In this document: positions 1 through 64,000 of the stretch, in pieces
Layout: each line of letters starts with the position of its first letter
How positions within the stretch are numbered: position 1 is the stretch's first letter
Source of the DNA: Candidatus Kaiserbacteria bacterium
Lineage (GTDB): Bacteria; Patescibacteriota; Minisyncoccia; Phycocordibacterales; UBA918
Assembly (NCBI GenBank): GCA_031430855.1
Contig: JANPCG010000010.1
Span: 35,714-99,713, forward strand
DNA: 64,000 bases
Direction of reading: 5' to 3'
The notes under the pieces: generated by a model
What the model saw: the letters and a program-made list of their open reading frames with translations, nothing else
Databases searched by the model: none
Told to the model about the DNA's origin: nothing
Program-made: the position numbers and the translations under genes

Positions 1-3000
1 GAACATACAACAGTTTACGCTCCAGAGTGGACGAGTATTTGAAACGACAGGCACCTTTACCCATGCCGCCAGTGGGACAGCTACTACCTGGACTGGTTCA
101 ACCTTGCGGCTATCTGGTAGTGATTCGGCCATTAATCTAAAGACTCATGGCGGAGATGTGTACGGTACTATTCAAACGAGTGGTGATACTGACGCGATTG
201 TATGGAATAGTAGTGCGACCAGTATTGTAAACGCGAGTACCTCGTCATTATATTCAGCTGATCATGCGGGGATTGATGGTGACCTTACTATTTACGGTGA
301 TTACGTACGAACGACAGGAACTGAGTTCTGGAGTTTAGCGACTGACTTTGATGGTGTGGCCCTGACTGGTTCAACCAGTCGTCAAGTTGATGTACGAATT
401 GCTACTGGTTCACGAGTCGGCTTTGTTTCTTCGTCGCTTAATCTCGTCGGCGGTAGTGGTGCGACAACTACAATTGACGCAGTATCTGGTGCGTATAGTC
501 TCAGTGCGACAAATACGACGATTACCGCGCAGGCTTTTAGTTTGGCAGGAACAGACACTCAAGGTCTCGTTTTGCAAGCGTCTACTTCCTTGGCTAGTTT
601 CCAAGACGGATTGTTTACTGTTATTCCTGGTCGGAGTGGTATCACTATCAGTAGTACAACCGTCGCACAAAATCCTTCGGCGCAGTACCAGCGGATTAGT
701 TTTGCGACGACCTCAGCTGGGGTTGGAACGAACGTTACCTTGGTTGGTACCACAAGTTCGTTTATCTGGTTCCGTACCGGTGGAGGCAATCTTTATGGTG
801 AAGCGTATGACGGGGGAGATGCAAATCCTGGATCAATTCGATGGGATGATAGTTCAAACTCGATTACGGTGTCCGGTGTCGTCTATTCAAACGATGGAAC
901 AACGATTCTGGGAGCACCGACGTGTAACGGAACCACGCCGAATGTACGGATTGTCGTAAATAATGGTACGTATACCGCTTCAACTACCTGTGCAGTCGGA
1001 ACCGGTGCCTACTCATTTGCGGGGGTAGCCTACGTTGGTGACCCAAAAATTACGGTCTATCTCGACACTAATGGTGGAGTGCGAGGAACTGCTATTACAA
1101 AAACTCCAACTGCAAACATTACGAATATGCATATTTATGCTGATCGTATTATTACTCGTCATCAAGACGTTGTGCCACTGACGATTTCTGACATGACTAC
1201 CTTTGACTTTGATGATGATACAGATATACGATTTATTGCGACCACAACTGGTTCGACTACGCTCACGGTGCTCCCGAACACTAGTCTGTTTGTGTTTGCC
1301 ACAACAACTTTCGCGCCAGGTGGAAATATTACACTCACCGGTAACGCGAGCTCGTCCGCAGTCGAAGGAACGCTTCAGTTAGCTAATGCGGCGACGTTTA
1401 CGGCAACCGGAACAGAAATGCACTCACTTTCAGGCCGGTTAGTGTTAGCTACAACTTCAGTCTTTACTGCGGCATCATCAACCTTTGTCTTTAACGCGAC
1501 CACTTCTGGCAAGAGTATTACGAGTCCAAATACCGTCACGTTTAATCAGCTCCAATTTACTGGAGCTGGTGGTGGTTGGAATATAACTGCGCCACTTATC
1601 GTGCAGGCAAATATGGATATTGCGACCGGAACTGTTACAGGAACAAATAACATCACGCTCACAGGTGGTTCACTCTCCGGTAATGGAACACTCTCGCTTG
1701 GTTCTGGCACCACAACCATTAACCAAACGAATACCCTTGGCGGTACGAGGGCTTGGACATTTGCAAACTTGGTCTTAGGTAATGGTTCGAGTGTAGGCAC
1801 GTCAACTCCTAATACGAGCGCTACTACGACCGTCAGTGGACGTCTTACTATTAGTAATGTTCACGTCCTCAAGGCTAACGCGACCTTGTGGGATCTCTCC
1901 GGTACGGGTACCGTCTTTACCGAAACCGGTACGCTCGTTGAAGACACAAGCACCTTTAGATACAGTGGAACTGCTTCAAATGTACTTTCAACTGGGTACT
2001 ATAATCTTGATCTTAATAGTGGAGCAGGGTCAGCTACGTATACCGCAGTTGGACTGGGTATCAGTGTGGCTAATAACCTCACTATTGGAGGTACTGCGAC
2101 AACAAACTTTAACCTCACCATCAACGACCCACTCTTAGTGGTTGGTAATGACATTTTGATTCGAAGTAACGGTACACTTACGGCCAGTGATATTGCGACG
2201 ACAACAGTGGCTCGTGATTGGATGAACACTGGTGCATTTATAAGTAACGGCGGTACAGTCACCTTTGTTGGTACCGGTTCTTCTACGATTATCGCCAGCT
2301 CATCATCCTTTGGTAATCTCACAATAAATGGTGCGGGTAGCTTTACGGTAGCTTCGAGCGCTACGACAACTGGTGCCTTCATGCTTACAAATCATGCCAA
2401 CTTTACTCTCTCAAGTGGTCGAACGCTCGCGATTGGTGGCAATTTCACTAACGGACTTGGAGGCGGAGCTACCACGTGGACTGGTAGTACACTGCATCTC
2501 TTTGGTGGCAACACGAAAGTAATTAATGCGTCTACGACCAGCGATGTGTACGAAACGCTTTCGGTCGCAGCTAGTACTAATGTTCGTATATGGAATAGCT
2601 CAGCTACAACGTACAATGCAACGGGCGGAATTTACTCACAAGACCATGCAGGTAGTAACGGAGCTCTAAATGTTTACGGTGCCTTCACTTCAAATACGCT
2701 GACTGATCACTGGAGCTACGCTACTGACTTTGATGGTACGTCACTTGCCGGGTCAGAACGAGCGGTAACGGTCTCGTTTGCAAGTAGTAGTAGTGCAACG
2801 TATACCGGAGGTAATCTCTTTGTAGTTGGAACCACTACAGCCTCAACCACTGTTCAAAATCAAGGTGTTGGTCGCTACACGGTGACCATTGGTACGGGAG
2901 CGACAACGCAATGGGATATGGTGCGAGTTCGTAATACTAATACCACCGGAATTGTCTTCACTGGTACTCCTCTCGTAACTGATTTCTCTCGTACTGACCA

Positions 3001-6000
3001 CATCATTGATATCAATAGTGGTACCGCTTTTACTGTCGGCGGTACCGTCATTGATGTGAATCAAGCCAAGAACTTTACGAACAATGTTTTTGCGACTTCC
3101 TCTGGTATCACGAGTGCAAGTAACGTGACAGCCACTGGTACAACCGTTAGTTCGTGGCGCTTTACAAATCATACTGGTGCGCTCTCAGGCGAGTTATATG
3201 ACTCCGACCCGGCTGGTGATCCAGGGTACTTGGTATGGGACAACTCAGCCGCACTCATCACAGTTTCCGGTAATGTGTACAGTGACGAAGGGTCAACAGT
3301 CTCAACTGTCTGTGATGGCACGACCCAAAATGTTGTCCTTCGAGTAGCTGGACTGACGACCTACACTTCATCATGTAATGCCGGAACCGGAGCGTATAGT
3401 ATGAGTGGTGTGGCATTTAGTCCTTCTGACACGCTCACGGTGTATATAGACGGGAATACTCGCAAGGCGGCGACAGTCAGTTCTGATCCAATTTCTTCAA
3501 TTGGTAACATGAACCTCTATGAAAACCGGGTCATTGTGCGGCACGAAAATACCAGCCCACTTTCGATTGCTGATATGGCAGTGTGGGATAGTTCTGACGA
3601 TGCAGACATTCAATTTACGGCGATTGATGCGGGGACAGATACACTCACGCTTCCGGCTGATCAAAAGTTATTAATTTGGAATGGTAAAACATTTGAACCG
3701 AATGGAAATGTGACCGTCTCGGGTGGTGGTGCAGGTGGTGCTCAAGATGGAACTCTCGAAGCGCAAACGAACGCGGTCTTTAGAGCGCAGGGAACAGAAC
3801 AACATACGGTCGGTGGCAGCTTTATCTTTGGTACCGGAGCAACTTTTGTGGCAGCGCAGTCATCAACGACTTTCACCACGACCGGTTCGGGACGCACTGT
3901 TGATGTCAATGCGGCGAGTTTCGGTAATGTTGCCTTTACTGGTTCAGGTAGCTGGACGGTTACTGATGCAACCTTTGCGACGAGTCGTTCATTTACGCAA
4001 ACGAATGGTACTGTAACCTTTGGTGCAGGCACGACAACAGTTGGTCGTTCGTTTAACGCGACTGCTGGTACGTTTATAATGTCTGGTTCGGCTCTTGTGT
4101 TTGTGAGTACGACAACCGGTAATGTTGTGCGCTTTGATGATTCATCGGTACCTGGTCTCCAATTCGTTGGTACTGGTGGAGCGTGGGCTATGACTGATAC
4201 TGATGCGACAACTACCGGTTCGTTTGCGGTGGCATCTGGTACGGTGACCTTGCCGTCTGGAAACCTAACCGTCAGTCGAAACTTCACTAACACTGGTGGA
4301 ACGATCACTAACAATACGTCGGATATTATAATGGTGGCTTCGTCCACAGCGACACTTACCGCCAGTGGCTCGAGTCTGTTTGCAGTGCGCTTCACCGGCG
4401 TTGGTCCGTTTACTATTGGTGATGTGAATTTAACTCTCTTGGATTCTCTGACGCTCGCAACGGGAACGCTTACTCTCGCGACGGGGACGTTATCTGTCGG
4501 TGGTGATTTCCTTATCGCTTCAGGAACGCTTAACAATGCAAGTGGTACGGTACTCTTTAATGCAACTACCGTAGGCAAGACTATAACGTTTGGAGCAAAT
4601 GCACTCTATAACGTGGTGTTTGGAAGTGGTACGGGTGGTTGGAATTTTACCGGGAACGCAACCACTACCAATAATTTCTCGATTACCGGAGCCACTTCGT
4701 TTACAAAAGAAGCCGACACAACCCTTAATGTTGGTGGGGTGTTTACAAACTTGGTTGGTGGTGCTAACACGACGTGGGCAACTTCAACCCTTCGTCTCTA
4801 CGGTACTGCCGGGTATACCCTTAATACCAAAACGGTTGGGGGTGATGTATACGGCACGCTATTTATTGGTACAAACCTACCAGTCAGAAGTTGGAATAGT
4901 AGTGCTGCTACTACGACCGTTAGTGCTGGTTCATCATGGTATTCACAAGATCATGCGGTGGTCGATGGTAATCTCAATATTTACGGTTCACTTACGATTG
5001 CGACGACTACAGAATACTGGAATTATTCGACGGACTTTGATGGTGCTGCCCTTACGGGAGTTAATCAGCGAGCGGTTGCGGTTCGGTTTGCTCAAAATGC
5101 TACCACTACCGTCGCCTCTGGCGCTCTCCAAATTGTCGGAACTACAACGGCATCGACTACGATTGGTAATCAGGCGACTGGTACCTATGCCCTCAGTATT
5201 CATGGTGGAACGTTTACCGCCCAGTACTACGCGTTCTCAAATCTTAATGCGTCTGGTTTGCAATTTGTTAATACTCCAACTATCTCAAATCTTTCAAATG
5301 GCTACTTTAATCTCGCCGTAAACAGTGGGTCATTAATTTCACTAGCAACCACCTCTCTTGATGCAAATGCCTCAAAGATTTGGACAGCGGTTGCGTTTAA
5401 TGCCACTTCCGGTCTCTCTGGTACTAACGTCAACCTCTCAGGATCATCGAGTAACGCGTGGCGTTTCAGTGGCAGTTACGGAAACCTGGGTGGTGAGGAC
5501 TACGATAACGATGGCGCCACTGCCTGTGGATCAATTCGGTGGGATAATAGTGGATGTTTACTGACACAACAAAGTTATATCCGCTGGCGTAATGATGATG
5601 GTGGGGAAGGTGCGCCACAAAGTGAGTGGTTTAATACCTCCTTTGATTACCGTAAGCGAGTTCGGGTAGTTAATAGTGATGCAAGTAACTATGCGAGTAC
5701 GGCGGTTAAGATAAATGTGACCTACGATAGTAATATGCAGTCCGACTTTGATGATTTACGCTTCACTGCAAATGATGGTACTACTACCATTCCCTATTGG
5801 ATTGAACGCTATACCGCGAGTACTGACGCGGTGGTGTGGGTCCGCGTTCCAAATATTGCCGCGAGCAGTATTGCCACTGTCTTTATGTACTATGGAAGTA
5901 GTACCGCGCCAAACAGTAGCTCGGGGTCTACTACGTTTGCTGCCTTTGATGATTTTGAAGACAATAACATTACCGAGTACGCTGGCGATACCGGTATATT

Positions 6001-7840
6001 CCAAACGGATACCACTCCGGTGTATGGTGGCACCTACGCGCTTGAAGCGTTAAATAAATCGGCTCGCGCGACTGACGGTATTTTCCGCACTGCACTCACG
6101 GTCAGTCAGGGTCAAATCATCCGCTGGATGCAATACATTGATACCGTTGCCGGCTCGGGAGATGAAGCGTGTACCCTCTTTGGGGTCCAGTCACCAGGTA
6201 CGAACAATAATAATTACGCTGTATGTCTTGAACAGTTTGGTACTGATCGGATTGCCATCTCTGAGAATGTTTCAGATAACGATGTGTCTGGTACTGTACT
6301 TTCGTCAACGACAGTAAGCTACACCACCGGGTGGTATGAAGTAGAGGTTGATTGGCAGACTAATAATACGATGAAAGCGTATCTCCGTACTGCAGCAGGC
6401 GCCTTGGTTGCATCAACTACTGCGACTGATGCCTCGTACACCACTGGTGGTATGGGCTTTACCTTCTGGTTCCAAAATGGTTCATGGGATAGCTTTACGG
6501 CGCGTGCGCGAGCTATGATCGCGCCAACAGTGTACTTTGGTGACGAGCAAACAGATGGTGGAGCAACCTGGGCAGCCGCTCAAAATGCACTCGGGTCGGG
6601 AATTCCTGGTACGGTACGTCGTCTCCGGGTCGGAATCGAAAATTCAGGTCTTAATGTAACTGGACAAACCTATCGACTTGAATACGCAGGGAAAGGTGTA
6701 GCGCCAAGTTGTGAGGCGGTGAGTTCTGGTAGTTATACCGCTGTGCCAAATCAAGCGAGTTGTGGTAGTTCTCCCGTCTGTATGCAAACCTCTACTAATA
6801 TTACTGATGGTGATGCTACAACCGACTTGCTTTCGAGTACTACTGGTGCGTTTACGGCTGGTCGAATTGTTGAGAGTCCATCTAATATCACGAGCGCTCT
6901 TAATATTAACCAAAACTTCTACACAGAGCTTGAGTATGCGATTACTCCAACAGTTAATGCCTCCGACGCCTATTGTTTCCGGGTCACTAATGGAGGGACA
7001 CCGCTCGATTTCTACAATAAAATAGCTGAGCTTGGTCTGCAGTTCGATCCAGTATTTGGACCAGTGAGTGTCAATAATGGTAATCCGATTATTTTGAATC
7101 CTGGTACGACAACGGCTATCTTTGCAACAGGTACCGTAACAGATTTTAATGGGCCGGGTGATTTGCAGCGAGCAACGTCAACCCTCTATCGAAGTAGTGC
7201 TGGTCCAAGTTGTGTTCGCAATAACAATAATTGTTATATTAGTAACACAGCGAGTTCTACTTGTACGTTCACCAACTGTTCTGGTAATACTTGTACGTTG
7301 TCATGTCGAGCAGATATTTTCTTCCACGCTGATGCGACTGACGTAGTGCCGTATGAAGGGGAAGAGTGGACGGCGTTCCTGGAGGTGTCTGATACTGGTG
7401 GAGGCTATGATTTTGCATCACCAGTCACAGGGGTAGAACTGCAGACATTACGTTATATGACGGTAGATACTGGCATTAACTACGGATCCCTTGCCGTAAC
7501 TGAAAACACTGGCGCATATAACCCAACTACTACAATATCTAATCTCGGAAATGTTGCATTCAACCTAGAAGTGTCAGGCAGTAACCTGACTGATGGCGGA
7601 TCTTCAGTCATCCCAGCTAATAAACAGAAATTTGCCAGTACTACTTTTATCTATAACTCATGTATCAGTTGTTCACTCGTTTCAACCAGTACCCCTGTAG
7701 TATTGGCGCTTGGTATCACTAAACCGACGGTTGCTACTCCACCAGTCTCAGCACCTATCTACTGGGGAATTGAAGTACCGCTAGGAGTAGCAAGTGTACC
7801 GCATCAGGGTATCAACTACTTCACGCCAGTTTCGCCGTAG
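1..7840 (+). CDS. Giant Thr/Ser/Gly-rich cell-surface protein (5'-partial, >2578 aa). It has beta-helix/adhesin-like repeats, then a DUF2341-like segment and a jelly-roll-like C-terminal region.
   Basis: The reading frame is open from nt 2 in the same frame as the 104 TTG, and the upstream residues already show the repeat motif (TGSTLRLSG), so the gene starts before the window. Three super-repeats each contain WNSSAT...SQDHAG..G.L.[IV]YG...T.[EH][FY]W[SN][LY][AS]TDFDG..L[TA]G. At nt ~5579-5910 the protein reads IRWRNDDGGE...YRKRVRVVNSD...DLRFTANDGTTTIPYWIERYTASTDAVVWVRVPNIAASSIATVFMYYGSS, which matches the DUF2341 consensus I remember (DirF..dG..L.yeIE.wd...a.vWVkvp.l....iymYYGN). Confidence 0.8.
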   Translation, partial: NIQQFTLQSGRVFETTGTFTHAASGTATTWTGSTLRLSGSDSAINLKTHGGDVYGTIQTSGDTDAIVWNSSATSIVNASTSSLYSADHAGIDGDLTIYGDYVRTTGTEFWSLATDFDGVALTGSTSRQVDVRIATGSRVGFVSSSLNLVGGSGATTTIDAVSGAYSLSATNTTITAQAFSLAGTDTQGLVLQASTSLASFQDGLFTVIPGRSGITISSTTVAQNPSAQYQRISFATTSAGVGTNVTLVGTTSSFIWFRTGGGNLYGEAYDGGDANPGSIRWDDSSNSITVSGVVYSNDGTTILGAPTCNGTTPNVRIVVNNGTYTASTTCAVGTGAYSFAGVAYVGDPKITVYLDTNGGVRGTAITKTPTANITNMHIYADRIITRHQDVVPLTISDMTTFDFDDDTDIRFIATTTGSTTLTVLPNTSLFVFATTTFAPGGNITLTGNASSSAVEGTLQLANAATFTATGTEMHSLSGRLVLATTSVFTAASSTFVFNATTSGKSITSPNTVTFNQLQFTGAGGGWNITAPLIVQANMDIATGTVTGTNNITLTGGSLSGNGTLSLGSGTTTINQTNTLGGTRAWTFANLVLGNGSSVGTSTPNTSATTTVSGRLTISNVHVLKANATLWDLSGTGTVFTETGTLVEDTSTFRYSGTASNVLSTGYYNLDLNSGAGSATYTAVGLGISVANNLTIGGTATTNFNLTINDPLLVVGNDILIRSNGTLTASDIATTTVARDWMNTGAFISNGGTVTFVGTGSSTIIASSSSFGNLTINGAGSFTVASSATTTGAFMLTNHANFTLSSGRTLAIGGNFTNGLGGGATTWTGSTLHLFGGNTKVINASTTSDVYETLSVAASTNVRIWNSSATTYNATGGIYSQDHAGSNGALNVYGAFTSNTLTDHWSYATDFDGTSLAGSERAVTVSFASSSSATYTGGNLFVVGTTTASTTVQNQGVGRYTVTIGTGATTQWDMVRVRNTNTTGIVFTGTPLVTDFSRTDHIIDINSGTAFTVGGTVIDVNQAKNFTNNVFATSSGITSASNVTATGTTVSSWRFTNHTGALSGELYDSDPAGDPGYLVWDNSAALITVSGNVYSDEGSTVSTVCDGTTQNVVLRVAGLTTYTSSCNAGTGAYSMSGVAFSPSDTLTVYIDGNTRKAATVSSDPISSIGNMNLYENRVIVRHENTSPLSIADMAVWDSSDDADIQFTAIDAGTDTLTLPADQKLLIWNGKTFEPNGNVTVSGGGAGGAQDGTLEAQTNAVFRAQGTEQHTVGGSFIFGTGATFVAAQSSTTFTTTGSGRTVDVNAASFGNVAFTGSGSWTVTDATFATSRSFTQTNGTVTFGAGTTTVGRSFNATAGTFIMSGSALVFVSTTTGNVVRFDDSSVPGLQFVGTGGAWAMTDTDATTTGSFAVASGTVTLPSGNLTVSRNFTNTGGTITNNTSDIIMVASSTATLTASGSSLFAVRFTGVGPFTIGDVNLTLLDSLTLATGTLTLATGTLSVGGDFLIASGTLNNASGTVLFNATTVGKTITFGANALYNVVFGSGTGGWNFTGNATTTNNFSITGATSFTKEADTTLNVGGVFTNLVGGANTTWATSTLRLYGTAGYTLNTKTVGGDVYGTLFIGTNLPVRSWNSSAATTTVSAGSSWYSQDHAVVDGNLNIYGSLTIATTTEYWNYSTDFDGAALTGVNQRAVAVRFAQNATTTVASGALQIVGTTTASTTIGNQATGTYALSIHGGTFTAQYYAFSNLNASGLQFVNTPTISNLSNGYFNLAVNSGSLISLATTSLDANASKIWTAVAFNATSGLSGTNVNLSGSSSNAWRFSGSYGNLGGEDYDNDGATACGSIRWDNSGCLLTQQSYIRWRNDDGGEGAPQSEWFNTSFDYRKRVRVVNSDASNYASTAVKINVTYDSNMQSDFDDLRFTANDGTTTIPYWIERYTASTDAVVWVRVPNIAASSIATVFMYYGSSTAPNSSSGSTTFAAFDDFEDNNITEYAGDTGIFQTDTTPVYGGTYALEALNKSARATDGIFRTALTVSQGQIIRWMQYIDTVAGSGDEACTLFGVQSPGTNNNNYAVCLEQFGTDRIAISENVSDNDVSGTVLSSTTVSYTTGWYEVEVDWQTNNTMKAYLRTAAGALVASTTATDASYTTGGMGFTFWFQNGSWDSFTARARAMIAPTVYFGDEQTDGGATWAAAQNALGSGIPGTVRRLRVGIENSGLNVTGQTYRLEYAGKGVAPSCEAVSSGSYTAVPNQASCGSSPVCMQTSTNITDGDATTDLLSSTTGAFTAGRIVESPSNITSALNINQNFYTELEYAITPTVNASDAYCFRVTNGGTPLDFYNKIAELGLQFDPVFGPVSVNNGNPIILNPGTTTAIFATGTVTDFNGPGDLQRATSTLYRSSAGPSCVRNNNNCYISNTASSTCTFTNCSGNTCTLSCRADIFFHADATDVVPYEGEEWTAFLEVSDTGGGYDFASPVTGVELQTLRYMTVDTGINYGSLAVTENTGAYNPTTTISNLGNVAFNLEVSGSNLTDGGSSVIPANKQKFASTTFIYNSCISCSLVSTSTPVVLALGITKPTVATPPVSAPIYWGIEVPLGVASVPHQGINYFTPVSP
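104..5570 (+). repeat. Three diverged copies of a ~2.3-2.4 kb (~795 aa) super-repeat inside the giant gene.
   Basis: The anchor motif WNSSAT occurs at nt ~206, ~2590 and ~4885 (spacings 2384 and 2295 nt). Each copy is followed by SQDHAG, Y/WxxATDFDG and RxVxVxFA blocks. The similarity is at protein level, not near-identical DNA. Confidence 0.6.
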
Positions 7841-7848
7841 GTAATGAT

Positions 7849-9324
7849 ATGATTACACCAATGGTACAACGATGGCTTGTTTTAGGTGGCATTTTGCTTG
7901 CAATGCCTTTTGGTGTGATTGCTCAAACTAACGATTTGGTGGCACCTGAAATCACTAATGTAAAAGTAGCGAGCTCTACCGCTACGAGCATTACCGTAAC
8001 GTGGGTGACAGATGAAAAAGCTGATTCATCAGTTAACTATAGTTTACAACCCGACCTCGGCGTTGTTCGTAAACCACTCGCTGATCGAACCAATCACTCG
8101 ATTACAATTGATAATCTTGAAGCGGGGAAAACCTATTATTTCAGGGTAATTTCTGCAGACGTCGATGGTAATCAGGGTATTTCAGCTGACTATAAGATTG
8201 AGAGTCCAGAGTCATCGTCCAAAACAACAGAATCAACCACGAAAAATACCGTTCAGGTAGAATCACAAACGACCCAAGAAATCGTTGAGCAAATTAATCA
8301 AATTACTAACCCGCAACAATTGCAGGAAATCCTTAATGAAACCATTAAGGCAATTAAAGGAATTACCGAAGACCTCACCATTGTTGGTCCTCCTACCGTT
8401 GAGCCAGAGACAACCTTTGCTGTCGTGAAGTGGATCACTGACCGGCCGGCAAGTGGTGAGGTAGTTTTCTCACCTACAAGTGGGTTTAATGGTTCAAATT
8501 TTGCGTTCTCGCAGTCATCAACCGGAGATCGGACTACTGATCATGAAATTCGTTTAATCGGCCTTGAGCCTTTTACTGAATATAGTTTCCAGGTTCGTTC
8601 AACTGATGAGTATGGTATTACCGGAGAAAGTCGTAATTACACGTTTCGTACCAAAGCGTCTTTACCTGATATTCGTAACTTGCGTATCGTAAAGGTTGAA
8701 GAAAATGCAGCTACGCTTGCGTGGGATACAACCGTACCAGCAAAAGCCTTGATTGAATATCAGGATTTGACCACCGGGGTACAGAATTCAGTCGGTCGAC
8801 CGACCTTGGCGACCACACACCAGATGCGCTTGGCTGACTTGACCTTGGGAACTCGCTACGTAGCCTTCGTGATAGCAGAAAATTCTGGTGGTGACCGTGT
8901 TCGTAGTCAACCGATTCAGTTTATTACCGTGCGTGATATCGCTCCACCAATCATTACCAATGTAACGAACGAATCAACTATTTTTCCCGGTGGAGAATCT
9001 CGAATTCAAACGATTGTTGAATGGAATACGGACGAAGCTGCATCATGTTTGATGACCTATCGAGAAGGAGTTGCCGGGGGAGTTGATCCGGTTACGATTG
9101 AACAAGAGAATGTGCAGTATTCAACCAGTCACGTAGAAGTAATTGTTGATTTCGCGCCAGCGACAGTGTATCAGTTCTGGCTTAACTGTACGGATGAAGC
9201 GAAAAATACCATTCAGTCTGAAAACTTTGTCCTCTTTACCCCAATTCAAGAGAAAAATATTATTGATTTGATCTTGGAGAACTTTGAGTCGACTTTTGGC
9301 TGGGTTAAGAATATAACTAATTAA
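7849..9324 (+). CDS. Secreted protein with about four fibronectin type III-like domains.
   Basis: There is an N-terminal signal peptide (MITPMVQRWLVLGGILLAMPFGVIAQ). Repeated Fn3-like units follow (ITVTWVTDEKADSSVNY...GKTYYFRVISADVDGNQG; ATLAWDTTVPAKALIEYQ...GTRYVAFVIAENSGG). The gene is 6 nt downstream of the giant gene's stop. Confidence 0.7.
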   Translation: MITPMVQRWLVLGGILLAMPFGVIAQTNDLVAPEITNVKVASSTATSITVTWVTDEKADSSVNYSLQPDLGVVRKPLADRTNHSITIDNLEAGKTYYFRVISADVDGNQGISADYKIESPESSSKTTESTTKNTVQVESQTTQEIVEQINQITNPQQLQEILNETIKAIKGITEDLTIVGPPTVEPETTFAVVKWITDRPASGEVVFSPTSGFNGSNFAFSQSSTGDRTTDHEIRLIGLEPFTEYSFQVRSTDEYGITGESRNYTFRTKASLPDIRNLRIVKVEENAATLAWDTTVPAKALIEYQDLTTGVQNSVGRPTLATTHQMRLADLTLGTRYVAFVIAENSGGDRVRSQPIQFITVRDIAPPIITNVTNESTIFPGGESRIQTIVEWNTDEAASCLMTYREGVAGGVDPVTIEQENVQYSTSHVEVIVDFAPATVYQFWLNCTDEAKNTIQSENFVLFTPIQEKNIIDLILENFESTFGWVKNITN

Positions 9325-9427
9325 AATTATTTATTTCTTAATCCGCCAAAAGGTTCCAGGACTTTCATTAGGGATAGAAAGTCGGAACAAAGTAAAATCA
9401 TACAACCTTACGGTTGTTGTTTTACTT

Positions 9428-9457
9428 TTCGGTTGGGTTAAGAACATCACCAACTAG
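9428..9457 (+). pseudogene. Ghost 3' end: a second copy of the last 9 codons plus stop of the upstream Fn3 gene (FGWVKNITN*), with synonymous changes.
   Basis: The gene ends ttt ggc tgg gtt aag aat ata act aat taa (9295-9324). About 104 nt downstream, ttc ggt tgg gtt aag aac atc acc aac tag encodes the identical 9 residues plus a stop, with 8 silent differences. The frame upstream has no Met and reaches an in-frame stop. Confidence 0.5.
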
Positions 9458-9839
9458 AGCCTAAAAACAGCGAACTTCTTTGTCAGGCTGCAGTAAAAAT
9501 TTTCTCACTGTACAAGGAGTACGGCTCATAAATTTTTCCTTGCCCTCCTCGAATTTCATCTGTTTTATAGACTCTAGTAAAAAAATCTTTCTCTATGGCG
9601 TTTTATCTTCCGTCGTATTTTTTCCCATTTTGCAGAAGCTATTCACTCATTAGAAATTTTTTTCTTTACCTTACAAAATTGCTCAAAGAGTCTTGCGAAG
9701 TGACTTTATGTCACTTCTCACCTCTCATTGCATCCAATTCTTAAAGTTTTTTAGAAATAAAATTTAATAAGACTAAAGATACATTTATTAACTGTGAGTT
9801 GTCTCGATATATATACAGTGAGCGTGTCATAATACATAA

Positions 9840-11162
9840 ATGGCAAAGCCGCTTATCACGTGTCGTGATCTTTCTATTATTTACAACAAAGGAAAGTCTA
9901 ACGAATTCCGTGCACTCCAAAATGTAAACACTGACATCTATGAAGGTGAGTATATTATTCTGTTCGGTGCGTCTGGCTCAGGGAAATCTACCCTGATGTA
10001 TTCAATTCAGGGCTCACTCCCACCGGGAGATGGGACGCTGCTTATTCGAGGTGATGATATTTACTCCTATCCGCCATCAGAGCGAGTTTATTTTCAACGG
10101 TACGTGATGGGTATTATCTTCCAGTCATTTAACCTGATTGGGTCGCTGTCAGTGCTCGACAATGTTGCTTTGCCACAAATTTTTTGTGATGTTGATAAAA
10201 CTACGCGCGATAGACGCGCCCAGTCACTTTTAGACCGCTTTGGGGTAGGTCATGTATCACACAAATTGCCCTCGATGCTCTCTGGAGGTCAGCAGCAACG
10301 TGTCTCGGTAGCTCGTTCGATGGTGAATGACCCAAAGATTTTGCTGGCGGACGAGCCGACGGGTAACCTTGACTCGGTTTCCACGCAGCAAGTAATGGAC
10401 AAAATTGATGAAATTAACACGTTTGATAGACGGACCATTATTATGGTGTCGCACAACGCTGCCCACTTAAGCTACGCCCACCGCGTGTATTACCTCAAAG
10501 ACGGCTTTGTCGTGCGTGAAGTGGTAAATCCACAACGAAAACAAATTAAACCAGTGCGAGAAGGGGAGACAATTGTAACCGAACTCGAACAATTAGCGCG
10601 GTTATTTCCCTACGATTCAGTTGAGACGCTTCGGGTCAAGAGTTTGGTGAATTATTTAACTCAGGATTACACCTTTAATCAACTAAATCGTTTAGAACGG
10701 GCTGTTGCTTACTTTATAAATGGAAAGATTGACCGTGACTCTTTTGTAAAAGCCCTGATTCTCCCGGCTGAACAGGGTGGAGTCGAAATGCCTGAGTTTA
10801 AAGCGAAGCAGATGGCCAAACAAAGTGAAATTTTAATCCATCAATCAGACGATATTCGTCGTTTCCGGGCCAAAAAAGACAATCCAGGAGTATTTTTTGA
10901 TCAACATAAACTTGCCGAGCGATTAAAAGATCATGTATTACATATATATCGAATAAAGATGAGTAAAGAAATGGATGATAATCTGACTGAATTAATTGCT
11001 GACCGTGTTACCGGAGTAATTGAGGAAAGTGAATTCAATGCCAAGTTAATGGTAGGAGTGCGACAACATGGGCTGGCACTATCAGAAAAGGAAGCCGACG
11101 AAGTAACTCGTTATTTTGAAAAATTAATTGCGCAAGGGGTGGATGTGAGTTACAAGAGCTAA
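9840..11162 (+). CDS. ABC transporter ATP-binding protein (MacB/LolD/FtsE-like) with a ~200-aa helical C-terminal extension.
   Basis: Walker A is GASGSGKST, Q-loop IFQSFNL, ABC signature LSGGQQQRVSVAR, Walker B ILLADEPTGNLD and H-loop MVSHN. The 440-aa length leaves a C-terminal half (aa 230-440) that I do not recognise. Confidence 0.85.
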   Translation: MAKPLITCRDLSIIYNKGKSNEFRALQNVNTDIYEGEYIILFGASGSGKSTLMYSIQGSLPPGDGTLLIRGDDIYSYPPSERVYFQRYVMGIIFQSFNLIGSLSVLDNVALPQIFCDVDKTTRDRRAQSLLDRFGVGHVSHKLPSMLSGGQQQRVSVARSMVNDPKILLADEPTGNLDSVSTQQVMDKIDEINTFDRRTIIMVSHNAAHLSYAHRVYYLKDGFVVREVVNPQRKQIKPVREGETIVTELEQLARLFPYDSVETLRVKSLVNYLTQDYTFNQLNRLERAVAYFINGKIDRDSFVKALILPAEQGGVEMPEFKAKQMAKQSEILIHQSDDIRRFRAKKDNPGVFFDQHKLAERLKDHVLHIYRIKMSKEMDDNLTELIADRVTGVIEESEFNAKLMVGVRQHGLALSEKEADEVTRYFEKLIAQGVDVSYKS

Positions 11163-11318
11163 AGAGAAGATGGAATATTGAATAGGGAAGAAAGAAAATA
11201 AAATAATCAAAAGTGAATAATGAGTCTTTTACTATTTTGTAAATGGTATTATTTAATTATGTAAATTGGAGGTATACACCCGAAAGTATTTTTGTGTGTG
11301 TCACCCTCAATATTAATT

Positions 11319-12527
11319 ATGCGAATTCAAGATCTTGCACAACTTTCCACTCGAATGTTCAAAACGAATCCACTGCGTACGTGGTTAACTATTTTAGGTA
11401 TGGGTGTAGGAACCGGGGCAGTAGTAATTTTGGTGGGTCTGGGGTTTGGTTTGCAGCAAATTATTTTGGAACAAATTGTGTTCGGAGAAACCCTACTTTC
11501 ACTTGGTGTATCCGCTACCGGGGCGCAAAACCTTAAATTAACAGCTGAAACGGTTACCCAATTTGAAACTAAGCCGGAAGTTCTTGATGCTGCTCCCTTA
11601 GCTCGGTTCCCAGCGCTCGTTACTTACAAAGGACTCACCGGTAATGTGTTTATTCAAGGTGTAGAACCACCATATCTACGGTACGCTGGAGTCACCGCTA
11701 CTGCGGGTACTGTTTTTACCGATGCTGATGCAGCAGACACTAACTCGGTCATGCTCTCACCCGCGGTACTCAAATTATTCGGGATTGAAGATCCAAAAAG
11801 TTTCGTGGGGCAAAAAGTCGCCTTTCGAATTTTAATTCCCGCTGAAGATGGGACTGATACTAATACTGAAATTCTGATCGAAAAAGAATATACCGTCCGC
11901 GGCATTACCAAAGAAGAAGGAGTCTTGAATGCCATGATGATGTTACCTGAGTTACGGAACTATGTCGGTATTGAGGAGTATGAGCGTATTCAAGTTCGGG
12001 TTGATACCAATGAAAATTTACCCTTAGTAGAAAAACAACTGATTGAAGAAGGGTATCGCGTAACCGCGCTCTCAAAGACTGTTGAGCAAGCCTCAAAAAT
12101 TTTCCAGGGTGTACAGGCAGTGCTGGCTACCTTCGGAGGGATTGCGCTCCTAGTATCTGCAATTGGAATGTTTAATACGATGACGGTGACTCTCCTCGAG
12201 CGTACCAAAGAGATTGGAATTATGCGCACTATTGGTGCCTCTCCAAACGATGTAAAGTATCTCTTCGTATCAGAATCTGTGGTGGTGGGCTTTATGGGTG
12301 GGGTTACTGGAGTAGCTATGGGAGTAGCGTTAGGATTGGCAGTTAATTTGTTTTTAAATATTGTAGCTGGTCAATTTGGTGGACAGTCAGTGAGACTATT
12401 CTCATTTCCCTTAGGCTTCCTGACATTCATTATTGTTTTTTCGGCAGGTGTGGGGTATCTCACTGGAATTTTCCCGGCACGGCGGGCATCGTCACTTAAT
12501 CCGCTTGACGCGATTCGGTATGAATAG
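11319..12527 (+). CDS. ABC transporter permease, FtsX/MacB family (N-terminal TM, large extracytoplasmic domain, three C-terminal TM helices).
   Basis: The N-terminus is a TM helix (LRTWLTILGMGVGTGAVVILV), followed by a ~230-aa periplasmic domain. The C-terminal FtsX-like block reads TFGGIALLVSAIGMFNTMTVTLLERTKEIGIMRTIGASPNDV. It sits immediately downstream of the ABC ATPase. Start 11319 (MRIQDL) is preferred over 11292. Confidence 0.8.
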   Translation: MRIQDLAQLSTRMFKTNPLRTWLTILGMGVGTGAVVILVGLGFGLQQIILEQIVFGETLLSLGVSATGAQNLKLTAETVTQFETKPEVLDAAPLARFPALVTYKGLTGNVFIQGVEPPYLRYAGVTATAGTVFTDADAADTNSVMLSPAVLKLFGIEDPKSFVGQKVAFRILIPAEDGTDTNTEILIEKEYTVRGITKEEGVLNAMMMLPELRNYVGIEEYERIQVRVDTNENLPLVEKQLIEEGYRVTALSKTVEQASKIFQGVQAVLATFGGIALLVSAIGMFNTMTVTLLERTKEIGIMRTIGASPNDVKYLFVSESVVVGFMGGVTGVAMGVALGLAVNLFLNIVAGQFGGQSVRLFSFPLGFLTFIIVFSAGVGYLTGIFPARRASSLNPLDAIRYE

Positions 12528-12586
12528 TGTGTATAACTTAGGGTATAAGTGTGTGAGTATCAGCTAAAATATAGTAGTAAATTATT

Positions 12587-14461
12587 ATGACGTACAACAA
12601 TCAAAACCTACCGCAGTATGTAGAGACTGCCGGAAAAATCACCGTTTTAACAGCTTTATCAGGAGTATTAATCTTTGCGTTTGTTTTTATACTAAACGTC
12701 GGAAAAACAGAACTTAATCGAGTTGAAGCGCAAGGTCTTGCGACGACGACACTTACCGTATTGAACACGCCACCAACGTGGACGACTGGTCAGGAAGGAC
12801 GTGAGGAGTTTGAGTCATCAACCTCAACACCAACCAATTCAGGTAGTCAGATTTCATGGGTGGCAAATGCAACTGATGCAAATAACGCTCCATACTACCT
12901 ACTTATCTGTAGTGGCAGTGCTTCACCAACCGCAAACGCTTCGGCGCCACCATCATGCGTTGGTGGTACTCAGTGGGCCGTTTCAACATCAACAGTGAGT
13001 GGGCAAAATGCCCGAGCTGCAACTACTACTACCGAAATTGCTCCGTTTGGTGAACAAAACGCTTGGTATGCTTGGATTTGTGACTTCGATACTAACTCAC
13101 GCTGTAACAATGTCTCTTTCCAGGGAATTAATGCCACTAACTCTTCACCATTTGCGGTCAACAAGCGACCTACCTTTACCGCATTTGGTAACAGTGGAGC
13201 GACACCACCAGGTGGCACCATTACGTTCTTCTCTACTTCATCTGATGCTGACATTGCTGATGACGACCGTATTTACTTGATTGTTTGTGGAACTGCGTCA
13301 TACAGTACAACGACAAATACCTGTGGTGTTGGAGACACCCTAGCATCTTCTTCAGTATCCTTTGCGCTTAATAATGCGACAACATCTCGAATTCTTGCGA
13401 GTATACTGCAAGATACGAACTACAATGCCTTTCCCTATGTCTTCGATCAACACGGTCACAGTGCTTCGGGTGGTGCACAAGGTGTAAACGTAGCATTCAC
13501 CGTTTTGAACGTAGCGCCAACCGTGGCTGGGGGAACCATCTCACTAAATCAAGGGAGCAACATGACGTTAACGAACCCTGGCGGTCAAACGACTGGATTT
13601 AGACTCGACTTCGTAGTGGCTGACGCTAACAGTTGTGACGCCTTTGGAGGAGCTGCCGCTGATGAAGTTACTGGCTACGTTGCCTCAGTTTTCAGAAGTT
13701 CAGTTGGTACTACTACTTGTAATGGTGCAGCTGGGTCCTACAATGCAAACAATTGTTATCCAAGTGGAATCGGATCTACAACCTGGAATCTCTCATGTAC
13801 TGCTTCAACCACCAGTTGCGCCGGAAGTAGTGATGATACAATCAACTACAGTTGTACGTTCCCACTCTGGTTTATTGCTGACCCGACGGACGGAACTCCG
13901 TTTGCCGCCTCAAGTACTCCTTTCTCAGCCCAAAACTGGTCAGCAGGAGTAGCTGGTATCGATGATGACTTTGCAACTGGCAGTATGGCCACTAATACCT
14001 CACCCGTTGAAGTGAATAGCTTGGTCGCTATAAACATGCTATCTAACCTCATTACGTATCCAAACCTTGAATCGGGTAGTAACATGCCATTCCTAACTTC
14101 AACCAGCAGTCTCTCAAACTTTGGTAACACAGGACTCAATCAAATCTTATTTGGAGACTCAATGTGTGGTACGTATTCTATAAGTAATCCATGTCCCGTT
14201 TCTGCTAGTTCAACTATCCCGGTAACTGAGCAGCGATATGGAGCCACAAGTACTGCTGTGTATGGAGCAGGGACATCTCTTGGAGCTTCAACGTCACCGG
14301 CCACATTTACCATTCAAATTCCTAAATCAACGGCAACGAGTACACCAACATCAGGGACTACCTATTGGGGTATTCGGGTACCGGTAGCAATTACACTTTC
14401 GGGTGCGTATACCGGTCGAAACACCTTCATTGGAGCGGTGTCAGCCAGTACGACCTGGTAG
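12587..14461 (+). CDS. Thr/Ser- and Cys-rich surface protein with an N-terminal membrane anchor or signal peptide.
   Basis: The N-terminal hydrophobic segment is ITVLTALSGVLIFAFVFILNV. The composition is low-complexity Thr/Ser/Gly/Asn with many Cys (probably disulfide-bonded), and I recognised no enzymatic motif. Confidence 0.65.
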   Translation: MTYNNQNLPQYVETAGKITVLTALSGVLIFAFVFILNVGKTELNRVEAQGLATTTLTVLNTPPTWTTGQEGREEFESSTSTPTNSGSQISWVANATDANNAPYYLLICSGSASPTANASAPPSCVGGTQWAVSTSTVSGQNARAATTTTEIAPFGEQNAWYAWICDFDTNSRCNNVSFQGINATNSSPFAVNKRPTFTAFGNSGATPPGGTITFFSTSSDADIADDDRIYLIVCGTASYSTTTNTCGVGDTLASSSVSFALNNATTSRILASILQDTNYNAFPYVFDQHGHSASGGAQGVNVAFTVLNVAPTVAGGTISLNQGSNMTLTNPGGQTTGFRLDFVVADANSCDAFGGAAADEVTGYVASVFRSSVGTTTCNGAAGSYNANNCYPSGIGSTTWNLSCTASTTSCAGSSDDTINYSCTFPLWFIADPTDGTPFAASSTPFSAQNWSAGVAGIDDDFATGSMATNTSPVEVNSLVAINMLSNLITYPNLESGSNMPFLTSTSSLSNFGNTGLNQILFGDSMCGTYSISNPCPVSASSTIPVTEQRYGATSTAVYGAGTSLGASTSPATFTIQIPKSTATSTPTSGTTYWGIRVPVAITLSGAYTGRNTFIGAVSASTTW

Positions 14462-14476
14462 AATCTACGAATTATA

Positions 14477-14521
14477 AAAGCAACCTGCCACTGTTATCCA
14501 ACAGTGGCAGGTTGCTTTTTA
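14477..14521 (+). terminator. Rho-independent terminator.
   Basis: The sequence aaaagcaacctgccactgtt-atcc-aacagtggcaggttgctttt forms a perfect ~17-20 bp stem. It runs directly into TTTTT, 16 nt after the stop of the upstream gene. Confidence 0.7.
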
Positions 14522-14552
14522 TTCAAATATTTTTGATAATAGAAGAACTTGC

Positions 14553-15512
14553 ATGCAGATAACTATTTCCACAGCGTTTATTCGTGTTGTTACCATTGCT
14601 GTAATTCTCTACGTTACCTTTGGAGCCGTCGCTGCGCACGCCGGATTTGGGATTACACCACCCTATGTACGTAACACGAGCTTGACGCGAAATTCTACCT
14701 ATGAACAACAAATCCTTCTGGTACGTGGTGATCCAAATGAACCATTAAATGCAGTCATTACTGTTGATGCGCCTGAGATTCAAGACTGGATCGAGATCGT
14801 AGAGGGTACCACAATTTTGATGCCTCGGGGTGAACAAAAAGTTACCATGACCGTGCGTATTAAAGTTCCTGAAGATGCAAACTTTCAAGAGTATGCGGGA
14901 AAAATTCGTATCAAAACTGAACCAACCGACGATCAGGTAGCGCAAGGAGTAGTGAGTATTTCTTTAGGTGCCCAGGTTGATATTAACGTAAACGTAATTG
15001 ACAGAGTAATCGAGGACTTTAGGGTTCGACGTATCTCTGTACTTGATTTAAATGAAGGCCATAAAGTTGGCTGGCTATATTTCCCGGGTAAAATTCAATT
15101 TTCAATGTCGATAGAGAATACTGGTAATATAGAAATTGCTCCGTCAAAAGTCCAGTTTAGAATATTTGATAGAACGGGAGCAGTATTACTTGAGGAAACG
15201 ACCCATAAAGGAAAACTCAATAAAATTGCACCATATCTTACTGGTGATATAACTTCAGAATTGCCAACCAGGCTTCCTCCAGGTAGTTATATGGCTCGGT
15301 ACAGTATATTTAATGGAGATGAGATAAAACAAGAAGGTGAGCTTAACCTCAGTATTCTACCGTACGGTACCCTTCAGACGTCTGGATTTGGCTTTAGCGG
15401 GCTTTCTGTCCCACACAAGCTATCATTACTCCTTCCAATCTTTGCTCTCCTAATCTTCATTCTCTACACAATTTACAATCGACGACTTCGGCGCAAAATG
15501 AGAGTGAAATAA
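14553..15512 (+). CDS. Signal peptide, a ~270-aa beta-rich ectodomain, a C-terminal TM helix and a short basic tail (paralog 1 of 3).
   Basis: The signal peptide is VVTIAVILYVTFGAVAAHA and the mature N-terminus reads GFGITPPYV. The C-terminus is LLLPIFALLIFILYTIYNRRLRRKMRVK. It shares architecture and motifs with ORFs 30567 and 31540, and resembles DUF916/DUF3324 (CscA-type) proteins, though that match was not verified. Confidence 0.65.
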   Translation: MQITISTAFIRVVTIAVILYVTFGAVAAHAGFGITPPYVRNTSLTRNSTYEQQILLVRGDPNEPLNAVITVDAPEIQDWIEIVEGTTILMPRGEQKVTMTVRIKVPEDANFQEYAGKIRIKTEPTDDQVAQGVVSISLGAQVDINVNVIDRVIEDFRVRRISVLDLNEGHKVGWLYFPGKIQFSMSIENTGNIEIAPSKVQFRIFDRTGAVLLEETTHKGKLNKIAPYLTGDITSELPTRLPPGSYMARYSIFNGDEIKQEGELNLSILPYGTLQTSGFGFSGLSVPHKLSLLLPIFALLIFILYTIYNRRLRRKMRVK

Positions 15513-15515
15513 ATA

Positions 15516-16637
15516 ATGCCTATGTATGAAAAGCTTACAGCACTCATACTGGGCATACTGATACTCGAGACATTTACGAGTACCAGAGTGTATGCAGTAG
15601 AAATCTTTACCGCTACGACGACGATTAACCTCAGTATTTGCGGAAATTCACTTGTTGATATTGGTGAACAATGTGACATTCCTGGCGAACTTGGGGTTTA
15701 CAGTACTACTATTGTTGGAAGACAGTGTTCTCCTGCGTGTCGTTTTGGTGCCTATTGTGGTGACGGTATTTTGCAAACGCAATTTTCTGAAGAATGTGAC
15801 GATGCCAATAATGATAGTGGCGACTTTTGTTCTGCTACCTGTACGATTGAACCGGCCGGGTCAGGAGGAGGAGGTTCCTCGGGAGGTGGTGGGTCACGCG
15901 GTGGAGGGACGCGAGATGTTGGAGGAACTCAAATTAGTATTACCGGTTTAGGCTATCCGAACCAGACGATTAACTTCTTACTCGATACTCGTTCAATTGG
16001 TTCAGTGCGAGCCAATACAGCGGGTCGCTTTGAATTTACTGCAGAAGCTTCACCCGGCACCGCCACCCTAGGAGTCTGGGCACAGGACAGTAGTGGTCGG
16101 AGATCTATTACCTTAAACAATACGTTTGATGTAACACAGGGGGCGGTAACAAATGTATCAGGTTTAATTTTACCTCCAACAATTTCTGTTCCAAGTCCTA
16201 ATATTATTCCCGGCAGTTCACTTGTCATCTCTGGACAAGCGATTCCGTCTGCAAAAGTTGATATCCACTTTAATAATAACGAAATTGTAGAATCAACGAA
16301 TAGTGCTGTTGATGGTCGATACACACTTACATTTAACACCACGCGACTGCGTAATGCTGAGTATGCAATTAAGGCCCGCTCAGTCACCGGAACGGCACCA
16401 CTTTTAACTCAGAGTGGATTTAGTAGTTTGCTCCAACTGTTTGTTGGTGTAGATGGTAAACCAACCACCTCATCAGATCTTAACCGTGACGGTAGTGTGA
16501 ATCTGATCGACTTTTCGATTTTAATTTTCTGGTGGCAAACTCCTGGTGGTGACTCTGAACCTCCGGCTGACATAAACAGTAATGGACGGGTTAGTCTGGA
16601 GGATTTCTCAATCCTACTCTTTAACTGGACCGGCTAG
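15516..16637 (+). CDS. Secreted protein with Cys-rich repeats, a poly-Gly linker, Ig-like region(s) and a C-terminal dockerin-like module.
   Basis: It has a signal peptide and repeats of CGDGILQ..EECDDANNDSGDFCSATC type. The linker is SGGGGSSGGGGSRGGG. The C-terminus (DLNRDGSVNLIDFSILIFWW ... DINSNGRVSLEDFSILLFNW) is a duplicated Ca-binding loop of the dockerin type (DxNxDGxVNxxD). Confidence 0.7.
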   Translation: MPMYEKLTALILGILILETFTSTRVYAVEIFTATTTINLSICGNSLVDIGEQCDIPGELGVYSTTIVGRQCSPACRFGAYCGDGILQTQFSEECDDANNDSGDFCSATCTIEPAGSGGGGSSGGGGSRGGGTRDVGGTQISITGLGYPNQTINFLLDTRSIGSVRANTAGRFEFTAEASPGTATLGVWAQDSSGRRSITLNNTFDVTQGAVTNVSGLILPPTISVPSPNIIPGSSLVISGQAIPSAKVDIHFNNNEIVESTNSAVDGRYTLTFNTTRLRNAEYAIKARSVTGTAPLLTQSGFSSLLQLFVGVDGKPTTSSDLNRDGSVNLIDFSILIFWWQTPGGDSEPPADINSNGRVSLEDFSILLFNWTG

Positions 16638-16657
16638 TATCTTGTTAATGTTTCTTC

Positions 16658-16677
16658 ATTTAAACTGGACAGGCTAG
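16658..16677 (+). repeat. Ghost copy of the last 6 codons plus stop of the upstream dockerin gene.
   Basis: The gene ends tttaactggaccggctag (FNWTG*) at 16620-16637. About 21 nt after that stop, tttaaactggacaggctag reads in frame as LNWTG*. Confidence 0.45.
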
Positions 16678-17080
16678 AACTCTTGAAAATAAGTTATGAC
16701 TTTGTTGTGCTACACTCGAATATTTTTATCGTATATTAAATACGCCTCAATTATTCTCACTAGCACGCCTCGTCAAAACTCATTTTGAAGCGTTCTAGAA
16801 AAAATTTGTGTATAAGTTTAGCGAAAAAAAATTCCGACACGTTACAATGATTTTGTACTGATGTTGGAGGTATCAATTTATCGATACTGCAAGTGCCACG
16901 TAAGTGGTATTTGGGCGCTTCAGCCAAGCGTTACAGCATGAGTATGTTTACATTCTTCTATAGGTAGTCGGTGTGGAGACTGACTGCTGGTATTGGCACA
17001 TTTATGTACCAATAGCACGACAAATGACTCTTTGTACAGCATTTGGAAGTGCAGTGTAAGCTAATACAACGTAGAGCCAT

Positions 17081-18232
17081 ATGAGTAGAACGAATACCAC
17101 GTTCGGACTACTCCAAGCCGCAGCTTTGACATTAGGACTGGCGATCATTTTATGGTCACTCGGACTGCCGTCGTTCCGCTTTGCGGAAGCTGCAAATGTC
17201 ACGTCGTTAAGCGACACACTCTCTGATTCCGCTCCTTCGGTTGGAGCAAATCATACAATCTCTTTTGTTACGCCAACTGGTGTAGCAAATGGACAAACCG
17301 TCGTTGTGGACTTTTCTAACGGCCCGTTTGTAGTAGGTACTGTCGATTTTACAGATATTGATGTCATTGATGGCACCACTAATCTCTCGGTCGCAACCAA
17401 CTGCTCTGGCGCACAAGAAACCAGTGCTGCGTTTTCAGGAACAACTCTCACGGTTACATTTTGTAGCGGTGATGGAGCAGAAATCCTTCCTAATGGTACA
17501 ACTACCATCTTGATTGGAACAAATGCCACCTTTGGAGTTGCGGGAAATGCACAGCTCACAAATCCGACTGTTGGATCGTATGAAATCAATCTAACTGCTG
17601 GCGCAAGTGATTCGGGTTCTACTCGAGTTGCAATTATTGCACCAGTTATCGTTACTGCAGCCGTTGATACCAGCTTTACGTTTACCGTAGCTGGACTTCC
17701 TGGCGCAGGAACAGTAAATCAAGAGCCAATCACCGGTAGTTCGACGGCAACAACAATTCCATTTGGAACGCTGGTTGCAAACTCTGCTTCAACGGCAGCG
17801 CAGCAATTAACCGTTCAAACCAATGCTAGTTATGGCTATGCTGTAACAGTACAGGTGGATCAGCAGTTAACGTCATCGACCGGAGCAGACATTGACGGAT
17901 TTGCTAATGGAACGTATACCTCAAATCCGATTGCATGGTCACAGCCATCAGAAAGTATTAGTAACGAAGATACCTGGGGACACTGGGGTCTTACGTCAGA
18001 CGATGCAACTTTTGGTCTCAGTGATCCATTTGACGCAGCAGGAACAGGCCAATTATTCGTATCTGCTTCAACCACACCGGTAGAAGTAATGCGTCATAAT
18101 GGTCCAGCTGATGGGGTAACGCAAAACATTGGTCTCGCCAAAGTAGGCTACACCGTAGAGATTTCTCCGCTACAAGAAGCAGGGAATGACTACACCGCTA
18201 CGCTGACATACGTAGCAACCCCAGTGTTCTAA
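17081..18232 (+). CDS. Secreted Thr/Ser/Gly-rich surface protein.
   Basis: The signal peptide is FGLLQAAALTLGLAIILWSLGLPSFRFAEA. The rest is low-complexity and beta-rich with no catalytic motif. A 440-bp AT-rich non-coding region lies upstream. Confidence 0.65.
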   Translation: MSRTNTTFGLLQAAALTLGLAIILWSLGLPSFRFAEAANVTSLSDTLSDSAPSVGANHTISFVTPTGVANGQTVVVDFSNGPFVVGTVDFTDIDVIDGTTNLSVATNCSGAQETSAAFSGTTLTVTFCSGDGAEILPNGTTTILIGTNATFGVAGNAQLTNPTVGSYEINLTAGASDSGSTRVAIIAPVIVTAAVDTSFTFTVAGLPGAGTVNQEPITGSSTATTIPFGTLVANSASTAAQQLTVQTNASYGYAVTVQVDQQLTSSTGADIDGFANGTYTSNPIAWSQPSESISNEDTWGHWGLTSDDATFGLSDPFDAAGTGQLFVSASTTPVEVMRHNGPADGVTQNIGLAKVGYTVEISPLQEAGNDYTATLTYVATPVF

Positions 18233-18352
18233 AGAATATTGGTCCAAGCTTGGAGTAATACAGCAAAAAACCCTATCTCCCACCACGAGTAGGGTTTTTG
18301 CTTTGTGTACAAAGTGAGTCTTTTTGTATCGCTAATACGATATACTATCGGA

Positions 18353-19369
18353 ATGAAGAGTATTCTCTGTGGAGTTATTGGTATGTGGTTTTTTATGTCG
18401 GGAACAACCTTTGCGGCAACGTTATATATAGATCCAAATAATGCCGAACTAAACCGAGGGGACTCAATTACAGTTGCCGTGAGACTTGATACTGATGAAG
18501 CGGCGGGGGAATGTATTAATGCAGTAGATGGAGTAATTACGTACAGTGAGTCTATTGTCGCAGATGATATTTCAATTGGCGAGTCAATTTTCCCGGTCTG
18601 GGTTGAGATGCCAACAATCAATAAAGAAAATCGGACGATCACGTTTGCTGGTGGTATTCCTAATGGCTATTGTGGTCGCGTACAAGGAGATCCTAATTTA
18701 ACTAATACGGTGGTTGAATTAGTATTTCGTTCACCAGGAATGCAGGTGGGTGGTGGATCAGAACGGACGGCCGCTTTAATACAATTTACTGATCAAACCA
18801 CTGCGTATTTAAATGATGGACTTGGTACCAAAGCGCGTTTAGAAAAATATGGAACAACCGTGTCGCTTTCTCCAGATGTCGGAACTGAGATTATAGATAC
18901 GTGGCGAGAAGAGGTTCAGGCAGATACGTTCCTACCAGAAGCGTTTAGTATTTCCCTCGAGCAAGATGAAAATACCTTTGATGGTAACGCCTATATTGTT
19001 TTTAATACGACAGACAAGCAAACCGGTATCAGTCATTATGAAGTGATCGAAGAAAATAGTAGGGAATCAAAACTCTTTAGTTTTGGTGCCGCAAATACTC
19101 CTTGGGAAAAGACGAGAAGCCCCTATGTACTCAAAGACCAATCTCTCAATAGTTTGATTCGGGTACGAGCAATAGACAAAGCCGGTAATGAATACATCGC
19201 AACTTTTATGCCTGATGAATCAATGCGAAAAGCAGCACCAATAAATTTTATAGTGATAGGAATTCTCACTGTTGTGACGTTGCTCATTTTTGCCATCATG
19301 GTGAGCCTTGGTATGCGTAAGCGTAGAAAGAAGCGTGTCATTCATGAAACAGTACCAAGCACAAAATAA
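18353..19369 (+). CDS. Membrane-anchored protein with an N-terminal cohesin-like module (C-terminal TM anchor).
   Basis: The signal peptide is MKSILCGVIGMWFFMSGTTFA. The ~140-aa beta-sandwich ATLYIDPNNAELNRGDSITVAVRLDTDEAAGECINAVDGVITYSESIVADDISIGESIFPVWVE...TVVELVFRSPGMQVGG resembles cohesin. The C-terminal TM is INFIVIGILTVVTLLIFAIMVSLGMRKRRKKR. Confidence 0.7.
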   Translation: MKSILCGVIGMWFFMSGTTFAATLYIDPNNAELNRGDSITVAVRLDTDEAAGECINAVDGVITYSESIVADDISIGESIFPVWVEMPTINKENRTITFAGGIPNGYCGRVQGDPNLTNTVVELVFRSPGMQVGGGSERTAALIQFTDQTTAYLNDGLGTKARLEKYGTTVSLSPDVGTEIIDTWREEVQADTFLPEAFSISLEQDENTFDGNAYIVFNTTDKQTGISHYEVIEENSRESKLFSFGAANTPWEKTRSPYVLKDQSLNSLIRVRAIDKAGNEYIATFMPDESMRKAAPINFIVIGILTVVTLLIFAIMVSLGMRKRRKKRVIHETVPSTK

Positions 19370-19375
19370 ATATTT

Positions 19376-21136
19376 ATGATTTCATTTCAGCTACAACAAA
19401 AAATTCAATTAATTAAAGTGCTCTATCTCACACTCACGCTTGTCACTGTTGTTCTAATTTTACCAACGGTCACTCTCGCTGCGACATTATCAGTTACCCC
19501 GGCGTCGGGTGTGTATTCAACCGGCGCCACATTTACGGTAAATGTGGTTGTTAATACAGCAGGGAAACCAATTAACGCAGCTGATGGAACGTTATCATTT
19601 AACCCTCGGGAATTGTCTGTAGTTTCGGCGTCTCGCGGCGCTTCAATTTTTAATCTCTGGACAGCAGAACCGACATTTTCAAATTCTGCCGGAACGGTCA
19701 CCTTTGGTGGAGGTTTACCAAGTGGGTATACGGGCGCTGGAGGAAATGTAATGACGGTTACGTTTAAATCACTCACGTCAGGTGCTGCTCGGGTGTCACT
19801 TACGGGCGCTTCAGTCTTGGCCGCTGATGGACGCGGGACGAATGTTTTAACCTCGATGAGTGGCGGCACGTATACTCTCAGTGCGCCAACGTCCCAACCA
19901 GCACAAGAGGTGATTGTAGAGTTTGTTGCTCCTGCGAACACTCCGGCAGCTCCAGTCGTTACGTCAAAGACTCATCCAAGCCCAAATCAATGGTCTCAGG
20001 CAAAAGTAGCGGAACTTACCTGGATCCTTCCAGCAGGAGTTACCGGTGTGCGAACACTTTTAAATGAATCTCCCGTTTCAGTACCAACTAAAGTATATGA
20101 CGAACCTTTGCGCTCTATCACGCTCCCTGATTTAGATGAGGGGATTTCATATTTCCATGTGCAATTTAGAAACGCTGATGGTTGGGGTAAGGTAGCTCAC
20201 TTTAGGTTAGCAGTTGATAGTGCAAAGCCTTCATCTTTTGAACTAAAGCTTGAAGAAGGAGCTGATGTAACAAAATCAAAGCAAGCTCTGATTGCACTGG
20301 TTGCAGACAAAACATCAAACGTTCTACGATTTAAGGTTCAGATTAATGGGGCCGAGCCATACGAATACATTCGGCCATATGCGACCGCTACCATTCCACT
20401 TCATGACCTGAAACCAGGCAACCAGACGATTGTCGTTGAAGCCTTTGACGAAGCAGGGAATTCAATTGTGAGTACGTACTCATTTGTTATTAGTTCGTTT
20501 GAAAAACCTATTTTTACAGAGTTTCCTAGTGAATTATCCGCCGGAGTGACACCTGTAATTCGAGGTACTACTCGTCCTGAATCAACCCTTTCGATTACCA
20601 TTACGCCAACTAATGGTGAGGCTCGTACAGAAAGTACTCGTAGTGATAGTAGTGGGGCCTTTACCTTTGTCTCTTCAGCTCCATTTTCAACCGGAGTCTA
20701 TCAAGTGGCCGCTACAGCGATTGATAATGAAGGTTCACAAAGTAAACCTTCAGATACTCTCACCATCACCGTAAGAGAGCCGGGGTATGTCATCGTAGGC
20801 ACATTTTTGATTAATGTTCTTTCTGTTATTATTCCGTTAATTGCCCTTTGTGTTCTTACGTGGATTGTACTGGTATATTCACTTAATCGACTCAGAACGC
20901 TGCGACGAAAGGTTCTTATTGAGTCGGATGAAGCTGTTCTTGTGTTGCGAAAACAATTTATCCATGTCTATGAAGTATTAGACGAAGAAGAACGCAAACT
21001 TGTCGGTTCGCGCAAGACACAAAAATTAACAGAGGCGGAAGCACATTTGATTGAATCGATGCGAATAGCTCTTCATGAGGCTGAGAGCAAGGTGGCGAAA
21101 GAAGTTGAAGATGTCACAAAAATAATTACAAAATAA
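19376..21136 (+). CDS. Membrane-anchored protein: cohesin-like module, Ig/Fn3-like domains, a C-terminal TM helix and a cytoplasmic coiled-coil tail.
   Basis: The cohesin-like block is LSVTPASGVYSTGATFTVNVVVNTAGKPINAADGTLSFNPRELSVVSASRGASIFNLWTAEPTFSNSAGTVTFGGGLPSGYTGAGGNVMTVTFKSLTSGAARVSLTGASVL. The TM is FLINVLSVIIPLIALCVLTWIVLVY, followed by a charged helical tail. Confidence 0.7.
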   Translation: MISFQLQQKIQLIKVLYLTLTLVTVVLILPTVTLAATLSVTPASGVYSTGATFTVNVVVNTAGKPINAADGTLSFNPRELSVVSASRGASIFNLWTAEPTFSNSAGTVTFGGGLPSGYTGAGGNVMTVTFKSLTSGAARVSLTGASVLAADGRGTNVLTSMSGGTYTLSAPTSQPAQEVIVEFVAPANTPAAPVVTSKTHPSPNQWSQAKVAELTWILPAGVTGVRTLLNESPVSVPTKVYDEPLRSITLPDLDEGISYFHVQFRNADGWGKVAHFRLAVDSAKPSSFELKLEEGADVTKSKQALIALVADKTSNVLRFKVQINGAEPYEYIRPYATATIPLHDLKPGNQTIVVEAFDEAGNSIVSTYSFVISSFEKPIFTEFPSELSAGVTPVIRGTTRPESTLSITITPTNGEARTESTRSDSSGAFTFVSSAPFSTGVYQVAATAIDNEGSQSKPSDTLTITVREPGYVIVGTFLINVLSVIIPLIALCVLTWIVLVYSLNRLRTLRRKVLIESDEAVLVLRKQFIHVYEVLDEEERKLVGSRKTQKLTEAEAHLIESMRIALHEAESKVAKEVEDVTKIITK

Positions 21137-21145
21137 CTATACTGT

Positions 21146-21811
21146 ATGAAATTATCATTCCCCAATTACCTCATTGTTAGTATAATTTTGATAGCCGTTA
21201 TCGGATACATACTAGTGGATAGATACATTGATACAAAAACCCAAACAGCCCGAGTGTCTATCGAAGAAACTATTGCTGAACAACAAAAACGGTTGGTTAA
21301 CACAGCAGATATGACGAAGCAAATCAAATCCGATGAACGTATTAAAACCTACTTGTCAGATTGTGAGCCAGCAAAACGAGATCGTTTTGATGTGCTTCTT
21401 GATAAACTTTCCGTTACAATAACCGGAGCAGAGCTTGATGAACTCAGCGTGCTCTTCTATCAGTGTGGCAGTTATTTTTCTGATGTGAAATCAACTATGG
21501 CCGGAAAACTTTCCCGCGAAGTTGAAATTCTTGTCGATTACGTGTCTCTTCAGGGAAAAATTACAGCAACCGATGAATCACAGTCGCGGCGCGTCGAAAT
21601 GTGGAGAAAAGTTGCAGATGCTGAACAAAAAAATGCCGCCTTTTTTGCTGACTTGGTGACGTACCAAGAACAAATTATCGAAGCCTTACGGAATGGTAAA
21701 TTGGCGTCCTCGCCTGAGGTGGTCGAGATTGCAAAAAAAGCCCAAACAACTCGTGAACAAATGTTAGTATTGAATCAACAAATTGATTCCTATCGCAAGG
21801 AAGCAATCTAA
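21146..21811 (+). CDS. Hypothetical protein, N-terminal TM anchor plus a helical domain.
   Basis: The N-terminal TM is LIVSIILIAVIGYILV. The rest is charged and helical. It is tightly packed between the cohesin genes. Confidence 0.55.
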   Translation: MKLSFPNYLIVSIILIAVIGYILVDRYIDTKTQTARVSIEETIAEQQKRLVNTADMTKQIKSDERIKTYLSDCEPAKRDRFDVLLDKLSVTITGAELDELSVLFYQCGSYFSDVKSTMAGKLSREVEILVDYVSLQGKITATDESQSRRVEMWRKVADAEQKNAAFFADLVTYQEQIIEALRNGKLASSPEVVEIAKKAQTTREQMLVLNQQIDSYRKEAI

Positions 21812-21814
21812 ACT

Positions 21815-22567
21815 ATGAACCCACTTAGGCATATACTCCGATACGTTTTTCCGACCGCCACATTACGTAACTCGGTTACTGTCCGTTATGCCTTTTCTTT
21901 TCTTTTTCTCTTTGCTGCCCTGGTTGGAATGGCTACGGTGGTTGGAAAAGATGGAACCTACATAAAAATCATTACCCCTAATACGACCGTTGAGTCAGGG
22001 ACAGTCTTCCCAGTTGATGTATACGTGTATGCGGCAACGCCAGTAAATGCCGTTGATATTTCTGTTTCATTTACCGCTAGTCAAATTGAAATATTGGGAA
22101 TTGATAAAGGTGAGTCAGTAATTACATTATGGACCGAAGAGCCATCGGTTAAAGGAGGTAGTGTCATTCTGCGCGGAGGAACGTACAAACGTGGTTTTGT
22201 GGGCGAACATAAAATTGCCACGATAAACGCGAAGGCTCTTACAACTGGTAACGCAGAGTTTATAATTAATAATGTTAAAATCTTAGCCGGAGACGGAAAG
22301 GGGACAGAAATTGCTACCGACCTCACCCGGGGAAAAATTATAACTACTATTACTAAACCAGGAGAAAGCAGTGGTATTACGCTCCAAGGTGATGGTGCAA
22401 TTGTTGTTATTACTGATATTGATGGTGATGGTACTGTTTCGCTTCGTGACATTAGTTCATTTATGGCTAGTTGGGCAAATAAAGATACCGTGTATGACTT
22501 TAACGGAGATGGAAATATGACCTTTAAAGATTTTTCAATAATTTTGGCTGATTTTTTCCTTAAATAA
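21815..22567 (+). CDS. Protein with an N-terminal TM helix, a cohesin-like module and a C-terminal dockerin-like module.
   Basis: The cohesin-like region is TYIKIITPNTTVESGTVFPVDVYVYAATPVNAVDISVSFTASQIEILGIDKGESVITLWTEEP...ATINAKALTTGNAEFIINNVKILAGDGKG. The dockerin-like C-terminus is DIDGDGTVSLRDISSFMASW...DFNGDGNMTFKDFSIILADFF. Confidence 0.65.
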   Translation: MNPLRHILRYVFPTATLRNSVTVRYAFSFLFLFAALVGMATVVGKDGTYIKIITPNTTVESGTVFPVDVYVYAATPVNAVDISVSFTASQIEILGIDKGESVITLWTEEPSVKGGSVILRGGTYKRGFVGEHKIATINAKALTTGNAEFIINNVKILAGDGKGTEIATDLTRGKIITTITKPGESSGITLQGDGAIVVITDIDGDGTVSLRDISSFMASWANKDTVYDFNGDGNMTFKDFSIILADFFLK

Positions 22568-22682
22568 GGTTCTGGTGTGTTGATAAAAGGTTTTTTTGAT
22601 TGCAAAATAACTGGTATTCTATACTAGATGGGGAAAGTATAGCTCACCGTGAATGGGCTATTAATTTAGGCTGTAAAAGCCA

Positions 22683-24332
22683 ATGAATGTAAGAAATCAA
22701 ACCACAAAAGAAAAAACTATCTACCGCGGGTACATCTACCGTCAGGTATTTCAGACCAACTTCTCGCAACTGGTAGTTTTGTTGTTGCTTGTTTCAATTT
22801 TTTTACAACCAATAGAACGTACTCACGCCAGCGAAGTAGTCGACCCGTCCGGAGAAGTGGTTCCCGTAGTAACCATATTAGAAGAAGAGTCTCTTGCAGA
22901 ATCGACAAATATATTAACTGAGGAAGCGGCTTTAGTTTCACCAGAAGTAACCGGAGAATCAGAAGAAGAGGTAATAGAAGTTGCTACTGAAAATTCATCT
23001 GCCGTAATGACTGTTGAAGAGGGAACTACAACCGAAAAAACTCAGGCTGTGGTGATAGATACACCCGAAACACCAACTGAAGAAGTGGCTCTCCCTCCGA
23101 CTGCAATCGAAGAAACGATTGCAGAGTACACCGCTCCTCTTGGTGAGTTACCGCCCGACGTGCCTGCAGTAGATGCGGCCGGTAATGTTACTGATAGTGA
23201 AGCATCTATAAACCTTGTAGAAGAGTCTGTATTAGAGCCGACTGCAACAACAACTATCTTGGCCGAATCTGCCATTGCGGTTTCTACGGTATCAAGCGAT
23301 GGAATGATTCAATTTGATAAAAGTGATTGTATTACGGTCGCTGATGGATCTTTTTACTGTCAGCCGCAGAAGTCATCAACTGAGCTTGCTGAAGATGGAC
23401 TATTTGCTTTACCAGACCGCGATGGTGATTTAGAAATTTATATACAAAAGGCTGGTGAATTAAGTCAAATTTCCTTTAATGAAGTTGATGACGCTGCTCC
23501 GTACTTTGATTCGCTTTCAAATACTCTTGTGTGGCATCGGCTGGTTAATGACCGGTATCAAATTGTAGCGTTTGATATTGCTACTGGTGAAGAATCGTTA
23601 CTCACTTCAGATACTGTCAATAATATGGAACCTACGCGAGCTGGTAAATATACCGTCTGGCAACGTTGGAGTGGAGATAATTGGGATATTGTATTGTATG
23701 ATGGCAAAAATTCTACCATTCTCACAACCGCACTTGAACATGATATTGCACCAAAAGTGCGTGGCAATCTTGTAGTCTGGAACCGATTAAGTTTTGATAG
23801 ATCACAGACCATTGAACTGTATGATATTGAAACGGGAGAATATACTACTATTAATGATAAAGAAGGTGGAAAAATCTCAAACCCCCGTATGGTGTTAGTA
23901 TATGAATCCACTTTTGACAATGGAGATATTGTTACTAAAGGCTACGATATAGAAACCAGAGAAATTACACCACTTAATGCTACTCCAATTGAAATTCCTG
24001 AAGAAATTCCTACTCCAGATTCAACCGGAGAAACGAGAGCATTTATCCAAGGTAAAACAACTACAAAAGAAGAAGCAGAAAGTATTGATTTTGCATCATC
24101 GACACCAACTATAAATGGTCCAGATCCAGAAGCCGTTCAAGCTACGAGTACCATTACGGTAGAACTCTCATCTAGCACCGCTCCTGTGTACGCAAGCACT
24201 ACCGGGGCAGCGGTCGAGCTGACACTTGATTTGCGACCCGCAGACATAGAAAGTACAACAGAAATCATTGATATTGTTGTACCACCATTTACTGCTGTTG
24301 GTACTGCTACTCTAGGAGAAGTAAATCAATAA
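22683..24332 (+). CDS. Acidic, membrane-anchored protein with TolB/PD40-like beta-propeller repeats.
   Basis: The N-terminal TM is LVVLLLLVSIFL. A Glu/Thr-rich acidic linker follows. Repeated ~40-aa units (LVWHRLVNDRYQIVAFDIATGEE; YTVWQRWSGDNWDIVLYDGKN; LVVWNRLSFDRSQTIELYDIETGE) are typical of PD40/WD-like propeller blades. Confidence 0.6.
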   Translation: MNVRNQTTKEKTIYRGYIYRQVFQTNFSQLVVLLLLVSIFLQPIERTHASEVVDPSGEVVPVVTILEEESLAESTNILTEEAALVSPEVTGESEEEVIEVATENSSAVMTVEEGTTTEKTQAVVIDTPETPTEEVALPPTAIEETIAEYTAPLGELPPDVPAVDAAGNVTDSEASINLVEESVLEPTATTTILAESAIAVSTVSSDGMIQFDKSDCITVADGSFYCQPQKSSTELAEDGLFALPDRDGDLEIYIQKAGELSQISFNEVDDAAPYFDSLSNTLVWHRLVNDRYQIVAFDIATGEESLLTSDTVNNMEPTRAGKYTVWQRWSGDNWDIVLYDGKNSTILTTALEHDIAPKVRGNLVVWNRLSFDRSQTIELYDIETGEYTTINDKEGGKISNPRMVLVYESTFDNGDIVTKGYDIETREITPLNATPIEIPEEIPTPDSTGETRAFIQGKTTTKEEAESIDFASSTPTINGPDPEAVQATSTITVELSSSTAPVYASTTGAAVELTLDLRPADIESTTEIIDIVVPPFTAVGTATLGEVNQ

Positions 24333-24389
24333 ATCACTCTCTACAGTCCCCCTGTTTCCGTGACGCTTAAACCATGCGAGAATAAAGGA

Positions 24390-27300
24390 ATGCGGAATTT
24401 TCCTGCGTTTTTTGGTCGTAAAAACAATTATAGTCGAGGTGTTACACTAACGCTTCTCTTGACTATTTTAGTGAGTCAAATCTCCTTCGTTTCTTTTTTG
24501 CTTCCAACCGTGGTTGAAGCAGCGGTTGTTACTATTGATGGTGACGCTAACCAAAACTCAACTTCGCATTTGTTCTCAGGCGGTCAGACCGTTTTTATTT
24601 CTGATCAGGTGGGTTACAAGTTTTTTCGCGATAATCCATCAGCCGGTCCATGCGTCTATCGTAAAACGACAAATGGCGGAACGAGCTGGGGGGCCGCGGT
24701 GACAGTCGACGCTCAAACCGACTGTGCGGGGATAGTTGTGTGGTACGACCAATGGACACCAGGAGACTTTGGTAATTCAATTCATATAGCCACAATGGAT
24801 ACTGCGGCCGCGATTGACAATTTGTTTTATAACCGACTGGATACTAATACTGATACTCTTTTGATGGGTACCGCACCAGCAAATGCTACCGCGAGTTCAT
24901 CCCAGGGCGGTACCTACGCAGTGGGTACTAATGCTCACACGATCACGAAAGGAACTGACGGAACTCTCTATCTAGCTTCTCAAGATGCTTCTGATTCTTT
25001 TGTGGTTCGGTGTTCAGCGAGCTGTAACGCGGCTGGATCATGGACAGAGGCAGGTACAGCGCCAATTGGACTTACGAACGATTGGAATATTCTCATGCCT
25101 CTTTCTGGAGGTAATATCCTCCTGCTAAATCGAGCTAACACGTTAGATGATATTCAGTCAAAAATATGGAATGGATCAAGTTGGAGTGGCAGTTGGACGA
25201 CGATTGACTCAAATGCGATTGAGAATACTACGTACGACGTCGGGATGGCTGCGACTATTGATCATAGTACGGGTGATATTTATCTAGCCTATGCTGCTGA
25301 TAATGACACTTTTACGGTAGCTGACCACGATCTTCGTACCGCAAAGTATACAAGCGGGTCATGGACAAGTGGCACTGCTGTGTTTACCAATCGTGCCGGA
25401 ATTGGTTTATTACAGACTGCTATTTCAGTTGATTCAAACACGAGTACAATATATCTTGGATATACCATGCGTACCACTCCCGGTACGGCAGCGAGCGCTA
25501 ACGTCTACTATGCAACCGGTACAGCTGCTCTCAGTAGTTGGGGAGCTGAACAAGGTCCCGTTAATACTACGTCTGCCAATCTCTACGGAGTTGATTTCAA
25601 TATTATGAGTGATGAACGTATTTATGCTTCGTGGTTCGATGCTACCCTCTTTGATATTTTAGGTAATACGGTAGCTGATATTTCACCCGTCGTTAAGGTA
25701 AGTACGCGCGGAATACCGACAGCTTCTGTTACTGCAAGTACGAGTAATGTGTATCTTGGAGGAACTTTCGTCATTAAAGAAGGTCAGACCACTCGCAATG
25801 TTACTGATATAGTTATCTCTGAATCAGGTACGATTGATGCGGAGAATGCTATAAAAAACGTTTCTTTGTATTATGACCTTGATACTACAGCACCATATGA
25901 CTGCGCGAGTGAAAGCTACGTGGGCAGTGAATCAAAGTATGGGAGTACAGATACTAATGGATTTTCAAGCGCAAATGGCGTTTCGTCATTTGTTGACGTT
26001 GTTTCAATATCAGCCACACAAGCATTGTGCGTGTACGTTGCGGCAGATGTTACTGACGCTGCTCTAGATGGTTCAACAGTTCGACTATCAGTGTCGAATC
26101 CACCGAGTGATGTATTAGTTTCGGGCGGAGCGATTGCAACACCGCTCATTCCGGTTGGTTTCGTTGCTGGTACAAATGTTTTTAATGACCAACTTTCTCA
26201 GGGTCATTATCAGTTTAGAAATGATAATGGTAATGAAGCAGGTGCGACGTCAGCAACAGGTGGAACGCAAGATACTCCGCTTGGTGCAATTCAACCTAAT
26301 TCTCCGAAACGATTGCGAATTGCCGTATCTAATGAAGGCTCAATTTCAACACCAGTCACACAATTTCGTCTTGAATATGCGGTTGCTGCCCCTACTTGTG
26401 ATGTTGCTTCAAGCTGGACTGATGTCGGAGCAACAAATGATGCATGGAATATGTTTGATTCTACCTTCGTAACAGATGGCAGTAATACAACTGATATCGC
26501 CACCAGTACCGGTGGAACCACAAACGAAAATACTACCTTTTTGACTCCAAACGGGGGAGTGCGCGACACAACTTCACAAACTGGTTCATTAACACTTACT
26601 AACGCTAATTTTGTTGAGCTTGAGTACTCGATAGTTGCTTCTACAACTGCCATAGAAGGTGCTACCTATTGTTTTCGAGTTACCAATGCCGGGGCTCCAC
26701 TCCCGCAGTATTTAGTCTACCCCAGTGCGACCATATCTGCCGACGCCACTCTCAGTGCAGCCGGGTCTCAAGTTACTAGTGCGGTAATTCCAGAACTAAA
26801 TCTCTACGTTGGAGGTAAATTTGGCATTCGTGAAAATCTCAGTAGTAGAACTGTAACCAATATAACAATCACAGAGACGGGTTCTGTTGATGGACAGCTT
26901 AATCTTGATAACATACGAATTGCGTATGATCTTGATACAAGTGCACCTTATGATTGTGCAAGTGAGTCGTATGTAGGAGGGGAGGCACAGTTTGGAGCCA
27001 TTGATACAAATGGATTTTCTTCAGCAAATGGAAGTTCTACGTTTGCCGGTAGTGTGAGTATTACAACCACTCAATCAATCTGCGCCTATGTCGTTCTTGA
27101 TGTTGTCAGTTCAGCATTAAATGACGACACCGTTAAAATTGGTATTGCATCTGGAGGGAATGATATTACTGTATCAAGTGGATCGGTCTCGCCCTCGACA
27201 CCTGTCTCACTTACGGGAACTACGACTCTTTCAGGATCAGTAGTTGCCCAAACTGCCTATCACTTTCGTAATGACAACGGAAGTGAAACTGGTGCAACTT

Positions 27301-30300
27301 CAGCAAGTGGGGGTATTGAAAATACACAAGTTACTAATCACTCGCAAAATACTCAAATACGCCTTCGTCTTGGAGTCAGTAACGAAGGGGTGGCAACATC
27401 TACTAATGCCTTCTATCGACTAGAGTTTGGACCTAAAATTACTACGTGTAGTTCTGTAGCGATATGGACGAGTGTTGGAGCCGCTGCTGATGACTGGAAT
27501 ATGTTTAATTCACCTAATATTACTGAAGGAAACAACACCACAAATATTGCTACCTCAAGCGGCGGAGTAACAGACGGAAACACTTCTTTTTTGGTCGTAA
27601 ATGGTGGTCTTCGTGACACGTCTGCGACCACATCAGCTATAACGTTAAGTAGTACTCAATTTACAGAACTTGAGTATAGTATTACTTCCTCAGCTTTGAC
27701 AGCGTTTAATACAACTTATTGTTTCCGCGTTTCTAACGCTGGGAATCCGCTCCCGCAATATGATACGTATGCAGAAATTACAACTGCACCGGCTCGCGAC
27801 TTTAAAGTACAACGCGGCGATGTAGTAATTACAAGTACCAGCTCTACGTTAGTTGCTGGTGTAGATTACGTCGCCCCAACAGCTTCCTCTACTGCATTTA
27901 TACGTATCACAAACGCGCATCATACGGGAGCTGGTCGAATCACTCTTGGTGCAGCACAAAATGCACGAGACGTGACAGCCTATATCGTAAACCCAACCAA
28001 CATTCAAACGAGTGTTACGATTGCTCGTCCCGCCTTTACCCTTAATAACACTCGAGTCTCATGGGAAATTGTTGAATTTATTGCCGCCACCGGTACTGAT
28101 AATGAAATGATTGTCCGGTCTGCCGGTTCATTACAAATGCCGACCGCATCAACGTCTGCTACAGGTACGGCGATATCATCAGTTGTTGATGATAGTAAAG
28201 TGGTTGTTTTTATCACGGGGCTCTATAACCGCGATGCCGGACGAAATGTGTATTATGCCGGACAAATAACAACCTCATGGGACGCGACAAATAACCGGCC
28301 AATTTTTACGCGTGGTGCCGGAGGAGCGATTATTGATGTCAGTTATGCAGTTGTTGAATATACAGGCATCAATTGGCAAATTCAAAGAATTGAACATACG
28401 TATAGTGCTACCAATACGATTGAAACTAAAGCGATCGCTCCCGTTAATAGTTTGGCGCGTACTTTTATCCATTCTCAAAAGCGTGTTGGCGCACTTGGTA
28501 ACGTTGACAATTTTGGACATGAAGTATGGCTGTCGAGTATTGGGGCAGTGTCGTTTCGTCTTGAAGCAGGAGCGTCAACTCCAACGAGTCATGTTTCAGT
28601 GGCATGGGTAATAGAAAACCAACAAACGAGTGCCGGGGCTATGAAAGTGCAGCGCAGTAATGGAAACACTACTGATGGAACTGAGCCGGTAGTTTTAGCA
28701 GTAGATATATTTACCCCTATTGCGGCACTTAATAATTCTTCTATATTTTTGAACACGAGGGTAGTAGGAGCAAACTCAAACTTTCCTCTGCCGATGGCCG
28801 GCGCCAGTATTGTTTCTACCTCTTCGTACAATATATGGCGAAGCGAGGCAACTGGTGGGTTATTAACCTATCGAACTGAAATTGTTGAGTGGCCAACTAA
28901 TGGACTGGCGGTCCGACAAAATTATTACCGTTTCTATTCTGATAATAACGCTCTTATTCCAACTGATGCTTGGCCACCAGGACCAACAAATTTGGGTGAA
29001 AATACATCCATAACAGCGCTAGATGAACCGCTAGGAGATGGTGATCGGGTGCGATTACGCATGACTGCTCGGGTGGCAAACGCGAACCTTCCCGCCGGAC
29101 TCTATGACTTTAAATTGCAATACGGTCAGAGAATATCGTCATGTTCTGCGATTGCAAGTTGGTCTGATGTTGGATCAACCACGAGCGGCACAATTTGGCG
29201 TGGCTATAATGCTCCCGGGGTAACAAATGGAGTCGTGCTATCAACTGACCCTCCTACTGGCGGTGACTTATTACTGTCGGTTAGCGATGTGGCTGGAAAC
29301 TACGTAGAGCTAAATCCATCTCCGACAAATCCTTATATTGTTGAACCAGGAGAAGATGTAGAGTTTGATTGGCACCTCGAAGATAATGGTGCACTGGAAC
29401 GAACTAGCTACTGTTTTCGCATGATAAAGAGTGATGGTGCTACTTTAGATGGGTACTTTAATTACCCTCAAATCAGAACTGCGAGTTTTACACCGGCGGG
29501 AAAAAAATGGCGTTGGTATGATGACACCGAGAACGAAACGCCAAGCACTCCTTTATCTGCTGAAGAAGTCGCTCCAATTGAAATCGGAGCCAATAACCCG
29601 ATAGCACTACGTATTACAGTTGATGAAATCAAAAATGTACAAGGTCTTAATATAAAATTCAAATTACAATTTGATGAGAGTAGTTTGTTTACTAATCCAC
29701 GTGATGTTGTTGCTACGAGTTCATGTGTTGCTACTTCGACCTGGTGTTACAGTACAGGCGGGGGTGTAAATAACACTAAAGTTACCTCCCGCGTTCTTTC
29801 CGATTCTGATCCATGCATCGCAAGTGTTGGTATTGGATGTGGTACACACAATAATTCGCCCACCTATACAACAGGCGATACACATCCGTCTGGTGCTCTC
29901 CGTGAATATTCATTTTATCTTGAACAACGTTCTGCCCGTGTTGGTGCAGTGTACTATTTTAGACTCTACGAAACGTTAAACAGTCTCCCCGTTGCGCCCG
30001 CTTCAACCAGCACCTATCCGAGTCTGGTTGCAGAAAGTGCAACGCTGTTTCTTACGGTATCGGGGTTGCCTGCCGGAACAACGACAGCGGGCGTAGTCAC
30101 GGCTGCCTCATCAACACCTAACACAATTGCTTTTGGCTCACTCCCACTCAATACTGACGTAAATGCAGCTCATCGCGTGACACTTGATACGAATGCTACA
30201 CAAGGGTACCGCGTACTCACGTATGCACGACAACAACTCATAAACTCATATAACACTGCAATTCCATCAATTATTGGTTCAAATGCGACACCTACCAGTT

Positions 30301-30557
30301 GGGCCATTGGTTGTCTCTCGAGCACTACTGGATGTGTAGGGTATCACAGTACTGACGCTACACTTAGCGGTGGTTCTACTCGATTTGCACCACTCGATAG
30401 CTATGCACCACTTGATAGTACTCCAAGAGAAATTATGTTTGGCTCTTTTCCAACGACCGATGTCCATGATATTGTATATAGAGTCAGGGTTCGATCGAGT
30501 CAACCAGCCGGTGACTACGAAACTGAAATCATCTATCTTGCTATTCCAGTCTACTAA
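24390..30557 (+). CDS. Giant surface protein (~2055 aa): N-terminal TM, BNR/sialidase-like propeller region, tandemly duplicated ~350-aa modules, then further jelly-roll-like modules.
   Basis: The preferred start is ATG 24390 (aaagga N3 ATG), within an ORF opening at GTG 24360. The TM is GVTLTLLLTILVSQISFVSFLL. BNR-like Asp-box motifs are present (TTNGGTSWG; WNGSSWSGSW). Two tandem modules each end in YCFRV[TS]NAG.PLPQY. The later modules begin Y.F[RY].D[ND]... Confidence 0.75.
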   Translation: MRNFPAFFGRKNNYSRGVTLTLLLTILVSQISFVSFLLPTVVEAAVVTIDGDANQNSTSHLFSGGQTVFISDQVGYKFFRDNPSAGPCVYRKTTNGGTSWGAAVTVDAQTDCAGIVVWYDQWTPGDFGNSIHIATMDTAAAIDNLFYNRLDTNTDTLLMGTAPANATASSSQGGTYAVGTNAHTITKGTDGTLYLASQDASDSFVVRCSASCNAAGSWTEAGTAPIGLTNDWNILMPLSGGNILLLNRANTLDDIQSKIWNGSSWSGSWTTIDSNAIENTTYDVGMAATIDHSTGDIYLAYAADNDTFTVADHDLRTAKYTSGSWTSGTAVFTNRAGIGLLQTAISVDSNTSTIYLGYTMRTTPGTAASANVYYATGTAALSSWGAEQGPVNTTSANLYGVDFNIMSDERIYASWFDATLFDILGNTVADISPVVKVSTRGIPTASVTASTSNVYLGGTFVIKEGQTTRNVTDIVISESGTIDAENAIKNVSLYYDLDTTAPYDCASESYVGSESKYGSTDTNGFSSANGVSSFVDVVSISATQALCVYVAADVTDAALDGSTVRLSVSNPPSDVLVSGGAIATPLIPVGFVAGTNVFNDQLSQGHYQFRNDNGNEAGATSATGGTQDTPLGAIQPNSPKRLRIAVSNEGSISTPVTQFRLEYAVAAPTCDVASSWTDVGATNDAWNMFDSTFVTDGSNTTDIATSTGGTTNENTTFLTPNGGVRDTTSQTGSLTLTNANFVELEYSIVASTTAIEGATYCFRVTNAGAPLPQYLVYPSATISADATLSAAGSQVTSAVIPELNLYVGGKFGIRENLSSRTVTNITITETGSVDGQLNLDNIRIAYDLDTSAPYDCASESYVGGEAQFGAIDTNGFSSANGSSTFAGSVSITTTQSICAYVVLDVVSSALNDDTVKIGIASGGNDITVSSGSVSPSTPVSLTGTTTLSGSVVAQTAYHFRNDNGSETGATSASGGIENTQVTNHSQNTQIRLRLGVSNEGVATSTNAFYRLEFGPKITTCSSVAIWTSVGAAADDWNMFNSPNITEGNNTTNIATSSGGVTDGNTSFLVVNGGLRDTSATTSAITLSSTQFTELEYSITSSALTAFNTTYCFRVSNAGNPLPQYDTYAEITTAPARDFKVQRGDVVITSTSSTLVAGVDYVAPTASSTAFIRITNAHHTGAGRITLGAAQNARDVTAYIVNPTNIQTSVTIARPAFTLNNTRVSWEIVEFIAATGTDNEMIVRSAGSLQMPTASTSATGTAISSVVDDSKVVVFITGLYNRDAGRNVYYAGQITTSWDATNNRPIFTRGAGGAIIDVSYAVVEYTGINWQIQRIEHTYSATNTIETKAIAPVNSLARTFIHSQKRVGALGNVDNFGHEVWLSSIGAVSFRLEAGASTPTSHVSVAWVIENQQTSAGAMKVQRSNGNTTDGTEPVVLAVDIFTPIAALNNSSIFLNTRVVGANSNFPLPMAGASIVSTSSYNIWRSEATGGLLTYRTEIVEWPTNGLAVRQNYYRFYSDNNALIPTDAWPPGPTNLGENTSITALDEPLGDGDRVRLRMTARVANANLPAGLYDFKLQYGQRISSCSAIASWSDVGSTTSGTIWRGYNAPGVTNGVVLSTDPPTGGDLLLSVSDVAGNYVELNPSPTNPYIVEPGEDVEFDWHLEDNGALERTSYCFRMIKSDGATLDGYFNYPQIRTASFTPAGKKWRWYDDTENETPSTPLSAEEVAPIEIGANNPIALRITVDEIKNVQGLNIKFKLQFDESSLFTNPRDVVATSSCVATSTWCYSTGGGVNNTKVTSRVLSDSDPCIASVGIGCGTHNNSPTYTTGDTHPSGALREYSFYLEQRSARVGAVYYFRLYETLNSLPVAPASTSTYPSLVAESATLFLTVSGLPAGTTTAGVVTAASSTPNTIAFGSLPLNTDVNAAHRVTLDTNATQGYRVLTYARQQLINSYNTAIPSIIGSNATPTSWAIGCLSSTTGCVGYHSTDATLSGGSTRFAPLDSYAPLDSTPREIMFGSFPTTDVHDIVYRVRVRSSQPAGDYETEIIYLAIPVY
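25700..27795 (+). repeat. Tandem duplication of a ~1.05 kb (~350 aa) module within the giant gene.
   Basis: Copy 1 (YLGGTFVIKEGQTTRNVTDIVISESGTIDAENAIKNVSLYYDLDTTAPYDCASESYVGSESKYGSTDTNGFSSANG...) and copy 2 (YVGGKFGIRENLSSRTVTNITITETGSVDGQLNLDNIRIAYDLDTSAPYDCASESYVGGEAQFGAIDTNGFSSANG...) align over their full length. Confidence 0.6.
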
Positions 30558-30566
30558 CTTTCGTTT

Positions 30567-31562
30567 ATGAAAAATTATTTTCCTCTCCTTATCGCGACTA
30601 TAGTAATACTGTCTCCGTTTAGTCATCTGCAGGCTGCTGATTACGGTATTTCTCCACTTATTATTGATCGAAATATTGAAGCGCGCGAAAGTTTTGAAGA
30701 AACCGTTAAAATTACCAATTCAAGTGATCGAAAGTTACGTCTCTTTCCTACGGTGAATGAAATTACAGTTGGTTCAGATGGGGAAATTCTTGATTTTGTA
30801 CCGGCTTCAATGAGTAATAACGCTACTAGTGTCACCAGTTGGATCGCAGTAACTCGTGGACGGGTAGAAATAAATCCCGGAGAAACCATTAAAGTGCCGG
30901 TTACCGTATCAGTTAGTCCGACTGCCGTGCCTGGTGAATACCACGCTTTTATCGGATTTGCTGAGGGGTCAAAACGAGACGAAGCAGAGTTAAAAGTTCA
31001 AAATGGAAGTGCTCCAGGAGTTGTCGTGCGTTTGTCCTTGAGTGAAAAGAGAAGTGAATACCTCCGTCTCCAAAAATTTTCGGTGGCCCGGTTTGTCACA
31101 AAACCCGAAGATACAGAGCTTACGTATGTGATAGAAAACGTTGGTGAAAAACCCTTGACGCCAAAAGGTGAAATTATATTTTATGATGTCCGTGGGTCTG
31201 AAAAAGCTACTCTCCCGGTAAATCCTGAACAGTTTGAAATACGAGCTCAGTCTTCTAAAGAATTCGTTGCGACAATTCCCGCAATTGGAGCCATTGGAAA
31301 ACATAAAGCCTTTATTAACATTGAATACGGATCAACACAAAGGGCTAATTTGTATGATACTACTTATTTTAATATTGTCCCTTTAAAGATTTTGATTAGT
31401 TTGTTCATTTCTTTTTTGGTAGTTTCAATACTGCTCGCACTTTACTATCACCGTCGTACCACGAAACATTCAGTTCGAGATGAGGAAGAAGGAGTAAGTG
31501 TCTACGTACGCAGTGGAGTGTCATCAAGTGATAAAGATCATGATATCAATCTCAAACAATAG
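30567..31562 (+). CDS. Signal peptide, beta-rich ectodomain and C-terminal TM (paralog 2 of 3).
   Basis: The signal peptide is LLIATIVILSPFSHLQA, with ADYGISPLIID after cleavage. The C-terminal TM is ILISLFISFLVVSILLALYYHRR. It is 9 nt downstream of the giant gene and has the same architecture as 14553. Confidence 0.65.
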   Translation: MKNYFPLLIATIVILSPFSHLQAADYGISPLIIDRNIEARESFEETVKITNSSDRKLRLFPTVNEITVGSDGEILDFVPASMSNNATSVTSWIAVTRGRVEINPGETIKVPVTVSVSPTAVPGEYHAFIGFAEGSKRDEAELKVQNGSAPGVVVRLSLSEKRSEYLRLQKFSVARFVTKPEDTELTYVIENVGEKPLTPKGEIIFYDVRGSEKATLPVNPEQFEIRAQSSKEFVATIPAIGAIGKHKAFINIEYGSTQRANLYDTTYFNIVPLKILISLFISFLVVSILLALYYHRRTTKHSVRDEEEGVSVYVRSGVSSSDKDHDINLKQ

Positions 31563-33192
31563 TCGCCTGTTCATTTTGTTAGCGCTTGCTTTTATTATCA
31601 GTTTAACACTGACTAATTTTGCATTGGCTGAGACTCCAACTACACAAACATTAAGTGTTTCTCCGACGTTGTTTCAGATGAGTGTTAATCCCAGTCAAGC
31701 TTGGGTGAGTGAACTACGTGTCACAAATGTTAATGATTTCGATATTACCATTTACCCGCAAGTGGTTAATTTCGCTCCTTTGGGTGAGAGCGGGAGGGGA
31801 GATTTGATTCCTGTTTTTACCTCAGAAACCAAAGGATCTACGCTTGCTGAATGGATAAAGCTTGATCCTGTTGGTGTTCTGGTTCCGAAACAAGAAACCA
31901 AGACGCTCTCTTTTTCTGTCAACGTTCCTCCAACCGCAGCGCCCGGAGGTCATTATGCAGCAATATTGATTGGCACAAAACCGCCAACCGCTGTTACCGG
32001 TAAATCACAAGTCCAAACAGCTCAGTTTGTAACCTCATTGTTTTTTGTCCGGGTAGCGGGTGATGTTACCGAAAAGGGAATGATCCGAGAATTCAGAACC
32101 ACCGAAAAACTACTCGATACCCCTCACGTTACGTTTGAATTACGATTTGAAAATGAAGGAAATGTTCACCTTCAACCACAGGGTGACATCGTTATCAGTA
32201 ATATGTGGGGTGAGGAGCGGGGAATTATCCCAATTAATCAACAAACTCATTTCGGTAATGTCCTCCCACAAAGTGTCCGTAAATTCGAGTTTACTTGGTC
32301 TGGTGTCGCTTCAGTATTTGATATTGGGCGGTATAAGGCGATTGCTACATTGGGCTACGGTGAAGAATCAAAGAATTTTGTAACCAGTACTACCTATTTT
32401 TGGATTGTACCGATTCAGCAAATACTTATCACCCTGATTGTGATGGGGTTCCTCATATGGTTGTTTACCTTTGCGGTGAGAATGTACGTGCGTCGGATGC
32501 TTACTCTCGCTGGTATCGAACCGCGTACTATGTATACAGAGAAAACGGGAGCTATTACTGCCGTTAGGGCAGACAAGACCGTGATTATTAAGCGTTATCG
32601 CACTGTAGCCGCTCCGGTAATAATTGGACTTAGAGAACTTAAAAAACAGTTATTTTCTGAAACCAATATGCGTGCCCGCATGAAGGTGATTCTTCAGTCA
32701 TTCTACCGGTATAGACTCTTAGTAGGTACTGTTCTGGGATTTTTTGTTGTTGTGTTCTTTGTAATTCTTTTTATTCAAAGTGTTACCAAACCAGATGCAC
32801 CTTATAGTGTTACGATTACGAATCCGGATTCAAGCGTTACTCTTTCTTCCGAACAAATAATTTATAATGATCTTGAAAAAACAAAAACTGACACGAAGGG
32901 GGCTACTACTTCCGAACAAAACTTTGCAATCAAAGTCATAAATGTAAGTGGCATAACTGGTCAAGCAGCAAGGGCTCGGCTTAGTCTTGAGTCCGCAGGC
33001 TATGCAGTGAGTGAAATTGGGACTGACCCAACCCGTATCGAAGAAAAGTCAGCTATTGTATACAACGGCGTACCTCCAAAAACAGTACTTGAGATTAGTA
33101 AACTCCTTAATAACGCACTCCCTTCAGCGAGTGCTGAAATTGATATTGATACGGTCGTTATATACGTCGGGACAGACATCGCAGAAGACTAG
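31540..33192 (+). CDS. Paralog 3: signal peptide, beta-rich ectodomain, two TM helices and a C-terminal LytR_C-like (LCP C-terminal) domain.
   Basis: The signal peptide is RLFILLALAFIISLTLTNFALA. The ectodomain (TQTLSVSPTLFQMSVNP...) resembles 14553 and 30567. The TM helices are ILITLIVMGFLIWLFTFAV and LLVGTVLGFFVVVFFVILFI. The C-terminal block AIKVINVSGITGQAARARLSLESAGYAV...IVYNG fits the LytR_C pattern. The start overlaps the previous gene by 23 nt. Confidence 0.6.
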   Translation: MISISNNSRLFILLALAFIISLTLTNFALAETPTTQTLSVSPTLFQMSVNPSQAWVSELRVTNVNDFDITIYPQVVNFAPLGESGRGDLIPVFTSETKGSTLAEWIKLDPVGVLVPKQETKTLSFSVNVPPTAAPGGHYAAILIGTKPPTAVTGKSQVQTAQFVTSLFFVRVAGDVTEKGMIREFRTTEKLLDTPHVTFELRFENEGNVHLQPQGDIVISNMWGEERGIIPINQQTHFGNVLPQSVRKFEFTWSGVASVFDIGRYKAIATLGYGEESKNFVTSTTYFWIVPIQQILITLIVMGFLIWLFTFAVRMYVRRMLTLAGIEPRTMYTEKTGAITAVRADKTVIIKRYRTVAAPVIIGLRELKKQLFSETNMRARMKVILQSFYRYRLLVGTVLGFFVVVFFVILFIQSVTKPDAPYSVTITNPDSSVTLSSEQIIYNDLEKTKTDTKGATTSEQNFAIKVINVSGITGQAARARLSLESAGYAVSEIGTDPTRIEEKSAIVYNGVPPKTVLEISKLLNNALPSASAEIDIDTVVIYVGTDIAED

Positions 33193-33239
33193 GTGTATAC
33201 TTATGGTGATGATTACCCATTTGTCTAACTAAAATTATT

Positions 33240-33722
33240 ATGTCAACGAAAGCAATAGTATTGTCGCTTGTACTTTTTGTCATTATTGTCAGTGGCATGT
33301 TTGGGTTTGCTTATCTTAAAAAATCTGAAATTAAAAATCTTCCAGAAGAACAGCCAACAAATGCTGCTACAGGCACTCTTAATCGTTATGGAATTGCTCG
33401 TATTGAGGCAACGCACTTTTACATAGACGGAACACATACTATTGTCGGTGAATTATCGTTTCCAACTCCGTGTGATCTCCTAACTACCGATGTTCAGATT
33501 GCAGAATCAATGCCAGAACAAATCACTTTTTTGTTTGATGTCATTAATAATTCTGAAATGTGTGCACAGGTTGTCACTACGCAACGATTCAAGATAGAAG
33601 CAACAGCGAGCGATGCAGCCTCACTGAGCGCTACGTTTATGGGGCAAAGAGTAGAGCTAAACCTTAAAGAAGCAACACCAGGAGAGACTCCCGATGATTT
33701 TGAAGTTTTTATTAAAGGCTAA
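33240..33722 (+). CDS. Hypothetical membrane-anchored protein (160 aa).
   Basis: The N-terminal TM is AIVLSLVLFVIIVSGMFGFAYL. I recognised no motif. Confidence 0.5.
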   Translation: MSTKAIVLSLVLFVIIVSGMFGFAYLKKSEIKNLPEEQPTNAATGTLNRYGIARIEATHFYIDGTHTIVGELSFPTPCDLLTTDVQIAESMPEQITFLFDVINNSEMCAQVVTTQRFKIEATASDAASLSATFMGQRVELNLKEATPGETPDDFEVFIKG

Positions 33723-33749
33723 ATAATTAATTAATGTACCGCGCGTAGT

Positions 33750-34304
33750 ATGAGAAAAAGTTATATCGTAACGTTACTTGTATTGAGTGTACTCATCGCA
33801 TTCGCAGTAGGAGTAGCTTACTATATACATGACAAGGCAGTCCGTGAAGAAGCCAACCAAGCCGATGAAACACTATTCTCAGACGCTGGTGAGTCACCTT
33901 ACGTTGATAAAAACGGTAACGGAGTATCGCTAGAAGGCAATCTTGGAAAAGTTATTGTGGTTAATTCATGGGCTAGTTGGAGTCCGTTTTCAGTCGAGGA
34001 ACTACAGTCATTGAATCAGTTTGCTTCAGAATATAAAGATAAAAATGTGGTAGTGATAGCTGTAAATCGAAAAGAAACTAAAGAGCAAGCAGAGCGTTTC
34101 CTCGCCACCTTGCCACCGCTCGAAAACCTTCAGATAGTAATTGATACGAAAGATTTTTTTTACGGAGCGGTGGGCGGGTACGCCATGCCTGAAACGGTAT
34201 TTTATGATTCACGCGGAACTATAATTGAACATAGACAAGGAGCGGTGTCTCTTGAAGACACAAAACGTATCGTTGATTCCATTATTAACACAACCGAAGA
34301 GTAG
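33750..34304 (+). CDS. TlpA/ResA-like thioredoxin-fold protein with the CxxC active site replaced by SxxS.
   Basis: There is an N-terminal TM anchor. The block GKVIVVNSWASWSPFSVEEL...KDKNVVVIAVN aligns with the TlpA motif VNFWATWCGPC...V.V..D, with both cysteines replaced by Ser. Confidence 0.65.
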   Translation: MRKSYIVTLLVLSVLIAFAVGVAYYIHDKAVREEANQADETLFSDAGESPYVDKNGNGVSLEGNLGKVIVVNSWASWSPFSVEELQSLNQFASEYKDKNVVVIAVNRKETKEQAERFLATLPPLENLQIVIDTKDFFYGAVGGYAMPETVFYDSRGTIIEHRQGAVSLEDTKRIVDSIINTTEE

Positions 34305-34361
34305 GTTCTCCCACTTACGCAGCTAGTCCTTTTGTACTCAGGTTGATATAGTATAGATACC

Positions 34362-35423
34362 ATGAAGCACGCACGTTTTATTGAATTTACGTTCTTTTAT
34401 ATAGCACTTGCTCTAGTGGGTTATATTGTGTGGCAAATTTTTGCTCCATTTGTTTCTGCTTTGGCACTTTCGGCAATTATTGTCGTAGTTTGTTTTCCTC
34501 TCTTTGAATTTCTGCTTCGTTTTGTAGCTCGAAATAATCGTTCTTTTGCTGCGTTCCTTACCACCATTTTTGTGTTTTGCGTTATTGTTACGCCGATCTT
34601 CTTTGCTTCAACACTGCTCGTGAACGAATTTGTTTCTTTTTATCGAAGTATGGACACGACGTCCCAACTTCCAATTGACCAAGCTCTCTCTGGAGTCGAA
34701 ACTAGATTACAGCAGTACATACCAGGCTTTGATATTAATCTGTCCGGTCAAGTTAAAGAAAGTATTTCTTGGTTTACGAGCAATATCGGTAATATTTTCG
34801 CAGGAACTGTTTCAGTCATATTTACGTTTTTAATTGGGATGTTGGGTTCATTCTATTTGTTTCGTGATGGTAAACGACTGGTATTGTGGTTCATAAGTGT
34901 GAGTCCACTGAAAGATGGAGAGGATGCGGAAATACTCAATCGCGTAGCTCGTTCAGTTCGCTCAGTCGTGATGGGTACAGTTCTTGTAGCAATTATTCAG
35001 GGTATCACCGCATCAATTGGTTTTAGTATCTTTGGCATTGACCGTCCAATATTATGGGGTTCAATTGCAGCACTTGGAGCCTTACTACCAGGAATTGGTA
35101 CTGCCGGCATCATGGTTCCGGCAATCGCGTACCTGTTTTATGTTGGATATATCCCTGGCGCCGTTGGCCTTATTATTTGGGCGGTTGCGACCATCGTTAT
35201 TGTCGACAATTTTGTTGGACCGTACCTCATGAGTCGGGGCAATAACCTCCATCCGTTTGTTGTTTTAATTTCTGTGCTTGGAGGAATATCTTTGTTTGGA
35301 CCAATTGGATTTATCCTCGGACCTGTATTTATTAGTTTATTCATGGTATTACTTGAACTCTACGGTGTGTACATGAACGACGACCCAAAAGATAACCCCC
35401 GGCTGATAAAAAAACGAAAATAA
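34362..35423 (+). CDS. AI-2E family transporter (PerM/UPF0118).
   Basis: There are about 8 predicted TM helices. The size (~350 aa) is characteristic, and the conserved C-terminal region reads GLIIWAVATIVIVDNFVGPYLMSRGNNLHPFVVLISVLGG. Confidence 0.75.
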   Translation: MKHARFIEFTFFYIALALVGYIVWQIFAPFVSALALSAIIVVVCFPLFEFLLRFVARNNRSFAAFLTTIFVFCVIVTPIFFASTLLVNEFVSFYRSMDTTSQLPIDQALSGVETRLQQYIPGFDINLSGQVKESISWFTSNIGNIFAGTVSVIFTFLIGMLGSFYLFRDGKRLVLWFISVSPLKDGEDAEILNRVARSVRSVVMGTVLVAIIQGITASIGFSIFGIDRPILWGSIAALGALLPGIGTAGIMVPAIAYLFYVGYIPGAVGLIIWAVATIVIVDNFVGPYLMSRGNNLHPFVVLISVLGGISLFGPIGFILGPVFISLFMVLLELYGVYMNDDPKDNPRLIKKRK

Positions 35424-35424
35424 C

Positions 35425-35859
35425 ATGATTGAAAAACGAAACATTGAAACGTTTATGCGCATTAATGGCATAGAGCCGTCTGCTAAAGATGAGGAGATTC
35501 GTTCAGTACTCATTAGTGCGCGATGGAATGAAAATGAAGTTGATACGGCGTTAATGGTCTTAAAAGAAAATACCACCACCAAGCTAACACATGTAGATAC
35601 GCTTCATAAAGTTTTTAATACCAATGGAAGACTTACTTCTGCTGAAATTAGTACACTTTTGGGGATTGATGTTGAGCTTACAAACGAAGATGTGGGCGAC
35701 ATAAATTTAAAGCGTGCTCGGATTGAGCGTGCTCAAGGACTGCTTTCGTTTGGTCTTTCAATTGTTATCGCGTTAACCAGTATAGGCTATTTGATGTATC
35801 AGGAAAAAGCGGGAATTTTTAACGAAAACCCAGTATTATCTGATAATGTCCCGCTTTAA
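35425..35859 (+). CDS. Hypothetical tail-anchored protein (144 aa).
   Basis: The single C-terminal TM is LLSFGLSIVIALTSIGYLMY. The ATG overlaps the upstream stop region. Confidence 0.5.
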   Translation: MIEKRNIETFMRINGIEPSAKDEEIRSVLISARWNENEVDTALMVLKENTTTKLTHVDTLHKVFNTNGRLTSAEISTLLGIDVELTNEDVGDINLKRARIERAQGLLSFGLSIVIALTSIGYLMYQEKAGIFNENPVLSDNVPL

Positions 35860-36964
35860 TTTACTCCTTTTTTTACTTATATGCAGTACGACTTTAGTAT
35901 TTAGTTCGTACTCTTTTGCTCAATTACAAGAACTGGCGGTAACCATAGACAATATTGGGGCAGAATCTATTGTATTTGATGTGCCTGAACTTCGTAGTCA
36001 GAATAATGAAGTACATCCTATTCCAAAGCCCATACTTTTCACTGGTGATATTCTTTTAGCCCGTCATGTTGAATATTTAATGAACCAAAATGGAGCAACC
36101 TATCCCTTCAGACAATTGACGACATTGTTTGCCAGTAGTTCGTATGTTATTGCAAATTTTGAAGCCGCCATCCCTCTCGTGCATCAAAAAACTCCAAATG
36201 GAAAAATGGTTTTTTCGGTGCCTTCCTCTTCAGCTGCAGTGTTATATGATGCGGGGGTCACACATGTTTCTTTAGCAAACAACCATGCAATCGATCAAGG
36301 TACTACTGGATACCTAAACACGAGAGCTATTTTAACTGACGCAAACATAACACCCTTTGGTCATCCAGTGACACTTTCCTCTTCTTCAATTACTTTTATA
36401 AACTATGGTGAGGTAAAAATTAGTATCATTGGTATTCATACATTATTCAAAACTCCTGATATCACTACTCTCACTTCGCTACTAGGTTACATGGCTTCAA
36501 ATAGCGATATACAAATAGCCTATATGCACTGGGGTAATGAATATCAACCTAAACACAGTCTTAAGGAGCGAGTACTGGCTGAAACGGTAATTGAGAAGGG
36601 AATAGACGCGATCATTGGTCACCATCCACACGTAACACAGGACATTGAAGTTATTAACAATGTCCCCATATTCTATTCATTAGGAAATCTAATTTTTGAT
36701 CAGTATTTTTCACTCGAAGTACAACAAGGATACATGCTACAGCTTTCTGTTAACGAAAAAAATTTCCAATTTGATCTTCTTCCGGTAACAAGCGTAGGAA
36801 CAAAAGCTCAGCCACGGGTAATGAATCAGCAAGAAAAGGACGTTTTTTTGACTGACCTAGCAACTCGTAGTCAGCCGGAATTAGCAGAAAATATCAAGCG
36901 AGGTAGGGTTATTATTGATCGAACGCTTGCAACATCGACCAAAAACAGTATTATTTCATTATAA
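35846..36964 (+). CDS. CapA/PgsA-family metallophosphoesterase-like protein (poly-gamma-glutamate capsule synthesis type).
   Basis: It has a signal peptide. The motifs are GDILLARHV, ANFEAAI, SLANNHAIDQG, HWGNEYQ, IIGHHPHV and SLGNLIFDQ. Confidence 0.75.
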   Translation: MSRFNLLLFLLICSTTLVFSSYSFAQLQELAVTIDNIGAESIVFDVPELRSQNNEVHPIPKPILFTGDILLARHVEYLMNQNGATYPFRQLTTLFASSSYVIANFEAAIPLVHQKTPNGKMVFSVPSSSAAVLYDAGVTHVSLANNHAIDQGTTGYLNTRAILTDANITPFGHPVTLSSSSITFINYGEVKISIIGIHTLFKTPDITTLTSLLGYMASNSDIQIAYMHWGNEYQPKHSLKERVLAETVIEKGIDAIIGHHPHVTQDIEVINNVPIFYSLGNLIFDQYFSLEVQQGYMLQLSVNEKNFQFDLLPVTSVGTKAQPRVMNQQEKDVFLTDLATRSQPELAENIKRGRVIIDRTLATSTKNSIISL

Positions 36965-36973
36965 TTTTCTATT

Positions 36974-37510
36974 ATGTTTAACAAATTCGAACTTATTGGG
37001 ATTGGTGCGAGTATTATGTCTATGGCGTTTGCTTTGTATTTAGTTAACCTTGAAACGTCGTCTCTCGCTCAGGTTACAGGTAGTAGTAATGCGGCCCAAA
37101 GTGCGCTGATTGTCGTTGGAAGCGAAGACGATAATAAGAATGCACTTCGAGACGCTCTCTTAGAAGGAACGACTGCAAATGGTACCGTTAATAAGCTCAT
37201 TATCGATGATGTGGTAATTGGTGCTGGAGACGAAGTGGTAATCGGAAATACTGTTATCGTTCACTATATTGGCACTCTTCAAAATGGTCAGGAATTTGAT
37301 AACTCTAATAAACGAGGTACTCCATTTGAATTTACGGTTGGTGCAGGAAAGGTTATTCCAGGCTGGGAAGAAGGTATTATCGGTATGAAAGTAGGTGGAA
37401 AACGTATCATTGTCATTCCTGCTGAAAAAGGCTACGGAAAAGAAGGATTCGGTCCGATTCCTGGTGGGGCTACTCTCGTCTTTTCTCTCGAACTCTTGGA
37501 GATAAAGTAG
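36974..37510 (+). CDS. FKBP-type peptidyl-prolyl cis-trans isomerase.
   Basis: It has an N-terminal TM anchor. The FKBP core reads GDEVVIGNTVIVHYIGTLQNGQEFDNSNKRGTPFEFTVGAGKVIPGWEEGIIGMKVGGKRIIVIPAEKGYG...GGATLVFSLELLEI. Confidence 0.85.
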   Translation: MFNKFELIGIGASIMSMAFALYLVNLETSSLAQVTGSSNAAQSALIVVGSEDDNKNALRDALLEGTTANGTVNKLIIDDVVIGAGDEVVIGNTVIVHYIGTLQNGQEFDNSNKRGTPFEFTVGAGKVIPGWEEGIIGMKVGGKRIIVIPAEKGYGKEGFGPIPGGATLVFSLELLEIK

Positions 37511-37676
37511 GTAAAATTACTGCATCTACTTTGTCGCACTTCAAGTAATATTTTCATCGTACAAGTAAGTACGTTTCAAATATTATTTATCATGCTCCGC
37601 GTATCTACAGCAATTTAGCAAACTTTGTTCATATTTTCTTAAAGCATTTTTCAATTCACCTTTGCCTATTTAATTT

Positions 37677-38924
37677 ATGAGTAAACCTGTCAGTTTTAAA
37701 ATCGAAGCCAAAGGTAAAGGTAACCTCGCGCGAGCCGGGGTAATTTCGACGCCTCATGGCGACATACAAACTCCAGCGTATGTTGTTGTCGGTACCAAAG
37801 CGAGCGTAAAAAGTCTTATGCCCGAAGATCTTACACAATATGTCGGCAATCAAGTTACCTTAGCGAATACCTACCACCTCTTCTTGCAGCCAGGACATGA
37901 GACCATAAAGGCTGCCGGGGGATTGCATCAATTTGCCCAGTGGCAGATGCCAACCATGACTGACTCGGGTGGATTTCAAGTCTTTAGTCTCGGTGCTGCT
38001 TTTGGTAAAGGTGTTACGAAATTTGCAAAGGGTGAAGTTGATAATGAAACAGCAGTTCCAGCTAAAGCTGGTTTAAATGTCTATAGTCAAAAATTTGCTG
38101 AAGACCATGGCAAGCTCTGTATCATTGATGAAGAAGGAGTGACTTTCACCTCACATATAGATGGTTCAATGCACCGCTTTACCGCTGAACGCTCGATTGA
38201 TATCCAGCATGCTATTGGGGCCGATATTATTATTGCATTTGATGAATGTACCAGTCCAACCGCTGATCGTGACTATCAAAAAGAAGCTATGGACAGAACC
38301 CATCGCTGGGCAAAACGAAGTATTTTAGCCCATAAACAAAACTATGAGGCCCTCAAGAAACAAGGTCTCTATGGCGTAATTCAGGGTGGACAATTTCTTG
38401 ATTTACGACAGGAAAGTGCGCGCGCACTTTCTGATATGGATTTTGATGGCTTTGGTATTGGTGGAAGTTTTTCAAAAGACGATCTGGGTGATAGTTTACG
38501 AGTCGTAAACGAAATCCTGCCCGAAGATAAACCAAGGCACTTACTTGGAATTGGGGAGCCGGAGGATATTGTTGAAGGTGTCCTCATGGGGTGCGACACC
38601 TTTGACTGTGTTGCCGCCACGCGGATTGGACGCACGGGGACAATTTATGTCATGACAGGCGAATTTAAAACTACTCCCTGTGGTACCTTTACCTACCCTG
38701 TTTCTAAAAAAATAAATTTAAATAACCAAAAGTACAAAACGGATCATACCGTACTAGACCCTCTTTCTCTTGGATACGTGGCTCAAAAGTACACGAAGGC
38801 CTATGTTGCACACCTCTTTCGGGCTGGTGAAATCTTAGGTCCTCATCTGGCCTCAATTCACAACCTTAATTTCATCGTAAATTTCACCAAAAACCTCCGC
38901 GACCAACTCCTCAAGAATCAGTAA
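37677..38924 (+). CDS. tgt: Queuine tRNA-ribosyltransferase (tRNA-guanine transglycosylase).
   Basis: The N-terminus NLARAGVISTPHGDIQTPAYVVVGT...LANTYHL and the motifs IIAFDECTS, VIQGG and GIGEPEDIVEGVLMGCDTFDCV match Tgt. I did not see the canonical CxCxxC zinc motif. Confidence 0.85.
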   Translation: MSKPVSFKIEAKGKGNLARAGVISTPHGDIQTPAYVVVGTKASVKSLMPEDLTQYVGNQVTLANTYHLFLQPGHETIKAAGGLHQFAQWQMPTMTDSGGFQVFSLGAAFGKGVTKFAKGEVDNETAVPAKAGLNVYSQKFAEDHGKLCIIDEEGVTFTSHIDGSMHRFTAERSIDIQHAIGADIIIAFDECTSPTADRDYQKEAMDRTHRWAKRSILAHKQNYEALKKQGLYGVIQGGQFLDLRQESARALSDMDFDGFGIGGSFSKDDLGDSLRVVNEILPEDKPRHLLGIGEPEDIVEGVLMGCDTFDCVAATRIGRTGTIYVMTGEFKTTPCGTFTYPVSKKINLNNQKYKTDHTVLDPLSLGYVAQKYTKAYVAHLFRAGEILGPHLASIHNLNFIVNFTKNLRDQLLKNQ

Positions 38925-38949
38925 ACTTAAATACGCTCCTGCTCAAGTA

Positions 38950-39600
38950 GGAGGTCCTGCCTCCTACTTCTCATTTCTTTTATTATATCAACTACTTCCA
39001 GCATATTTTCCTCACTAAAGGAGGAGGCAAGACCTCTTACTAGCTCATCTCTATAGTTTATGCTGGCGCGGTAAAGATTTTTGTCATCTATATATTATGA
39101 ACTATATTGTTAAATCCTACATACGCTAGTATGTGCTTTAGATATTCATCAGAATCAATATGATTAGCTTTAAATTTCCCTTGAAATAATACTCCTGATC
39201 TTTCATATTTTTGATTAAAATACATGGTATAGCCACCAGCAATTCTTTGCATATATTTAGACAGTCCGCCATCAACATCGTTACATCGTAAAACTAAATG
39301 ATAGTGATTGGGCAGTAAACAATATGCCAAAATTGTGACAGGGGGATTTACTTGCGGTTTATTTGTTAGTAGTTTTAAGCCCCCGACTACTTCGCTACTA
39401 TTAAAATGTCTGAGCATCTTTAAAAAATATACATAGTCTTGCTGATCTTCAAAAATAGTACGTTTATCAACACTTCGATTGAAGCAGTGAAAAATTTCAC
39501 CCGGTGCAAATGAAATGGGGCGAATGGACATAACAAATTATACAACACTTTTTTGAAGTATGAGGCAGGACCTCCTTATTTAGGGGTGGATTATTTGGCT
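38950..39600 (-). mobile_element. IS200/IS605-family or RAYT-like element: Y1 (HUH) transposase gene flanked by REP-like palindromic repeats.
   Basis: The left flank has the hairpin gtaggaggtcctgcctcctac (~38956-38976). The right flank gaggcaggacctcc (~39562-39575) is the inverted copy of its 14-nt core. A third related copy, gaggcaagacctct, lies at ~39017-39030. Confidence 0.6.
39088..39531 (-). CDS. IS200-like / REP-associated tyrosine transposase (Y1 HUH family), 147 aa.
   Basis: The HUH motif is LLPNHYHLVL and the N-terminal block is GEIFHCFNRSVDKRTIFEDQQD. The C-terminal region has conserved Tyr and Gln (MQRIAGGYTMYFNQKYERSGVLFQGKFK). The size is typical of TnpA(IS200) or RAYT. Confidence 0.75.
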   Translation of the reverse strand: MSIRPISFAPGEIFHCFNRSVDKRTIFEDQQDYVYFLKMLRHFNSSEVVGGLKLLTNKPQVNPPVTILAYCLLPNHYHLVLRCNDVDGGLSKYMQRIAGGYTMYFNQKYERSGVLFQGKFKANHIDSDEYLKHILAYVGFNNIVHNI

Positions 39601-39643
39601 TTGACTTTATATATTAGACTAGGCGGGGTATACTCATTATTCA

Positions 39644-41785
39644 ATGCAATTCGAAATTTCGACAGATAAGACCCCCGCGGGTGATCAGCCAAAGGCCATT
39701 GAATCCCTTGTTCATGGTGTGCGTGCTGGTGTAAAACACCAGACCTTATTAGGGGTAACAGGATCTGGGAAAACCTTTACTGGGGCTAATGTCATACAGC
39801 AGATTCAAAAGCCAACCCTTGTGATTGCGCATAATAAGACCCTGGCGGCCCAGTTAGCCCAGGAATACCGAGATTTCTTTCCCAATAATGCCGTGCATTA
39901 CTTTGTCTCGTACTACGACTACTACCAGCCAGAAGCATACATGCCAACCTCAGACACTTTTATTGAAAAAGAGGCACAAATTAATGAAGAGATTGATCGG
40001 CTTCGACATGCATCAACCCAGGCCCTGCTCTCACGGCAAGACGTTATTATTGTAGCGTCGGTATCGTGTATTTATGGTTTAGGTTCGCCAAAAGAGTATT
40101 TAAAACGACACTTACAAATTGAAAAAGGTTTTGAGACGACTCGTATGGAGTTTGTGCGGACCCTAATCGACATGTATTTTGAAAGAACGAACGCTGATTT
40201 AAATCCTGGTCAATTTAGAGCTGTCGGTAATATGGTTGAGGTAATGCCAACCAATGAACGAAGTATTTATCGAATCGCTTTTACGGGAAATGTGGTAACC
40301 GCAATTACTAAAATCGATGGTATCACCCGCTCAATTATAGAAGAACCAGAGACTTTTTTCCTATTCCCGGCGAAACACTTTGTATCACCTGAAGACGAAC
40401 GGAAGGTAGCCTATGAAGACATTAAGCTCGAGCTTGAAATGCAGCTTGAAAAATTCAAAAAGGAGGGGAAGCTCCTCGAAGCTGAGCGTATTAAGCGTCG
40501 GACGCAACACGACCTCGCTCTTATCCGCGAAGTTGGCTATTGTAACGGGATTGAGAATTACTCCCGCCACTTTGATCGACGTAAATCAGGTGAAGCACCA
40601 TTTACATTGCTGTCATACTTTCCCCACACTCCGGAGGGGAAGCCCGACTTCCTGACTATCATTGATGAATCACATGTAACAATTCCTCAACTCAATGGTA
40701 TGTATGCTGGCGATCGCTCGCGTAAAGATACATTGGTCGAATTCGGCTTTCGTTTACCGTCGGCGGTTGATAACAGGCCGTTAAAATTCGCAGAATTTGA
40801 TGAACGTATCGGGCTGCGGATATATACATCAGCCACACCAGGACATTATGAATTTGAGCATTCTTGTCCTCAGGCGACGCCAAAGACCACTGGTGCAGGG
40901 GAAACGAAAATGCCTCACGCTGATTGGGTAAAGGGTTTTGATTTAAAGGTCTGTCTAGAGTCGGGAGCTGTGGTTGAGCAAATCATTCGTCCGACTGGTC
41001 TTGTAGATCCTGAAATTGATCTCCGAAAAGTGACTCAAGTTGGTGAGTATCCTGGACAAATTAAAGACTTTATTGCTGAAGCAGAACGGGTAATCGCAGG
41101 TGGAGGACGCGTCCTTACAACTACATTAACCAAGAAAATGGCTGAGGATTTAGCTGAATTTCTCACGGAGAGAAAAATTAATACCAAATATATTCATAGC
41201 GATATAAAAACAATTGAACGCATTGAAATTTTGACTGATTTCAGACGAGGCAAATTTGATTGTTTAGTTGGCGTTAACCTGCTTCGTGAAGGACTCGATC
41301 TCCCAGAAGTAGAACTGGTTGCAATCCTTGATGCTGATAAGGCTGGTTTTTTGCGCAGCGAGACAGCGCTTATTCAAACTATTGGTCGCGCCGCCAGAAA
41401 TGTCTTAGGACGAGTAATACTGTATGCGGACGAAATAACTGACGCTCTCACTTATGCAATTAATGAAACAAATCGAAGGCGTGCTATTCAAGTTTTGCAT
41501 AATACAAAACATGGAATAACTCCAACAACGATTGCTAAAGAAATTAAATCAATTGCCGATCAAATGCGGACTGAACACGACGAAACAGTTGAGACGTTGC
41601 TGCGGGTCGATATTGAACTCTTTAAACGAAATCCAATAAAAGTCCTCAAGGAAAAACGACAACAAATGGAAGAGGCCGTAGCAATTCTCGATTTTGAAAC
41701 AGCAGCTATTATCCGTGATGAAATTGCCTACCTAGAGACAGCGGGGAGTGGCAAAAAAACACCAAAGAAGAAAGGAATCATCTAG
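39644..41785 (+). CDS. uvrB: Excinuclease ABC subunit B.
   Basis: Walker A is LLGVTGSGKTF, with helicase motifs and a UvrB beta-hairpin region. The C-terminal UVR domain reads EAVAILDFETAAIIRDEIAYLE. Length is 713 aa. Confidence 0.9.
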   Translation: MQFEISTDKTPAGDQPKAIESLVHGVRAGVKHQTLLGVTGSGKTFTGANVIQQIQKPTLVIAHNKTLAAQLAQEYRDFFPNNAVHYFVSYYDYYQPEAYMPTSDTFIEKEAQINEEIDRLRHASTQALLSRQDVIIVASVSCIYGLGSPKEYLKRHLQIEKGFETTRMEFVRTLIDMYFERTNADLNPGQFRAVGNMVEVMPTNERSIYRIAFTGNVVTAITKIDGITRSIIEEPETFFLFPAKHFVSPEDERKVAYEDIKLELEMQLEKFKKEGKLLEAERIKRRTQHDLALIREVGYCNGIENYSRHFDRRKSGEAPFTLLSYFPHTPEGKPDFLTIIDESHVTIPQLNGMYAGDRSRKDTLVEFGFRLPSAVDNRPLKFAEFDERIGLRIYTSATPGHYEFEHSCPQATPKTTGAGETKMPHADWVKGFDLKVCLESGAVVEQIIRPTGLVDPEIDLRKVTQVGEYPGQIKDFIAEAERVIAGGGRVLTTTLTKKMAEDLAEFLTERKINTKYIHSDIKTIERIEILTDFRRGKFDCLVGVNLLREGLDLPEVELVAILDADKAGFLRSETALIQTIGRAARNVLGRVILYADEITDALTYAINETNRRRAIQVLHNTKHGITPTTIAKEIKSIADQMRTEHDETVETLLRVDIELFKRNPIKVLKEKRQQMEEAVAILDFETAAIIRDEIAYLETAGSGKKTPKKKGII

Positions 41786-41834
41786 TCCCAACCGGTTGTG
41801 TCAATAGCGAGAATTATTTTGTATACTGAAAAGT

Positions 41835-42215
41835 ATGACTTCAGTAATTATCGTTGAAGATGATCCTTTTATCCGTGATATAACGACACTTAAATGTAGT
41901 GAACACGGCTATGCGGTAACCGTATGCACGAGCGGAGAAGAAACGCTCTCTGCTTTTGATCGTATGCCCTTCGACGTTGTAATACTTGACCTTGATTTGC
42001 CTGATATGTCAGGCATCGCACTCCTTAAGGATATTAAGGCACATAAAAACGGAGGGGAAACTGACGTTATCGTATTTTCTAATAGCACTGATCTGACTAA
42101 AAAAGTTGAAGTTACTAAACTTGGGATGTTAGGGTATTTTGAAAAATCATCAGCAGAATATGAGGAATTATTTGCTCTGGTTGATTCAGCTATGCTTTAC
42201 CACACAAATGAGTAA
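41835..42215 (+). CDS. Stand-alone response regulator receiver domain (CheY-like).
   Basis: IIVEDDPFIRD carries the acidic pair. VVILDLDLPDMSG carries the phospho-acceptor Asp. The conserved Thr/Ser (VIVFSNSTD) and Lys are present. There is no output domain. Confidence 0.8.
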   Translation: MTSVIIVEDDPFIRDITTLKCSEHGYAVTVCTSGEETLSAFDRMPFDVVILDLDLPDMSGIALLKDIKAHKNGGETDVIVFSNSTDLTKKVEVTKLGMLGYFEKSSAEYEELFALVDSAMLYHTNE

Positions 42216-42270
42216 AAAGAATGTGTTGAAAATTAAAGGTACCACTTCACTATCGTAGTATACTAAACAG

Positions 42271-44904
42271 ATGCTAACGACTAAAAAAGTCGCTCCTCCC
42301 GTAGTTGCGGTAAAACCTGCAAAGACGGTAAAGAAACGTACCTCAAAGGTATTATCTTCTTCAGAGTTTATGCCACTTTTACGGACGAAAGAATCAATTA
42401 AAAAACCTATACGAAAAACAAAAGAACCACGATTAACAACTGAGACGCGTAATTTAAAGAGCAAAAAAATTCCTTCAGGAGTGCAAAAACATATAATTCT
42501 TAGTGACTCGGAACGGTCACAGCTACAGCCACGCGGTAGTCAAATGGTTAGGTATTTGATTGCGCTTCCAAGAATTTCGCTTTCTCCTACATCGGTACAG
42601 ATTGTAAGTGTTACCAGTCGTAGTATTGGTGTTGCTATTGCATGTGTCGGTATAGCGTACTCACTCTTCGGTTCACTTATTGGAGTAAGTGCTCTTACAC
42701 AAACAGCGCAGGTTATAAACTATGCGACTTCTACTATACAAAATATTGATTGTACTCTTGCTATCAATTTCAGTAACCTAGAGTGTCAGGGAGCCATAAA
42801 CACTAAACCAGTGCCAACTATTACTATTGCCGACGGTGGAGCCACATTATCAGGTATTGTACCCGTAAGGGTCGCCGTTGATCATGCGGAGATTGTTCGC
42901 ATGCGACTAGTGACCCTAGATGGACAGATCGCTTCAACCTGGCTAGGTACCGTATTTAATCAAAGCACCAATGACTGGCAGCGTAAGATTGACACGTCTG
43001 CCTATCCTAATGGTCAATATCGTCTCCTCGTATATGTAAGTAATACTTATGGCGGGTACGAAACATTTGGTCAAACAACCTACTCATTTATAAACTCAGC
43101 AACTATTCTGCCGACCTCAACCACTACCGCGTCATCGTCTACAACGGGTACAGCACCAATTCAAACCACTGACACTATTACTATCAATAGTGTCACGACA
43201 AATGTCACTGAGTCCACTAACAGTTTTATTTTTACCATAATGGTTTCACCGGTAGAAAAAGTAATACTTTCTGCTGTACACACTGAAACGGGAAAAATGT
43301 ACACTATTGGTGATGCTAAAGAAATAGATTCCGGACAATGGCGTCGGATGTGGGACACTGGCTCACTTCCGTTTGGTCAATATAGACTTAAAGTACGAGC
43401 TATTAGTGACACAAACTCAAAAACCATAGATTCAATTTTAGTAAAGAAAGTTGAGTCTGTTGTTACTGTAGATACAAATCCTGTTGACGTAATACCACTT
43501 GTACTGAAGCCTCCCGTCTCAATTTCAGTACTGGCTGCATCACCACTTCGCAGCATGGTTGGAATTTCTATCGATGTAGCGCATGCAAGTTCAGTAGAAT
43601 TAGCCCTTCAGCCAAAAAGTGCACTCCGCTATAGTCAGCTTGGTCGAGCGGTGAGAAGTGGGATAAGTACCTGGGTGTACCGTTTTGATACCACCATGGT
43701 GCCTGACGGTGAATATAATCTTAAAGCATTTGTCAAAAATCAGTATGGTGAATATGAGACTATCAAAACAGGTATCATTGTTAAAAACTTCGTTGAAAAG
43801 GTGCTCACTGAGACAGAGACTGAGGAAGTAAAAGTACTTGAATCAATCGCTTCAAAAGTTATTAGTGCACCAATTGTTACGAATTCTTCAGCGACAGTAG
43901 CTGTATCAGAACCGATAGTACCTCTTACGGTAAATAATATAGAACCTACTGATGCCCGCGTTGAATCTCCACTCGTCTCACCACTTGATCAGATACAACA
44001 GTCTGAGTTACAACAAACTCTCGATAGGCTTTCTGTCGCTATCAGAATGTCAGATGAGTCAGAAGTGGCTCGTATTACAGGAGAGATTGCCCTCTATAAA
44101 GAGAAAATTCAAGATGTAGCCAGTGAGAGAGCACTAATCGAAACATACATCGCAAACATTATTAAAGAAACTGAAGAGAAAGTCGCACGAACAAACACCA
44201 TCATCGAGGAGCGAACCAAACAAAAAGCAGCTCAAGATTCCGACCAAGACAAAGTGTCAGACTATGACGAAGTTAATATTTATGCTACTAACCCCTTCTT
44301 GGCTGATAGTGACAACGATGGTTTCATTGATGGAGTGGAAATTCTCCGTGGCTACGATCCTACAAATTCAAAACCAGAAACTCTTGTTCAATTTGAATCT
44401 CCAAAAGAATCTGGTGTGGTTCGGGAAGACATTTTAAAAATTAAGTCTATAACTACAGCGCCAGCACTTAGTGAAATTGAAACGTCTCCTAAAGAAGCCG
44501 CCGTAATTTCAGGTGTCGCTCTCCCAAATAGTTTTATCACCTTATTTATTTATAGTACGCCAATTATTGTTACCATAAGAACTGATACTGATGGTAGCTG
44601 GAACTATCGTCTCGATAAAGAATTAGAAGACGGTGAACACGAAATGTACATTGGAGTTACCGATAACGCCGGAAAAATTGTTGCAAAGAGTTCATCCTTT
44701 GCATTCATCAAGCGAGCTGAAGCTTTTACGGGCGTTGTTGTTGATACACCAGCAACGGTTACTAGTGACGAAGATTCAAGTCTGCTTTCAGAATATGTTG
44801 TATATCTTGTCTTAGGTATTTCAACTTTAGCAATTGGCCTAATACTTATGATGCTTGGACTGCAACTACAAGCCAGAAAGACTGAGGTAATTGTAGCAGA
44901 ATAA
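42271..44904 (+). CDS. Large (877 aa) membrane protein with a basic N-terminus, TM, repeated Ig-like domains, a coiled coil, a possible Ca-binding D-rich loop and a C-terminal TM.
   Basis: The N-terminus is Lys-rich (KKVAPPVVAVKPAKTVKKRTSK). The first TM is IGVAIACVGIAYSLFGSLIGV. Three Ig-like repeats each contain G[QE]Y[RN]LK/L motifs. A DSDNDGFIDGVE loop is present. The C-terminal TM is VYLVLGISTLAIGLILMMLGL. Confidence 0.6.
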   Translation: MLTTKKVAPPVVAVKPAKTVKKRTSKVLSSSEFMPLLRTKESIKKPIRKTKEPRLTTETRNLKSKKIPSGVQKHIILSDSERSQLQPRGSQMVRYLIALPRISLSPTSVQIVSVTSRSIGVAIACVGIAYSLFGSLIGVSALTQTAQVINYATSTIQNIDCTLAINFSNLECQGAINTKPVPTITIADGGATLSGIVPVRVAVDHAEIVRMRLVTLDGQIASTWLGTVFNQSTNDWQRKIDTSAYPNGQYRLLVYVSNTYGGYETFGQTTYSFINSATILPTSTTTASSSTTGTAPIQTTDTITINSVTTNVTESTNSFIFTIMVSPVEKVILSAVHTETGKMYTIGDAKEIDSGQWRRMWDTGSLPFGQYRLKVRAISDTNSKTIDSILVKKVESVVTVDTNPVDVIPLVLKPPVSISVLAASPLRSMVGISIDVAHASSVELALQPKSALRYSQLGRAVRSGISTWVYRFDTTMVPDGEYNLKAFVKNQYGEYETIKTGIIVKNFVEKVLTETETEEVKVLESIASKVISAPIVTNSSATVAVSEPIVPLTVNNIEPTDARVESPLVSPLDQIQQSELQQTLDRLSVAIRMSDESEVARITGEIALYKEKIQDVASERALIETYIANIIKETEEKVARTNTIIEERTKQKAAQDSDQDKVSDYDEVNIYATNPFLADSDNDGFIDGVEILRGYDPTNSKPETLVQFESPKESGVVREDILKIKSITTAPALSEIETSPKEAAVISGVALPNSFITLFIYSTPIIVTIRTDTDGSWNYRLDKELEDGEHEMYIGVTDNAGKIVAKSSSFAFIKRAEAFTGVVVDTPATVTSDEDSSLLSEYVVYLVLGISTLAIGLILMMLGLQLQARKTEVIVAE

Positions 44905-44920
44905 AGCGTTCACACTTCCC

Positions 44921-46261
44921 ATGCAACAGAAATCAAAAAAATCTCTACTGCAAGGTTTGATGTATTTAAAGCAACATCCACAAATTATCTTTGCATTGAT
45001 GTTGCTTTTTGTTATTCCACTTTTATTTTTATACACGGGACAACAATTTCTGGAAGTCGGTAAATATAACCAAGACCGCCTCCAGAAAGACAAGGTAGGA
45101 ATAATGCATGACGTCATTGTTTCCCTTACTGCAGCTACAAATATCAATGTCGACTTATTCGAAGCAGAAATGGATAAGCTTGTCGCACAAAACCCAGATA
45201 TTGTTGACTATAAACTGTTACAAGCAACGCCAGAAGGAATTGTGACCCTCAGTTCATTTAAAGAAAGTGAGAAAGGTAAAAAAGAAGAAAATACTGAACC
45301 CTATAGCAGTGCGGCGTTGCTTCCTAATGAGTCCATTATTTTTGAAGCAACAGAATATAATGTCCGTTTTTGGTATAGCTACCGTTCATTTACTGATAGC
45401 GTTGGTGGTCAATATTTTTTGTATACAAAATCTTCTCTCCAGGCAATCGATCAACTTTTTGCGACCCGTGAATTCGATGCCTATATACGTCTTATATTTA
45501 TTTATCTATTTCTTTTAATTCTTGCAATTTGGCATATTAAATTAACTGACTACCGATATCTCTATAATGAAGCTAGAAAAGCGATTGAAACAAAAGACCT
45601 GTTTACTCATATGATAGCCCACGAATTACGAGCCCCACTAACAGCAATTCGTGGCTATGCGAGTTTACTTAAAGACAAGATCGAAGATGTAACACTCCAT
45701 GAACAAGTCAGCCGGATTGAAACCTCATCGGAACGACTTATAACAATTGTAAATGACTTGCTTGATATAGCGCGAATCCAATCAGGAAAGCTTGAAGTTA
45801 AAGTTGAAAACGTAAACCTCAACACAGTAATAAATCAAATTGTTTCTGAATTTAGAAGTACCGCTGAAAGTAAAGGTTGTGTACTCCTCTGGAAGGAAAC
45901 TGCTACTGACCTGACTATTTCAGCTGATAAAATGCGTACTGAACAAATTATTACCAATATACTCAGTAACGCAATCAAATATACCGATAAAGGTACCGTA
46001 ACGGTACTAACCGAAATTCATCGTTCAACGGTTGAAGTACGAATCAAAGATACGGGACAAGGAATCGGATCTGATGATCAAAAGAAGCTCTTTGCACCAT
46101 TTTTCCGTACCCAATCTGCTGAAACGGGAGGAGTTACCGGAACAGGACTTGGAATGTGGATCACCAAACAACTCATTGAATTGATGGGTGGATCTATCGG
46201 AGTAGAATCAATTCAAGGTGTCGGAACTCAAATTGTCATTATATTCCCCAAAGCGATCTGA
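44921..46261 (+). CDS. Sensor histidine kinase (two TM helices, an extracytoplasmic loop, HisKA and HATPase_c).
   Basis: The H-box is HELRAPLTAIRGYASLL, the N-box NILSNAIKYT, G1 IKDTGQGI and G2 GTGLGMWITKQLIELMGG. Confidence 0.8.
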   Translation: MQQKSKKSLLQGLMYLKQHPQIIFALMLLFVIPLLFLYTGQQFLEVGKYNQDRLQKDKVGIMHDVIVSLTAATNINVDLFEAEMDKLVAQNPDIVDYKLLQATPEGIVTLSSFKESEKGKKEENTEPYSSAALLPNESIIFEATEYNVRFWYSYRSFTDSVGGQYFLYTKSSLQAIDQLFATREFDAYIRLIFIYLFLLILAIWHIKLTDYRYLYNEARKAIETKDLFTHMIAHELRAPLTAIRGYASLLKDKIEDVTLHEQVSRIETSSERLITIVNDLLDIARIQSGKLEVKVENVNLNTVINQIVSEFRSTAESKGCVLLWKETATDLTISADKMRTEQIITNILSNAIKYTDKGTVTVLTEIHRSTVEVRIKDTGQGIGSDDQKKLFAPFFRTQSAETGGVTGTGLGMWITKQLIELMGGSIGVESIQGVGTQIVIIFPKAI

Positions 46262-46347
46262 CCCATACAGTATCAATTTTGAATCTTTCTTAAAACCAGG
46301 TATAATCTCCACATGATACCGCTACCGCCAGGCAGCGGCGTATATGT

Positions 46348-48999
46348 ATGGCAAAAATTCCCGAGCGAAAACTAAATACTGACCGTAGTCAGGCAAAACT
46401 AAGCGAGCGCGAAAACAAGATTATTGTTCGTGGTGCTCGGACGCACAATCTAAAGAATATTACGGTTGAAATGCCACGTGGTAAGTTAATAGCCATTACT
46501 GGTCCATCTGGTTCAGGTAAGTCATCCCTTGCTTTTGATACGATTTTTGCTGAAGGGCAACGACGCTATGTTGAGTCGCTCTCTCCTTACGCACGACAAT
46601 TCCTTAATAAAATGCAAAAGCCTGACGTTGATGAAATTTCTGGCCTCAGTCCAGCGATTTCAATTGATCAAAAGTCAGCTTCACGTAACCCTCGGTCTAC
46701 CGTTGCTACTATTACTGAAATCTATGATTATCTGCGCATCCTCTATGCTCGGGTAGGACAACCGTACTGTCTTGATGTTGATGTCCCAATTCAGAAATTA
46801 TCACAAGATGAAATCCTTGGAATCATTCTTAAATCAATCGAGAGCAAAGATGTACTCGCGGCAACAAAAAAAGAAGCTAATACGGTATTAGGAATTGAAG
46901 TTTCTAAAGGTCGAATATCAATCTTTGCACCAGTTGTTGTTGGTCGTAAAGGTGAATACTATCAATTGCTCTATGACCTTCTTGGTAAAGGGTTTGAAAC
47001 AGTAAAAATTGATGGGGAGATTAAACAACTCCGTGAAAAAATCATTCTCACCAAAACAAAACGTCATGACATTGATGTATTGATTGATGAAATTTATGTA
47101 TCAGAATTTACTGACGACCCTAAAGGCTCACACGAACGTCTTTCTGAGGCGGTTGAAATTGCACTCAGTGTTGCTAGTGGTTTAGTTAAAATTGAAAGCC
47201 CAGGTGGGGAAGTCCGTACACTCTCGGCAAAATTTATTTGTCCGGTTGACGGTTCGTCTTTTCCCGAGGTTGAACCAAGACTTTTTTCATTTAACTCACC
47301 GTATGGTGCTTGTCCTGAATGTAATGGGCTCGGTGTAATCGGAATTTTCCAAAGTGATGTCTGTCCAAAATGTGAAGGGGCACGCTTGCGTCCAGAAGCT
47401 ATGCGCGTATATCTCGGCGGTGATGGAAAAAAGAACCTTGGTACTAATATCGTTGGATTCACTGCGATGACAGTCAAAGAGGCAACTACCTTTATTGACC
47501 AGCTCGAATTATCCAAAAAACAACACGAGGTTGCCTGGCCGGCATTACGAGAGATTATTGATCGACTCGAGTTTATGAATAATGTTGGTATTGAATACCT
47601 TACACTCGACCGTCGTGCCAACACCCTCTCAGGTGGCGAAGCCCAGCGGATTCGACTAGCCTCACAATTAGGCTCGGGCTTGGTAGGGGCTCTCTATGTA
47701 CTTGATGAACCTACGATTGGACTCCATCAACGAGACAATGATCGATTAATTAAAACACTGACGGAACTACGTGATCTTGGAAATACTATCCTTGTCGTCG
47801 AGCATGACGAGGATACTATTTACGCAGCTGATTACCTCGTAGACATCGGACCGGGAGCCGGGATTCATGGTGGTGAGGTCGTGGTGTCGGGTTATCTTGA
47901 GGAACTGCTCAGTGCCAAAACGAATCCGTCAGGCTCGGTGACACTTGACTATCTCCGTGGTTCAAAAAAAATTGCTGTGCCCGAACGTCGTACTGGCGAA
48001 AAAGGACACCTCCGCATAAAAGGTGGCAAAGCGTTTAACATAAAAAATCTTAATATCGACATCCCCCTCGGACGATTAATTTGTGTTACTGGTGTATCTG
48101 GGTCGGGCAAATCAACGTTTATGTACGAGATTGTTGACCGCAATCTTAAAGGACGGCTCGAGAAAAAATTTCGTACAGCCAAGACCTACAATTGTGCTGA
48201 ATTTACGGGTACCGAGTACCTTGGTCGCTCAATCCTCATTGATCAGTCACCAATTGGACGAACTCCACGAAGTAACCCCGCTACCTATACCGGCGCCTTC
48301 TCGCATATACGCGACATGTTTGCTGCCAGTAGTGAAGCCCGGGCACGTGGCTGGAAGCCTGGACGATTTTCATTCAATGTGAAAGGAGGGCGATGTGAAG
48401 CTTGTCAGGGAAATGGCGTAATTGCTGTTGAAATGCACTTTTTACCAACCGTGTTTGTGGAGTGTGACGTCTGTGAAGGAAAACGATTCACCAAAGAAAC
48501 TCTCGAAGTAATGTACCGTAAGAAAAACATTCACCAGGTGCTTGAAATGACCATTGAAGAGGCGTACAAGTTTTTTACCGATGTTCCTTCAATTGAAGAG
48601 CGCTTGAAATCTCTTCTCGATGTGGGACTCTCCTACCTCAAGCTCGGTCAAAGTGCGACGACTCTCTCTGGCGGGGAAGCGCAACGGGTTAAAATTGCGT
48701 CTGAGTTATATCGACCACATACCCAAAAGACCATCTATCTCCTCGATGAACCAACCATTGGCCTCCATTATGAAGATGTTAAAAAGTTAATCGAAATTCT
48801 GCAGCAATTAGTAAATCAAGGAAACACTGTCATGGTGATTGAACACAGTCTTGATGTCATCAAGTCGGCTGACTACGTGATTGATATTGGCCCAGAAGGT
48901 GGCGCGGGTGGCGGAAATATCGTTGCTAAAGGCACCCCTGAAGAAGTCGCCGAAAATCCGAAGTCTTACACCGGTGCATACCTTAAAAAGGTTTTATAA
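46348..48999 (+). CDS. uvrA: Excinuclease ABC subunit A.
   Basis: It has two ABC modules (GPSGSGKSS...[12 protein letters not shown]...LDEPTIGLH and GVSGSGKST...[12 protein letters not shown]...LDEPTIGLH) plus Zn-finger cysteine clusters (CPECNG..C; [10 protein letters not shown]). Confidence 0.9.
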
Positions 49000-49177
49000 A
49001 CTATTCCAATCTACAAAGATCCGGCCTTCTAGCTTGAAAAATGACCGTTCTTACTCAGGATGCAAAAGGTCGGTCCTGATTAATACTGTTAGTTAAACAC
49101 ACACGGTTCAGGCAAACGGAGTATCTGAGGAGTATTATTACGCTTAGGATAGAGTTCATTCCTCGGAGGGGCAGACG

Positions 49178-49381
49178 ATGATACACGACTACAATTGGCC
49201 ACACGGTGCTGCTGGCGCCGCTGACGAACGAGTTAACCGCTCGGAACGGAAGCGTGATCCTATACCCCAAGCTGGTGACGAAGCAAAAACACCAGCGCCA
49301 CCTCAGCAGGGTGATGGCACGACTGCTTCTGAACAGCAGCAACAGCAAGACACAATCATCAGAGACTGGGCTTCATTTTGA
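49178..49381 (+). CDS. Small acidic/Gln-rich protein (67 aa) with a strong SD and its own terminator.
   Basis: GGAGG lies 8-12 nt upstream of ATG 49178, and a UUCG-loop GC-rich terminator sits directly after the stop. The coding potential is uncertain because of low complexity (PAPPQQGDGTTASEQQQQQ). Confidence 0.4.
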   Translation: MIHDYNWPHGAAGAADERVNRSERKRDPIPQAGDEAKTPAPPQQGDGTTASEQQQQQDTIIRDWASF

Positions 49382-49395
49382 AGCACCACAACATA

Positions 49396-49426
49396 GGCCG
49401 CCCTTCGGGGCGGTTTTCGCTTTTTG
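49396..49426 (+). terminator. Rho-independent terminator (GC stem, UUCG loop, T-run).
   Basis: The sequence ggccgccc-ttcg-gggcggt is followed by tttcgcttttt. Confidence 0.6.
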
Positions 49427-49444
49427 TGGTACAGTATTTTCGCG

Positions 49445-50680
49445 ATGACGAAAGACGAACTAAAAGTGCTCGAGCTACCTGATACACCGGGGGTGTACTT
49501 TTTTCTTGATGCCCGCAAGAAAATCATGTACATCGGTAAAGCTACCTCACTGCGCAATCGCGTTCGAAGCTACTTTGCGAACGATATTAAAGAAAAACGC
49601 TCCGAACTCATCAGTAACATGGTTGCCGAAGCCGCGACTGTTGAAGTAACTGCTACCGAGAGTGTACTCGAGGCACTTATCCTCGAAACGAACCTTATTC
49701 GCAGTCACAAACCGCGATATAACACCCGGAGCAAAGATGACAAGTCATACAACCATCTCGTCATAACAAACGAAGCCTGGCCGCGAGTACTCATTGTCCG
49801 CGGTAAAGACCTCACCGAACAGTTCACCGAAAAAGATATCAAATTTCATTTTGGTCCGTTCCCGAGCGGTGGCCTTTTGCGTGAAGCTCTCAAGATCGTC
49901 CGCAAGTTGTTCCAATACTATGACACCAAAGAACCAGTGGGTACAGAAACTACCCGGCTCGCTCGCGGCAAGATTGACTTCAACCGACAGATTGGCCTTT
50001 TCCCAAATCATACTGATAAAGTAATTTATGACCGTACGATTCGTCACTTACGCTTGTTCTTTGAGGGCAAAAAGCGCGAAATCATTAAAGAACTCACTCG
50101 TGACATGATGAAAGCGGCAAAAGCTGAACGCTTTGAAGAAGCTGGTCGTATCAAGCGGCAAGTGTTTGCCCTCGAGCATATCCAGGACATTGCGTTAATT
50201 AAAGCAGAGCGTGCCACCCCTCGCAGTGGAGCGATACTTCGTATCGAGGCATATGATATTGCACACTTAGACGGTAAGGATATGGTGGGAGTGATGACGG
50301 TAGTCGAGGGCAGTGAGCCGCAAAAAAATGAATATCGCAAGTTCAAGATAAAAACACTCAAGAACGCTAACGACCCGGCAGCCCTCAGAGAAGTATTGTC
50401 GCGTCGTCTAGCCCACCCTGAATGGCCATTCCCTAATATTATCGTTGTTGACGGTAACGATGTGCAGAAGCGCACTGCCGAACTCCTCCTTGCCGAACAC
50501 GCCCTCCTTGTACCAGTCGTCGCGGTGGTGAAGGACGATCGGCACAAAGCAAACCGGCTTCTTGGCCCTGCGGCTTTGATTGAGGCACACAAGCTCGAAA
50601 TCCTCCACGCCAATGCAGAGTCCCACCGCTTTGCTATCACGTACTACCGACAAAAAAGCCGTAAGCGAGCGTTATCCTAG
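49445..50680 (+). CDS. uvrC: UvrC-like excinuclease (GIY-YIG, UvrB-interaction and endonuclease domains; the C-terminal HhH region appears absent).
   Basis: The GIY-YIG block is GVYFFLDARKKIMYIGKATSLRNRVRSYF. The UVR-like helix is AERFEEAGRIKRQVFALEHIQ. The RNase H-like endonuclease region is ILRIEAYDIAHLDGKDMVGVMTVV. The protein is only ~412 aa and the gene ends 50 nt before ddl. ATG 49445 is preferred over TTG 49424. Confidence 0.75.
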   Translation: MTKDELKVLELPDTPGVYFFLDARKKIMYIGKATSLRNRVRSYFANDIKEKRSELISNMVAEAATVEVTATESVLEALILETNLIRSHKPRYNTRSKDDKSYNHLVITNEAWPRVLIVRGKDLTEQFTEKDIKFHFGPFPSGGLLREALKIVRKLFQYYDTKEPVGTETTRLARGKIDFNRQIGLFPNHTDKVIYDRTIRHLRLFFEGKKREIIKELTRDMMKAAKAERFEEAGRIKRQVFALEHIQDIALIKAERATPRSGAILRIEAYDIAHLDGKDMVGVMTVVEGSEPQKNEYRKFKIKTLKNANDPAALREVLSRRLAHPEWPFPNIIVVDGNDVQKRTAELLLAEHALLVPVVAVVKDDRHKANRLLGPAALIEAHKLEILHANAESHRFAITYYRQKSRKRALS

Positions 50681-50733
50681 CTAGCGGACGCATAAAGTAC
50701 AGTCATCAAATGTAGTTGTGCTAAAATACTAAT

Positions 50734-51708
50734 ATGAAAAATACTCGCGTGGCAGTCTTACGTGGCGGACCGAGTTCCGAATACGATGTTTCTATGATTA
50801 CAGGAGCCGGCGTCCTAAGTGCACTCAGTGAGCTTGGATACTTTACCAAAGACATTGTCGTCACAAAAAGTGGGGATTGGATCATTGAAGGGGTCGTTAA
50901 ATCACCGGACTCGGCCTTATTAGCAATTGATGTTGTTTTTATTGCCATGCACGGTGCCTATGGTGAGGATGGAACAGTTCAAAAAATCTGCGAACGGCAT
51001 CACATTCCTTTTACGGGCAGCAATTCTTTTCCCTCGAACCTCGCTTTTAACAAAGACGCCACCAAGCGATCACTTCGCGATAGCGGAGTCAGACTACCAA
51101 AACACGTCAAAGTAAAACGAGAAGATTATGAGCACTTTACAGAGATTGCTGCCGCAATATTAAATGAAATTGGTTCAGAAGTTGTCCTTAAACCAACAAA
51201 CAGTGGCTCTTCCCATGGAGTGATGATGGTGGGTGATGACGCCTCGCTCGTAAAAGCTTTAGAGGACATGTCTGTAGTATACGAGAAGTTTATGGTGGAA
51301 GAACGAATTCGTGGCACTGAAGCTACGGTTGCTCTACTAGAAGACTTTAGAAATCAGACACACTATCTCTTACCCGCAATCGAAATCGTACCACCACAAT
51401 CAAGTGATTTCTTTGATGCTGAAGTAAAATATAACGGAGCAACCCTTGAGCTTTGTCCCGGTCGTTTTTCTCAAGCTGAAAAAGAATTACTGGCTGAAGC
51501 AGCTTTAACGGTGCACCGGGATTTGGGCCTAAGTCAATATTCACGTTCCGACTTTATAGTACGAAATGGGGAAGTGTACTTCCTGGAAGTAAACACCCTT
51601 CCCGGACTAACCCCAGAATCCCTTTTTCCAAGAGCTGCAGCTGCGGTTGGTTGCACCTTTACTCAACTAATCGAACATCTCATACTTACCGCTCGAGTTA
51701 ATCGTTAG
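50734..51708 (+). CDS. ddl: D-alanine--D-alanine ligase.
   Basis: The N-terminal Ddl domain is RVAVLRGGPSSEYDVSMITG...VVFIAMHGAYGEDGTVQ. The ATP-grasp region reads VVLKPTNSGSSHGVMMV...EERIRGTEATVALL...YFLEVNTLPGLT. Confidence 0.85.
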   Translation: MKNTRVAVLRGGPSSEYDVSMITGAGVLSALSELGYFTKDIVVTKSGDWIIEGVVKSPDSALLAIDVVFIAMHGAYGEDGTVQKICERHHIPFTGSNSFPSNLAFNKDATKRSLRDSGVRLPKHVKVKREDYEHFTEIAAAILNEIGSEVVLKPTNSGSSHGVMMVGDDASLVKALEDMSVVYEKFMVEERIRGTEATVALLEDFRNQTHYLLPAIEIVPPQSSDFFDAEVKYNGATLELCPGRFSQAEKELLAEAALTVHRDLGLSQYSRSDFIVRNGEVYFLEVNTLPGLTPESLFPRAAAAVGCTFTQLIEHLILTARVNR

Positions 51709-51711
51709 GCC

Positions 51712-52053
51712 ATGGCAAAAATTACTCTTAAAAAATATGCCAGTTTAAAAAAGGGTCTTGGGTCGGACTGGCAAACGAATGACATCTATACTGAACTCAG
51801 CCTTACCGCAAATTTTAAAAACCACTTCACCGCGTTTATGTTTCTCACCAAAGTATCCATTCACGCTGAAGTAAAAAAGTATTATCCAACCTTAATATTA
51901 AAAGAACATACGGTTAAAATTACATTAGGGTCGAAGAAATCTCCACTCACAACTGATGATTTTAATTTCGCTTTTCATGTTGATGTTGTCATGTTATCCA
52001 CTAAAGAACGTAGGCAGGTATCAACTTTAGACCCAACTCGGTATATACTCTAG
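51712..52053 (+). CDS. Hypothetical protein (113 aa).
   Basis: The ORF starts 4 nt after the ddl stop. I recognised no motif. Confidence 0.5.
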   Translation: MAKITLKKYASLKKGLGSDWQTNDIYTELSLTANFKNHFTAFMFLTKVSIHAEVKKYYPTLILKEHTVKITLGSKKSPLTTDDFNFAFHVDVVMLSTKERRQVSTLDPTRYIL

Positions 52054-52057
52054 TTAT

Positions 52058-52693
52058 ATGAATATGGAAGGCACAAAACACGAAAAAGCAGTTATATTAT
52101 TCTTAGCGTACGTTGTCGGATTTACTTCGGGCTTTATCGCCTTTGGTACAAAACAGTCAGCACCAGAAGTCGTTTCAGTGACTGAGGTTGCTCAAGAAAT
52201 TTCCTTAGAGGAGTCACCTGATGTTGTTGAGGAAGTAATCACAGACGATGTACTTACGGAAGCAGTAGAATCACCTAACGAGTATTCAAATCCTCTTCAT
52301 CCTGAGGGCACACATGCATATTACCAAAACGGCCGGTTACTCGTCAGTGTTAACGGACAAGTCACGCTGCTTTCAATGGAAAAAAATCGAATGGCTGCCA
52401 ATGTGACCGATCTTTTTAGTAAGCAGGGTTCTCACATTGCTATTCCTCATACCGCAGTTTCAACAGATAATAAGTATGTCTACTTCTGTGAACAGCAATC
52501 TGATGCTGATAGTTGTGTAAGCTTTGTGTATGCAATTGACGCTCAAACTATTTATTCAGTAATGGATAACGGACAAAAGGTGGTTATGAGTGGCAGTGAC
52601 GCTAAAAAGGTGACCTGGGATGGTAACAAACTATCTGTTGGAACCAGTCTCTCTACTTCTCCAGAAGCACCTTGGAAGGTCGCCGCTCGGTAA
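52058..52693 (+). CDS. Hypothetical membrane-anchored protein (211 aa).
   Basis: The N-terminal TM is AVILFLAYVVGFTSGFIAF and the ectodomain is acidic. Confidence 0.55.
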   Translation: MNMEGTKHEKAVILFLAYVVGFTSGFIAFGTKQSAPEVVSVTEVAQEISLEESPDVVEEVITDDVLTEAVESPNEYSNPLHPEGTHAYYQNGRLLVSVNGQVTLLSMEKNRMAANVTDLFSKQGSHIAIPHTAVSTDNKYVYFCEQQSDADSCVSFVYAIDAQTIYSVMDNGQKVVMSGSDAKKVTWDGNKLSVGTSLSTSPEAPWKVAAR

Positions 52694-52702
52694 CTTATTC
52701 TA

Positions 52703-52731
52703 TTGACTTACACAACCAAAGTCGGTATTAT
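52703..52731 (+). promoter_or_regulatory. Sigma70-type promoter for tRNA-Ala(TGC).
   Basis: It reads TTGACT, a 17-nt spacer, then TATTAT. The -10 element ends ~63 nt upstream of the tRNA 5' end. Confidence 0.5.
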
Positions 52732-52794
52732 AGCCAGCACTTGCAAAGTAATTTGCAGATAAAGAGGTCGCGATACGTGAGTTTCTCACGTACT

Positions 52795-52867
52795 GGGCCC
52801 GTAGCTCACTTGGTAGAGCGCCTCATTTGCACTGAGGAGGCAGCGGGTTCGAATCCTGTCGGGTCCA
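52795..52867 (+). tRNA. tRNA-Ala (anticodon TGC); CCA is not encoded.
   Basis: The cloverleaf is GGGCCCG-TA-GCTC-ACTTGGTA-GAGC-G-CCTCA-TTTGCAC-TGAGG-AGGCA-GCGGG-TTCGAAT-CCTGT-CGGGTCC-A. The G3:U70 Ala identity pair is present. Confidence 0.85.
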
Positions 52868-52876
52868 CATAAGGCA

Positions 52877-52908
52877 GTCCGTAACACGCTAGTGTTACGG
52901 ACTTTGCC
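52877..52908 (+). terminator. Hairpin immediately after the tRNA (terminator-like, weak U-tract).
   Basis: The stem is gtccgtaacac-gcta-gtgttacggac (11 bp, perfect), followed by tttgcc. Confidence 0.45.
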
Positions 52909-52913
52909 GTTGT

Positions 52914-52933
52914 GCGACCCGACAGGATTCGAA
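52914..52933 (+). repeat. Inverted copy (18/18 nt) of the tRNA-Ala(TGC) T-loop/acceptor 3' end.
   Basis: gacccgacaggattcgaa (52916-52933) is the reverse complement of ttcgaatcctgtcgggtc (tRNA 52848-52865). A 12-nt direct copy of the same region (cgaatcctgtcg) lies at ~53029-53040. Confidence 0.6.
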
Positions 52934-53163
52934 AGGTTACTTCGGGGCCCCTCTGGGCCGAAGCAACCGGGGTCGAGCGAGTGAGACAGTTAATGAACGA
53001 AGTGATATTAACTTTCCACGAGAGTGACCGAATCCTGTCGCGATTACTTAGCAGAATTTATACAAAGTATAAATTCTGGTTAGTAACTCGTAACCACAGA
53101 AGTTATGACCAAATCCCGCTAATCTCCTTGCCACCATCATTTTTTTATGACATAATCACTATA

Positions 53164-53775
53164 ATGAAAAACTTCAACGACGACTTTAAACGAGGGAGTA
53201 AGAAATTCTCCGGTCCCAAATCATTTCATAATGAATCGCGCCCTCAAGGACGTTTTGATAACGGACGTCCGCCACGCTTTGAACGTGACGAAGCAAAGCC
53301 TGAATTATTCAAGGCAACCTGTACAACGTGTGGTAAACCATGTGAGGTACCTTTTAAACCGGACGGCATTAAGCCAGTGCTTTGCCGCGAATGTTTCTCA
53401 GCAAAAAATGGAGCTCCCTTTACGCCAAAACTTCGTGGTGACGACCGTACTCAAGGGACTTCAAAATTCCGGCCTGACTCTTCAAAATCTCCGGCAGACT
53501 ACATTCCATTTCAACCCACTAAAGATGCTAACTACAAGGAACTAAAACAGCAAATTGGTGTGCTCGAATCAAAGATCAACCGTTTAGTTGATCTTATGAC
53601 CCCCGTAGCAAAACCAGTAGTTAAAGCGGCGCCACTTTCGCTAGACGAAGAAGTAACGGAGATTAAGCTAGCGCGTAAGCCAAAACTTGCGACCCCGGCC
53701 GTAAAGAAAGCCGCTGCCAAGAAGAAGGTACAGAAGGCTACCAAAGTCGCTAAAAAGGCTCCTAAAGCAGAATAA
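53164..53775 (+). CDS. CxxC-x17-CxxC zinc-ribbon protein with a Lys/Ala/Pro-rich histone H1-like C-terminal tail.
   Basis: CTTC-(17 aa)-CREC is an exact CxxC-x17-CxxC spacing. The C-terminal 60 aa are KAAPLSLDEEVTEIKLARKPKLATPAVKKAAAKKKVQKATKVAKKAPKAE. Start 53164 (MKNFNDD) is chosen because the longer ORF from 52912 overlaps the tRNA-flanking repeats. Confidence 0.6.
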   Translation: MKNFNDDFKRGSKKFSGPKSFHNESRPQGRFDNGRPPRFERDEAKPELFKATCTTCGKPCEVPFKPDGIKPVLCRECFSAKNGAPFTPKLRGDDRTQGTSKFRPDSSKSPADYIPFQPTKDANYKELKQQIGVLESKINRLVDLMTPVAKPVVKAAPLSLDEEVTEIKLARKPKLATPAVKKAAAKKKVQKATKVAKKAPKAE

Positions 53776-53783
53776 TACCCACA

Positions 53784-53812
53784 TTGATATCAACTAACTA
53801 AAACGCTATAAT
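53784..53812 (+). promoter_or_regulatory. Sigma70-type promoter for tRNA-Ala(GGC).
   Basis: It reads TTGATA, a 17-nt spacer, then TATAAT (perfect -10). The -10 ends 20 nt upstream of the tRNA 5' end. Confidence 0.55.
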
Positions 53813-53832
53813 CTGCGTCATAGTTTGATTGA

Positions 53833-53905
53833 GGGCCCTTAGCTCATCCGGTAGAGCGCTTCCATGGCATGGAAGAGGTGAGCGGTTCAAGTCCGCTAGG
53901 GTCCA
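53833..53905 (+). tRNA. tRNA-Ala (anticodon GGC); CCA is not encoded.
   Basis: The cloverleaf is GGGCCCT-TA-GCTC-ATCCGGTA-GAGC-G-CTTCC-ATGGCAT-GGAAG-AGGTG-AGCGG-TTCAAGT-CCGCT-AGGGTCC-A, with the G3:U70 pair. Confidence 0.85.
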
Positions 53906-53920
53906 CAGCAGGAAACCAAT

Positions 53921-53956
53921 AAACCACCAGCTAAAAAGCTGGTGGTTTATTGATTT
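53921..53956 (+). terminator. Rho-independent terminator after tRNA-Ala(GGC).
   Basis: The stem is aaaccaccagct-aaaa-agctggtggttt (12 bp, perfect), followed by attgattt. A second perfect 10-bp hairpin (agcaagtgac-ctgc-gtcacttgct) follows. Confidence 0.6.
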
Positions 53957-54382
53957 AGCAAGTGACCTGCGTCACTTGCTACTGCTGTGGAAGACGGAGA
54001 CATATCGCTCTGCGACAGTCGAGGCAGGGTCGAGAGCTGTTAGTAGATTTGGAGCTGAAAGCGAACAAATATACTTACAGATTCGTGACCACAGCGGCTT
54101 TATAATTAGTAACTCATGACCATTGAGACTATTCAAGAACACTTATTAGATTCAGAGTCGAAGACGAATGAATATAGTTAGTGACTTGTGACCACCAGAT
54201 ATACTTTACCTAATAAATCTTTTGAAGCCCAAAGATATAGGGACAAGCAAGGCGGGCGGAAATGACCAAGATGTAACACAAAAATATCGGTTCATCTTTC
54301 ACTACCATTGAAATATTCAAAAAACCATGACATAGTACATAACGAAATAAGTACACCCTGCACATTCACAAGGAGCAGAAGA

Positions 54383-55252
54383 ATGGCTAATCAAAATTTC
54401 GTGAACCCAACCGGTCTCTGGTCGTACTCGGGTCCGTATCAAATCCTTGTTGTGGCAGAGGCATGTCCCTCGGATATCGACGCAGCCAAACGTGTTGGTA
54501 ACAACGTAAGAGTCCGAGGCACGATAATTGAGGTCGGCCCCAGTCATGATCAGTATGGACAAATATATCAGGGCAGTGGCGATGATGCATCATGTTATGT
54601 CGGACTTCAACGCCTGTTCTTCGAAAAGAAACACATAATTCGTATATCCCGTCCAGCGGGTCAATTGATCTGGGAGAATCCTGAGCTGACTCATATTTCT
54701 CTGCAAGAGGTTAAAGAAAAACCCCGCGGCTACTGGCCAAAGTTCTACTACGATGGAACAGAAATCATTGGTGAAACCTGTTCTACCGGCACTAAATACC
54801 AGTTGCGTGAGGGACAAGAAATTCGGTTAAAACGTCACGGTACCTTCCGGTTTACAAAGGCTTTCAAGACCCTGGCTTACCTGGACATAACACTTCCGCG
54901 CAAGGGATGGAACCCGCGCAAAACAACTCATCGGATTCGAATTCCAACAGGTAAGTGCTTGACAGTCAGTCGCTCTAATTATCATCTGGAGTGGATGAAC
55001 ACCCTACTGATTCAGCGTCACTACTTTGGCTACCGGCCAGGGCACCAGCCGCTTACTGAGTACGAGATACTGCAATTTCTTGAATTGCTCAAGCCTGATC
55101 CACTCATGGAAGAACGGGCCAGAAAAGCCTTTACTGCCATGAAGCCTGCTGACGTTCGACTTCAACATCAGGAACTACAGCGCTCGGCTATGAGTACAGA
55201 ACTCGTGCGAGAAAAGGTAGAAAGAATCAAGCTCGCCATGAACATCAGTTAG
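54383..55252 (+). CDS. Hypothetical protein (289 aa) in a GC-elevated islet.
   Basis: The RBS aaggagcagaag precedes ATG 54383, preferred over the ORF-track start at 54308. GC is ~50% against a lower-GC background. A terminator follows. I recognised no motif. Confidence 0.55.
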   Translation: MANQNFVNPTGLWSYSGPYQILVVAEACPSDIDAAKRVGNNVRVRGTIIEVGPSHDQYGQIYQGSGDDASCYVGLQRLFFEKKHIIRISRPAGQLIWENPELTHISLQEVKEKPRGYWPKFYYDGTEIIGETCSTGTKYQLREGQEIRLKRHGTFRFTKAFKTLAYLDITLPRKGWNPRKTTHRIRIPTGKCLTVSRSNYHLEWMNTLLIQRHYFGYRPGHQPLTEYEILQFLELLKPDPLMEERARKAFTAMKPADVRLQHQELQRSAMSTELVREKVERIKLAMNIS

Positions 55253-55277
55253 CGTAGCGTTCTGGTCAACAACTCAT

Positions 55278-55330
55278 CACCCCGCATCACCGAGGCACCC
55301 CCTCCGTTTGGTGCGGGGTGTTTTCATTTT
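55278..55330 (+). terminator. Rho-independent terminator.
   Basis: The stem is caccccgca ... tgcggggtg with an internal loop, followed by ttttcatttt. Confidence 0.55.
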
Positions 55331-55364
55331 CTAACCTCATCATACCTTCTGCTATACTTCATCT

Positions 55365-55670
55365 ATGACAACCGCACAACACATCCTTTCCATCGCCGAA
55401 GCAGGGAATTGCATTGCTGATTCAATTGCCTATGACGACAATATTTTTACCCACCTTAATGTGCTAATGGGAATTGAAGATACCTTAGATCAAGGGAGGG
55501 TGTCGGCCGCCATACTTGATTCTGATAATTCATTAACGTCTGAAATCAACGCTAAAATGGATGCCTTACGAACTAAAATAAGTAACTTGATACACCAATG
55601 TGACAAAGAAGATTACAATCGCTTTCAAGAGGCTCGAAGCAGGCGACTACTTACCCAATTCAACTACTAG
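55365..55670 (+). CDS. Hypothetical small protein (101 aa).
   Basis: The ORF is on the strand of its neighbours in the GC-elevated islet. No motif. Low confidence. Confidence 0.4.
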   Translation: MTTAQHILSIAEAGNCIADSIAYDDNIFTHLNVLMGIEDTLDQGRVSAAILDSDNSLTSEINAKMDALRTKISNLIHQCDKEDYNRFQEARSRRLLTQFNY

Positions 55671-55957
55671 TAGTGCTGGTGGAAAAAAATATTCTCTTGT
55701 GCTACTCTTGATACAGAGCCGACGAGGTACTTAATACTAAACGTCACCCGCTCCTCACACAGGTTCAGCTGCGACTCGCCGCGGTGTCCCTCCCTTGTTT
55801 GGCTTTGTGCAAAGCTGGACCTGTGTGACCTACCCTCCAAGAGATTGATCTCCCGCCACATTCGCCTGTGGCATTTTATATACCTCAAACCAACCTATAC
55901 ACAGCACGTCATGAGATTCGACACTTGATATTCTTTGACCTGGTATGATGTATCCAT

Positions 55958-56479
55958 ATGGAAATATTGATTATTTTAATAGCAATTGTTCAAACGTTTG
56001 CTATCTCACTCGGAGTCGGAAGTTCAACCTTAGCAATTGTAAACTTCTTTGTCGCGATTGCTGATGGAAGGATTGATGAAACTGAACGGAGAATGATGGG
56101 GATTGCATACATTATTTTGCGCATTGCAATGTTAACCATCCTGATAACAAGTAGTATTATTTTAGGATATAACTCCCAACACCTCGGACTTGGAGCTTTT
56201 ACACTTTATGTTATTTCTCAGTTTGTATTAATTTTTGTACTGTACACAAATGCGCTTATGATGACCATGCGTATCATGCCAAGTACTTTTGGTCCCGCGA
56301 TTCAAGCTGGTACGTGGTATACCTTAGGTGTACTCGCAGCTCTCGTCCCGCTCGGATTAAATGAATTTACCTTTGTTAATTTTATACTCGCATACATCAC
56401 TACTCTTACCCTTGCGGTATCACTTATAAACGGTATTATGGCGTACTTAAAACATAAAAAGAAAACAGCTACTAAATAG
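55958..56479 (+). CDS. Hypothetical integral membrane protein (about 5 TM helices).
   Basis: Five hydrophobic helices (ILIILIAIVQTFAISLGVG; TLAIVNFFVAIADG; IAYIILRIAMLTILITSSIILG; FTLYVISQFVLIFVLYT; LGVLAALVPLGL...) and a basic C-terminus. Confidence 0.6.
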   Translation: MEILIILIAIVQTFAISLGVGSSTLAIVNFFVAIADGRIDETERRMMGIAYIILRIAMLTILITSSIILGYNSQHLGLGAFTLYVISQFVLIFVLYTNALMMTMRIMPSTFGPAIQAGTWYTLGVLAALVPLGLNEFTFVNFILAYITTLTLAVSLINGIMAYLKHKKKTATK

Positions 56480-56485
56480 TTTATC

Positions 56486-56520
56486 AAAAAAGCGAAGGCA
56501 TGTGCCTTCGCTTTTTTGTT
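56486..56520. terminator. Bidirectional rho-independent terminator between convergent genes.
   Basis: aaaaa-agcgaaggca-tg-tgccttcgct-tttttt, with an A-run on one side and a T-run on the other. Confidence 0.65.
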
Positions 56521-56538
56521 GCAACACAGTCAGTACTA

Positions 56539-59500
56539 CTAATCCAGTTTAGACCACGGTAAGTAACTATAGAAGTACTGACCCCAGGTTTGATCTTTAA
56601 ATTTACCCGCTGCTTTATCAAGCTTGTGCTTTTCATTTCGATAATACAAGGTTGGAACAAGTACCAACGTAAGAATCATTGCAAAGGTTAGACCATACAT
56701 GATTGCAAATGCGAGCGGGCTCCAGAAGTCAGAAATGCGTGAGAGTGGAATCATACCAATGACTGTTGTGATAGTAGTCAGCATAATTGGACGGAAACGA
56801 GATACTGAGGCGTCTGCCACTTGGTCAATTAATGACTCGTCTTCTCTTTGGGAACCTTTATGAGTAATCATTGAGTCCATCAAAATAATATTGTGGTTAA
56901 TAATAACACCTGCTAACGCGATTACTCCTAACAGGGAAGTAAACGAGAGCGCTAAACCAGTACCCGCAAGACCTACAAACACACCAATAAGAGAGTATGG
57001 GACAACGAGCAATAAGTACAGTGAGTAGCGAACGGAGTTAAATGAAAGAACCAAAATCGCAAGCATAAGTAGTAATCCTACGAGAAATGCAATTCCCATT
57101 TCAGAAAACGATTCGTTCACATTTTCAGCTTCTCCACCATAACTAATTACGACACCAGCTGGTGCATTTAATTCACTCACTCGAGCCTTGAATGCCGTTA
57201 CTACTTCGCTAGAGACAACCCCTTCGGCTGTAAACGCAGAAACGGTAACCTGGCGAATTTTATCTTCACGATTAATTGACGCGTTGGCTGGAGCCAGAGA
57301 TTCAGACATTACACTCGAGAGTGGTACACTGGCTCCTGTCACCGACTGAACGGAAAGATTTTGAAGAGTGTCGATGGTAATTTTTGGTGTTGCAGCAGCA
57401 TCGGCTGTAGTCTTATCGAGTCCGAGACGTACAACGACAGCAATATCTTCACCATCTTCATTAATGGTAGTCGCTTCGACACCGAATACTGCAGTTCGGA
57501 GAATTCCTCCGACCGCGGCCGGTGAGACACCAAGCGCGCTCGCCTTGGCCTTGTCTACCGTGAGAACAAACTCTGTTGCGTTACTCTTACTACTGGCTTC
57601 AACGTCACGGGCACCCGGAATGTCCTGGAGCAACTTCTCAGCAGCATCAGAAGTAACCAACAGATCAGAGAGACTATCACCACTGAGTTTAATAAACACT
57701 GGCGCTCCAGTCGGTGGACCATTTTGTTGTTCAGTAATTGAAATAGTACCACCATTGATAGCTCCAAAATCTTTACGTAATTTTGCCGCGAGATCAATAC
57801 TTGATTCTGTCCGGTCAGATTTAAGTTCAACCGTAATATTGGCGAACTTACCACCAGCATCAGTACTCCCGGTGAAGGCAGATCCAGAACCAGCCGTCGT
57901 TGTAAATGACTCAATGTAATCTTTTTCGTACAACACTTCTTCAACCGCCCGAACCACCAGGTCAGTTTGCGCTACTGGCGTACCTTGTGGGGTTTCAATT
58001 TCTACATAAATCGAATCAGCGTCTTCCGGTGGGAAGAAGATAACTTTAAGCAATCCCGTAACAGGCAATAACAGGGCAATAAATAGACTGAGAAACAGAC
58101 TCCACAACAAAATTCTTTGCTTGATTTTACTTTGAAGAAAATTAACGAGTTTAGTTCGATACCAAAATTGTGCTTTGGTATTATATTCTTCTTGCTTTTC
58201 TTCAAAACGGTTAGAATGTGCGTTACTCGTGAGATATATTGCAAGTAATGGTACGAGACCAAGCGCCACAAAAATGGACGCAAAGAGCACAAAGATAATG
58301 GTAAACGGAATTGATGAAATGAATTCACCAGTAACTCCCGAGAGAAAGAAGAGTGGGGCAAACACCGCAATCGTGGTCATGGTCCCCGCAATTAATGGCC
58401 AGGCGTATTCTTTAATCGAGCGCTCAGCCGCCTCAACTGCATTTCCCCCTTTTCGCAAACGGGTATGAATTGCTTCTGTTACTACAATCCCTGAGTCTAC
58501 CAGAATACCCACTGATAGTATTAATGCAAAAAGGGAAATGAAGTTAATAGTATTCCCTGAAGCGTAAAGACCGATAAAGGCAATCACAAACGAGAGGGGA
58601 ATGGAAAGCGCAGCCACGAGAGACTCACGCCACCCAATTGTAAGAAGTAAGACTAATACAACGAGCGCTACCGTTTCAAGACCAGCTTTAATCAGTTCTG
58701 AAAGATCCTTTCGTACTTGTTCACCCTGGTCAAACACGACCAATACTTGCGAGTCTGAAAGAAGTGCTTCTGGCTTCTGCAATTCATCTAATCGAGCCAG
58801 TACTTTATCGGTAACATCAGTAACGTCACCACCAGCCTTCTTAAAAACAGTGACGGTCATTGAAGTTTCAGACGGAGAGCCAGAAACTGACACTCGCGAA
58901 ATTGACGTTTCTTTATTAACGCTATCACTTACCGTTGCCACATCGCGAACATACACCGTTTGACCTGAAGCTGACTTAATAGGGACGCTCATCACATCTT
59001 CAACAGTTTCGATTTTTCCTTCAAATCGCACCGCATATTCTATTCCCGCTGTTGAAACGGTACCAACAGGCACTGTAAGATTGGCCTGACGCAAGGCGTT
59101 GGTTACATCAGCAATCCCAATCCCGAACGCACTCAAAGCTTCTTCTTTTACAATCACTTGAATCTGTCGTTCACGCGTACCTGAAATTACTACCTCGGAC
59201 ACCCCTGCCACGCCCGTAAATTCATCTTTAAGTTTCTCACCGAGCGCCGTAAACGCAGACGGGGAGAGATCAGACGAGATGGCAATAATATTTATTGGCT
59301 GATTGGAGAAATCTACCTCCGTCACAATCGGATCGTTCGCGTCAGCCGGAAGTTCGTTTTTTGCGCCATCAACCGCATCACGCAATTTTTGAATTGATTT
59401 ATCAATATCAGCGCTCGCGGTAAATTCAACTGAGATAAATGACACATCATCTCGTGAGACAGATGTTAGATTTTCGATATCATCAAGATTTGATACCGCA

Positions 59501-59709
59501 TCTTCAAGTTTTACCGTAATCAACTCTTCAATATCAGCGGCCGAGGCACCTGGATAGACCGTCTGAATGTTACCAACCGGAACAATAACTTCAGGGAATG
59601 ATTCTTTAGGAATCACCAACACTGCGTAAATACCGAGACCTACCAGAGTCAACATCAACAAAATACTAAATTCTCGCTTATGGAGAAAAAATAACCAGAG
59701 ACTATGCAT
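56539..59709 (-). CDS. RND-superfamily efflux transporter (AcrB/HAE-type inner-membrane pump, 1056 aa).
   Basis: It has the 12-TM topology with two large periplasmic loops. The size and the conserved TM4 region (LSIPLSFVIAFIGLYASG...SLFALILSVGILVDSGIVVTEAI) fit, and an adaptor gene is adjacent. Confidence 0.85.
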   Translation of the reverse strand: MHSLWLFFLHKREFSILLMLTLVGLGIYAVLVIPKESFPEVIVPVGNIQTVYPGASAADIEELITVKLEDAVSNLDDIENLTSVSRDDVSFISVEFTASADIDKSIQKLRDAVDGAKNELPADANDPIVTEVDFSNQPINIIAISSDLSPSAFTALGEKLKDEFTGVAGVSEVVISGTRERQIQVIVKEEALSAFGIGIADVTNALRQANLTVPVGTVSTAGIEYAVRFEGKIETVEDVMSVPIKSASGQTVYVRDVATVSDSVNKETSISRVSVSGSPSETSMTVTVFKKAGGDVTDVTDKVLARLDELQKPEALLSDSQVLVVFDQGEQVRKDLSELIKAGLETVALVVLVLLLTIGWRESLVAALSIPLSFVIAFIGLYASGNTINFISLFALILSVGILVDSGIVVTEAIHTRLRKGGNAVEAAERSIKEYAWPLIAGTMTTIAVFAPLFFLSGVTGEFISSIPFTIIFVLFASIFVALGLVPLLAIYLTSNAHSNRFEEKQEEYNTKAQFWYRTKLVNFLQSKIKQRILLWSLFLSLFIALLLPVTGLLKVIFFPPEDADSIYVEIETPQGTPVAQTDLVVRAVEEVLYEKDYIESFTTTAGSGSAFTGSTDAGGKFANITVELKSDRTESSIDLAAKLRKDFGAINGGTISITEQQNGPPTGAPVFIKLSGDSLSDLLVTSDAAEKLLQDIPGARDVEASSKSNATEFVLTVDKAKASALGVSPAAVGGILRTAVFGVEATTINEDGEDIAVVVRLGLDKTTADAAATPKITIDTLQNLSVQSVTGASVPLSSVMSESLAPANASINREDKIRQVTVSAFTAEGVVSSEVVTAFKARVSELNAPAGVVISYGGEAENVNESFSEMGIAFLVGLLLMLAILVLSFNSVRYSLYLLLVVPYSLIGVFVGLAGTGLALSFTSLLGVIALAGVIINHNIILMDSMITHKGSQREDESLIDQVADASVSRFRPIMLTTITTVIGMIPLSRISDFWSPLAFAIMYGLTFAMILTLVLVPTLYYRNEKHKLDKAAGKFKDQTWGQYFYSYLPWSKLD

Positions 59710-59710
59710 A

Positions 59711-61282
59711 TTATTTTGTTGCTAGAGTTACGACCGTCCCTTCTTTAAGACCACGCGCGTCGACTACGACGATAGTTTCGAGCGTAACGCCACTTTCTAC
59801 CGTAACAAATTCGCCATTAATTGCTCCAAGCACAACAGGAACGCCAACTAACTTTGTTTCGTTACCAACAGTGAACACCACCGGGCCAGTACCCGTCATT
59901 TTAATTGCTGAGAGAGGAATAACGATATCAGTCATTTCGGTCACCGTCTGCGTTGCAAAATCAATCGAAACCGTTGAACCATTTTGAAGATTCGTCGATT
60001 CAATGGCACTAATTTTAAGAGCTACTTTACCGGTTGTTGGGTCAATTGCTCCCGCAATGGTAGCAATGGTACCAGTAGCTGTACCATCTATTGTCACCAT
60101 GTCACCAACTTTGATTCGAACACTTTCTTCTTGACTGACTGAGGTACTAATTTCGAGCCCGTTGTTTTTATTTGCCACAATTGCCGCGGGAGCACCAGGG
60201 TTCGCATATTCACCCGTTTTGAGATAAAGGGCATTCACTACACCAGCAATTGGCGTACGAACGAGCGTTCGTTCATAATTGGCCTGGGCAGCACGGAGTG
60301 AACCGAGAGCAATCTTTACCTGCGCGTCTGCACTTGAAACAGTAGGACCAGATCCAGCAATTTGGGCGCGATTCGCATTTTCTTTTGCGGCATTCAATCC
60401 CGTTCGAGCACCGTCAATAGAGGCCAGGATTCCAACTAACTGTCCCCGGGTAACATTAAGTGATGCCGCGATGGCTCGAAACTCTTCTTCACTCAACAAA
60501 GAGTTACCTTTTTCATTTTGTGCATTCGTAATAAACATATCTGTCATCTCAAGCACTAACTTTGTGGTCTTCTCGGCTTCATTGAGTGCTCCAGTAAGAT
60601 CACCGGAAGCAGTAAGGGACGTAGATTTAGTTTGCCATGCAGGTAATGAATTTTGGAGTGAAATCCGACTTGAATTAAGAGCACTTGAATTACTACCACC
60701 GAGACGTACGCCTGGAATCTGACCATTAGGATTAGCAAAGTATTTATCTAATGTACCGAAGACCACACCGGACACAGAGGTGTAGGCATTTTTATAGGTA
60801 GTGACCGCTCCATTTTCCGCAGCGGTAATCGCATTCTTCGCTTCATTAATTCCCACACCACCCTGCGCTGCACCAGCGAGAGCAGCTTCATAGGCACCTT
60901 GGGCTTGGAGTAGTGACGCACTTTCAGCCGCACTTTCCATTCGTGCGAGAATTGTACCCGCTGCAACCGCATCACCGAGCGAGACCGTCACTGCGGTAAT
61001 CCGTCCTCCAGCTTCAGTTTGGAGGCGCGCTTCTGAAACGGCAGAGACTGAACCGACGGCCGTAAAACTACTACCGGAAACCATACTACGCACCGAAGCA
61101 ACTTTCACACTTGGAGTTGGTGTTTCAACGACCATCTCTTCTGCAGCGCCGCCACGAAAGAAGGCGACATAGATAATAACGATAGCTAAAACTGCATATA
61201 CTACCTTCACGGCTGTACGTCGGAACTTCAGAGTACTGACATCAACTACCAATCCGCGCAAATACTGAATCGCTGTATTCAT
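59711..61282 (-). CDS. RND/efflux periplasmic adaptor subunit (membrane fusion protein, HlyD-like).
   Basis: The N-terminal TM is AVKVVYAVLAIVIIYVAFF. Long coiled-coil segments (AQGAYEAALAGAAQG...; NAAKENANRAQIAG) are followed by beta-barrel/lipoyl-like regions. The stop is 1 nt before the pump start, indicating an operon. Confidence 0.8.
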   Translation of the reverse strand: MNTAIQYLRGLVVDVSTLKFRRTAVKVVYAVLAIVIIYVAFFRGGAAEEMVVETPTPSVKVASVRSMVSGSSFTAVGSVSAVSEARLQTEAGGRITAVTVSLGDAVAAGTILARMESAAESASLLQAQGAYEAALAGAAQGGVGINEAKNAITAAENGAVTTYKNAYTSVSGVVFGTLDKYFANPNGQIPGVRLGGSNSSALNSSRISLQNSLPAWQTKSTSLTASGDLTGALNEAEKTTKLVLEMTDMFITNAQNEKGNSLLSEEEFRAIAASLNVTRGQLVGILASIDGARTGLNAAKENANRAQIAGSGPTVSSADAQVKIALGSLRAAQANYERTLVRTPIAGVVNALYLKTGEYANPGAPAAIVANKNNGLEISTSVSQEESVRIKVGDMVTIDGTATGTIATIAGAIDPTTGKVALKISAIESTNLQNGSTVSIDFATQTVTEMTDIVIPLSAIKMTGTGPVVFTVGNETKLVGVPVVLGAINGEFVTVESGVTLETIVVVDARGLKEGTVVTLATK

Positions 61283-61396
61283 ATAATAGGTTAATTTAAA
61301 ATGCTTACTATGTTAAGTAGTTATATAGTAACACTAATATTGATGAATGTCGATACCTCACGATCATGAGCACCACACCTATCGCTATGATAGAAT

Positions 61397-61720
61397 ATGC
61401 CTCATATGTTAGGAAAAATAAAGAATTACGCAATAAAAAAAGTAGTACAGTCACAAATGAAGAACGTTCCCGCTGACCAGCAGGAAATGATCATGAGTAT
61501 GCTCGAAAAGGATCCGGCCATGTTCGAAAAGATTGCCAAGGAGATGCAAGCAGAACTCAAAGCCAATGGCAACAACCAAATGGCAGCCGCCATGAAGGTA
61601 TTGCCGAAATATCAAAAAGAAATTATGTCCGCCATGACTCCTGAGATGAAAGAAAAAATGATTAAGATGCAGATGGGGACTCAAGGGCAGTTTAATCCGA
61701 ATGGTTCAATTCGACGTTAA
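61397..61720 (+). CDS. Hypothetical Met/Lys/Glu-rich small protein (107 aa).
   Basis: The ORF is followed by two hairpins (cgttaattc-gaa-gaattaacg; acttgcc-agt-ggcaagt plus ttttg). The composition is low-complexity. Confidence 0.45.
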   Translation: MPHMLGKIKNYAIKKVVQSQMKNVPADQQEMIMSMLEKDPAMFEKIAKEMQAELKANGNNQMAAAMKVLPKYQKEIMSAMTPEMKEKMIKMQMGTQGQFNPNGSIRR

Positions 61721-61947
61721 TTCGAAGAATTAACGAAAAACTTGCCAGTGGCAAGTTTTGTTCGAATTGAAAGACGGAACAAGCACAGCGGGGTGAGTCA
61801 GGGTCGTGAGCGATATATAAATAATGAGTTTACGAATATATTTATAATCGACTCCTGACGTATTTAGAGATAGAACAATGCACACACGCGCAGTAATCAA
61901 CAGCGGGTGACCTTCGGTCGCCCGCTTGTCGTATATACTCTTACTAT

Positions 61948-62526
61948 ATGTCAAAGAAAATTGTTGTCTTGTGTGGACACCCTGACAAGGATTCATACAC
62001 AGGCTTCGTCGCCGATCATTATCAAGCCGGAGCACAGGATGCCGGACACGAAGTCATGCGTGTTAATATCGGAGAAATGAATTTTGACCCGATTCTCCAC
62101 AAAGGCTACAAAGAAATCCAACACCTCGAACCAGACCTCATCGACCTCCAGAATAAATTCCGCGAGGCTGATCATATCGTGATTGTGTACCCAAACTGGT
62201 GGTGCACGATGCCTGCTATTCTCAAAGGACTGTTTGATCGTTTCTGGCTCCCTGGTTTTGCTTTTAATTTTAATAAAGAAACTAAAAAGATTGAAAAACA
62301 CCTGAAAGGGAAGACGGCCCGCGTGATTATCCTCTCTGGATCACACTCACCATTTAAAACATGGTGGAACTTCGGTGACTTTACCAATGAAATTCAATAC
62401 GGAATCCTTGAATTTGCAGGAATTCGTACTGCCGTCTCAGCCTATGGTCCCTGCGAGAAGGTAGACGGCATCTGCCGCGAAAAATGGCTCCGTGAAGTCG
62501 AACGGATGGGAGCAAAGGGAATCTAA
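61948..62526 (+). CDS. NAD(P)H-dependent oxidoreductase, flavodoxin-like fold (quinone reductase/general stress protein 14 family).
   Basis: The N-terminus KIVVLCGHPDKDSYTGFVADHY and the block HIVIVYPNWWCTMPAILKGLFDRFWLPGFAF fit this family. Confidence 0.75.
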   Translation: MSKKIVVLCGHPDKDSYTGFVADHYQAGAQDAGHEVMRVNIGEMNFDPILHKGYKEIQHLEPDLIDLQNKFREADHIVIVYPNWWCTMPAILKGLFDRFWLPGFAFNFNKETKKIEKHLKGKTARVIILSGSHSPFKTWWNFGDFTNEIQYGILEFAGIRTAVSAYGPCEKVDGICREKWLREVERMGAKGI

Positions 62527-62546
62527 GTACCAACCTATATTTTAAG

Positions 62547-62586
62547 CATAAAAGTCAACCTAATGTTGACTTTTATGTTTTTTTGT
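62547..62586 (+). terminator. Rho-independent terminator.
   Basis: cataaaagtcaac-ctaat-gttgacttttatg (13 bp, perfect) followed by tttttttt. Confidence 0.7.
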
Positions 62587-62633
62587 GATATTGTACTTGG
62601 CAGTGAAATAACGTCCTTCGAAAGGGGAGTATC

Positions 62634-62987
62634 ATGAAATTGTTGATTGGAGGCGCACTCATTGGTATTGCGCTTCTCTCTGGGTGCGTTGAACCCAGTA
62701 CAACCACTCGTCCAGCACCAATGGTGTCGAGTGAGACCGTTCTCACGTGTCCCACTGGAGCTGACTGTCGCGCCGGCGGACAATCAGGCGTCCGGGTGAC
62801 AGTCGACGAATACGGTTACGTCCGTGGCCAGGCCGTCATCGAACAGTGGTCGCAGTGGGGCGACGAACGCCCCCCGATCAAGTTCGAACCCATCCGTCAG
62901 CCGAAACGGTACTACAATGGGCGTCAGCATGACGCCAACAAGTGCTACTGGTACAAGAAACAAAACGGAGAAAAAGCATGCCTCTGA
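62634..62987 (+). CDS. Small lipoprotein (high-GC islet).
   Basis: The signal plus lipobox is LLIGGALIGIALLSGC. GC is ~58-60%. The stop overlaps the start of the next gene. Confidence 0.55.
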   Translation: MKLLIGGALIGIALLSGCVEPSTTTRPAPMVSSETVLTCPTGADCRAGGQSGVRVTVDEYGYVRGQAVIEQWSQWGDERPPIKFEPIRQPKRYYNGRQHDANKCYWYKKQNGEKACL

Positions 62988-63241
62988 AATCGCTCATCCT
63001 GCTTTTTGCCCTCATACTGTCGGCCTGCGGCGGAGACATTCCCGAGGGTGGCACCACATACGGTCACTTCTCGAGTGACATCCCGGGTCTGACAGCAGCC
63101 TACGCCGCCACCGCCGCGGCCAAGCTAGAACGCTCCTGTGCAGCCGGAAGCACGGGCGGCGCCGCAGCTGTGCGCGTCACCGCGCAGACGACCGAACTTG
63201 GTCTCACCAACAGTCGCATCACGCATGTGCGCACCTGCTGA
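62978..63241 (+). CDS. Small lipoprotein (high-GC islet), translationally coupled to the preceding gene.
   Basis: ATG 62978 lies within gcATGCCTCTGA, overlapping the upstream TGA stop. The lipobox is LILLFALILSACGG. The protein is Ala/Gly/Thr-rich with high GC. Confidence 0.5.
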   Translation: MPLKSLILLFALILSACGGDIPEGGTTYGHFSSDIPGLTAAYAATAAAKLERSCAAGSTGGAAAVRVTAQTTELGLTNSRITHVRTC

Positions 63242-63265
63242 ACGAGAGACCTGCAAAACATTGAA

Positions 63266-63297
63266 GGCGGCAGACATCCCCGTTTGCCGCCTTTTCC
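63266..63297 (+). terminator. Rho-independent terminator.
   Basis: ggcggca-gacatccccgtt-tgccgcc followed by ttttcc. Confidence 0.6.
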
Positions 63298-63360
63298 TAT
63301 GCCTGGATTTAAAATTCCTGTAATCACATTCACTCCAGCCCGGTATGGTAAGCTATAGCT

Positions 63361-63756
63361 ATGAATGAATCTTCCTGGTACCAAGAATTGATCCGTCCGA
63401 CGTGGGCACCTCCAGCCTGGCTGTTTGGCCCCGTCTGGAGTGTCCTCTATGTCATAATTGCCATTTCTTTTGGCTACGTTTTCTATAAAACCTATCAAAG
63501 CGTCATCCCGCTGATGGTTGCCGTACCATTTGCCCTCAATCTCTTTTTTAATATCATTTTCACCCCCATCCAGTTTGGACTTAAAAGTAACGGACTCGCC
63601 GCGCTTGATATCCTTCTCGTGCTTGTAACCCTAGTTTGGGCTATGTACGCCATCTATCCCTATGCTAAATGGGTCGCGCTCGTGAATATCCCGTACCTCG
63701 CTTGGGTATGTTTTGCCACCGTCCTTCAACTCACTATTACCTACCTTAACTGGTAG
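63361..63756 (+). CDS. tspO: TspO/MBR family (tryptophan-rich sensory protein).
   Basis: WYQELIRPTWAPPAWLFGPVWSVLYVIIAISFGYVF is the hallmark N-terminal TspO motif. The later block is LALNLFFNIIFTPIQFGL, and the protein is Trp-rich throughout. Confidence 0.8.
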   Translation: MNESSWYQELIRPTWAPPAWLFGPVWSVLYVIIAISFGYVFYKTYQSVIPLMVAVPFALNLFFNIIFTPIQFGLKSNGLAALDILLVLVTLVWAMYAIYPYAKWVALVNIPYLAWVCFATVLQLTITYLNW

Positions 63757-63816
63757 TCTATCTACCAACGTACCGTGGTAGCCCTCCGATAGTTTCTCTG
63801 TTAGAGTAACCAATAT

Positions 63817-64000
63817 ATGCAACCAGTTTCATTTGGAAGGGAAGTAGCGAGCGTATTGTTACGAGTAACCGCCGTCGTACTTACTATTGTCTTACTTATT
63901 GTCAGTTTAGCGTTTTTAAGTATCGGTAGTTTCAGTTCGATTAGCGATGGGGAATGTACCATTGCCGTGATGCCCATTGAAGGCACCATTATGCCATTTG
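63817..64000 (+). CDS. 3'-truncated gene, possibly a signal peptide peptidase SppA (S49)-like N-terminus.
   Basis: The ORF MQPVSFGREVASVLLRVTAVVLTIVLLIVSLAFLSIGSFSSISDGECTIAVMPIEGTIMPF runs off the window (it is absent from the ORF track, which appears to list only stop-terminated ORFs). A TM anchor followed by IAVMPIEGTI resembles the SppA motif iAvi.i.G.I. Confidence 0.4.
   Translation, partial: MQPVSFGREVASVLLRVTAVVLTIVLLIVSLAFLSIGSFSSISDGECTIAVMPIEGTIMPF

Follow-up and report, generated by a model that had tools for sequence, protein, structure and literature searches.

What kind of region closes the giant protein whose gene opens this stretch of Candidatus Kaiserbacteria DNA, and what might it do for the cell? 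Patescibacteria (CPR) make up a large part of bacterial diversity and appear to live attached to other cells, the molecules of contact being mostly unknown. We analyzed a single stretch of 64 kb (the window); nucleotides (nt) are counted from its first letter, and features written below as start..end lie on the + strand.

From nt 2 to the stop codon at 7838–7840, the frame is open over 2612 codons without internal stops, and represents the 3′ part of a giant gene (2..7840) whose 5′ end lies beyond the window. The earlier note had given a protein of more than 2578 amino acids (aa), a figure that holds as a size floor but reflects the ORF lister’s count from the first TTG (nt 104). That the gene is 5′-truncated, as the same note proposed, was borne out by 27 representative orthologues of 5310–7696 aa, whose C-terminal parts are collinear with the full 2612 residues (34–63% identity). 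Three genome loci with ORFs of 5743–5945 aa or more are also collinear with the window’s giant ORF. Identity over ~2610 aa amounts to 72%, 71% and 61% for loci L005, L004 and L007, respectively, and the closest genome match to the giant gene is 73% identical. By comparison with the closest orthologues, the full protein would comprise roughly 6,000–6,300 residues. In most of the 27 full-length orthologues, a basic N-terminus leads into a single hydrophobic helix, and in four further relatives (L011–L014) the N-terminal helix is followed by an acidic linker of ~300 aa rich in Pro, Glu and Thr.

The part of the chain preceding the terminal region is repetitive. Of the three ~795-aa super-repeats originally suggested, the repetition stands, but the window holds two periods (796 and 766 aa) and a partial third (~2.3 copies) rather than three full ones. 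Each period consists of an X and a Y module. Module X1 (83..871; aa 28–290) starts with TTWTGSTL, ends with IRWDDS and is 38% identical to X2 and X3 by BLASTP. It is followed by Y1 (872..2470; aa 291–823), 36% identical to Y2, which opens with an Ig-like portion carrying a Cys pair (ITVSGVVYSNDG...C...C) and continues as a Thr/Ser/Gly/Asn-rich part. Repeat comparison further delimited X2 (2471..3286; aa 824–1095; BLASTP) and Y2 (3287..4768; aa 1096–1589). The last module, X3 (4769..5563; aa 1590–1854), is 42% identical to X2, closes with a conserved Cys pair (C1842/C1852) and directly precedes the C-terminal module, a position that the alignment consensus retains in all homologues. The earlier note called the giant protein beta-helix-like; a right-handed parallel beta-helix of pectate-lyase-like or ice-binding-like type, with coils of about 18–25 residues, would be a candidate fold for the super-repeats. 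In the Y modules, a weak autocorrelation of 20–22 residues was seen. Neither Pfam nor PDB sequence searches matched X1; the super-repeats as a whole found no Pfam family (AC_1 at E 0.25 only; sub-pieces searched to E 10), and PDB sequence searches with X2, Y2b and the super-repeat alignment returned nothing significant.

Around residue 1859 the composition changes (Thr from 18.0 to 12.9%, Cys from 0.3 to 1.9%, Glu from 1.0 to 3.6%), in agreement with the switch of region read from the sequence at the outset, and the peptide then quoted (YIRWRNDDGGE...YRKRVRVVNSD...DLRFTANDGTTTIPYWIERYTASTDAVVWVRVPNIAASSIATVFMYYGSS) is present at residues 1859–1992. The DUF2341 signature proposed in the earlier note was recovered as a match of Pfam PF10102 to residues 1915–1990 (nt 5744–5971; E 1.1e-22), covering model positions 1–76 of 84 with a score of 80.7 bits against a gathering cut-off of 23.4 bits, well outside what chance would give; 42 of 43 aligned homologues likewise match DUF2341. 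AlphaFold2 modelled the last 768 residues as all-beta (pLDDT 91.2). A fold search of the PDB with this whole head yielded only generic Ig-like domain chains (alpha-2-macroglobulins, integrin alpha, mastigonemes) at TM-scores below 0.2. As the whole-head fold search was uninformative, the first two domains, D1 and D2, were modelled separately as a 338-residue segment (pLDDT 92.4, pTM 0.88). D1 (5564..5971) is a predicted beta-sandwich bearing the DUF2341 signature, with strands modelled at pLDDT above 90.

D2 (5972..6562) was modelled as a jelly-roll of ~13 strands (13 within residues 147–343 of the D1–D2 segment) and contains a conserved disulfide pair (C2057/C2075). Among the 50 PDB matches listed by Foldseek for the D1–D2 model, most are concanavalin-A-like lectin/glucanase folds (probability ~1.0, target TM-score 0.5–0.6), including CBM66 (E 6.6e-6, TMt 0.58), the galactocerebrosidase lectin region, calreticulin, Emp46p/VIP36, legume lectin, galectins, GH16 and SO2946; the few remaining listed matches are other beta-sandwich or multi-domain enzymes. 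At the superfamily level, the modelled D2 is a concanavalin-A-like lectin/glucanase fold. The LamG/concanavalin-like segment anticipated here was thus found as a fold, being of lectin/LamG type, but not as a LamG sequence match: no LamG or Laminin_G Pfam model matched the whole protein (E up to 1), the 43 family members (E up to 0.1) or the isolated domain (E up to 10), so that the term ‘LamG-like’ holds at the fold level only. Pfam SO2946-like_C matched D2 weakly and below its cut-off (E 0.018; nine sub-pieces searched at E up to 10), and a ‘W-Y-E-V-E-V-D-W ... L’ pattern in a central strand, read by eye, resembles LamG. The L007 orthologue carries a second DUF2341 followed by a bona fide Laminin_G_3 domain (E 7.7e-11); when the head alignment was compared with this unit by hhalign, the DUF2341 part alone aligned. 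Of two outcomes named beforehand as speaking against a DUF2341 and jelly-roll architecture, neither appeared, DUF2341 being strongly matched and the predicted structure being a jelly-roll.

Three further domains, disulfide-rich beta-sandwiches, complete the head. Each of the 15 cysteines in the last 768 residues is at least 95% conserved across 43 homologues, and 16 cysteines reach this level overall, in keeping with an extracellular protein. The cysteine-rich end claimed for the protein indeed exists (NNNNCYISNTASSTCTFTNCSGNTCTLSC at residues 2400–2435), but the CNGTTPN...C motif assigned to it sits in the repeats, at residues 308–330. D3 (6563..7048) is an AlphaFold2-modelled beta-sandwich with four conserved Cys. 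Domains of this type (profile positions 373–535) are also found elsewhere among Patescibacteria proteins, one of which has as many as 22 matched stretches, and two copies occur in window ORF 24360–30557. D4 (7049..7348), delimited by AlphaFold2 and conservation, is a small predicted beta-sandwich with six conserved Cys (NNNNCY...C...C...C...C...C), and D5 (7349..7840, including the stop codon) is a terminal beta-sandwich of ~9 strands with a conserved CxxC, ending in YWGIEVP...H.G.N.F. D4 and D5 together (profile positions 537–796) make up a unit of ~260 residues that recurs in hundreds of CPR surface proteins. These measure 750–7200 aa and otherwise differ in architecture, but the unit nearly always closes the chain. 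This unit matched no Pfam or NCBIfam family (NCBIfam searched at E up to 10). PDB sequence searches with the head and with D4–D5 returned at best Q-beta A1 (E 0.52) and antibody VH domains (E 0.014) across all such queries, both of which are taken to be chance matches. The C-terminus (...PHQGINYFTPVSP; the protein ends ...INYFTPVSP) contains neither an LPXTG signal nor a transmembrane (TM) segment. Pfam searches of the giant protein found no HemolysinCabind or related RTX family, and Pfam and NCBIfam searches no WxL, SLH, dockerin, LysM or other wall-binding family.

The giant protein belongs to an unnamed family of giant Paceibacteria/Kaiserbacteria surface proteins, with which its C-terminal ~2600 aa are collinear and whose five-domain head lies at the extreme C-terminus; in full-length orthologues, the head always ends at the C-terminus of the protein. 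Among orthologues of 34–72% identity, the final 2600 residues do not vary in length and show even conservation. Mean identity ranges from 44 to 53% in D1–D5 compared with 44 to 55% in the stalk modules, with gaps of at most 2.5% (25 orthologues). The idea that the head normally sits on a short protein was dropped because homologues of 900–1335 aa are largely gene-call fragments. For instance, P0012 is the tail of a gene apparently split by frameshift-like breaks in locus L001, its ‘start’ falling in the middle of an X module. A genuine exception is P0025, a short relative of 1282 aa in which a signal/TM segment of its own and an ice-binding-like domain accompany the same head; hhalign of the super-repeat alignment against P0025 aligned only the X and head regions common to both and left the ice-binding beta-helix unmatched.

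Downstream, the giant gene is followed by a set of genes conserved in six of six relatives examined. Directly 3′ of it—also in L001–L005 and L007—lies a gene for a secreted 491-aa protein of fn3/purple-acid-phosphatase-N-like repeats (7849..9324; Pfam) with a signal-peptide-like N-terminus. Then come a 440-aa ABC ATPase and a MacB_PCD/FtsX permease of the MacB/LolCDE/FtsEX type (9840..12527; family matches and synteny), both syntenic in L001–L003, with a 440-aa ORF at the matching position in L004 and L005. The next gene (12587..14461) encodes a 624-aa protein with one N-terminal TM helix, whose residues 366–602 are homologous to D4–D5 of the giant (BLASTP: 28% identity over 239 aa, E 3e-13), sharing the Cys pattern and a YWGI.VP ending; a gene of 620–644 aa occupies this position in L001–L003. 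Next in line are a 319-aa protein, which has a signal at its N-terminus and a TM helix at its C-terminus, and then a Big_6/DUF4215/dockerin protein (14553..16637; Pfam, synteny in L001–L003). The order giant, fn3, 440-aa ABC ATPase, MacB/FtsX permease, ~620-aa, ~315-aa and Big_6/DUF4215 protein matches L001, L002 and L003, and is partially confirmed by L004, L005 and L007. In the window’s ORFs of 150 aa or longer, no pilus assembly family was found, type IV pilus genes having been sought. ORF 17081–18229 has a sub-threshold match to NCBIfam CPR_Pam_pilin_C (NF058581; E 8e-5, 22.7 bits vs. a cut-off of 55). Both the terminal D4–D5 unit and the operon may be undescribed so far.

We lean towards reading nt 5564–7840 as coding for a conserved C-terminal ‘head’ of five domains on a giant membrane-anchored Kaiserbacteria/Paceibacteria surface protein, i.e. 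as the distal, carbohydrate-binding part of a fibre-type adhesin. Judged from its folds only, the protein probably acts as an adhesin. Export would proceed via Sec, and the one N-terminal helix, which is known from orthologues only and could be either a retained anchor or a signal peptide that is cleaved off, would keep the protein in the membrane. Crossing of the envelope would fall to the acidic Pro/Glu/Thr-rich spacer, after which the beta-rich repeat modules, thousands of residues in all, would build a long stalk. At the outer tip, the lectin-like head would recognize a surface ligand, carbohydrate or other, borne most likely by the host on which these ultra-small, reduced-genome episymbionts depend.

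The occurrence of D4–D5 at the extreme C-terminus of many proteins, together with the neighboring membrane protein, could mean docking or assembly rather than ligand binding. The chain might even be oriented the other way round, with the N-terminal segment a cleaved signal peptide, D4–D5 a cell-proximal domain docking to the envelope or to the operon’s membrane proteins in the functional manner of WxL, SLH or dockerin domains, and the remainder pointing outward. This we regard as unlikely, though worth keeping in mind: it would account for the nearly invariable C-terminal position of the unit across varied architectures and protein lengths, its presence in the conserved neighbor ORF 12587–14461, the co-encoded 319-aa C-terminal-TM protein and MacB-type transporter, and a head conserved to the same degree as the stalk, as expected of an assembly interface. 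However, the spacer directly follows the N-terminal helix in the four relatives with true N-termini, which is the usual place of a wall-spanning segment beside an anchor, the 624-aa paralogue carries its TM helix at the N-terminus and D4–D5 at the opposite end, and the giant lacks any match to the wall-binding families named above. FtsEX and MacB act mechanically on extracytoplasmic partners. A more ambitious and equally doubtful proposal is that the giant protein, the MacB-type ABC transporter, the 624-aa D4–D5 membrane protein and the signal/C-terminal-TM protein form an undescribed, Paceibacteria-wide host-attachment apparatus, in which D4–D5 would be a new terminal docking or assembly domain and the transporter would act on the fibre mechanically. 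The head also lacks the hypervariability of many host-specific receptor-binding tips, so a structural or self-binding role would fit as well. Rather improbably, the protein could be a structural part of a surface layer, a sheath or a cell–cell junction instead of a ligand-specific adhesin, consistent with the constant length and even conservation of its last 2600 residues and with the operon being kept in all six relatives. DUF2341 and lectin-type domains are typical of binding proteins, though, and one N-terminal helix on a chain of ~6000 residues would suit a fibre rather than a lattice-forming S-layer protein.

The head might also be imagined as the tip of a Pam-like pilus assembled by donor-strand exchange, with the lectin-like domains in the role of the FimH lectin domain and a terminal domain of incomplete Ig fold accepting the strand of the next pilin. 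The sub-threshold Pam pilin match of ORF 17081–18229, the build of nearby proteins (N-terminal signal, C-terminal TM helix), which is the one reported for the PamC/PamD chaperones (bioRxiv 10.64898/2026.03.03.709456), and the appearance of RbmA in the fold search with the whole head would agree with this. We nevertheless consider such a tip very improbable, as D5 was confidently modelled as a complete sandwich, the giant is equipped with an N-terminal membrane helix (from orthologues) and shows no BLASTP similarity to ORF 17081–18229, and Pam pilins are reported mainly from Saccharimonadia and Microgenomatia (bioRxiv 10.64898/2026.03.03.709456). Neither the whole giant nor D4–D5 (to E 10) matched a Pam pilin or any other NCBIfam model, and a Pam-pilin identity of D4–D5 was rejected at the sequence level. 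Just as little weight falls on D2 being an enzyme, namely a GH16-like glycoside hydrolase or lyase acting on host or environmental polysaccharide. The Foldseek list does include GH16 beta-glucanases and laminarinases, yet its best-scoring single-domain matches are non-catalytic (CBM66, lectins, calreticulin), and no glycoside hydrolase or lyase family of Pfam or NCBIfam matched at E up to 10. By eye, residues 1991–2187 lack the GH16 motif E-x-D-x(x)-E of the concave sheet (the nearest string being YEVEVDW), and the enzymatic reading of D2 was rejected because this catalytic motif is missing.

The adhesin reading has precedents. DUF2341 has been linked to pilus-tip adhesins (PMC4858521), concanavalin/lectin domains are common on CPR surface proteins (PMC5220378), and a part in adhesion or in host interaction has been suggested for the giant DUF2341/FhaB proteins of Patescibacteria (PMC11809585). 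With the latter, the window’s protein shares the strong DUF2341 match, the giant size class, the Patescibacteria origin and the proposed role in adhesion or host interaction, but it has no FhaB domain; the published account of that class gives domain counts only, and the five-domain head, its terminal position and the operon are absent from it (PMC11809585). D2 shares its fold with the concanavalin-A-like superfamily (CBM66, Emp46p/VIP36, legume lectins, the globular domain of calreticulin, LamG/Laminin_G_3, SO2946-like_C), yet matches no member family by sequence. A long repetitive stalk combined with a lectin-like and Ig-like binding region is likewise found in two-part fibre adhesins such as the staphylococcal serine-rich adhesin SraP, with its L-lectin module, or the LapA/MpIBP-type giant repeat adhesins of Gram-negative bacteria, and the SraP binding region turned up in the fold search with the whole head. 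Unlike these adhesins, the giant has no LPXTG/sortase signal, serine-rich repeats, RTX repeats or T1SS signal, its putative anchor being the N-terminal helix; any resemblance would concern the working principle only. PilY1-type and archaeal type IV pilus-associated DUF2341 proteins (PMC4858521) have DUF2341 and a presumed adhesive tip role in common with the giant, which is far larger, has its own membrane helix (from orthologues) and is accompanied by no type IV pilus genes among the window ORFs of at least 150 aa. In BFVD, the ~350-aa D1–D2 unit superposes on DUF2341 and LamG proteins of Cafeteria roenbergensis virus, Sulfolobales rod-shaped and ellipsoid viruses and a Halogranum tailed virus (E 5e-13 to 3e-8, target TM-score up to 0.62), at an identity of 12–23%; these viral proteins comprise 240–780 aa and lack D3–D5 and the stalk.

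Database relatives of the giant protein already bear the label ‘DUF2341 domain-containing protein’. The protein thus belongs to a catalogued, uncharacterized family, giant DUF2341 proteins of Patescibacteria having been noted in the literature before, and by itself the finding is one more example of a class flagged there and in databases. Taken together, a conserved family of 5,300–7,700 residues, a confidently modelled lectin-like end and a fixed gene neighborhood therefore make it a concrete candidate for an attachment fibre of Kaiserbacteria/Paceibacteria, of which the D1–D2 pair and the D4–D5 unit are small enough to be expressed and tested.

The giant surface-protein gene (nt 2–7840, + strand) comprises 2612 open codons from nt 2 to a stop at 7838–7840; the 2578 aa reported by the ORF lister count from the first TTG (nt 104). 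As the frame upstream of this TTG is uninterrupted, the gene is already in progress at the window start, and orthologues are far longer, in line with the earlier note placing the 5′ end outside the window. All peptide strings quoted there were found in the translated frame, and the described switch to a distinct region coincides with a shift in composition at around residue 1859 (in-window numbering), from where Thr drops from 18.0 to 12.9%, while Cys and Glu rise from 0.3 to 1.9% and from 1.0 to 3.6%, respectively. The C-terminal feature is thus real and had been read essentially correctly: the protein ends in five domains (D1–D5, nt 5564–7840; hereafter the head) that combine a lectin-type fold with a disulfide-rich, extracellular character.

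Searching Pfam and NCBIfam with the whole in-window protein returned DUF2341 as the sole family (PF10102; residues 1915–1990, nt 5744–5971; E 1.1e-22, 80.7 bits vs. a Pfam cut-off of 23.4), confirming the proposed identity of D1 far above threshold. LamG-type models matched neither the whole protein, nor 43 family members, nor the isolated domain at E-values up to 10, and SO2946-like_C (E 0.018) was the only Pfam hint for the presumed jelly-roll D2. AlphaFold2, supplied with an alignment of 43 sequences over the last 768 residues, produced an all-beta model (mean pLDDT 91.2). Since a fold search with this five-domain model retrieved only generic multi-Ig chains, residues 1852–2189 (nt 5555–6568) were modelled separately (pLDDT 92.4, pTM 0.88). 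Foldseek matches of the latter in the PDB were dominated by the concanavalin-A-like lectin/glucanase superfamily, e.g. CBM66 (E 6.6e-6, target TM 0.58), the galactocerebrosidase lectin region (E 5e-7), calreticulin, Emp46p/VIP36, a legume lectin, galectins, GH16 glucanases, and SO2946 (2a5z), the last in line with the weak Pfam hint. The confident model and its matches argue for a jelly-roll following DUF2341, as anticipated; the label 'concanavalin/LamG-like' holds at the level of fold, but not as sequence membership in the LamG families.

Predicted structures of viral DUF2341 and LamG proteins (from giant, archaeal, and tailed viruses) superposed on the head over ~350 columns (target TM up to 0.62), indicating that DUF2341 plus jelly-roll is a recurrent two-domain unit. 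The orthologue at locus L007 carries a second DUF2341 upstream, followed by a Laminin_G_3 match (E 7.7e-11). As D2 lacks the GH16 motif E-x-D-x(x)-E and its best fold matches are non-catalytic, we read it as a binding domain rather than an enzyme; an enzymatic role is unlikely.

The remaining domains, D3 (residues 2188–2349), D4 (2350–2449), and D5 (2450–2612), are Cys-containing beta-sandwiches. All 15 Cys of the last 768 residues, as well as C1842, show ≥95% conservation among homologues, giving eight possible disulfide pairs, with six Cys in D4; this pattern is what would fit a protein located outside the cell. A profile search run exhaustively over 1.84 billion representative proteins returned 21,848 at E ≤1e-3 and 1,780 at E ≤1e-30. 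The complete head occurred in ~45 clusters, forming the C-terminal end of the protein in every one. D3 also recurs on its own, with up to 22 matched stretches within one protein. D4–D5 (profile positions 537–796), for which Pfam, NCBIfam, and PDB yielded no sequence match, nearly always sits at the extreme C-terminus of otherwise dissimilar proteins of 750–7200 aa, several of which possess an N-terminal hydrophobic segment and DUF2341/LamG units of their own. A second giant ORF in the window (24360–30557, +; 2065 aa), with an N-terminal hydrophobic segment and without a Pfam family, harbors two copies of the D3 domain type (33% identity; E 6e-13 and 1e-11).

The giant is a member of an existing, uncharacterised family, whose head-bearing relatives are labelled 'DUF2341 domain-containing protein' in databases and derive from Candidatus Kaiserbacteria, Paceibacterota, and Parcubacteria. 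A genome scan revealed unbroken ORFs of at least 5876 (L005), 5945 (L007), and 5743 aa (L004), whose last ~2610 residues are collinear with all 2612 in-window residues (72, 61, and 71% identity, respectively). Likewise, 27 representative orthologues of 5310–7696 aa are collinear at 34–63% identity, implying that ~2,700–5,100 residues of the giant lie outside the window. Taking the closest relatives as a guide (L005, its frame extended with L011), we estimate that ~3,700 residues are missing and that the complete protein measures close to 6,300 aa. Besides giant size, the family features an N-terminal helix: where the true N-terminus was recovered, in L011–L014 and the majority of the 27 representatives, it comprises a basic segment plus a single hydrophobic helix, followed in L011–L014 by a ~300-residue acidic, Pro/Glu/Thr-rich low-complexity linker and in many representatives immediately by a conserved 'ERTIHVFP..V..GW' segment instead. 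Upstream parts of orthologues contain Ig_Rha78A_N domains and a second DUF2341.

Many of the seemingly short homologues (900–1335 aa) are fragments; P0025 (1282 aa), which has a signal sequence of its own as well as an ice-binding-like domain, is a true short relative. At L001 1–12952 (GCA_041389025.1, Paceibacterota), the orthologue is apparently split into calls of 2998, 2498, 60, and 983 aa at frameshift-like breaks across which the frames continue, with a junk tail on the 2498-aa call, reflecting frameshifts from the assembly or else gene decay. Such broken calls account for the short appearance of many database homologues. In some relatives (L003 1–13849 and upstream in L001), giant surface-protein genes stand in tandem, two or three together (2874, 1959, and 1282 aa), and in some of these genes ice-binding-like (PF11999) domains replace part of the stalk.

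Upstream of the head, the stalk alternates between two modules. Module X (~270 aa, from 'TTWTGSTL' to 'IRWDxS') occupies residues 28–290, 824–1095, and 1590–1854, its copies sharing 38–42% identity, and module Y (~500 aa, weak 20–22-residue periodicity) is present twice (36% identity). The repeats noted earlier are real, but instead of three ~795-aa super-repeats the window holds two full periods (796 and 766 aa) plus a third X; similarly, one of the two Cys motifs placed at the terminus (CNGTTPN...C) belongs to module Y (residues 308–330). As to the beta-helix suggested for the repeats, which stays a putative fold, the sign seen in module Y is no more than its weak periodicity; neither module matched a known family or, by sequence, a solved structure, and profile comparison of the super-repeats with the ice-binding beta-helix of a relative gave no match. 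The last 2600 residues are almost free of gaps (≤2.5%) and evenly conserved among 25 orthologues (mean identity per module 44–55%), the head neither more nor less than the stalk, and length variation lies N-terminal to them.

Directly downstream of the giant lies a gene for a secreted fn3/PAP-N-like repeat protein (7849–9324), followed, all on the + strand, by genes for a 440-aa ABC ATPase (9840–11162), a MacB_PCD/FtsX permease (11292–12527), a 624-aa protein bearing a single N-terminal TM helix (12587–14461), a 319-aa protein with signal sequence and C-terminal TM helix (14553–15512), and a Big_6/DUF4215/dockerin protein (15516–16637). This operon is conserved: the order is the same in L001–L003 and, over the stretch that each locus covers, in L004, L005, and L007. 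Residues 366–602 of the 624-aa protein are homologous to the giant's D4–D5 (28% identity, E 3e-13) and share its Cys pattern and 'YWGI.VP' ending, and L001–L003 encode a 620–644-aa protein at this position. The ABC ATPase, whose ABC domain (to ~residue 240) precedes a ~200-aa extension without family match, measures exactly 440 aa throughout L001–L005. The 515 nt before its gene (9325–9839, +) contain no ORF of ≥80 aa, scans for Rfam families and tRNAs were negative, and the spacing is similar in L003–L005. What remains of the window is ordinary chromosome that carries, among others, uvrABC, tgt, and ddl, an AcrB/HlyD pair, and two genes for tRNA-Ala.

Further secreted or membrane proteins are encoded nearby. 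Cohesin (E 2.5e-7) and dockerin (E 6.8e-7, 6e-4) modules on separate secreted or membrane proteins (15516–16637, 19376–21136, 21815–22567, +) suggest a surface scaffold in a CPR genome, unrelated to cellulose degradation. Three proteins of ~320–350 aa (14553–15512, 18305–19369, 30567–31562, +), one with weak fn3_5/WxLIP_PGBD matches, combine an N-terminal signal-like segment with a single C-terminal TM helix, the build reported for membrane-anchored Pam chaperones and WxL-interacting proteins. The 564-aa product of 31498–33192 (+), which combines a LytR_C domain (E 3.9e-8) with a weak WxLIP_PGBD-like region and has a TM segment in its interior, is likewise envelope-associated and belongs to the same one-directional gene block. 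The secreted 383-aa product of ORF 17081–18229 (+), without PDB sequence match, showed a sub-threshold hit to NCBIfam CPR_Pam_pilin_C (NF058581; E 8e-5, 22.7 bits vs. a cut-off of 55) and is perhaps a divergent pilin belonging to the donor-strand-exchange Pam pili, which are not reported as common in Paceibacteria (bioRxiv 10.64898/2026.03.03.709456).

We propose that the giant is exported by the Sec system and retained by its N-terminal helix, while the acidic linker would cross the envelope; a long stalk rich in beta structure would then carry a distal head that may bind some surface ligand, carbohydrate or other, plausibly on the host cell. Published suggestions for DUF2341 proteins and giant Patescibacteria proteins agree (PMC4858521, PMC11809585, PMC5220378). 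As the main alternative, polarity could be reversed, with D4–D5 acting as a docking or assembly domain that keeps the C-terminus at the cell, since this common terminal unit also occurs in a co-encoded membrane protein. That the head is evenly conserved suits docking, or a structural role of the giant, as well as it suits binding of a conserved ligand. The sub-threshold pilin hit of ORF 17081–18229 and the recent description of Pam pili (bioRxiv 10.64898/2026.03.03.709456) prompt a further reading of the giant as a pilus tip, but the giant itself lends this no sequence support.

Giant Patescibacteria proteins that carry DUF2341 have been reported before (PMC11809585). In Pfam, NCBIfam, and the literature searched, we found no description of the conserved five-domain head, of the D4–D5 terminal unit and its distribution, or of the fixed operon joining a MacB-type transporter with a D4–D5 paralogue, and these three features make follow-up moderately worthwhile.

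Follow-up and report, generated by a model that had tools for sequence, protein, structure and literature searches.

A former coding end downstream of an Fn3 surface-protein gene in Patescibacteria, probably displaced by a small hairpin cassette that carries a replacement

Introduction

The closest known analogue of the locus described here is icd/icdC at the cryptic prophage e14 of Escherichia coli K-12, and more generally the integrative elements that enter the 3' ends of genes or tRNAs and supply a replacement end. At icd, the working end is borne by the element and differs from the original mostly at silent positions; the original C-terminal fragment, icdC, persists untranslated beyond e14, and recombination between the two copies would accompany loss of the insert (PMC13626634). 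Foreign DNA can also enter with little homology: linear DNA has been documented to insert by one-sided homology-facilitated illegitimate recombination, and remnants of recipient sequence are then expected where the short arm joins (PMC3240628).

The locus examined here is the 3' end of a gene for an Fn3-repeat surface protein, within a window of 64 kb (the whole stretch of DNA that was analyzed). The end of this gene recurs downstream as a short copy, which we call the ghost (A2); the working end (A1) and the hairpin-rich segment that separates it from the ghost are together called the cassette. As at icd/icdC-e14, the working end appears to be borne by the element, and the original end appears to be kept as an untranslated direct repeat beyond the insert. 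Unlike e14, a 15-kb prophage, the insert here consists of 103 nt of non-coding hairpins and the repeat is ~33 nt long; also unlike e14, no integrase or att machinery was found in the cassette or in larger spacers of relatives, and the crossover points appear variable. Integrative elements carry their own recombinase or a remnant of one, and neither was found in the cassette or in the relatives' spacers.

Several smaller systems also invite comparison. Correia/NEMIS, ERIC, REP/BIME, RUP, and BOX are small palindromic elements that lie in 3' UTRs and form RNA stem-loops. The cassette resembles Correia, ERIC, REP, RUP, and BOX in size (~100-150 nt), in its hairpin-rich RNA, and in its place just after a stop codon, and, judging from its predicted fold, a similar role in stability or termination at the mRNA 3' end is plausible. 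Unlike those elements, which occur in many dispersed copies, it is present once in 64 kb and was found only after this gene in 60 loci and a metagenome scan, and it includes a copy of the target's coding end. It differs from MITE-like elements in having neither terminal inverted repeats at its ends nor a short identical target duplication; the inverted copy of the gene end lies 12-30 nt past A1, away from the right end of the cassette, and the flanking repeats of ~33 nt differ at 7 silent sites. Template-switch (quasi-palindrome) mutation creates perfect hairpins, and the first hairpin of the cassette (HP1) is like its products in that the 3' arm is an inverted coding end and the arms co-evolve; template switching would account for the inverted copy only, however, and not for the direct ghost copy.

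Three further comparisons were made. Integron attC sites have R''/R' core sites (RYYYAAC ... GTTRRRY), a crossover between the G and TT of GTT, and intI nearby; at this locus, GTTAAGA and TCTTAAT deviate by eye from the attC consensus, the start of the repeats is 10 nt or more ahead of GTT, and no intI was seen in the flanks. Silent-cassette antigenic variation of the pilE/pilS type, which uses several promoterless partial copies whose variable segments lie between conserved ends, is not supported: the window has just two stretches of FGWVKN-type sequence, and the ghost contains the invariant end only. A diversity-generating retroelement, in which only adenines of the template copy give rise to differences and a reverse transcriptase lies nearby, is not supported either: the two copies here differ by T/C, C/T, A/C, and A/G, all at third positions, and the neighbours are ABC transporter genes.

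Results

The coordinates of all features are collected in Table 1. The product of the Fn3 gene has at least two Fn3 domains (Pfam) and a signal-like segment at its N-terminus, and its C-terminal 35 aa, SENFVLFTPIQEKNIIDLILENF[EQ]STFGWVKNI.., are nearly invariant in the 120 homologues compared. Synteny between the Fn3 gene and the ABC transporter ATPase gene is kept in 50/50 loci; this ATPase gene is the downstream boundary of a variable spacer that ranges from 3 to 2001 nt, and in none of these 50 loci does the interval before the ABC operon contain another Fn3 gene. Enlarged spacers contain no ORFs other than TrpR/YerC-like ones in L011, L048, and L020 and an uncharacterised one of 529 aa in L022. 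No integrase or transposase was found in the larger spacers of relatives; the search for recombinases and for further copies of the cassette extended over 64 kb in this genome and over +/-4 kb in the relatives. A literature search on this gene cluster in Patescibacteria returned nothing relevant.

Table 1. Features at the 3' end of the Fn3 gene (positions in the 64-kb window).
Feature	Position	Strand	Size or description	Basis or remark
Fn3-repeat surface protein gene	7849-9324	+	491 aa	ORF list, translation, Pfam fn3 / Pur_ac_phosph_N
Putative inserted 3'-end replacement cassette	9292-9427	+	~133 nt, boundaries +/-3 nt	A1 + 103 nt predicted structured 3' UTR
A1, putatively cassette-borne working gene end	9292-9324	+	ACT TTT GGC TGG GTT AAG AAT ATA ACT AAT TAA	Also HP1 5' arm
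HP1	9293-9352	+	~26 bp, stop codon near apex	3' arm 9326-9352
HP2	9353-9388	+	12-bp hairpin	Fold, pair table
HP3	9389-9428	+	A-run and T-run on flanks; inner stem 9402-9417	Fold, covariation
Ghost (A2), probable displaced resident 3' end	9428-9457	+	TTC GGT TGG GTT AAG AAC ATC ACC AAC TAG	
E1, extended stem-loop	9454-9577	.	~124 nt, conserved	RNAalifold
ABC transporter ATPase gene	9840-11162	+		Pfam; invariable downstream neighbour of Fn3 gene
MacB/FtsX-type permease gene	11292-12527		After ABC ATPase	Pfam

The original prediction held that the last nine codons and stop of the Fn3 gene recur with silent changes only, as the relic of a paralogous or allelic gene whose body had been lost. Reading the sequence with a script confirmed the repeat itself: 9295-9324 (from TTT to TAA) and 9428-9457 both translate to FGWVKNITN plus stop. 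The number of differences, given as 8/30 nt, is actually 7/30, and all of them are silent as claimed, 7/7 falling at third codon positions with the TAA and TAG stops included. The ghost frame, which is +1 relative to the Fn3 gene, was also described correctly; it has no ATG, GTG, or TTG start and is open from only ~110 nt upstream. By chance, the nonapeptide with its stop would be expected at ~2e-14 per position, or ~3e-9 when both strands of the whole window are counted, and a 23/30 DNA match at ~8e-4 per window; the probability that 7/7 mismatches fall on third positions is 6e-5. A DNA motif shared by unrelated genes, such as a terminator, had been named as an alternative source of the match, but the motif occurs only at this gene. 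None of the remaining ORFs of 100 aa or more in the window is followed within 600 nt by a copy of its tail, and FGWVKN-type sequence has only two occurrences in the 64 kb, the gene end and the ghost.

The identical core of A1 and the ghost is 11 nt in the window (TGGGTTAAGAA) and 23 nt in L046. Since the arrangement of gene end plus ghost is present in at least 10 independent assemblies, and since the identical core in the window is only 11 nt, an assembly artefact was ruled out. Tandem duplication was ruled out by the unrelated sequences that follow A1 and the ghost, and target-site duplication with neutral decay by the differences, which are all silent, and by the match of the ghosts to the working ends of relatives.

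The cassette is absent from the Paceibacteria loci L004, L007, and L006, where ghost-type sequence is the working end of the gene. In L004 this end, TTCGGTTGGGTTAAAAACATCACCAACTAA, runs straight into the DNA found after the ghost in the window: the 90 nt after the ghost are 88% identical to the flank after the L004 stop codon, and the corresponding comparisons give 93% for L060/L007 and 77% for L057/L006. The cassette is at most 47% identical to those empty-site flanks, a random level. The nearest match to each ghost is the working end of a related empty locus, with 2/30 mismatches for the window and L004, 1 for L057 and L004, and 2 for L060 and L007. Direct repeats (9292-9324 and 9428-9457) lie on either side of the 103 nt, with the ORF completed by the upstream one, and filled and empty relatives can be compared in 4 pairs (window/L004, L060/L007, L057/L006, and L046/L026). 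As far as sequence comparison can tell, these pairs show the ghost to be the gene's own former 3' end, pushed 133 bases downstream and still abutting its original flank (E1 and the ABC operon). Because the cassette carries a replacement Thr-Phe-Gly-Trp-Val-Lys-Asn-Ile-Thr-Asn-stop, the protein is unchanged. The earlier view of the ghost as the remnant of a second, paralogous gene does not agree with the empty relatives, which have the ghost-type end on the same single-copy gene with the same flank; the search for a second Fn3 gene in related genomes yielded none in 50 loci. Nor was any evidence found that a gene body had been deleted or replaced; the addition is a ~133-nt cassette carrying its own last 11 codons.

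A1 and the 103 nt after it are 91-99% identical among the window, L002, L009, L010, L051, and L005, and this range holds across at least 8 lineages; the same loci are 73-79% identical in the gene body, 76-93% in the tail, and, between lineages, 57-75% in the flank after the ghost. The left boundary of the cassette is sharp at the ACT codon in L005 and L057, which are of the subclade type (CAG AGT) through the codon before ACT and of the cassette type from there on. Synonymous sites of A1 are kept among cassette-bearing loci and covary with the 3' arm of HP1; the codons just upstream are variable. There is no ORF within the 103-nt part and no further copy of the cassette in the 64-kb window, and in 60 loci and the metagenome scan the cassette core was never found away from the end of this gene. 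Scanning with the HP2 core gave one additional locus, L051. A phage origin was rejected, as neither INPHARED phages nor IMG/VR held a match to the cassette. In the Fn3 tree, cassette-bearing loci are intermixed with empty ones in a patchy distribution. The closest relative of the window is P0001 (94%), whose contig stops within the HP1 loop and so provides no flank.

The predicted fold of the cassette region has a minimum free energy of -53.4 kcal/mol for 9288-9432 (z = -8.65). In HP1 the 3' arm repeats the last ten codons in inverted and imperfect form; in 8 sequences, 97.6% of cells are paired in this hairpin and 5 pairs have compensatory changes. In HP2, 100% of cells are paired, with G:C<->A:U covariation. 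HP3 has the makings of an intrinsic terminator, a G+C-containing stem-loop followed by an interrupted T run (TGTTTTACTT), and a terminator scan flagged 9402-9417 on both the + and - strands (3 sites versus 0.3 expected). Over the whole cassette, paired cells make up 98.1% and compensatory changes are seen in 11 pairs, a result that 0/500 shuffles reached; 5/11 of these pairs join A1 synonymous sites to the inverted arm. One G.U pair is conserved in all cassette sequences, which points to folding as + strand RNA. The modeled structure appears to be under selection, and its benefit may be that of a stabilizing or terminating 3' UTR for the Fn3 mRNA. A search of Rfam with the cassette and E1 (9100-10000) found only chance-level matches to miRNA-like hairpins (E >=0.6), far below gathering scores.

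Variation among ghosts retains a coding pattern. In 8 lineages, 9/10 variable sites of the ghost are at third codon positions, and 7/8 ghosts translate to FGWVKNITN plus stop. This pattern, together with the match to the working ends of relatives, upholds the part of the original prediction that saw the ghost as a relic of a once-functional 3' end under coding constraint. In every lineage, homology to the ghost ends at the Thr/Phe codon, whereas the conserved tail continues for 100 nt more. The A1-to-ghost offsets are 131, 132, 133, and 139 nt; as these represent all three frames and the product would be identical, readthrough, frameshifting, and ribosome hopping were rejected. Neither a fixed frame relation nor a recoding signal was found, and AAT TAA A at the gene end, judged from its sequence, is not slippery. 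L005 and L057 are 99-100% identical through the gene and most of the cassette, up to a breakpoint within it, and L005 has neither HP3 nor a ghost. We take the ghost to be neither translated nor required, which argues for its being a displaced end.

The flank after the ghost contains a structured element of its own. For E1, RNAalifold on 14 loci gave 36 pairs, 29 of them with compensatory changes; the outer stem takes in the resident (ghost) stop codon. E1 is part of the resident flank and lies outside the cassette, and on these predictions it would be a well-supported, unnamed structured element directly after the Fn3 gene in many lineages.

The same position holds other inserts. In L046 the insert is unrelated, 112 nt long, and accompanied by a ghost reading TFGWVKNIGG plus stop, with L026 as its empty site; another insert type, also with ghosts, is present in L011 and L048, and these two look like a third type at the same position. 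The ghosts of the unrelated inserts begin at the same Thr/Phe codons.

Discussion

Taken as a whole, it is quite probable that the end of the Fn3 gene was displaced by a cassette with a replacement end, that the cassette is spread by homologous recombination, and that its hairpins serve as a 3' UTR. We infer that it moves among related Paceibacteria lineages through homologous recombination of imported DNA. The ultra-conserved tail-coding DNA would be the left anchor, and a ~30-nt match between the donor ghost and the recipient's own gene end would be the right anchor. The ghost would then be relic and right-hand homology arm at once, re-sampled from working gene ends, which would explain its perfect coding look. 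The cassette would be lost whenever A1 recombined with the ghost within the chromosome or an empty allele took its place, and such losses would produce the patchy distribution.

That recombination acts at this 3' end, as originally predicted, is borne out by the divergence between the window and L002, which is 1.2% in the gene and jumps to 6-8% once the ghost is reached, and by the breakpoint inside the cassette in L005/L057. The last tail codons of the window, TTT GAG TCG, are of the L009-clade type, although its own subclade has TTC CAG AGT; L002 has an L009-type ghost with a flank of the window/L004 type, and the ghost of the window is L004-type. With donor-type tail codons in the window and a mixed ghost and flank in L002, crossover points appear to vary among loci, and this apparent variation favours homologous over site-specific recombination. 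As the same insert is common to related uncultured bacteria, the gene end is a recombination hot spot. Other observations sit less easily with this mechanism. Thirty bases are a short homology arm, which counts against homologous recombination; the left crossover in L005/L057 would have to fall no more than ~3 nt from the cassette; the resident type is already seen at the first ghost codon (TTC) of the window and L057; and junctions this tight are explained no less well by precise site-specific insertion than by homologous recombination with random crossovers. Neither a circular or excised form of the cassette nor a donor-recipient pair caught in the act was seen. The step in divergence between gene and flank in filled/empty pairs is seen between empty loci too, and the ABC gene is more conserved, so replacement of the gene body is not demonstrated.

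The first ghost could have arisen by one-sided homology-facilitated illegitimate recombination, by Campbell-type integration of a small circle, or by a site-specific activity. The locus is like the first of these in having a strong anchor on one side and a very short match on the other (PMC3240628), and unlike it in that the junctions, normally scattered, are the same here in many lineages and with unrelated inserts. A Thr/Phe start shared by 2-3 unrelated inserts is not predicted by simple illegitimate recombination. A bolder reading, which we think rather unlikely but not far-fetched, is that the Fn3 3' end is a docking site for undescribed miniature cassettes (the window, L046, and L011/L048 types), each bringing ~11 codons and a structured RNA, inserting at the same Thr/Phe codon with displacement of the previous end, able to stack like integron cassettes, and moved by a site-specific activity or by their own homology.

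The tight junctions, identical in all lineages, would also suit a non-autonomous site-specific element (a mini attL-insert-attR or a small circle) inserted at the conserved TTYGGYTGGGTTAAGAA by a recombinase encoded elsewhere, with the ghost as the attR-side remnant. Direct repeats of the gene end around the insert, with the working copy element-type, are what such an element would leave, as in the icd/icdC-e14 precedent (PMC13626634), and the shared start of the L046 and L011/L048 ghosts and the identical core of 11-23 nt common to A1 and the ghost point the same way. We nevertheless consider this explanation unlikely: the 103 nt have no ORF and the larger Fn3-ABC spacers no integrase or transposase, a double-stranded circle of 133 bp is implausibly small, the cassette core has no copy elsewhere (window, 60 loci, metagenome scan, and phage/viral collections), and a donor-type ghost beside a resident-type flank in L002, like the donor-type tail codons of the window, indicates variable crossover points.

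Far less probable still are the two readings that deny displacement. The ghost did evolve as coding sequence, there are recombination breakpoints at this 3' end, and in filled/empty pairs the flank can be closer than the gene body (93% versus ~80% for L060/L007), as if the resident body had given way to a foreign allele; all of this would suit the remains of another Fn3 gene, paralogous or allelic, that once stood downstream and had its body deleted or replaced. The gene has no second copy in 50 loci, however, and the window no third FGWVKN; empty sites hold one gene with a ghost-type end; ghost homology stops at the Thr/Phe codon though the conserved tail runs 100 nt further; and the identity step between gene and flank is shared by empty loci, so that we give a lost gene or allele very little credence. 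Equally doubtful in our view is a ghost maintained as a functional nucleic-acid motif, be it a protein-binding or RNA-pairing site, a partner of the HP1 arm, a part of E1, or the end of a translated extension. Its core does occur in three copies (direct-inverted-direct), so that the inverted arm could pair with either direct copy; the outer stem of E1 uses the last 4-7 nt of the ghost and shows covariation at the stop codon (TAG or TAA); and the frame from gene stop to ghost is open in all lineages. Yet variation in the ghost is codon-patterned and tracks the working ends of each lineage's relatives, conservation reaches 13 nt past the pairing range of the inverted arm, HP3, which resembles a terminator, lies ahead of the ghost, translation from offsets in all three frames would merely repeat the same peptide, the ghost is missing from L005, and the motif was not found near other genes.

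If, as we think probable, the ghost is the displaced end, filled and empty sites together show how a gene gains a structured 3' UTR or terminator without damage to its protein. The gene belongs to episymbiotic Patescibacteria with tiny genomes, in which incoming DNA would bring a spare coding end and leave the old end behind. Should spread need only the homology that the cassette carries, this would be a minimal form of DNA mobility without an element-encoded enzyme, and ultra-conserved coding ends elsewhere would be predicted landing pads for such cassettes; were the docking-site reading true through homology alone, the element would be mobile without a recombinase and would itself mend the site it enters. 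For annotation, the case calls for caution, since short "pseudo-ends" after genes can signal recent recombination and not lost genes.

Two copies of the Fn3 gene end

The same nonapeptide and stop codon are encoded twice, as originally predicted, in the working end of the Fn3 surface-protein gene (A1) and in a second copy downstream, the ghost. All differences between the two are silent, as had been claimed, and fall on third codon positions; there are 7 in 30 bases, not 8. The ghost lies in the +1 frame; that its frame lacks a start codon and opens ~110 nt upstream was confirmed. The two-copy match far exceeds chance: nonapeptide plus stop has a probability of ~2e-14 at a given position, 23/30 DNA matches are expected ~8e-4 times per window, and the probability of every mismatch landing on third positions is 6e-5. 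Within 600 nt downstream, no such tail copy follows any other window ORF of at least 100 aa.

Features of the Fn3 locus in window coordinates
Feature	Position	Strand	Description
Giant ORF	104-7840	+	2578 aa; directly upstream of Fn3 gene
Fn3 gene	7849..9324	+	491 aa; signal-like N-terminus, repeated Fn3 domains
Near-invariant C-terminus	9190-9324		protein residues ~457-491
Insertion (cassette)	~9292-9427		~133 nt
HP1	9293-9352	+	last ten codons paired with imperfect inverted copy of themselves; stop codon near apex
Working gene end	9295-9324	+	TTT GGC TGG GTT AAG AAT ATA ACT AAT TAA
HP2	9353-9388	+	second predicted hairpin
HP3	9389-9428	+	between A-run and T-run; terminator-like on both strands by scan
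Ghost	9428-9457	+	TTC GGT TGG GTT AAG AAC ATC ACC AAC TAG; same nonapeptide and stop
E1	9454-9577		extended stem-loop, ~124 nt; directly after resident/ghost stop codon
Small ORF	9461..9559	-	32 aa; overlaps E1
E2	~9620-9745		conserved non-coding element upstream of ABC gene

The ghost is likely the displaced end of the resident gene

We compared the flank following the ghost in filled loci (with cassette and ghost) with the flank following the stop codon in empty loci (without the insert). L004 (JAIELQ010000007) represents the uninterrupted state; its gene end, TTCGGTTGGGTTAAAAACATCACCAACTAA, is ghost-type and directly precedes the same sequence that comes after the ghost in the window. Flank identity is 88% between the window (90 nt after the ghost) and L004, 93% between filled L060 and empty L007, and 77% between filled L057 and empty L006; DNA right after the working stop of filled loci has random-level identity to empty-locus flanks. 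Each ghost (window, L057, and L060) is nearest to the working end of a related empty locus, with 1-2 mismatches. These comparisons place an insertion of ~133 nt in the window. In the Fn3 tree, filled loci are interspersed among the empty L004, L039, L006, L007, L003, L008, and L013. The ghost had been read as the relic of a lost paralogous or allelic Fn3 gene; a once-working gene end it is, but neither a lost paralogue nor a deleted body agrees with the empty sites and the lack of a second Fn3 gene in the 50 loci examined. Most likely, the ghost is the resident gene's own end, displaced by a horizontally shared cassette that brings a replacement end. Tandem duplication was rejected, as were a DGR (no A-specific pattern) and pilS-type silent copies (none found).

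The closest analogue is icd/icdC at prophage e14, where the working gene end is element-borne, the differences are mostly silent, and the original C-terminal fragment is kept beyond e14 as the pseudogene icdC (PMC13626634). Unlike that system, the window insert is 103 nt of hairpins with no evident recombinase, crossover points vary at the Fn3 locus, and several unrelated inserts share one site. Correia, ERIC, and REP, which are small palindromic 3'-UTR elements, are similar to the cassette in their size and the structure of their RNA, but their copy number and ends are unlike those of the cassette.

The cassette is a shared, structured unit

From the ACT (Thr) codon through the stop and the next 103 nt, the window, L002, L009, L010, L051, and L005 are 91-99% identical; identity in these loci falls to 73-79% for the gene body, 76-93% for the DNA of the invariant-peptide tail, and 57-75% between lineages for the post-ghost flank. 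Displayed codon by codon, synonymous sites are fixed in the last 11 codons of cassette-bearing loci and codons just upstream vary normally; the L005/L057 flank is subclade-specific (CAG AGT) as far as the codon preceding ACT. L051, L057, L059, and L060 were additional filled loci, and the sequence of L052, the closest relative, stops within the first hairpin. Searches of the window, 60 loci, and a metagenome scan turned up the cassette core nowhere but in this context.

The fold of region 9288-9432 is a row of three hairpins (MFE -53.4 kcal/mol, z = -8.65). Across eight sequences, 98.1% of the cells pair; compensatory changes are seen at 11 pairs, 5 of which join silent sites of the coding end to the inverted arm; 0 of 500 shuffles reach the observed values, and slid controls collapse. 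One G.U pair is conserved in all sequences, which points to the + strand RNA as the structured one, namely, the 3' UTR of the Fn3 mRNA. No Rfam family matched the cassette. The cassette of L059 (2331-2512) is a diverged variant in which HP2 is longer and HP3 compensated; at this locus the first codon is the only difference between working end and ghost, which suggests recent gene conversion between them or a recent origin.

Distances from A1 to the ghost are 131, 132, 133, and 139 nt, giving all three frames; these offsets, the missing start codon, and a product that would just be the same peptide again argue against ghost translation. The ghost also appears dispensable, as evidenced by strain L005, which is 99-100% identical to L057 across gene and cassette up to AAAGTAAA; past that point L005 carries another hairpin and lacks the ghost. 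Across 8 lineages, 9 of 10 variable ghost sites are third codon positions and 7 ghosts still read FGWVKNITN*, showing no decay; this pattern fits ends that were working until recently, or repeated exchange with working ends.

Other inserts and the mode of spread

L046 has an unrelated 112-nt insert at the same position (working end ..NIGA*, ghost TFGWVKNIGG*), for which L026 is the empty site with a collinear flank. L011 and L048 share a third insert type, whose common hairpin has the loop TCCCYKYGGGGTC; their ghosts are (I)GWVKNIGGN* and ..KNIGGGG*. Random illegitimate joining fails to explain the same Thr/Phe ghost start in unrelated inserts, and this is the main puzzle.

Several further features were observed in these spacers. 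In L011 (5579-5790), the last 12 nt of the ghost, GGAGGAAACTAG, form a perfect hairpin with downstream CTAGTTTCCTCC, and the unit CTGCGGCTAGTTTCCTCCGGTCC is repeated ~150 nt further on. A TrpR/YerC-like ORF of ~150 aa lies in the spacers of L011 (5579-5790), L048 (~724-900), and L020 (3812-4000). L003 (5449-5790) and L039 (5386-5720), from two different subclades, have another common insert after the Fn3 stop, starting AATGAGCMAACGAG..GTAGC.GACTAT.

The Fn3 proteins of L002 and the window are the same, and the DNA of the two genes has diverged by 1.2%; divergence rises to 6-8% starting at the ghost. The L002 ghost is identical to that of L009 and its flank is window/L004-like; the window ghost is L004-type already in its opening codon. 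The final tail codons in the window, TTT GAG TCG, are of the L009-clade type, and its own subclade has TTC CAG AGT. On these comparisons crossover points vary among lineages; the 3' end of the gene is a recombination site, and that part of the earlier interpretation holds. The pattern would reflect entry of imported DNA by homologous recombination, with the ultra-conserved gene tail as the putative left anchor and a ~30-nt match between donor ghost and recipient gene end as the putative right anchor. Integration of this one-sided, short-arm kind has been described in both transformation and conjugation (PMC3240628). A site-specific mechanism may instead insert the cassette: junctions are tight, and the left crossover in L005/L057 lies within ~3 nt of it. 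We found no integrase or transposase in the enlarged Fn3-ABC spacers and no phage or viral match in INPHARED or IMG/VR. On balance, we lean slightly toward spread by homologous recombination rather than by a dedicated enzyme. The working ends of L003 and L013 resemble A1/ghost chimeras (AAT ATA ACT AAT TAG and ..ACT AAC TAG), which would be the expected remainder if the repeats had recombined and the cassette had been lost.

Conserved elements and neighborhood

E1, in the resident flank, has 36 predicted pairs, 29 with compensatory changes (RNAalifold, 14 loci; homologous stretches from L002, L004, L007-L010, L026, L033, L037, L046, L051, L056, and L060). Its internal loops TTTCTTTGTTG and GCGCCTCGAAYTGCAT are conserved, and its outer stem, which takes in the stop codon, covaries with whether that codon is TAG or TAA. 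E1 had no Rfam match; the amino acids of the overlapping small ORF lack conservation where the hairpin is conserved. E2, with similar sequences in L003, L039, and L006, contains a hairpin, GAAGTGAC-TTTAT-GTCACTTC, followed by TCACCTCTCATTGCATCC, a layout resembling the 3' half of E1.

The order giant protein-Fn3-ABC transporter is conserved; the giant-ORF product is annotated with DUF2341 in related loci, where its length is as much as 7485 aa (L056). Downstream of the Fn3 gene, 50/50 loci have the same ABC transporter operon (ATPase and MacB/FtsX-type permease), and the spacer between them is highly variable, since its length spans 3 to 2001 nt. Fn3 homologues are abundant in Patescibacteria (Paceibacteria/Kaiserbacteria/Parcubacteria MAGs) and are 65-94% identical overall; across 120 homologues the last 35 residues, SENFVLFTPIQEKNIIDLILENF[EQ]STFGWVKNI.., are almost invariant, against 65-80% identity in the rest of the family's sequence. 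This conservation suggests that the tail may be an interaction or anchoring signal, possibly tied to the always-adjacent MacB-type ABC transporter.

What the first reader, a model, noticed from the sequence alone, without database searches (positions are those of the whole stretch)
14553..33192. Candidate non-cellulosomal cohesin-dockerin surface assembly island
About 19 kb of contiguous + strand genes encode only exported or membrane-anchored proteins. Three proteins (18353-19369, 19376-21136, 21815-22567) carry N-terminal ~140-aa beta-sandwich modules with a cohesin-like sequence pattern (the ..G.tftV.V.v...i.a.dg.l.yd...L.v.sv...G.vtF.gG....a.vtFk...G.a.v.l block). Two proteins (15516-16637 and 21815-22567) end in duplicated Ca-binding loops of the dockerin type (DLNRDGSVNLIDFSILIFWW / DINSNGRVSLEDFSILLFNW; DIDGDGTVSLRDISSFMASW / DFNGDGNMTFKDFSIILADFF). 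Two cohesin proteins are C-terminally TM-anchored, one with a cytoplasmic coiled-coil tail. One protein carries both a cohesin and a dockerin, so it could act as a bridging adaptor. The island also holds a 2055-aa giant protein and three paralogous anchored beta-sandwich proteins, and an FtsX-type ABC transporter lies immediately upstream. No glycoside hydrolases are present, so this looks like a modular scaffold for building a surface (adhesion or host-attachment) complex rather than a cellulosome. Pairing specificity, cargo and function are all unknown.
Basis: partly seen in the sequence, partly recalled or inferred. Interest (0 to 1): 0.8.

Follow-up and report, generated by a model that had tools for sequence, protein, structure and literature searches.

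The report
Pilus locus with cohesin-dockerin anchoring modules
The cohesin and dockerin modules are real, but they sit inside a conserved gene cluster of an ultra-small (CPR/Paceibacteria) bacterium that most likely builds a chaperone-assembled surface filament with a giant tip adhesin, and the cohesin-dockerin pairs probably tie that filament or its accessory proteins to the cell membrane.

Summary
The 19-kb run encodes only exported or membrane-anchored proteins, with three homologous cohesin modules and two dockerins. Pfam thresholds are passed by 19376-21136 (cohesin) and 15516-16637 (dockerin).

- 17081-18232 is a very conserved two-domain pilin-like protein. Its C-terminal domain is a distant relative of the Pam pilus pilin of CPR bacteria (NCBIfam NF058581, below cutoff).
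- The 2055-aa giant carries the same C-terminal domain.
- The "three paralogous anchored beta-sandwich proteins" have a PapD/WxLIP chaperone fold plus a C-terminal membrane helix.

The gene order is kept in about 55 Paceibacteria species genomes. A second, paralogous locus type keeps the same four families together: pilin, chaperone, dockerin protein and membrane cohesin. In that locus the dockerin protein is a fusion of the pilin N-domain, the pilin linker strand and a dockerin, with no acceptor domain.

Best reading: a Pam-like donor-strand-exchange pilus, with cohesin-dockerin pairs as membrane anchoring or adaptor modules. Polymerisation and binding are inferred, not shown.

I rate it a new variant of a known kind. 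A covarying 5' leader RNA upstream of the pilin gene was found in passing.

The parts
2..7840 (+). C-terminal 2613 aa of a very large exported protein that starts outside the window (about 6980 aa in the same-organism contig L003; DUF2341). Probably an associated surface fibre or adhesin.
   Evidence: Pfam DUF2341, 80.7 bits. The gene call of 6980 aa is in L003. Its last ~200 aa are homologous to the C-terminus of 12587-14461 (E 3e-13), and a ~160-aa repeat matches the giant 24360-30557 (E 5e-13).
9840..12527 (+). MacB/FtsX-type ABC transporter: ATPase 9840-11162 with a ~210-aa C-terminal extension, and permease 11292-12527. A conserved neighbour of type-1 loci; its involvement is unproven.
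   Evidence: Pfam ABC_tran, MacB_PCD and FtsX; NCBIfam LolD/MacB-like. It is 73-92% identical across type-1 loci but absent from type-2 loci.
12587..14461 (+). 624-aa exported Thr/Ser/Cys-rich protein. A highly conserved strand (A52-TTTLTVLNTPP-63) follows directly after the N-terminal hydrophobic segment. Its C-terminal domain is shared with the upstream giant.
   Evidence: Present in all type-1 loci. Conservation profile. C-terminal homology to the upstream giant. No relation to the pilin C-domain by hhalign.
14553..15512 (+). Membrane-anchored chaperone-like protein 1: signal peptide, two beta-sandwich domains, C-terminal TM.
   Evidence: hhalign 97.4% to the 30567 family. TM at residues 290-308. 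56-75% identical across type-1 loci.
15516..16637 (+). Secreted dockerin protein: Cys-rich repeat, Gly/Ser linker, two Ig-like domains, C-terminal dockerin (type A).
   Evidence: Pfam Dockerin_1 29.8 bits (above 22.9) and Big_6; TIGR02232 Cys-rich repeat. Residues 122-373 are 35% identical (E 2e-38) to the C-terminal half of the type-2 pilin-dockerin fusion.
16805..17080 (+). Conserved promoter-like boxes (TTTGTGTATAAG 16805-16816; TACAAT 16843-16848) and a structured 5' leader of about 230 nt for the pilin mRNA (helices roughly 16855-17062; invariant AATACAACGTAGAG just before the ATG).
   Evidence: Alignment of 32 species. RNAalifold gives 39 pairs, 32 with compensatory changes. 89.6% of cells are paired against 35-43% in slid controls, and the covariation score is 0.613 against at most 0.152. 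No Rfam family matches.
17081..18232 (+). Major pilin-like subunit: signal peptide, N-terminal beta-sandwich (about 40-185), hydrophobic invariant linker strand (183-197), C-terminal Ig-like domain (199-383).
   Evidence: NCBIfam NF058581 CPR_Pam_pilin_C, E 8e-5 for this protein, matched by 44/46 orthologues (best 1.6e-7) and 30/55 distant relatives (best 1.5e-10). AF2 model. More than 2329 homologues, with the best 120 at 65-100% identity. 1805 clusters at 50% identity.
18265..18304 (+). Terminator-like hairpin followed by a U-run, directly after the pilin gene.
   Evidence: Sequence. Folding energy -20.2 kcal/mol, z = -3.56.
18353..19369 (+). Membrane-anchored cohesin protein (short): signal peptide, cohesin-like module, Ig-like middle domain, C-terminal TM.
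   Evidence: hhalign 99.7% to the cohesin module of 19376; middle domain 94.8% to the 19376 middle domain. TM at 299-317. No direct Pfam hit.
19376..21136 (+). Membrane-anchored cohesin protein (long): signal peptide, cohesin, Ig-like domains (Big_13), TM, charged cytoplasmic tail of ~90 aa.
   Evidence: Pfam Cohesin 31.4 bits (above 24.1) and Big_13 36.7 bits. TM at 481-499. The type-2 counterpart has the same layout and tail.
21146..21811 (+). 221-aa protein with an N-terminal TM and a helical, charged remainder. Poorly conserved; role unknown.
   Evidence: mean column conservation 0.46. Present in type-1 loci only.
21815..22567 (+). Cohesin + dockerin (type B) protein: the candidate adaptor.
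   Evidence: Pfam Dockerin_1 20.4 bits and Cohesin 16.3 bits, both sub-threshold. Orthologues: Dockerin 41/47, Cohesin 15/47, EF-hand_1 47/47. hhalign 99.2% to the 19376 cohesin. 842 homologues.
22683..24332 (+). 549-aa exported protein with a weak TolB-like beta-propeller signal. Variable; role unknown.
   Evidence: NCBIfam weak hits. 28-55% identical in type-1 loci.
24360..30557 (+). Giant exported protein (2055-2065 aa), the candidate tip adhesin. It has a variable repeat-containing body and a pilin-type C-terminal domain at its extreme C-terminus, with no pilin linker motif.
   Evidence: C-domain matches the pilin C-domain: BLASTP E 7e-12 and hhalign 99.5%, aligned from pilin residue 198 onward. 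No hit to the linker HMM. The C-domain is kept at the C-terminus of orthologues of 1134 and 2073 aa. Tandem ~350-aa repeat at 47% identity.
30567..31562 (+). Membrane-anchored chaperone-like protein 2.
31498..33192 (+). Membrane-anchored chaperone-like protein 3, with a second TM and an extracellular LytR_C domain. The true start is probably the ATG near 31540.
   Evidence: BLASTP E 1e-19 to 30567. Pfam LytR_C 34.5 bits and WxLIP_PGBD 21.0 bits. TMs.

Best explanation
The island is the main ('type-1') copy of a surface-filament locus that is conserved across Paceibacteria (Parcubacteria-type CPR bacteria). It is related to the recently described Pam pili of CPR bacteria, and it has the same gene logic as the WxL/WxLIP clusters of Firmicutes.

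Proposed mechanism (inferred):
1. All components are exported by Sec.
2. Three membrane-anchored PapD/WxLIP-like chaperones (14553, 30567, 31498) hold the incomplete Ig-like C-domain of subunits.
3. The giant protein (24360-30557) has the acceptor C-domain but no donor linker, so it starts the fibre and ends up at the tip as the adhesin.
4. Copies of the abundant pilin (17081-18232) then add at the base. Each inserts its invariant hydrophobic linker strand into the C-domain of the previous subunit (donor-strand exchange).
5. The cohesin-dockerin set is the membrane-attachment and adaptor layer. Cohesins on the TM proteins 19376 and 18353 bind the Ca-dependent dockerins of 15516 and 21815. 21815 offers a further cohesin.

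In the paralogous type-2 locus this link is explicit. There the dockerin protein is itself a pilin N-domain plus donor linker without an acceptor domain. That makes it a donor-only chain terminator whose dockerin would plug the fibre base into the membrane cohesin.

From co-occurrence I predict two pairs: dockerin A (15516) with the 19376-type cohesin, and dockerin B (21815) with the 18353-type cohesin.

Shown by computation: domain identities, folds, homologies, synteny and the fusion. Inferred: polymerisation, chaperone action, tip and base positions, and cohesin-dockerin binding.
For: (1) Pilin.
- The only family hit is NF058581 'Pam pilus system pilin subunit'. It recurs in 44/46 orthologues and 30/55 distant relatives, best E 1.5e-10.
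- AF2 gives two beta-sandwich domains joined by a segment (189-195) with pLDDT below 50. That segment is the most invariant and most hydrophobic stretch of the protein. The Pam paper reports the same pattern for the donated linker.

(2) The same C-domain sits at the end of the giant, whose body varies from 1134 to 2073 aa. The giant lacks the linker motif.

(3) Chaperone-like proteins.
- The AF2 model is confident (pLDDT 88.8) with a C-terminal TM helix.
- PamC and PamD are described as PapD/FimC-like with a C-terminal TM helix.

(4) Gene expression signals. The pilin gene has its own long, covarying 5' leader and a terminator hairpin, as expected for a very abundant structural subunit.

(5) Synteny. 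The order ABC, FtsX, 12587, 14553, 15516, pilin, 18353, 19376, 21146, 21815, 22683, giant is kept in about 55 species-level genomes, with pilin identity down to 45%.

(6) Type-2 paralogous loci have different intervening genes but again combine pilin, WxLIP-like chaperone (Pfam WxLIP_PGBD 32.4 bits, above 27.3), dockerin protein (29.5 bits, above 22.9) and TM cohesin protein (30.6 bits, above 24.1).

(7) The type-2 dockerin proteins (10 orthologues) align to the pilin family over the N-domain and linker motif (hhalign 99.3%, E 9e-21). They end in a dockerin roughly 73% identical by eye to that of 15516, against 35% over the whole aligned half.

(8) Cohesin and dockerin identity is supported.

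(9) No sortase, LPXTG motif, usher or type IV pilus genes are in the window.
Against: - The pilin scores far below the curated NF058581 cutoff (22.7 against 55 bits), so it is not a formal member of that family.
- PamA/PamB structures (PDB 25PZ, 25QA) are not in the PDB copies searched. Direct comparison was therefore impossible.
- Fold searches with the pilin model returned only generic Ig-like adhesins and Gram-positive pilins.
- No multimer prediction could be run, so donor-strand insertion, chaperone-subunit complexes and cohesin-dockerin pairing are all untested.
- The type-1 dockerin protein in the window (15516) lacks the pilin N-domain and linker. The anchoring role shown by the type-2 fusion is extrapolated to this island.
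- The Pam paper mentions no cohesin, no dockerin and no Paceibacteria.
- The synteny comes from related genomes and could partly reflect shared ancestry.
- The chaperone-like fold is also that of WxLIP, which is proposed to bind cell wall and host rather than to act as an assembly chaperone.
Confidence: 0.6

Rival explanations
1. A WxL-cluster-like, non-filamentous surface complex. The 383-aa protein and the giant would be displayed as single molecules, held on the envelope because a strand of the TM-anchored WxLIP-like proteins inserts into their shared C-terminal domain. There would be no polymerisation.
For: - Pfam WxLIP_PGBD is the most frequent hit among orthologues (32/61) and passes its threshold in the type-2 paralogue.
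- The defining WxL layout is mirrored here: a small protein plus a large protein sharing a C-terminal domain, plus a two-Ig-domain TM protein.
Against: - No Pfam WxL-domain hit for the pilin or the giant, even at E up to 1. The only hit of the C-domain is the Pam pilin model.
- The invariant hydrophobic inter-domain linker has no role in this model. Nor does the donor-only pilin-dockerin fusion.
- The two models may not be exclusive if WxL clusters themselves work by strand complementation.
Confidence: 0.15
2. One reading: a self-contained, non-cellulosomal cohesin-dockerin scaffold that assembles a multi-protein adhesion complex. The other genes would be cargo or bystanders.
For: Real cohesin and dockerin modules, two TM-anchored cohesins and one cohesin+dockerin protein. 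No glycoside hydrolases.
Against: - Only two proteins carry dockerins. The most conserved proteins of the island (pilin, chaperones, giant) have none, so they cannot be cohesin-dockerin cargo.
- The model does not explain the shared pilin C-domain, the chaperone fold or the pilin-dockerin fusion.
Confidence: 0.1
3. Two independent systems that are merely neighbours. A pilus or adhesin operon and a separate cohesin-dockerin surface-display set would stay adjacent only because these small genomes are collinear.
For: All type-1 loci come from one CPR class, and downstream housekeeping genes (redoxin, AI-2E transporter) are also syntenic.
Against: The paralogous type-2 loci have different intervening genes (FGE-sulfatase-like, HSP20) yet keep the same four families together. 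There a pilin N-domain and linker are fused to the dockerin in one polypeptide.
Confidence: 0.1
4. The 383-aa protein is an S-layer or sheath subunit that forms a 2-D lattice rather than a pilus. The cohesin-dockerin and chaperone-like proteins would be envelope anchors for it.
For: Very high conservation, its own strong expression signals and huge family size. One weak NCBIfam 'putative S-layer protein' hit for 14553 (E 0.037).
Against: No S-layer domain hit for the pilin. The specific hit is to the Pam pilin C-domain. The two-domain-plus-linker architecture and the giant with the same C-domain fit a fibre with a tip better than a lattice.
Confidence: 0.05

Closest known systems
Pam pili of CPR bacteria (Candidatus Mycosynbacter amalyticus; Troman et al., bioRxiv 10.64898/2026.03.03.709456)
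   Same: - Two-domain Ig-like pilin with a conserved inter-domain linker and a C-domain related to NF058581.
- Several pilin-type proteins in one operon.
- PapD-like chaperones carrying a C-terminal TM helix.
- No usher, sortase or ATPase-driven machine.
- Restricted to CPR.
   Different: - The sequence relation is only distant (below the NCBIfam cutoff).
- The host lineage is Paceibacteria, not Saccharimonadia or Microgenomatia.
- The candidate tip is a giant of up to ~2070 aa, not a small single-domain PamT.
- No RbmA-like PamR with an N-terminal strand was identified.
- Three cohesin and two dockerin modules are present (and a pilin-dockerin fusion in the paralogous locus). None of these is mentioned for pam operons.
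- The neighbours differ: a MacB-type ABC transporter here, against ATP synthase, CorB and MFS genes there.
WxL / WxLIP gene clusters of Firmicutes (Hassan, Chaudhuri and Williamson 2023, PMC10599100; PDB 9i1y EfmWxLIP1)
   Same: - A small and a large surface protein share a C-terminal domain.
- Strand insertion between the TM protein and the shared domain is the proposed contact.
   Different: - No WxL motif or Pfam WxL hit.
- WxLIP_PGBD is sub-threshold in the window proteins.
- WxL proteins are thought to be cell-wall-bound monomers, not polymers.
- No cohesin or dockerin is known in WxL clusters.
Cellulosomal and non-cellulosomal cohesin-dockerin systems (Pfam PF00963 / PF00404)
   Same: - Cohesin modules of about 140 aa and C-terminal duplicated Ca-loop dockerins.
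- Anchoring proteins and an adaptor that carries both module types.
   Different: - No enzymes, CBM, SLH or sortase anchoring. Anchoring is by a TM helix with a cytoplasmic tail.
- There are only 2-3 modules rather than a multi-cohesin scaffoldin.
- The modules are embedded in a pilus-like operon.
- One dockerin is fused to a pilin domain in the paralogous locus.
Chaperone-usher pili of Gram-negative bacteria (Pap/Fim, CFA/I, Csu)
   Different: No outer membrane and no usher. The chaperones are membrane-tethered. The donor strand is an inter-domain linker rather than an N-terminal extension.

Membership tests
Cohesin-dockerin system | Cohesin module (Pfam PF00963) above the gathering score | tested here: met
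   19376-21136 scores 31.4 bits against 24.1, or 36 bits for the module alone. 18353 and 21815 qualify only through homology to it (hhalign 99.7% and 99.2%). 39/61 family modules hit Cohesin.
Cohesin-dockerin system | Dockerin: duplicated 12-residue Ca-binding loop plus helix (Pfam PF00404) above the gathering score | tested here: met
   15516-16637 scores 29.8 bits against 22.9. 21815-22567 scores 20.4 bits, which is sub-threshold. 41/47 orthologues match at E up to 0.01. A profile also hits EF-hand proteins and the dockerin 2y3n_B. The loops read D-x-N/D-x-D/N-G-x-h-x-x-x-D directly in the sequence.
Cohesin-dockerin system | Nine-stranded cohesin beta-sandwich fold | not tested
The only support is sequence-profile matches to solved cohesins (5m2o E 0.004; 1g1k aligned over its full length).
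Cohesin-dockerin system | Specific Ca-dependent binding between a cohesin and a dockerin | not testable with these tools
   No multimer prediction or experiment was available. Pairing was inferred only from co-occurrence: type-2 loci hold one type-A dockerin and one 19376-type cohesin.
Cellulosome | Dockerin-bearing carbohydrate-active enzymes and a multi-cohesin scaffoldin | tested here: not met
   There are no glycoside hydrolase or CBM domains in any island protein, and each cohesin protein has a single cohesin.
Pam pilus system (CPR) | Pilin C-terminal domain matching NCBIfam NF058581 at or above its cutoff (55 bits) | tested here: not met
   22.7 bits, E 8e-5. Among relatives the best E-values are 1.6e-7 and 1.5e-10, which I estimate to be still below the cutoff. 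This is significant distant homology, not formal membership.
Pam pilus system (CPR) | Pilin architecture: N-terminal beta-sandwich, single linker strand, C-terminal Ig-like domain, with the linker and C-domain most conserved | tested here: met
   The AF2 model has domains at about 40-185 and 199-383, and a linker with pLDDT below 50. The linker is invariant and hydrophobic.
Pam pilus system (CPR) | PapD/FimC-like chaperones with a C-terminal TM helix in the same operon | tested here: met
Pam pilus system (CPR) | Membrane-anchored terminator (PamR: N-terminal donor strand, two FnIII, TM) | tested here: inconclusive
Pam pilus system (CPR) | Filament assembled by donor-strand exchange | not testable with these tools
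   This needs multimer modelling or cryo-EM.
WxL cluster (Firmicutes) | WxLIP protein: DUF916 (PF06030), DUF3324 and a TM helix | tested here: inconclusive
WxL cluster (Firmicutes) | At least two proteins with a WxL domain | tested here: not met
   No Pfam WxL hit for 17081-18232 or the giant at E up to 1 and 0.1 respectively. The C-termini end in Y-x-A-x-L-x-Y-x-A-x-P-V-F/Y rather than W-x-L.
Sortase-assembled Gram-positive pili | LPXTG sorting signal and a pilin-specific sortase | tested here: not met
   The only hit is an insignificant Gram_pos_anchor match (E 0.48) over the TM of 18353. No sortase domain was found in any window protein scanned. Fold similarity to Gram-positive pilins is generic.
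Chaperone-usher pili | Outer-membrane usher | tested here: not met
   No usher domain was found in the window.

The most novel reading that the evidence does not exclude
Paceibacteria anchor a chaperone-assembled, donor-strand-exchange pilus to the cytoplasmic membrane through a cohesin-dockerin joint. A donor-only, dockerin-tagged pilin-like subunit would cap the fibre base and plug into a TM cohesin protein whose conserved cytoplasmic tail could couple the fibre to the cell interior. A cohesin+dockerin adaptor would allow modular exchange of what is attached.

Together with the WxLIP-like fold of the chaperones, this would tie three things into one superfamily of monoderm 'membrane-chaperone' strand-complementation systems: Pam pili of CPR, WxL clusters of Firmicutes and non-cellulosomal cohesin-dockerin modules.
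Probability: 0.3. Interest if true: 0.85.

Novelty: new variant of a known kind. Interest (0 to 1): 0.68.

Why it matters
CPR/Patescibacteria make up a large share of bacterial diversity. Most are thought to live attached to other cells, yet the attachment machinery of the dominant environmental class (Paceibacteria/Parcubacteria) is unknown.

This locus is present in roughly 55 or more species-level genomes. It centres on a pilin family with about 1800 clusters at 50% identity, so it is a strong candidate for that machinery.

It would extend the just-described Pam pilus type to a new class. It would give non-cellulosomal cohesin-dockerin pairs a concrete job in pilus or adhesin anchoring. It also points to an evolutionary link with the WxL/WxLIP clusters of gut Firmicutes.

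The predictions are directly testable:
- which strand is donated;
- which cohesin binds which dockerin;
- whether the giant sits at the tip.

Tried and rejected
- Sequence searches of the PDB with the pilin (single sequence and profile), the 19376 protein and the chaperone profile gave nothing useful. The Pam structures 25PZ/25QA are not in the copy.
- I tested whether the C-terminal region of 12587-14461 is a third pilin C-domain. hhalign found nothing. It instead shares its C-terminus with the upstream giant.
- A short HMM of the pilin linker found no second donor-type strand in any other window protein. The apparent similarity of the mature N-termini of 15516 (ATTTINLSI) and 12587 (ATTTLTVLN) to pilin strands is therefore left as an untested lead.
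- NCBIfam has no chaperone model that matches the 30567 family.
- I considered the ABC/FtsX pair as the assembly motor. It is much more conserved than the island (73-92% identity) and absent from type-2 loci, so I treat it as a neighbour of unknown relevance.
- The promoter and terminator consensus scans were at background level. The pilin terminator and leader were found by reading and alignment instead.
- The Pam paper's supplement holds no sequences, so no direct alignment with PamA-E, C/D or R was possible.
- Literature searches found no paper on cohesin-dockerin systems in Paceibacteria.

Full report
**What is in the window.**
Between 14553 and 33192 there are eleven + strand genes. All products begin with a hydrophobic signal or anchor segment. 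Five also have C-terminal or internal TM segments. The surrounding genes are housekeeping: Tgt, UvrA/B/C, Ddl and two tRNA-Ala. Homologues carry names such as Candidatus Paceibacteria, Parcubacteria, Kaiserbacteria, Nomurabacteria and Patescibacteria group. The organism is therefore a Paceibacteria-type CPR bacterium.

**Check of the cohesin and dockerin claim.**
- Pfam Cohesin passes its gathering score for 19376-21136 (31.4 bits against 24.1).
- Pfam Dockerin_1 passes for 15516-16637 (29.8 bits against 22.9).
- 21815-22567 is just below threshold for both (16.3 and 20.4 bits). 18353-19369 has no direct hit.
- The three N-terminal modules are nevertheless one family. BLASTP gives E 1e-13 to 7e-15, and hhalign gives 99.7, 99.2 and 97.0%.
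- Among 61 modules collected from the window and related loci, 39 hit Pfam Cohesin (best 2.1e-11) and no other family recurs.
- The module profile's PDB matches are cellulosomal cohesins in 9 of 10 cases.
- Of 47 orthologues of 21815-22567, 41 hit Dockerin_1 and 15 hit Cohesin. The C-terminal profile hits both EF-hand proteins and a solved dockerin.
- No glycoside hydrolase was found.

The cohesin fold itself was not modelled, and no binding was tested.

- The only family hit for 17081-18232 is NCBIfam NF058581, 'Pam pilus system pilin subunit' (E 8e-5, 22.7 bits, cutoff 55).
- The same model is hit by 44 of 46 orthologues (best 1.6e-7). It is also hit by 30 of 55 relatives at about 30-40% identity (best 1.5e-10).
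- The model comes from a 2026 preprint on Candidatus Mycosynbacter amalyticus. It describes:
  - pilins with an N-terminal beta-sandwich, a single linker strand that is donated to the neighbour, and a C-terminal truncated Ig domain;
  - PapD/FimC-like chaperones (PamC/D) that, unusually, carry a C-terminal TM helix;
  - a CTD-only tip pilin;
  - an RbmA-like TM anchor.
- The AF2 model of 17081-18232 has two beta-sandwich domains (about 40-185 and 199-383). They are joined by a stretch (189-195) with pLDDT below 50.
- That stretch is the most invariant and most hydrophobic part of the protein: V183, A184, I185, V189, V191, T192, A193, V195 and T197 are invariant in 46 orthologues. The preprint reports the same conservation pattern for the donated linker.
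- The family is very large: more than 2329 clusters at 90% identity and 1805 at 50% identity.
- The gene has its own long 5' region and a terminator hairpin.

**The giant and the chaperones.**
- The last ~185 aa of the giant (24360-30557) are homologous to the pilin C-domain (E 7e-12; hhalign 99.5%).
- The alignment starts after the pilin linker, and a linker HMM finds nothing in the giant. The giant looks like an acceptor-only subunit.
- Orthologous giants range from 1134 to 2073 aa but keep the C-domain at the extreme C-terminus. The body contains a tandem ~350-aa repeat.
- The 'three paralogous anchored beta-sandwich proteins' are homologous to each other.
- The AF2 model of 30567-31562 is confident (pLDDT 88.8). 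It shows two beta-sandwich domains and a TM helix.
- Orthologues give sub-threshold Pfam hits mainly to WxLIP_PGBD (32/61) and the ASH domain (31/61).
- In Firmicutes, WxLIP proteins (two Ig domains plus a TM helix) occur with one small and one large protein that share a C-terminal WxL domain. AlphaFold predicts a strand of WxLIP inserting into that domain. The island has the same logic, but no WxL domain is detected.

**Conservation and the link between the two halves.**
- Gene order from the ABC transporter to the giant is identical in the same-organism contig and in genomes whose pilin is 45-74% identical. That is about 55 of the 80 species-representative loci retrieved.
- About 20 further loci are a paralogous 'type-2' arrangement, often 30-45 kb away on the same contig.
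- A type-2 locus holds a pilin paralogue and, immediately downstream, a chaperone-like protein (WxLIP_PGBD 32.4 bits, above threshold). Unrelated genes follow (FGE-sulfatase-like, HSP20). Then come a dockerin protein (29.5 bits) and a TM cohesin protein (30.6 bits) with the same cytoplasmic tail as 19376.
- The type-2 dockerin protein begins like a pilin. Ten orthologues align to the pilin family across the N-domain and the VAIIDxVxV linker motif (hhalign 99.3%, E 9e-21).
- It then continues into a small domain, a Gly/Ser linker, two Ig domains and a dockerin. The C-terminal half is homologous to 15516 (E 2e-38). It has no acceptor C-domain.
- A donor-only pilin-like protein with a dockerin, encoded next to a membrane cohesin, is what a fibre-base terminator anchored by a cohesin-dockerin joint would look like.
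- Type-2 cohesin modules group with the 19376 type (41-54% identity, against 27-38% for the other two types). Type-2 dockerins group with the 15516 type. This suggests the pairs 15516::19376 and, by elimination, 21815::18353.

**Interpretation.**
The best-supported reading is a Pam-like, chaperone-assisted donor-strand-exchange filament. It would have a giant tip adhesin, with cohesin-dockerin modules serving as the membrane anchoring and adaptor layer. I put this at about 0.6.

The domain identities, folds, homologies, synteny and the fusion are computed results. Polymerisation, chaperone function, subunit order and cohesin-dockerin binding are inference.

The main caveats:
- The relation to Pam pilins is sub-threshold.
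- No direct comparison with Pam proteins or structures was possible.
- No multimer models could be run.
- The window's own dockerin protein (15516) lacks the pilin N-domain.

The rivals are:
- a non-polymeric WxL-like complex;
- mere neighbourhood of two independent systems;
- an S-layer subunit.

**Boundaries.**
The functional unit probably extends upstream of 14553. 12587-14461 is syntenic in all type-1 loci. It shares its C-terminal ~200 aa with the huge DUF2341 protein that ends at 7840, and that protein also shares a repeat with the giant. The MacB-type ABC pair is a highly conserved neighbour that is absent from type-2 loci, so its role is open.

**Novelty.**
Pam pili (2026 preprint) and non-cellulosomal cohesin-dockerin modules are each known. 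What appears not to have been described:
- their combination;
- the pilin-dockerin fusion;
- the occurrence in Paceibacteria;
- the WxLIP-like nature of the chaperones.

I rate this a new variant of a known kind.

Noticed in passing
window 16805-17080: The ~230 nt between a conserved TACAAT box and the pilin start codon form a structured RNA leader conserved in 32 species. It has 39 pairs in 6 helices, 32 of them with compensatory changes. 89.6% of cells are paired against 35-43% in slid controls, and 0/500 shuffles reach the observed values. Conserved loops are GGAGG-containing, UCAGCCG and GUGGAGAC, and an invariant AAUACAACGUAGAG lies just before the AUG. No Rfam family matches. It is possibly an mRNA-stabilising or regulatory leader.
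   Followed up: partly
window 18265-18304: A stable hairpin (-20.2 kcal/mol, z = -3.56) followed by a U-run lies directly after the pilin gene. This suggests the pilin is transcribed largely as its own unit within the cluster.
   Followed up: yes
window 2-7840 and 12587-14461: The huge upstream exported protein (about 6980 aa in L003; DUF2341) and the 624-aa protein share a C-terminal ~200-aa domain (E 3e-13). This is a second 'small plus giant protein with a common C-terminal domain' pair beside the pilin and giant. The upstream giant also shares a ~160-aa repeat with 24360-30557.
   Followed up: partly
L080 (CAZKFF010000004.1) 10001-18569, and about 20 other loci (L038, L063-L065, L068-L072, L075, L079-L081, L083 and others): A paralogous 'type-2' locus contains a pilin paralogue, a WxLIP-type chaperone, a small TM protein, two FGE-sulfatase-domain proteins, a pilin-N-domain/dockerin fusion protein, HSP20 and a TM cohesin protein. 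It often lies 30-45 kb from the type-1 locus on the same contig, and in L068 and L071 directly after it.
   Followed up: partly
window 12740-12775 (residues 52-63 of 12587-14461) and 15612-15644 (residues 33-43 of 15516-16637): Both proteins have a strongly conserved beta-strand-like motif directly after the signal or anchor segment: ATTTLTVLNTPP and ATTTINLSICG. These could be N-terminal donor strands, but no test was possible.
   Followed up: no
window 20874-21136 and L080 17019-18569 (C-terminal ~90 aa): The long cohesin protein and its type-2 counterpart keep a charged, heptad-like cytoplasmic tail after the TM helix. This hints at a cytoplasmic partner or signalling role.
   Followed up: no
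window 31498-33192: The third chaperone-like paralogue has a second TM segment and an extracellular LytR_C domain (34.5 bits). This suggests a link to the cell envelope or wall.
   Followed up: no
window 9840-11162: The MacB/LolD-type ABC ATPase carries a ~210-aa helical C-terminal extension with no family hit. The ABC/FtsX pair is 73-92% identical across species, far more conserved than the island proteins.
   Followed up: no
window 56539-61282 (- strand): An AcrB-family RND transporter (600 bits) with a HlyD-type membrane-fusion protein occurs in a CPR genome. This is unexpected for an organism thought to lack an outer membrane.
   Followed up: no
loci L008, L009, L015, L024 and others: Many TPA metagenome bins carrying the full type-1 locus are titled 'uncultured Candidatus Saccharibacteria bacterium'. 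Their locus is 70% or more identical to those of bins titled Kaiserbacteria, Parcubacteria or Paceibacteria. The record titles are probably unreliable taxonomic labels.
   Followed up: no
window 39088-39531 (- strand): A 147-aa ORF reads like a REP-associated/IS200-type Y1 transposase (HYHLV motif in the translation). It was not scanned against any library.
   Followed up: no
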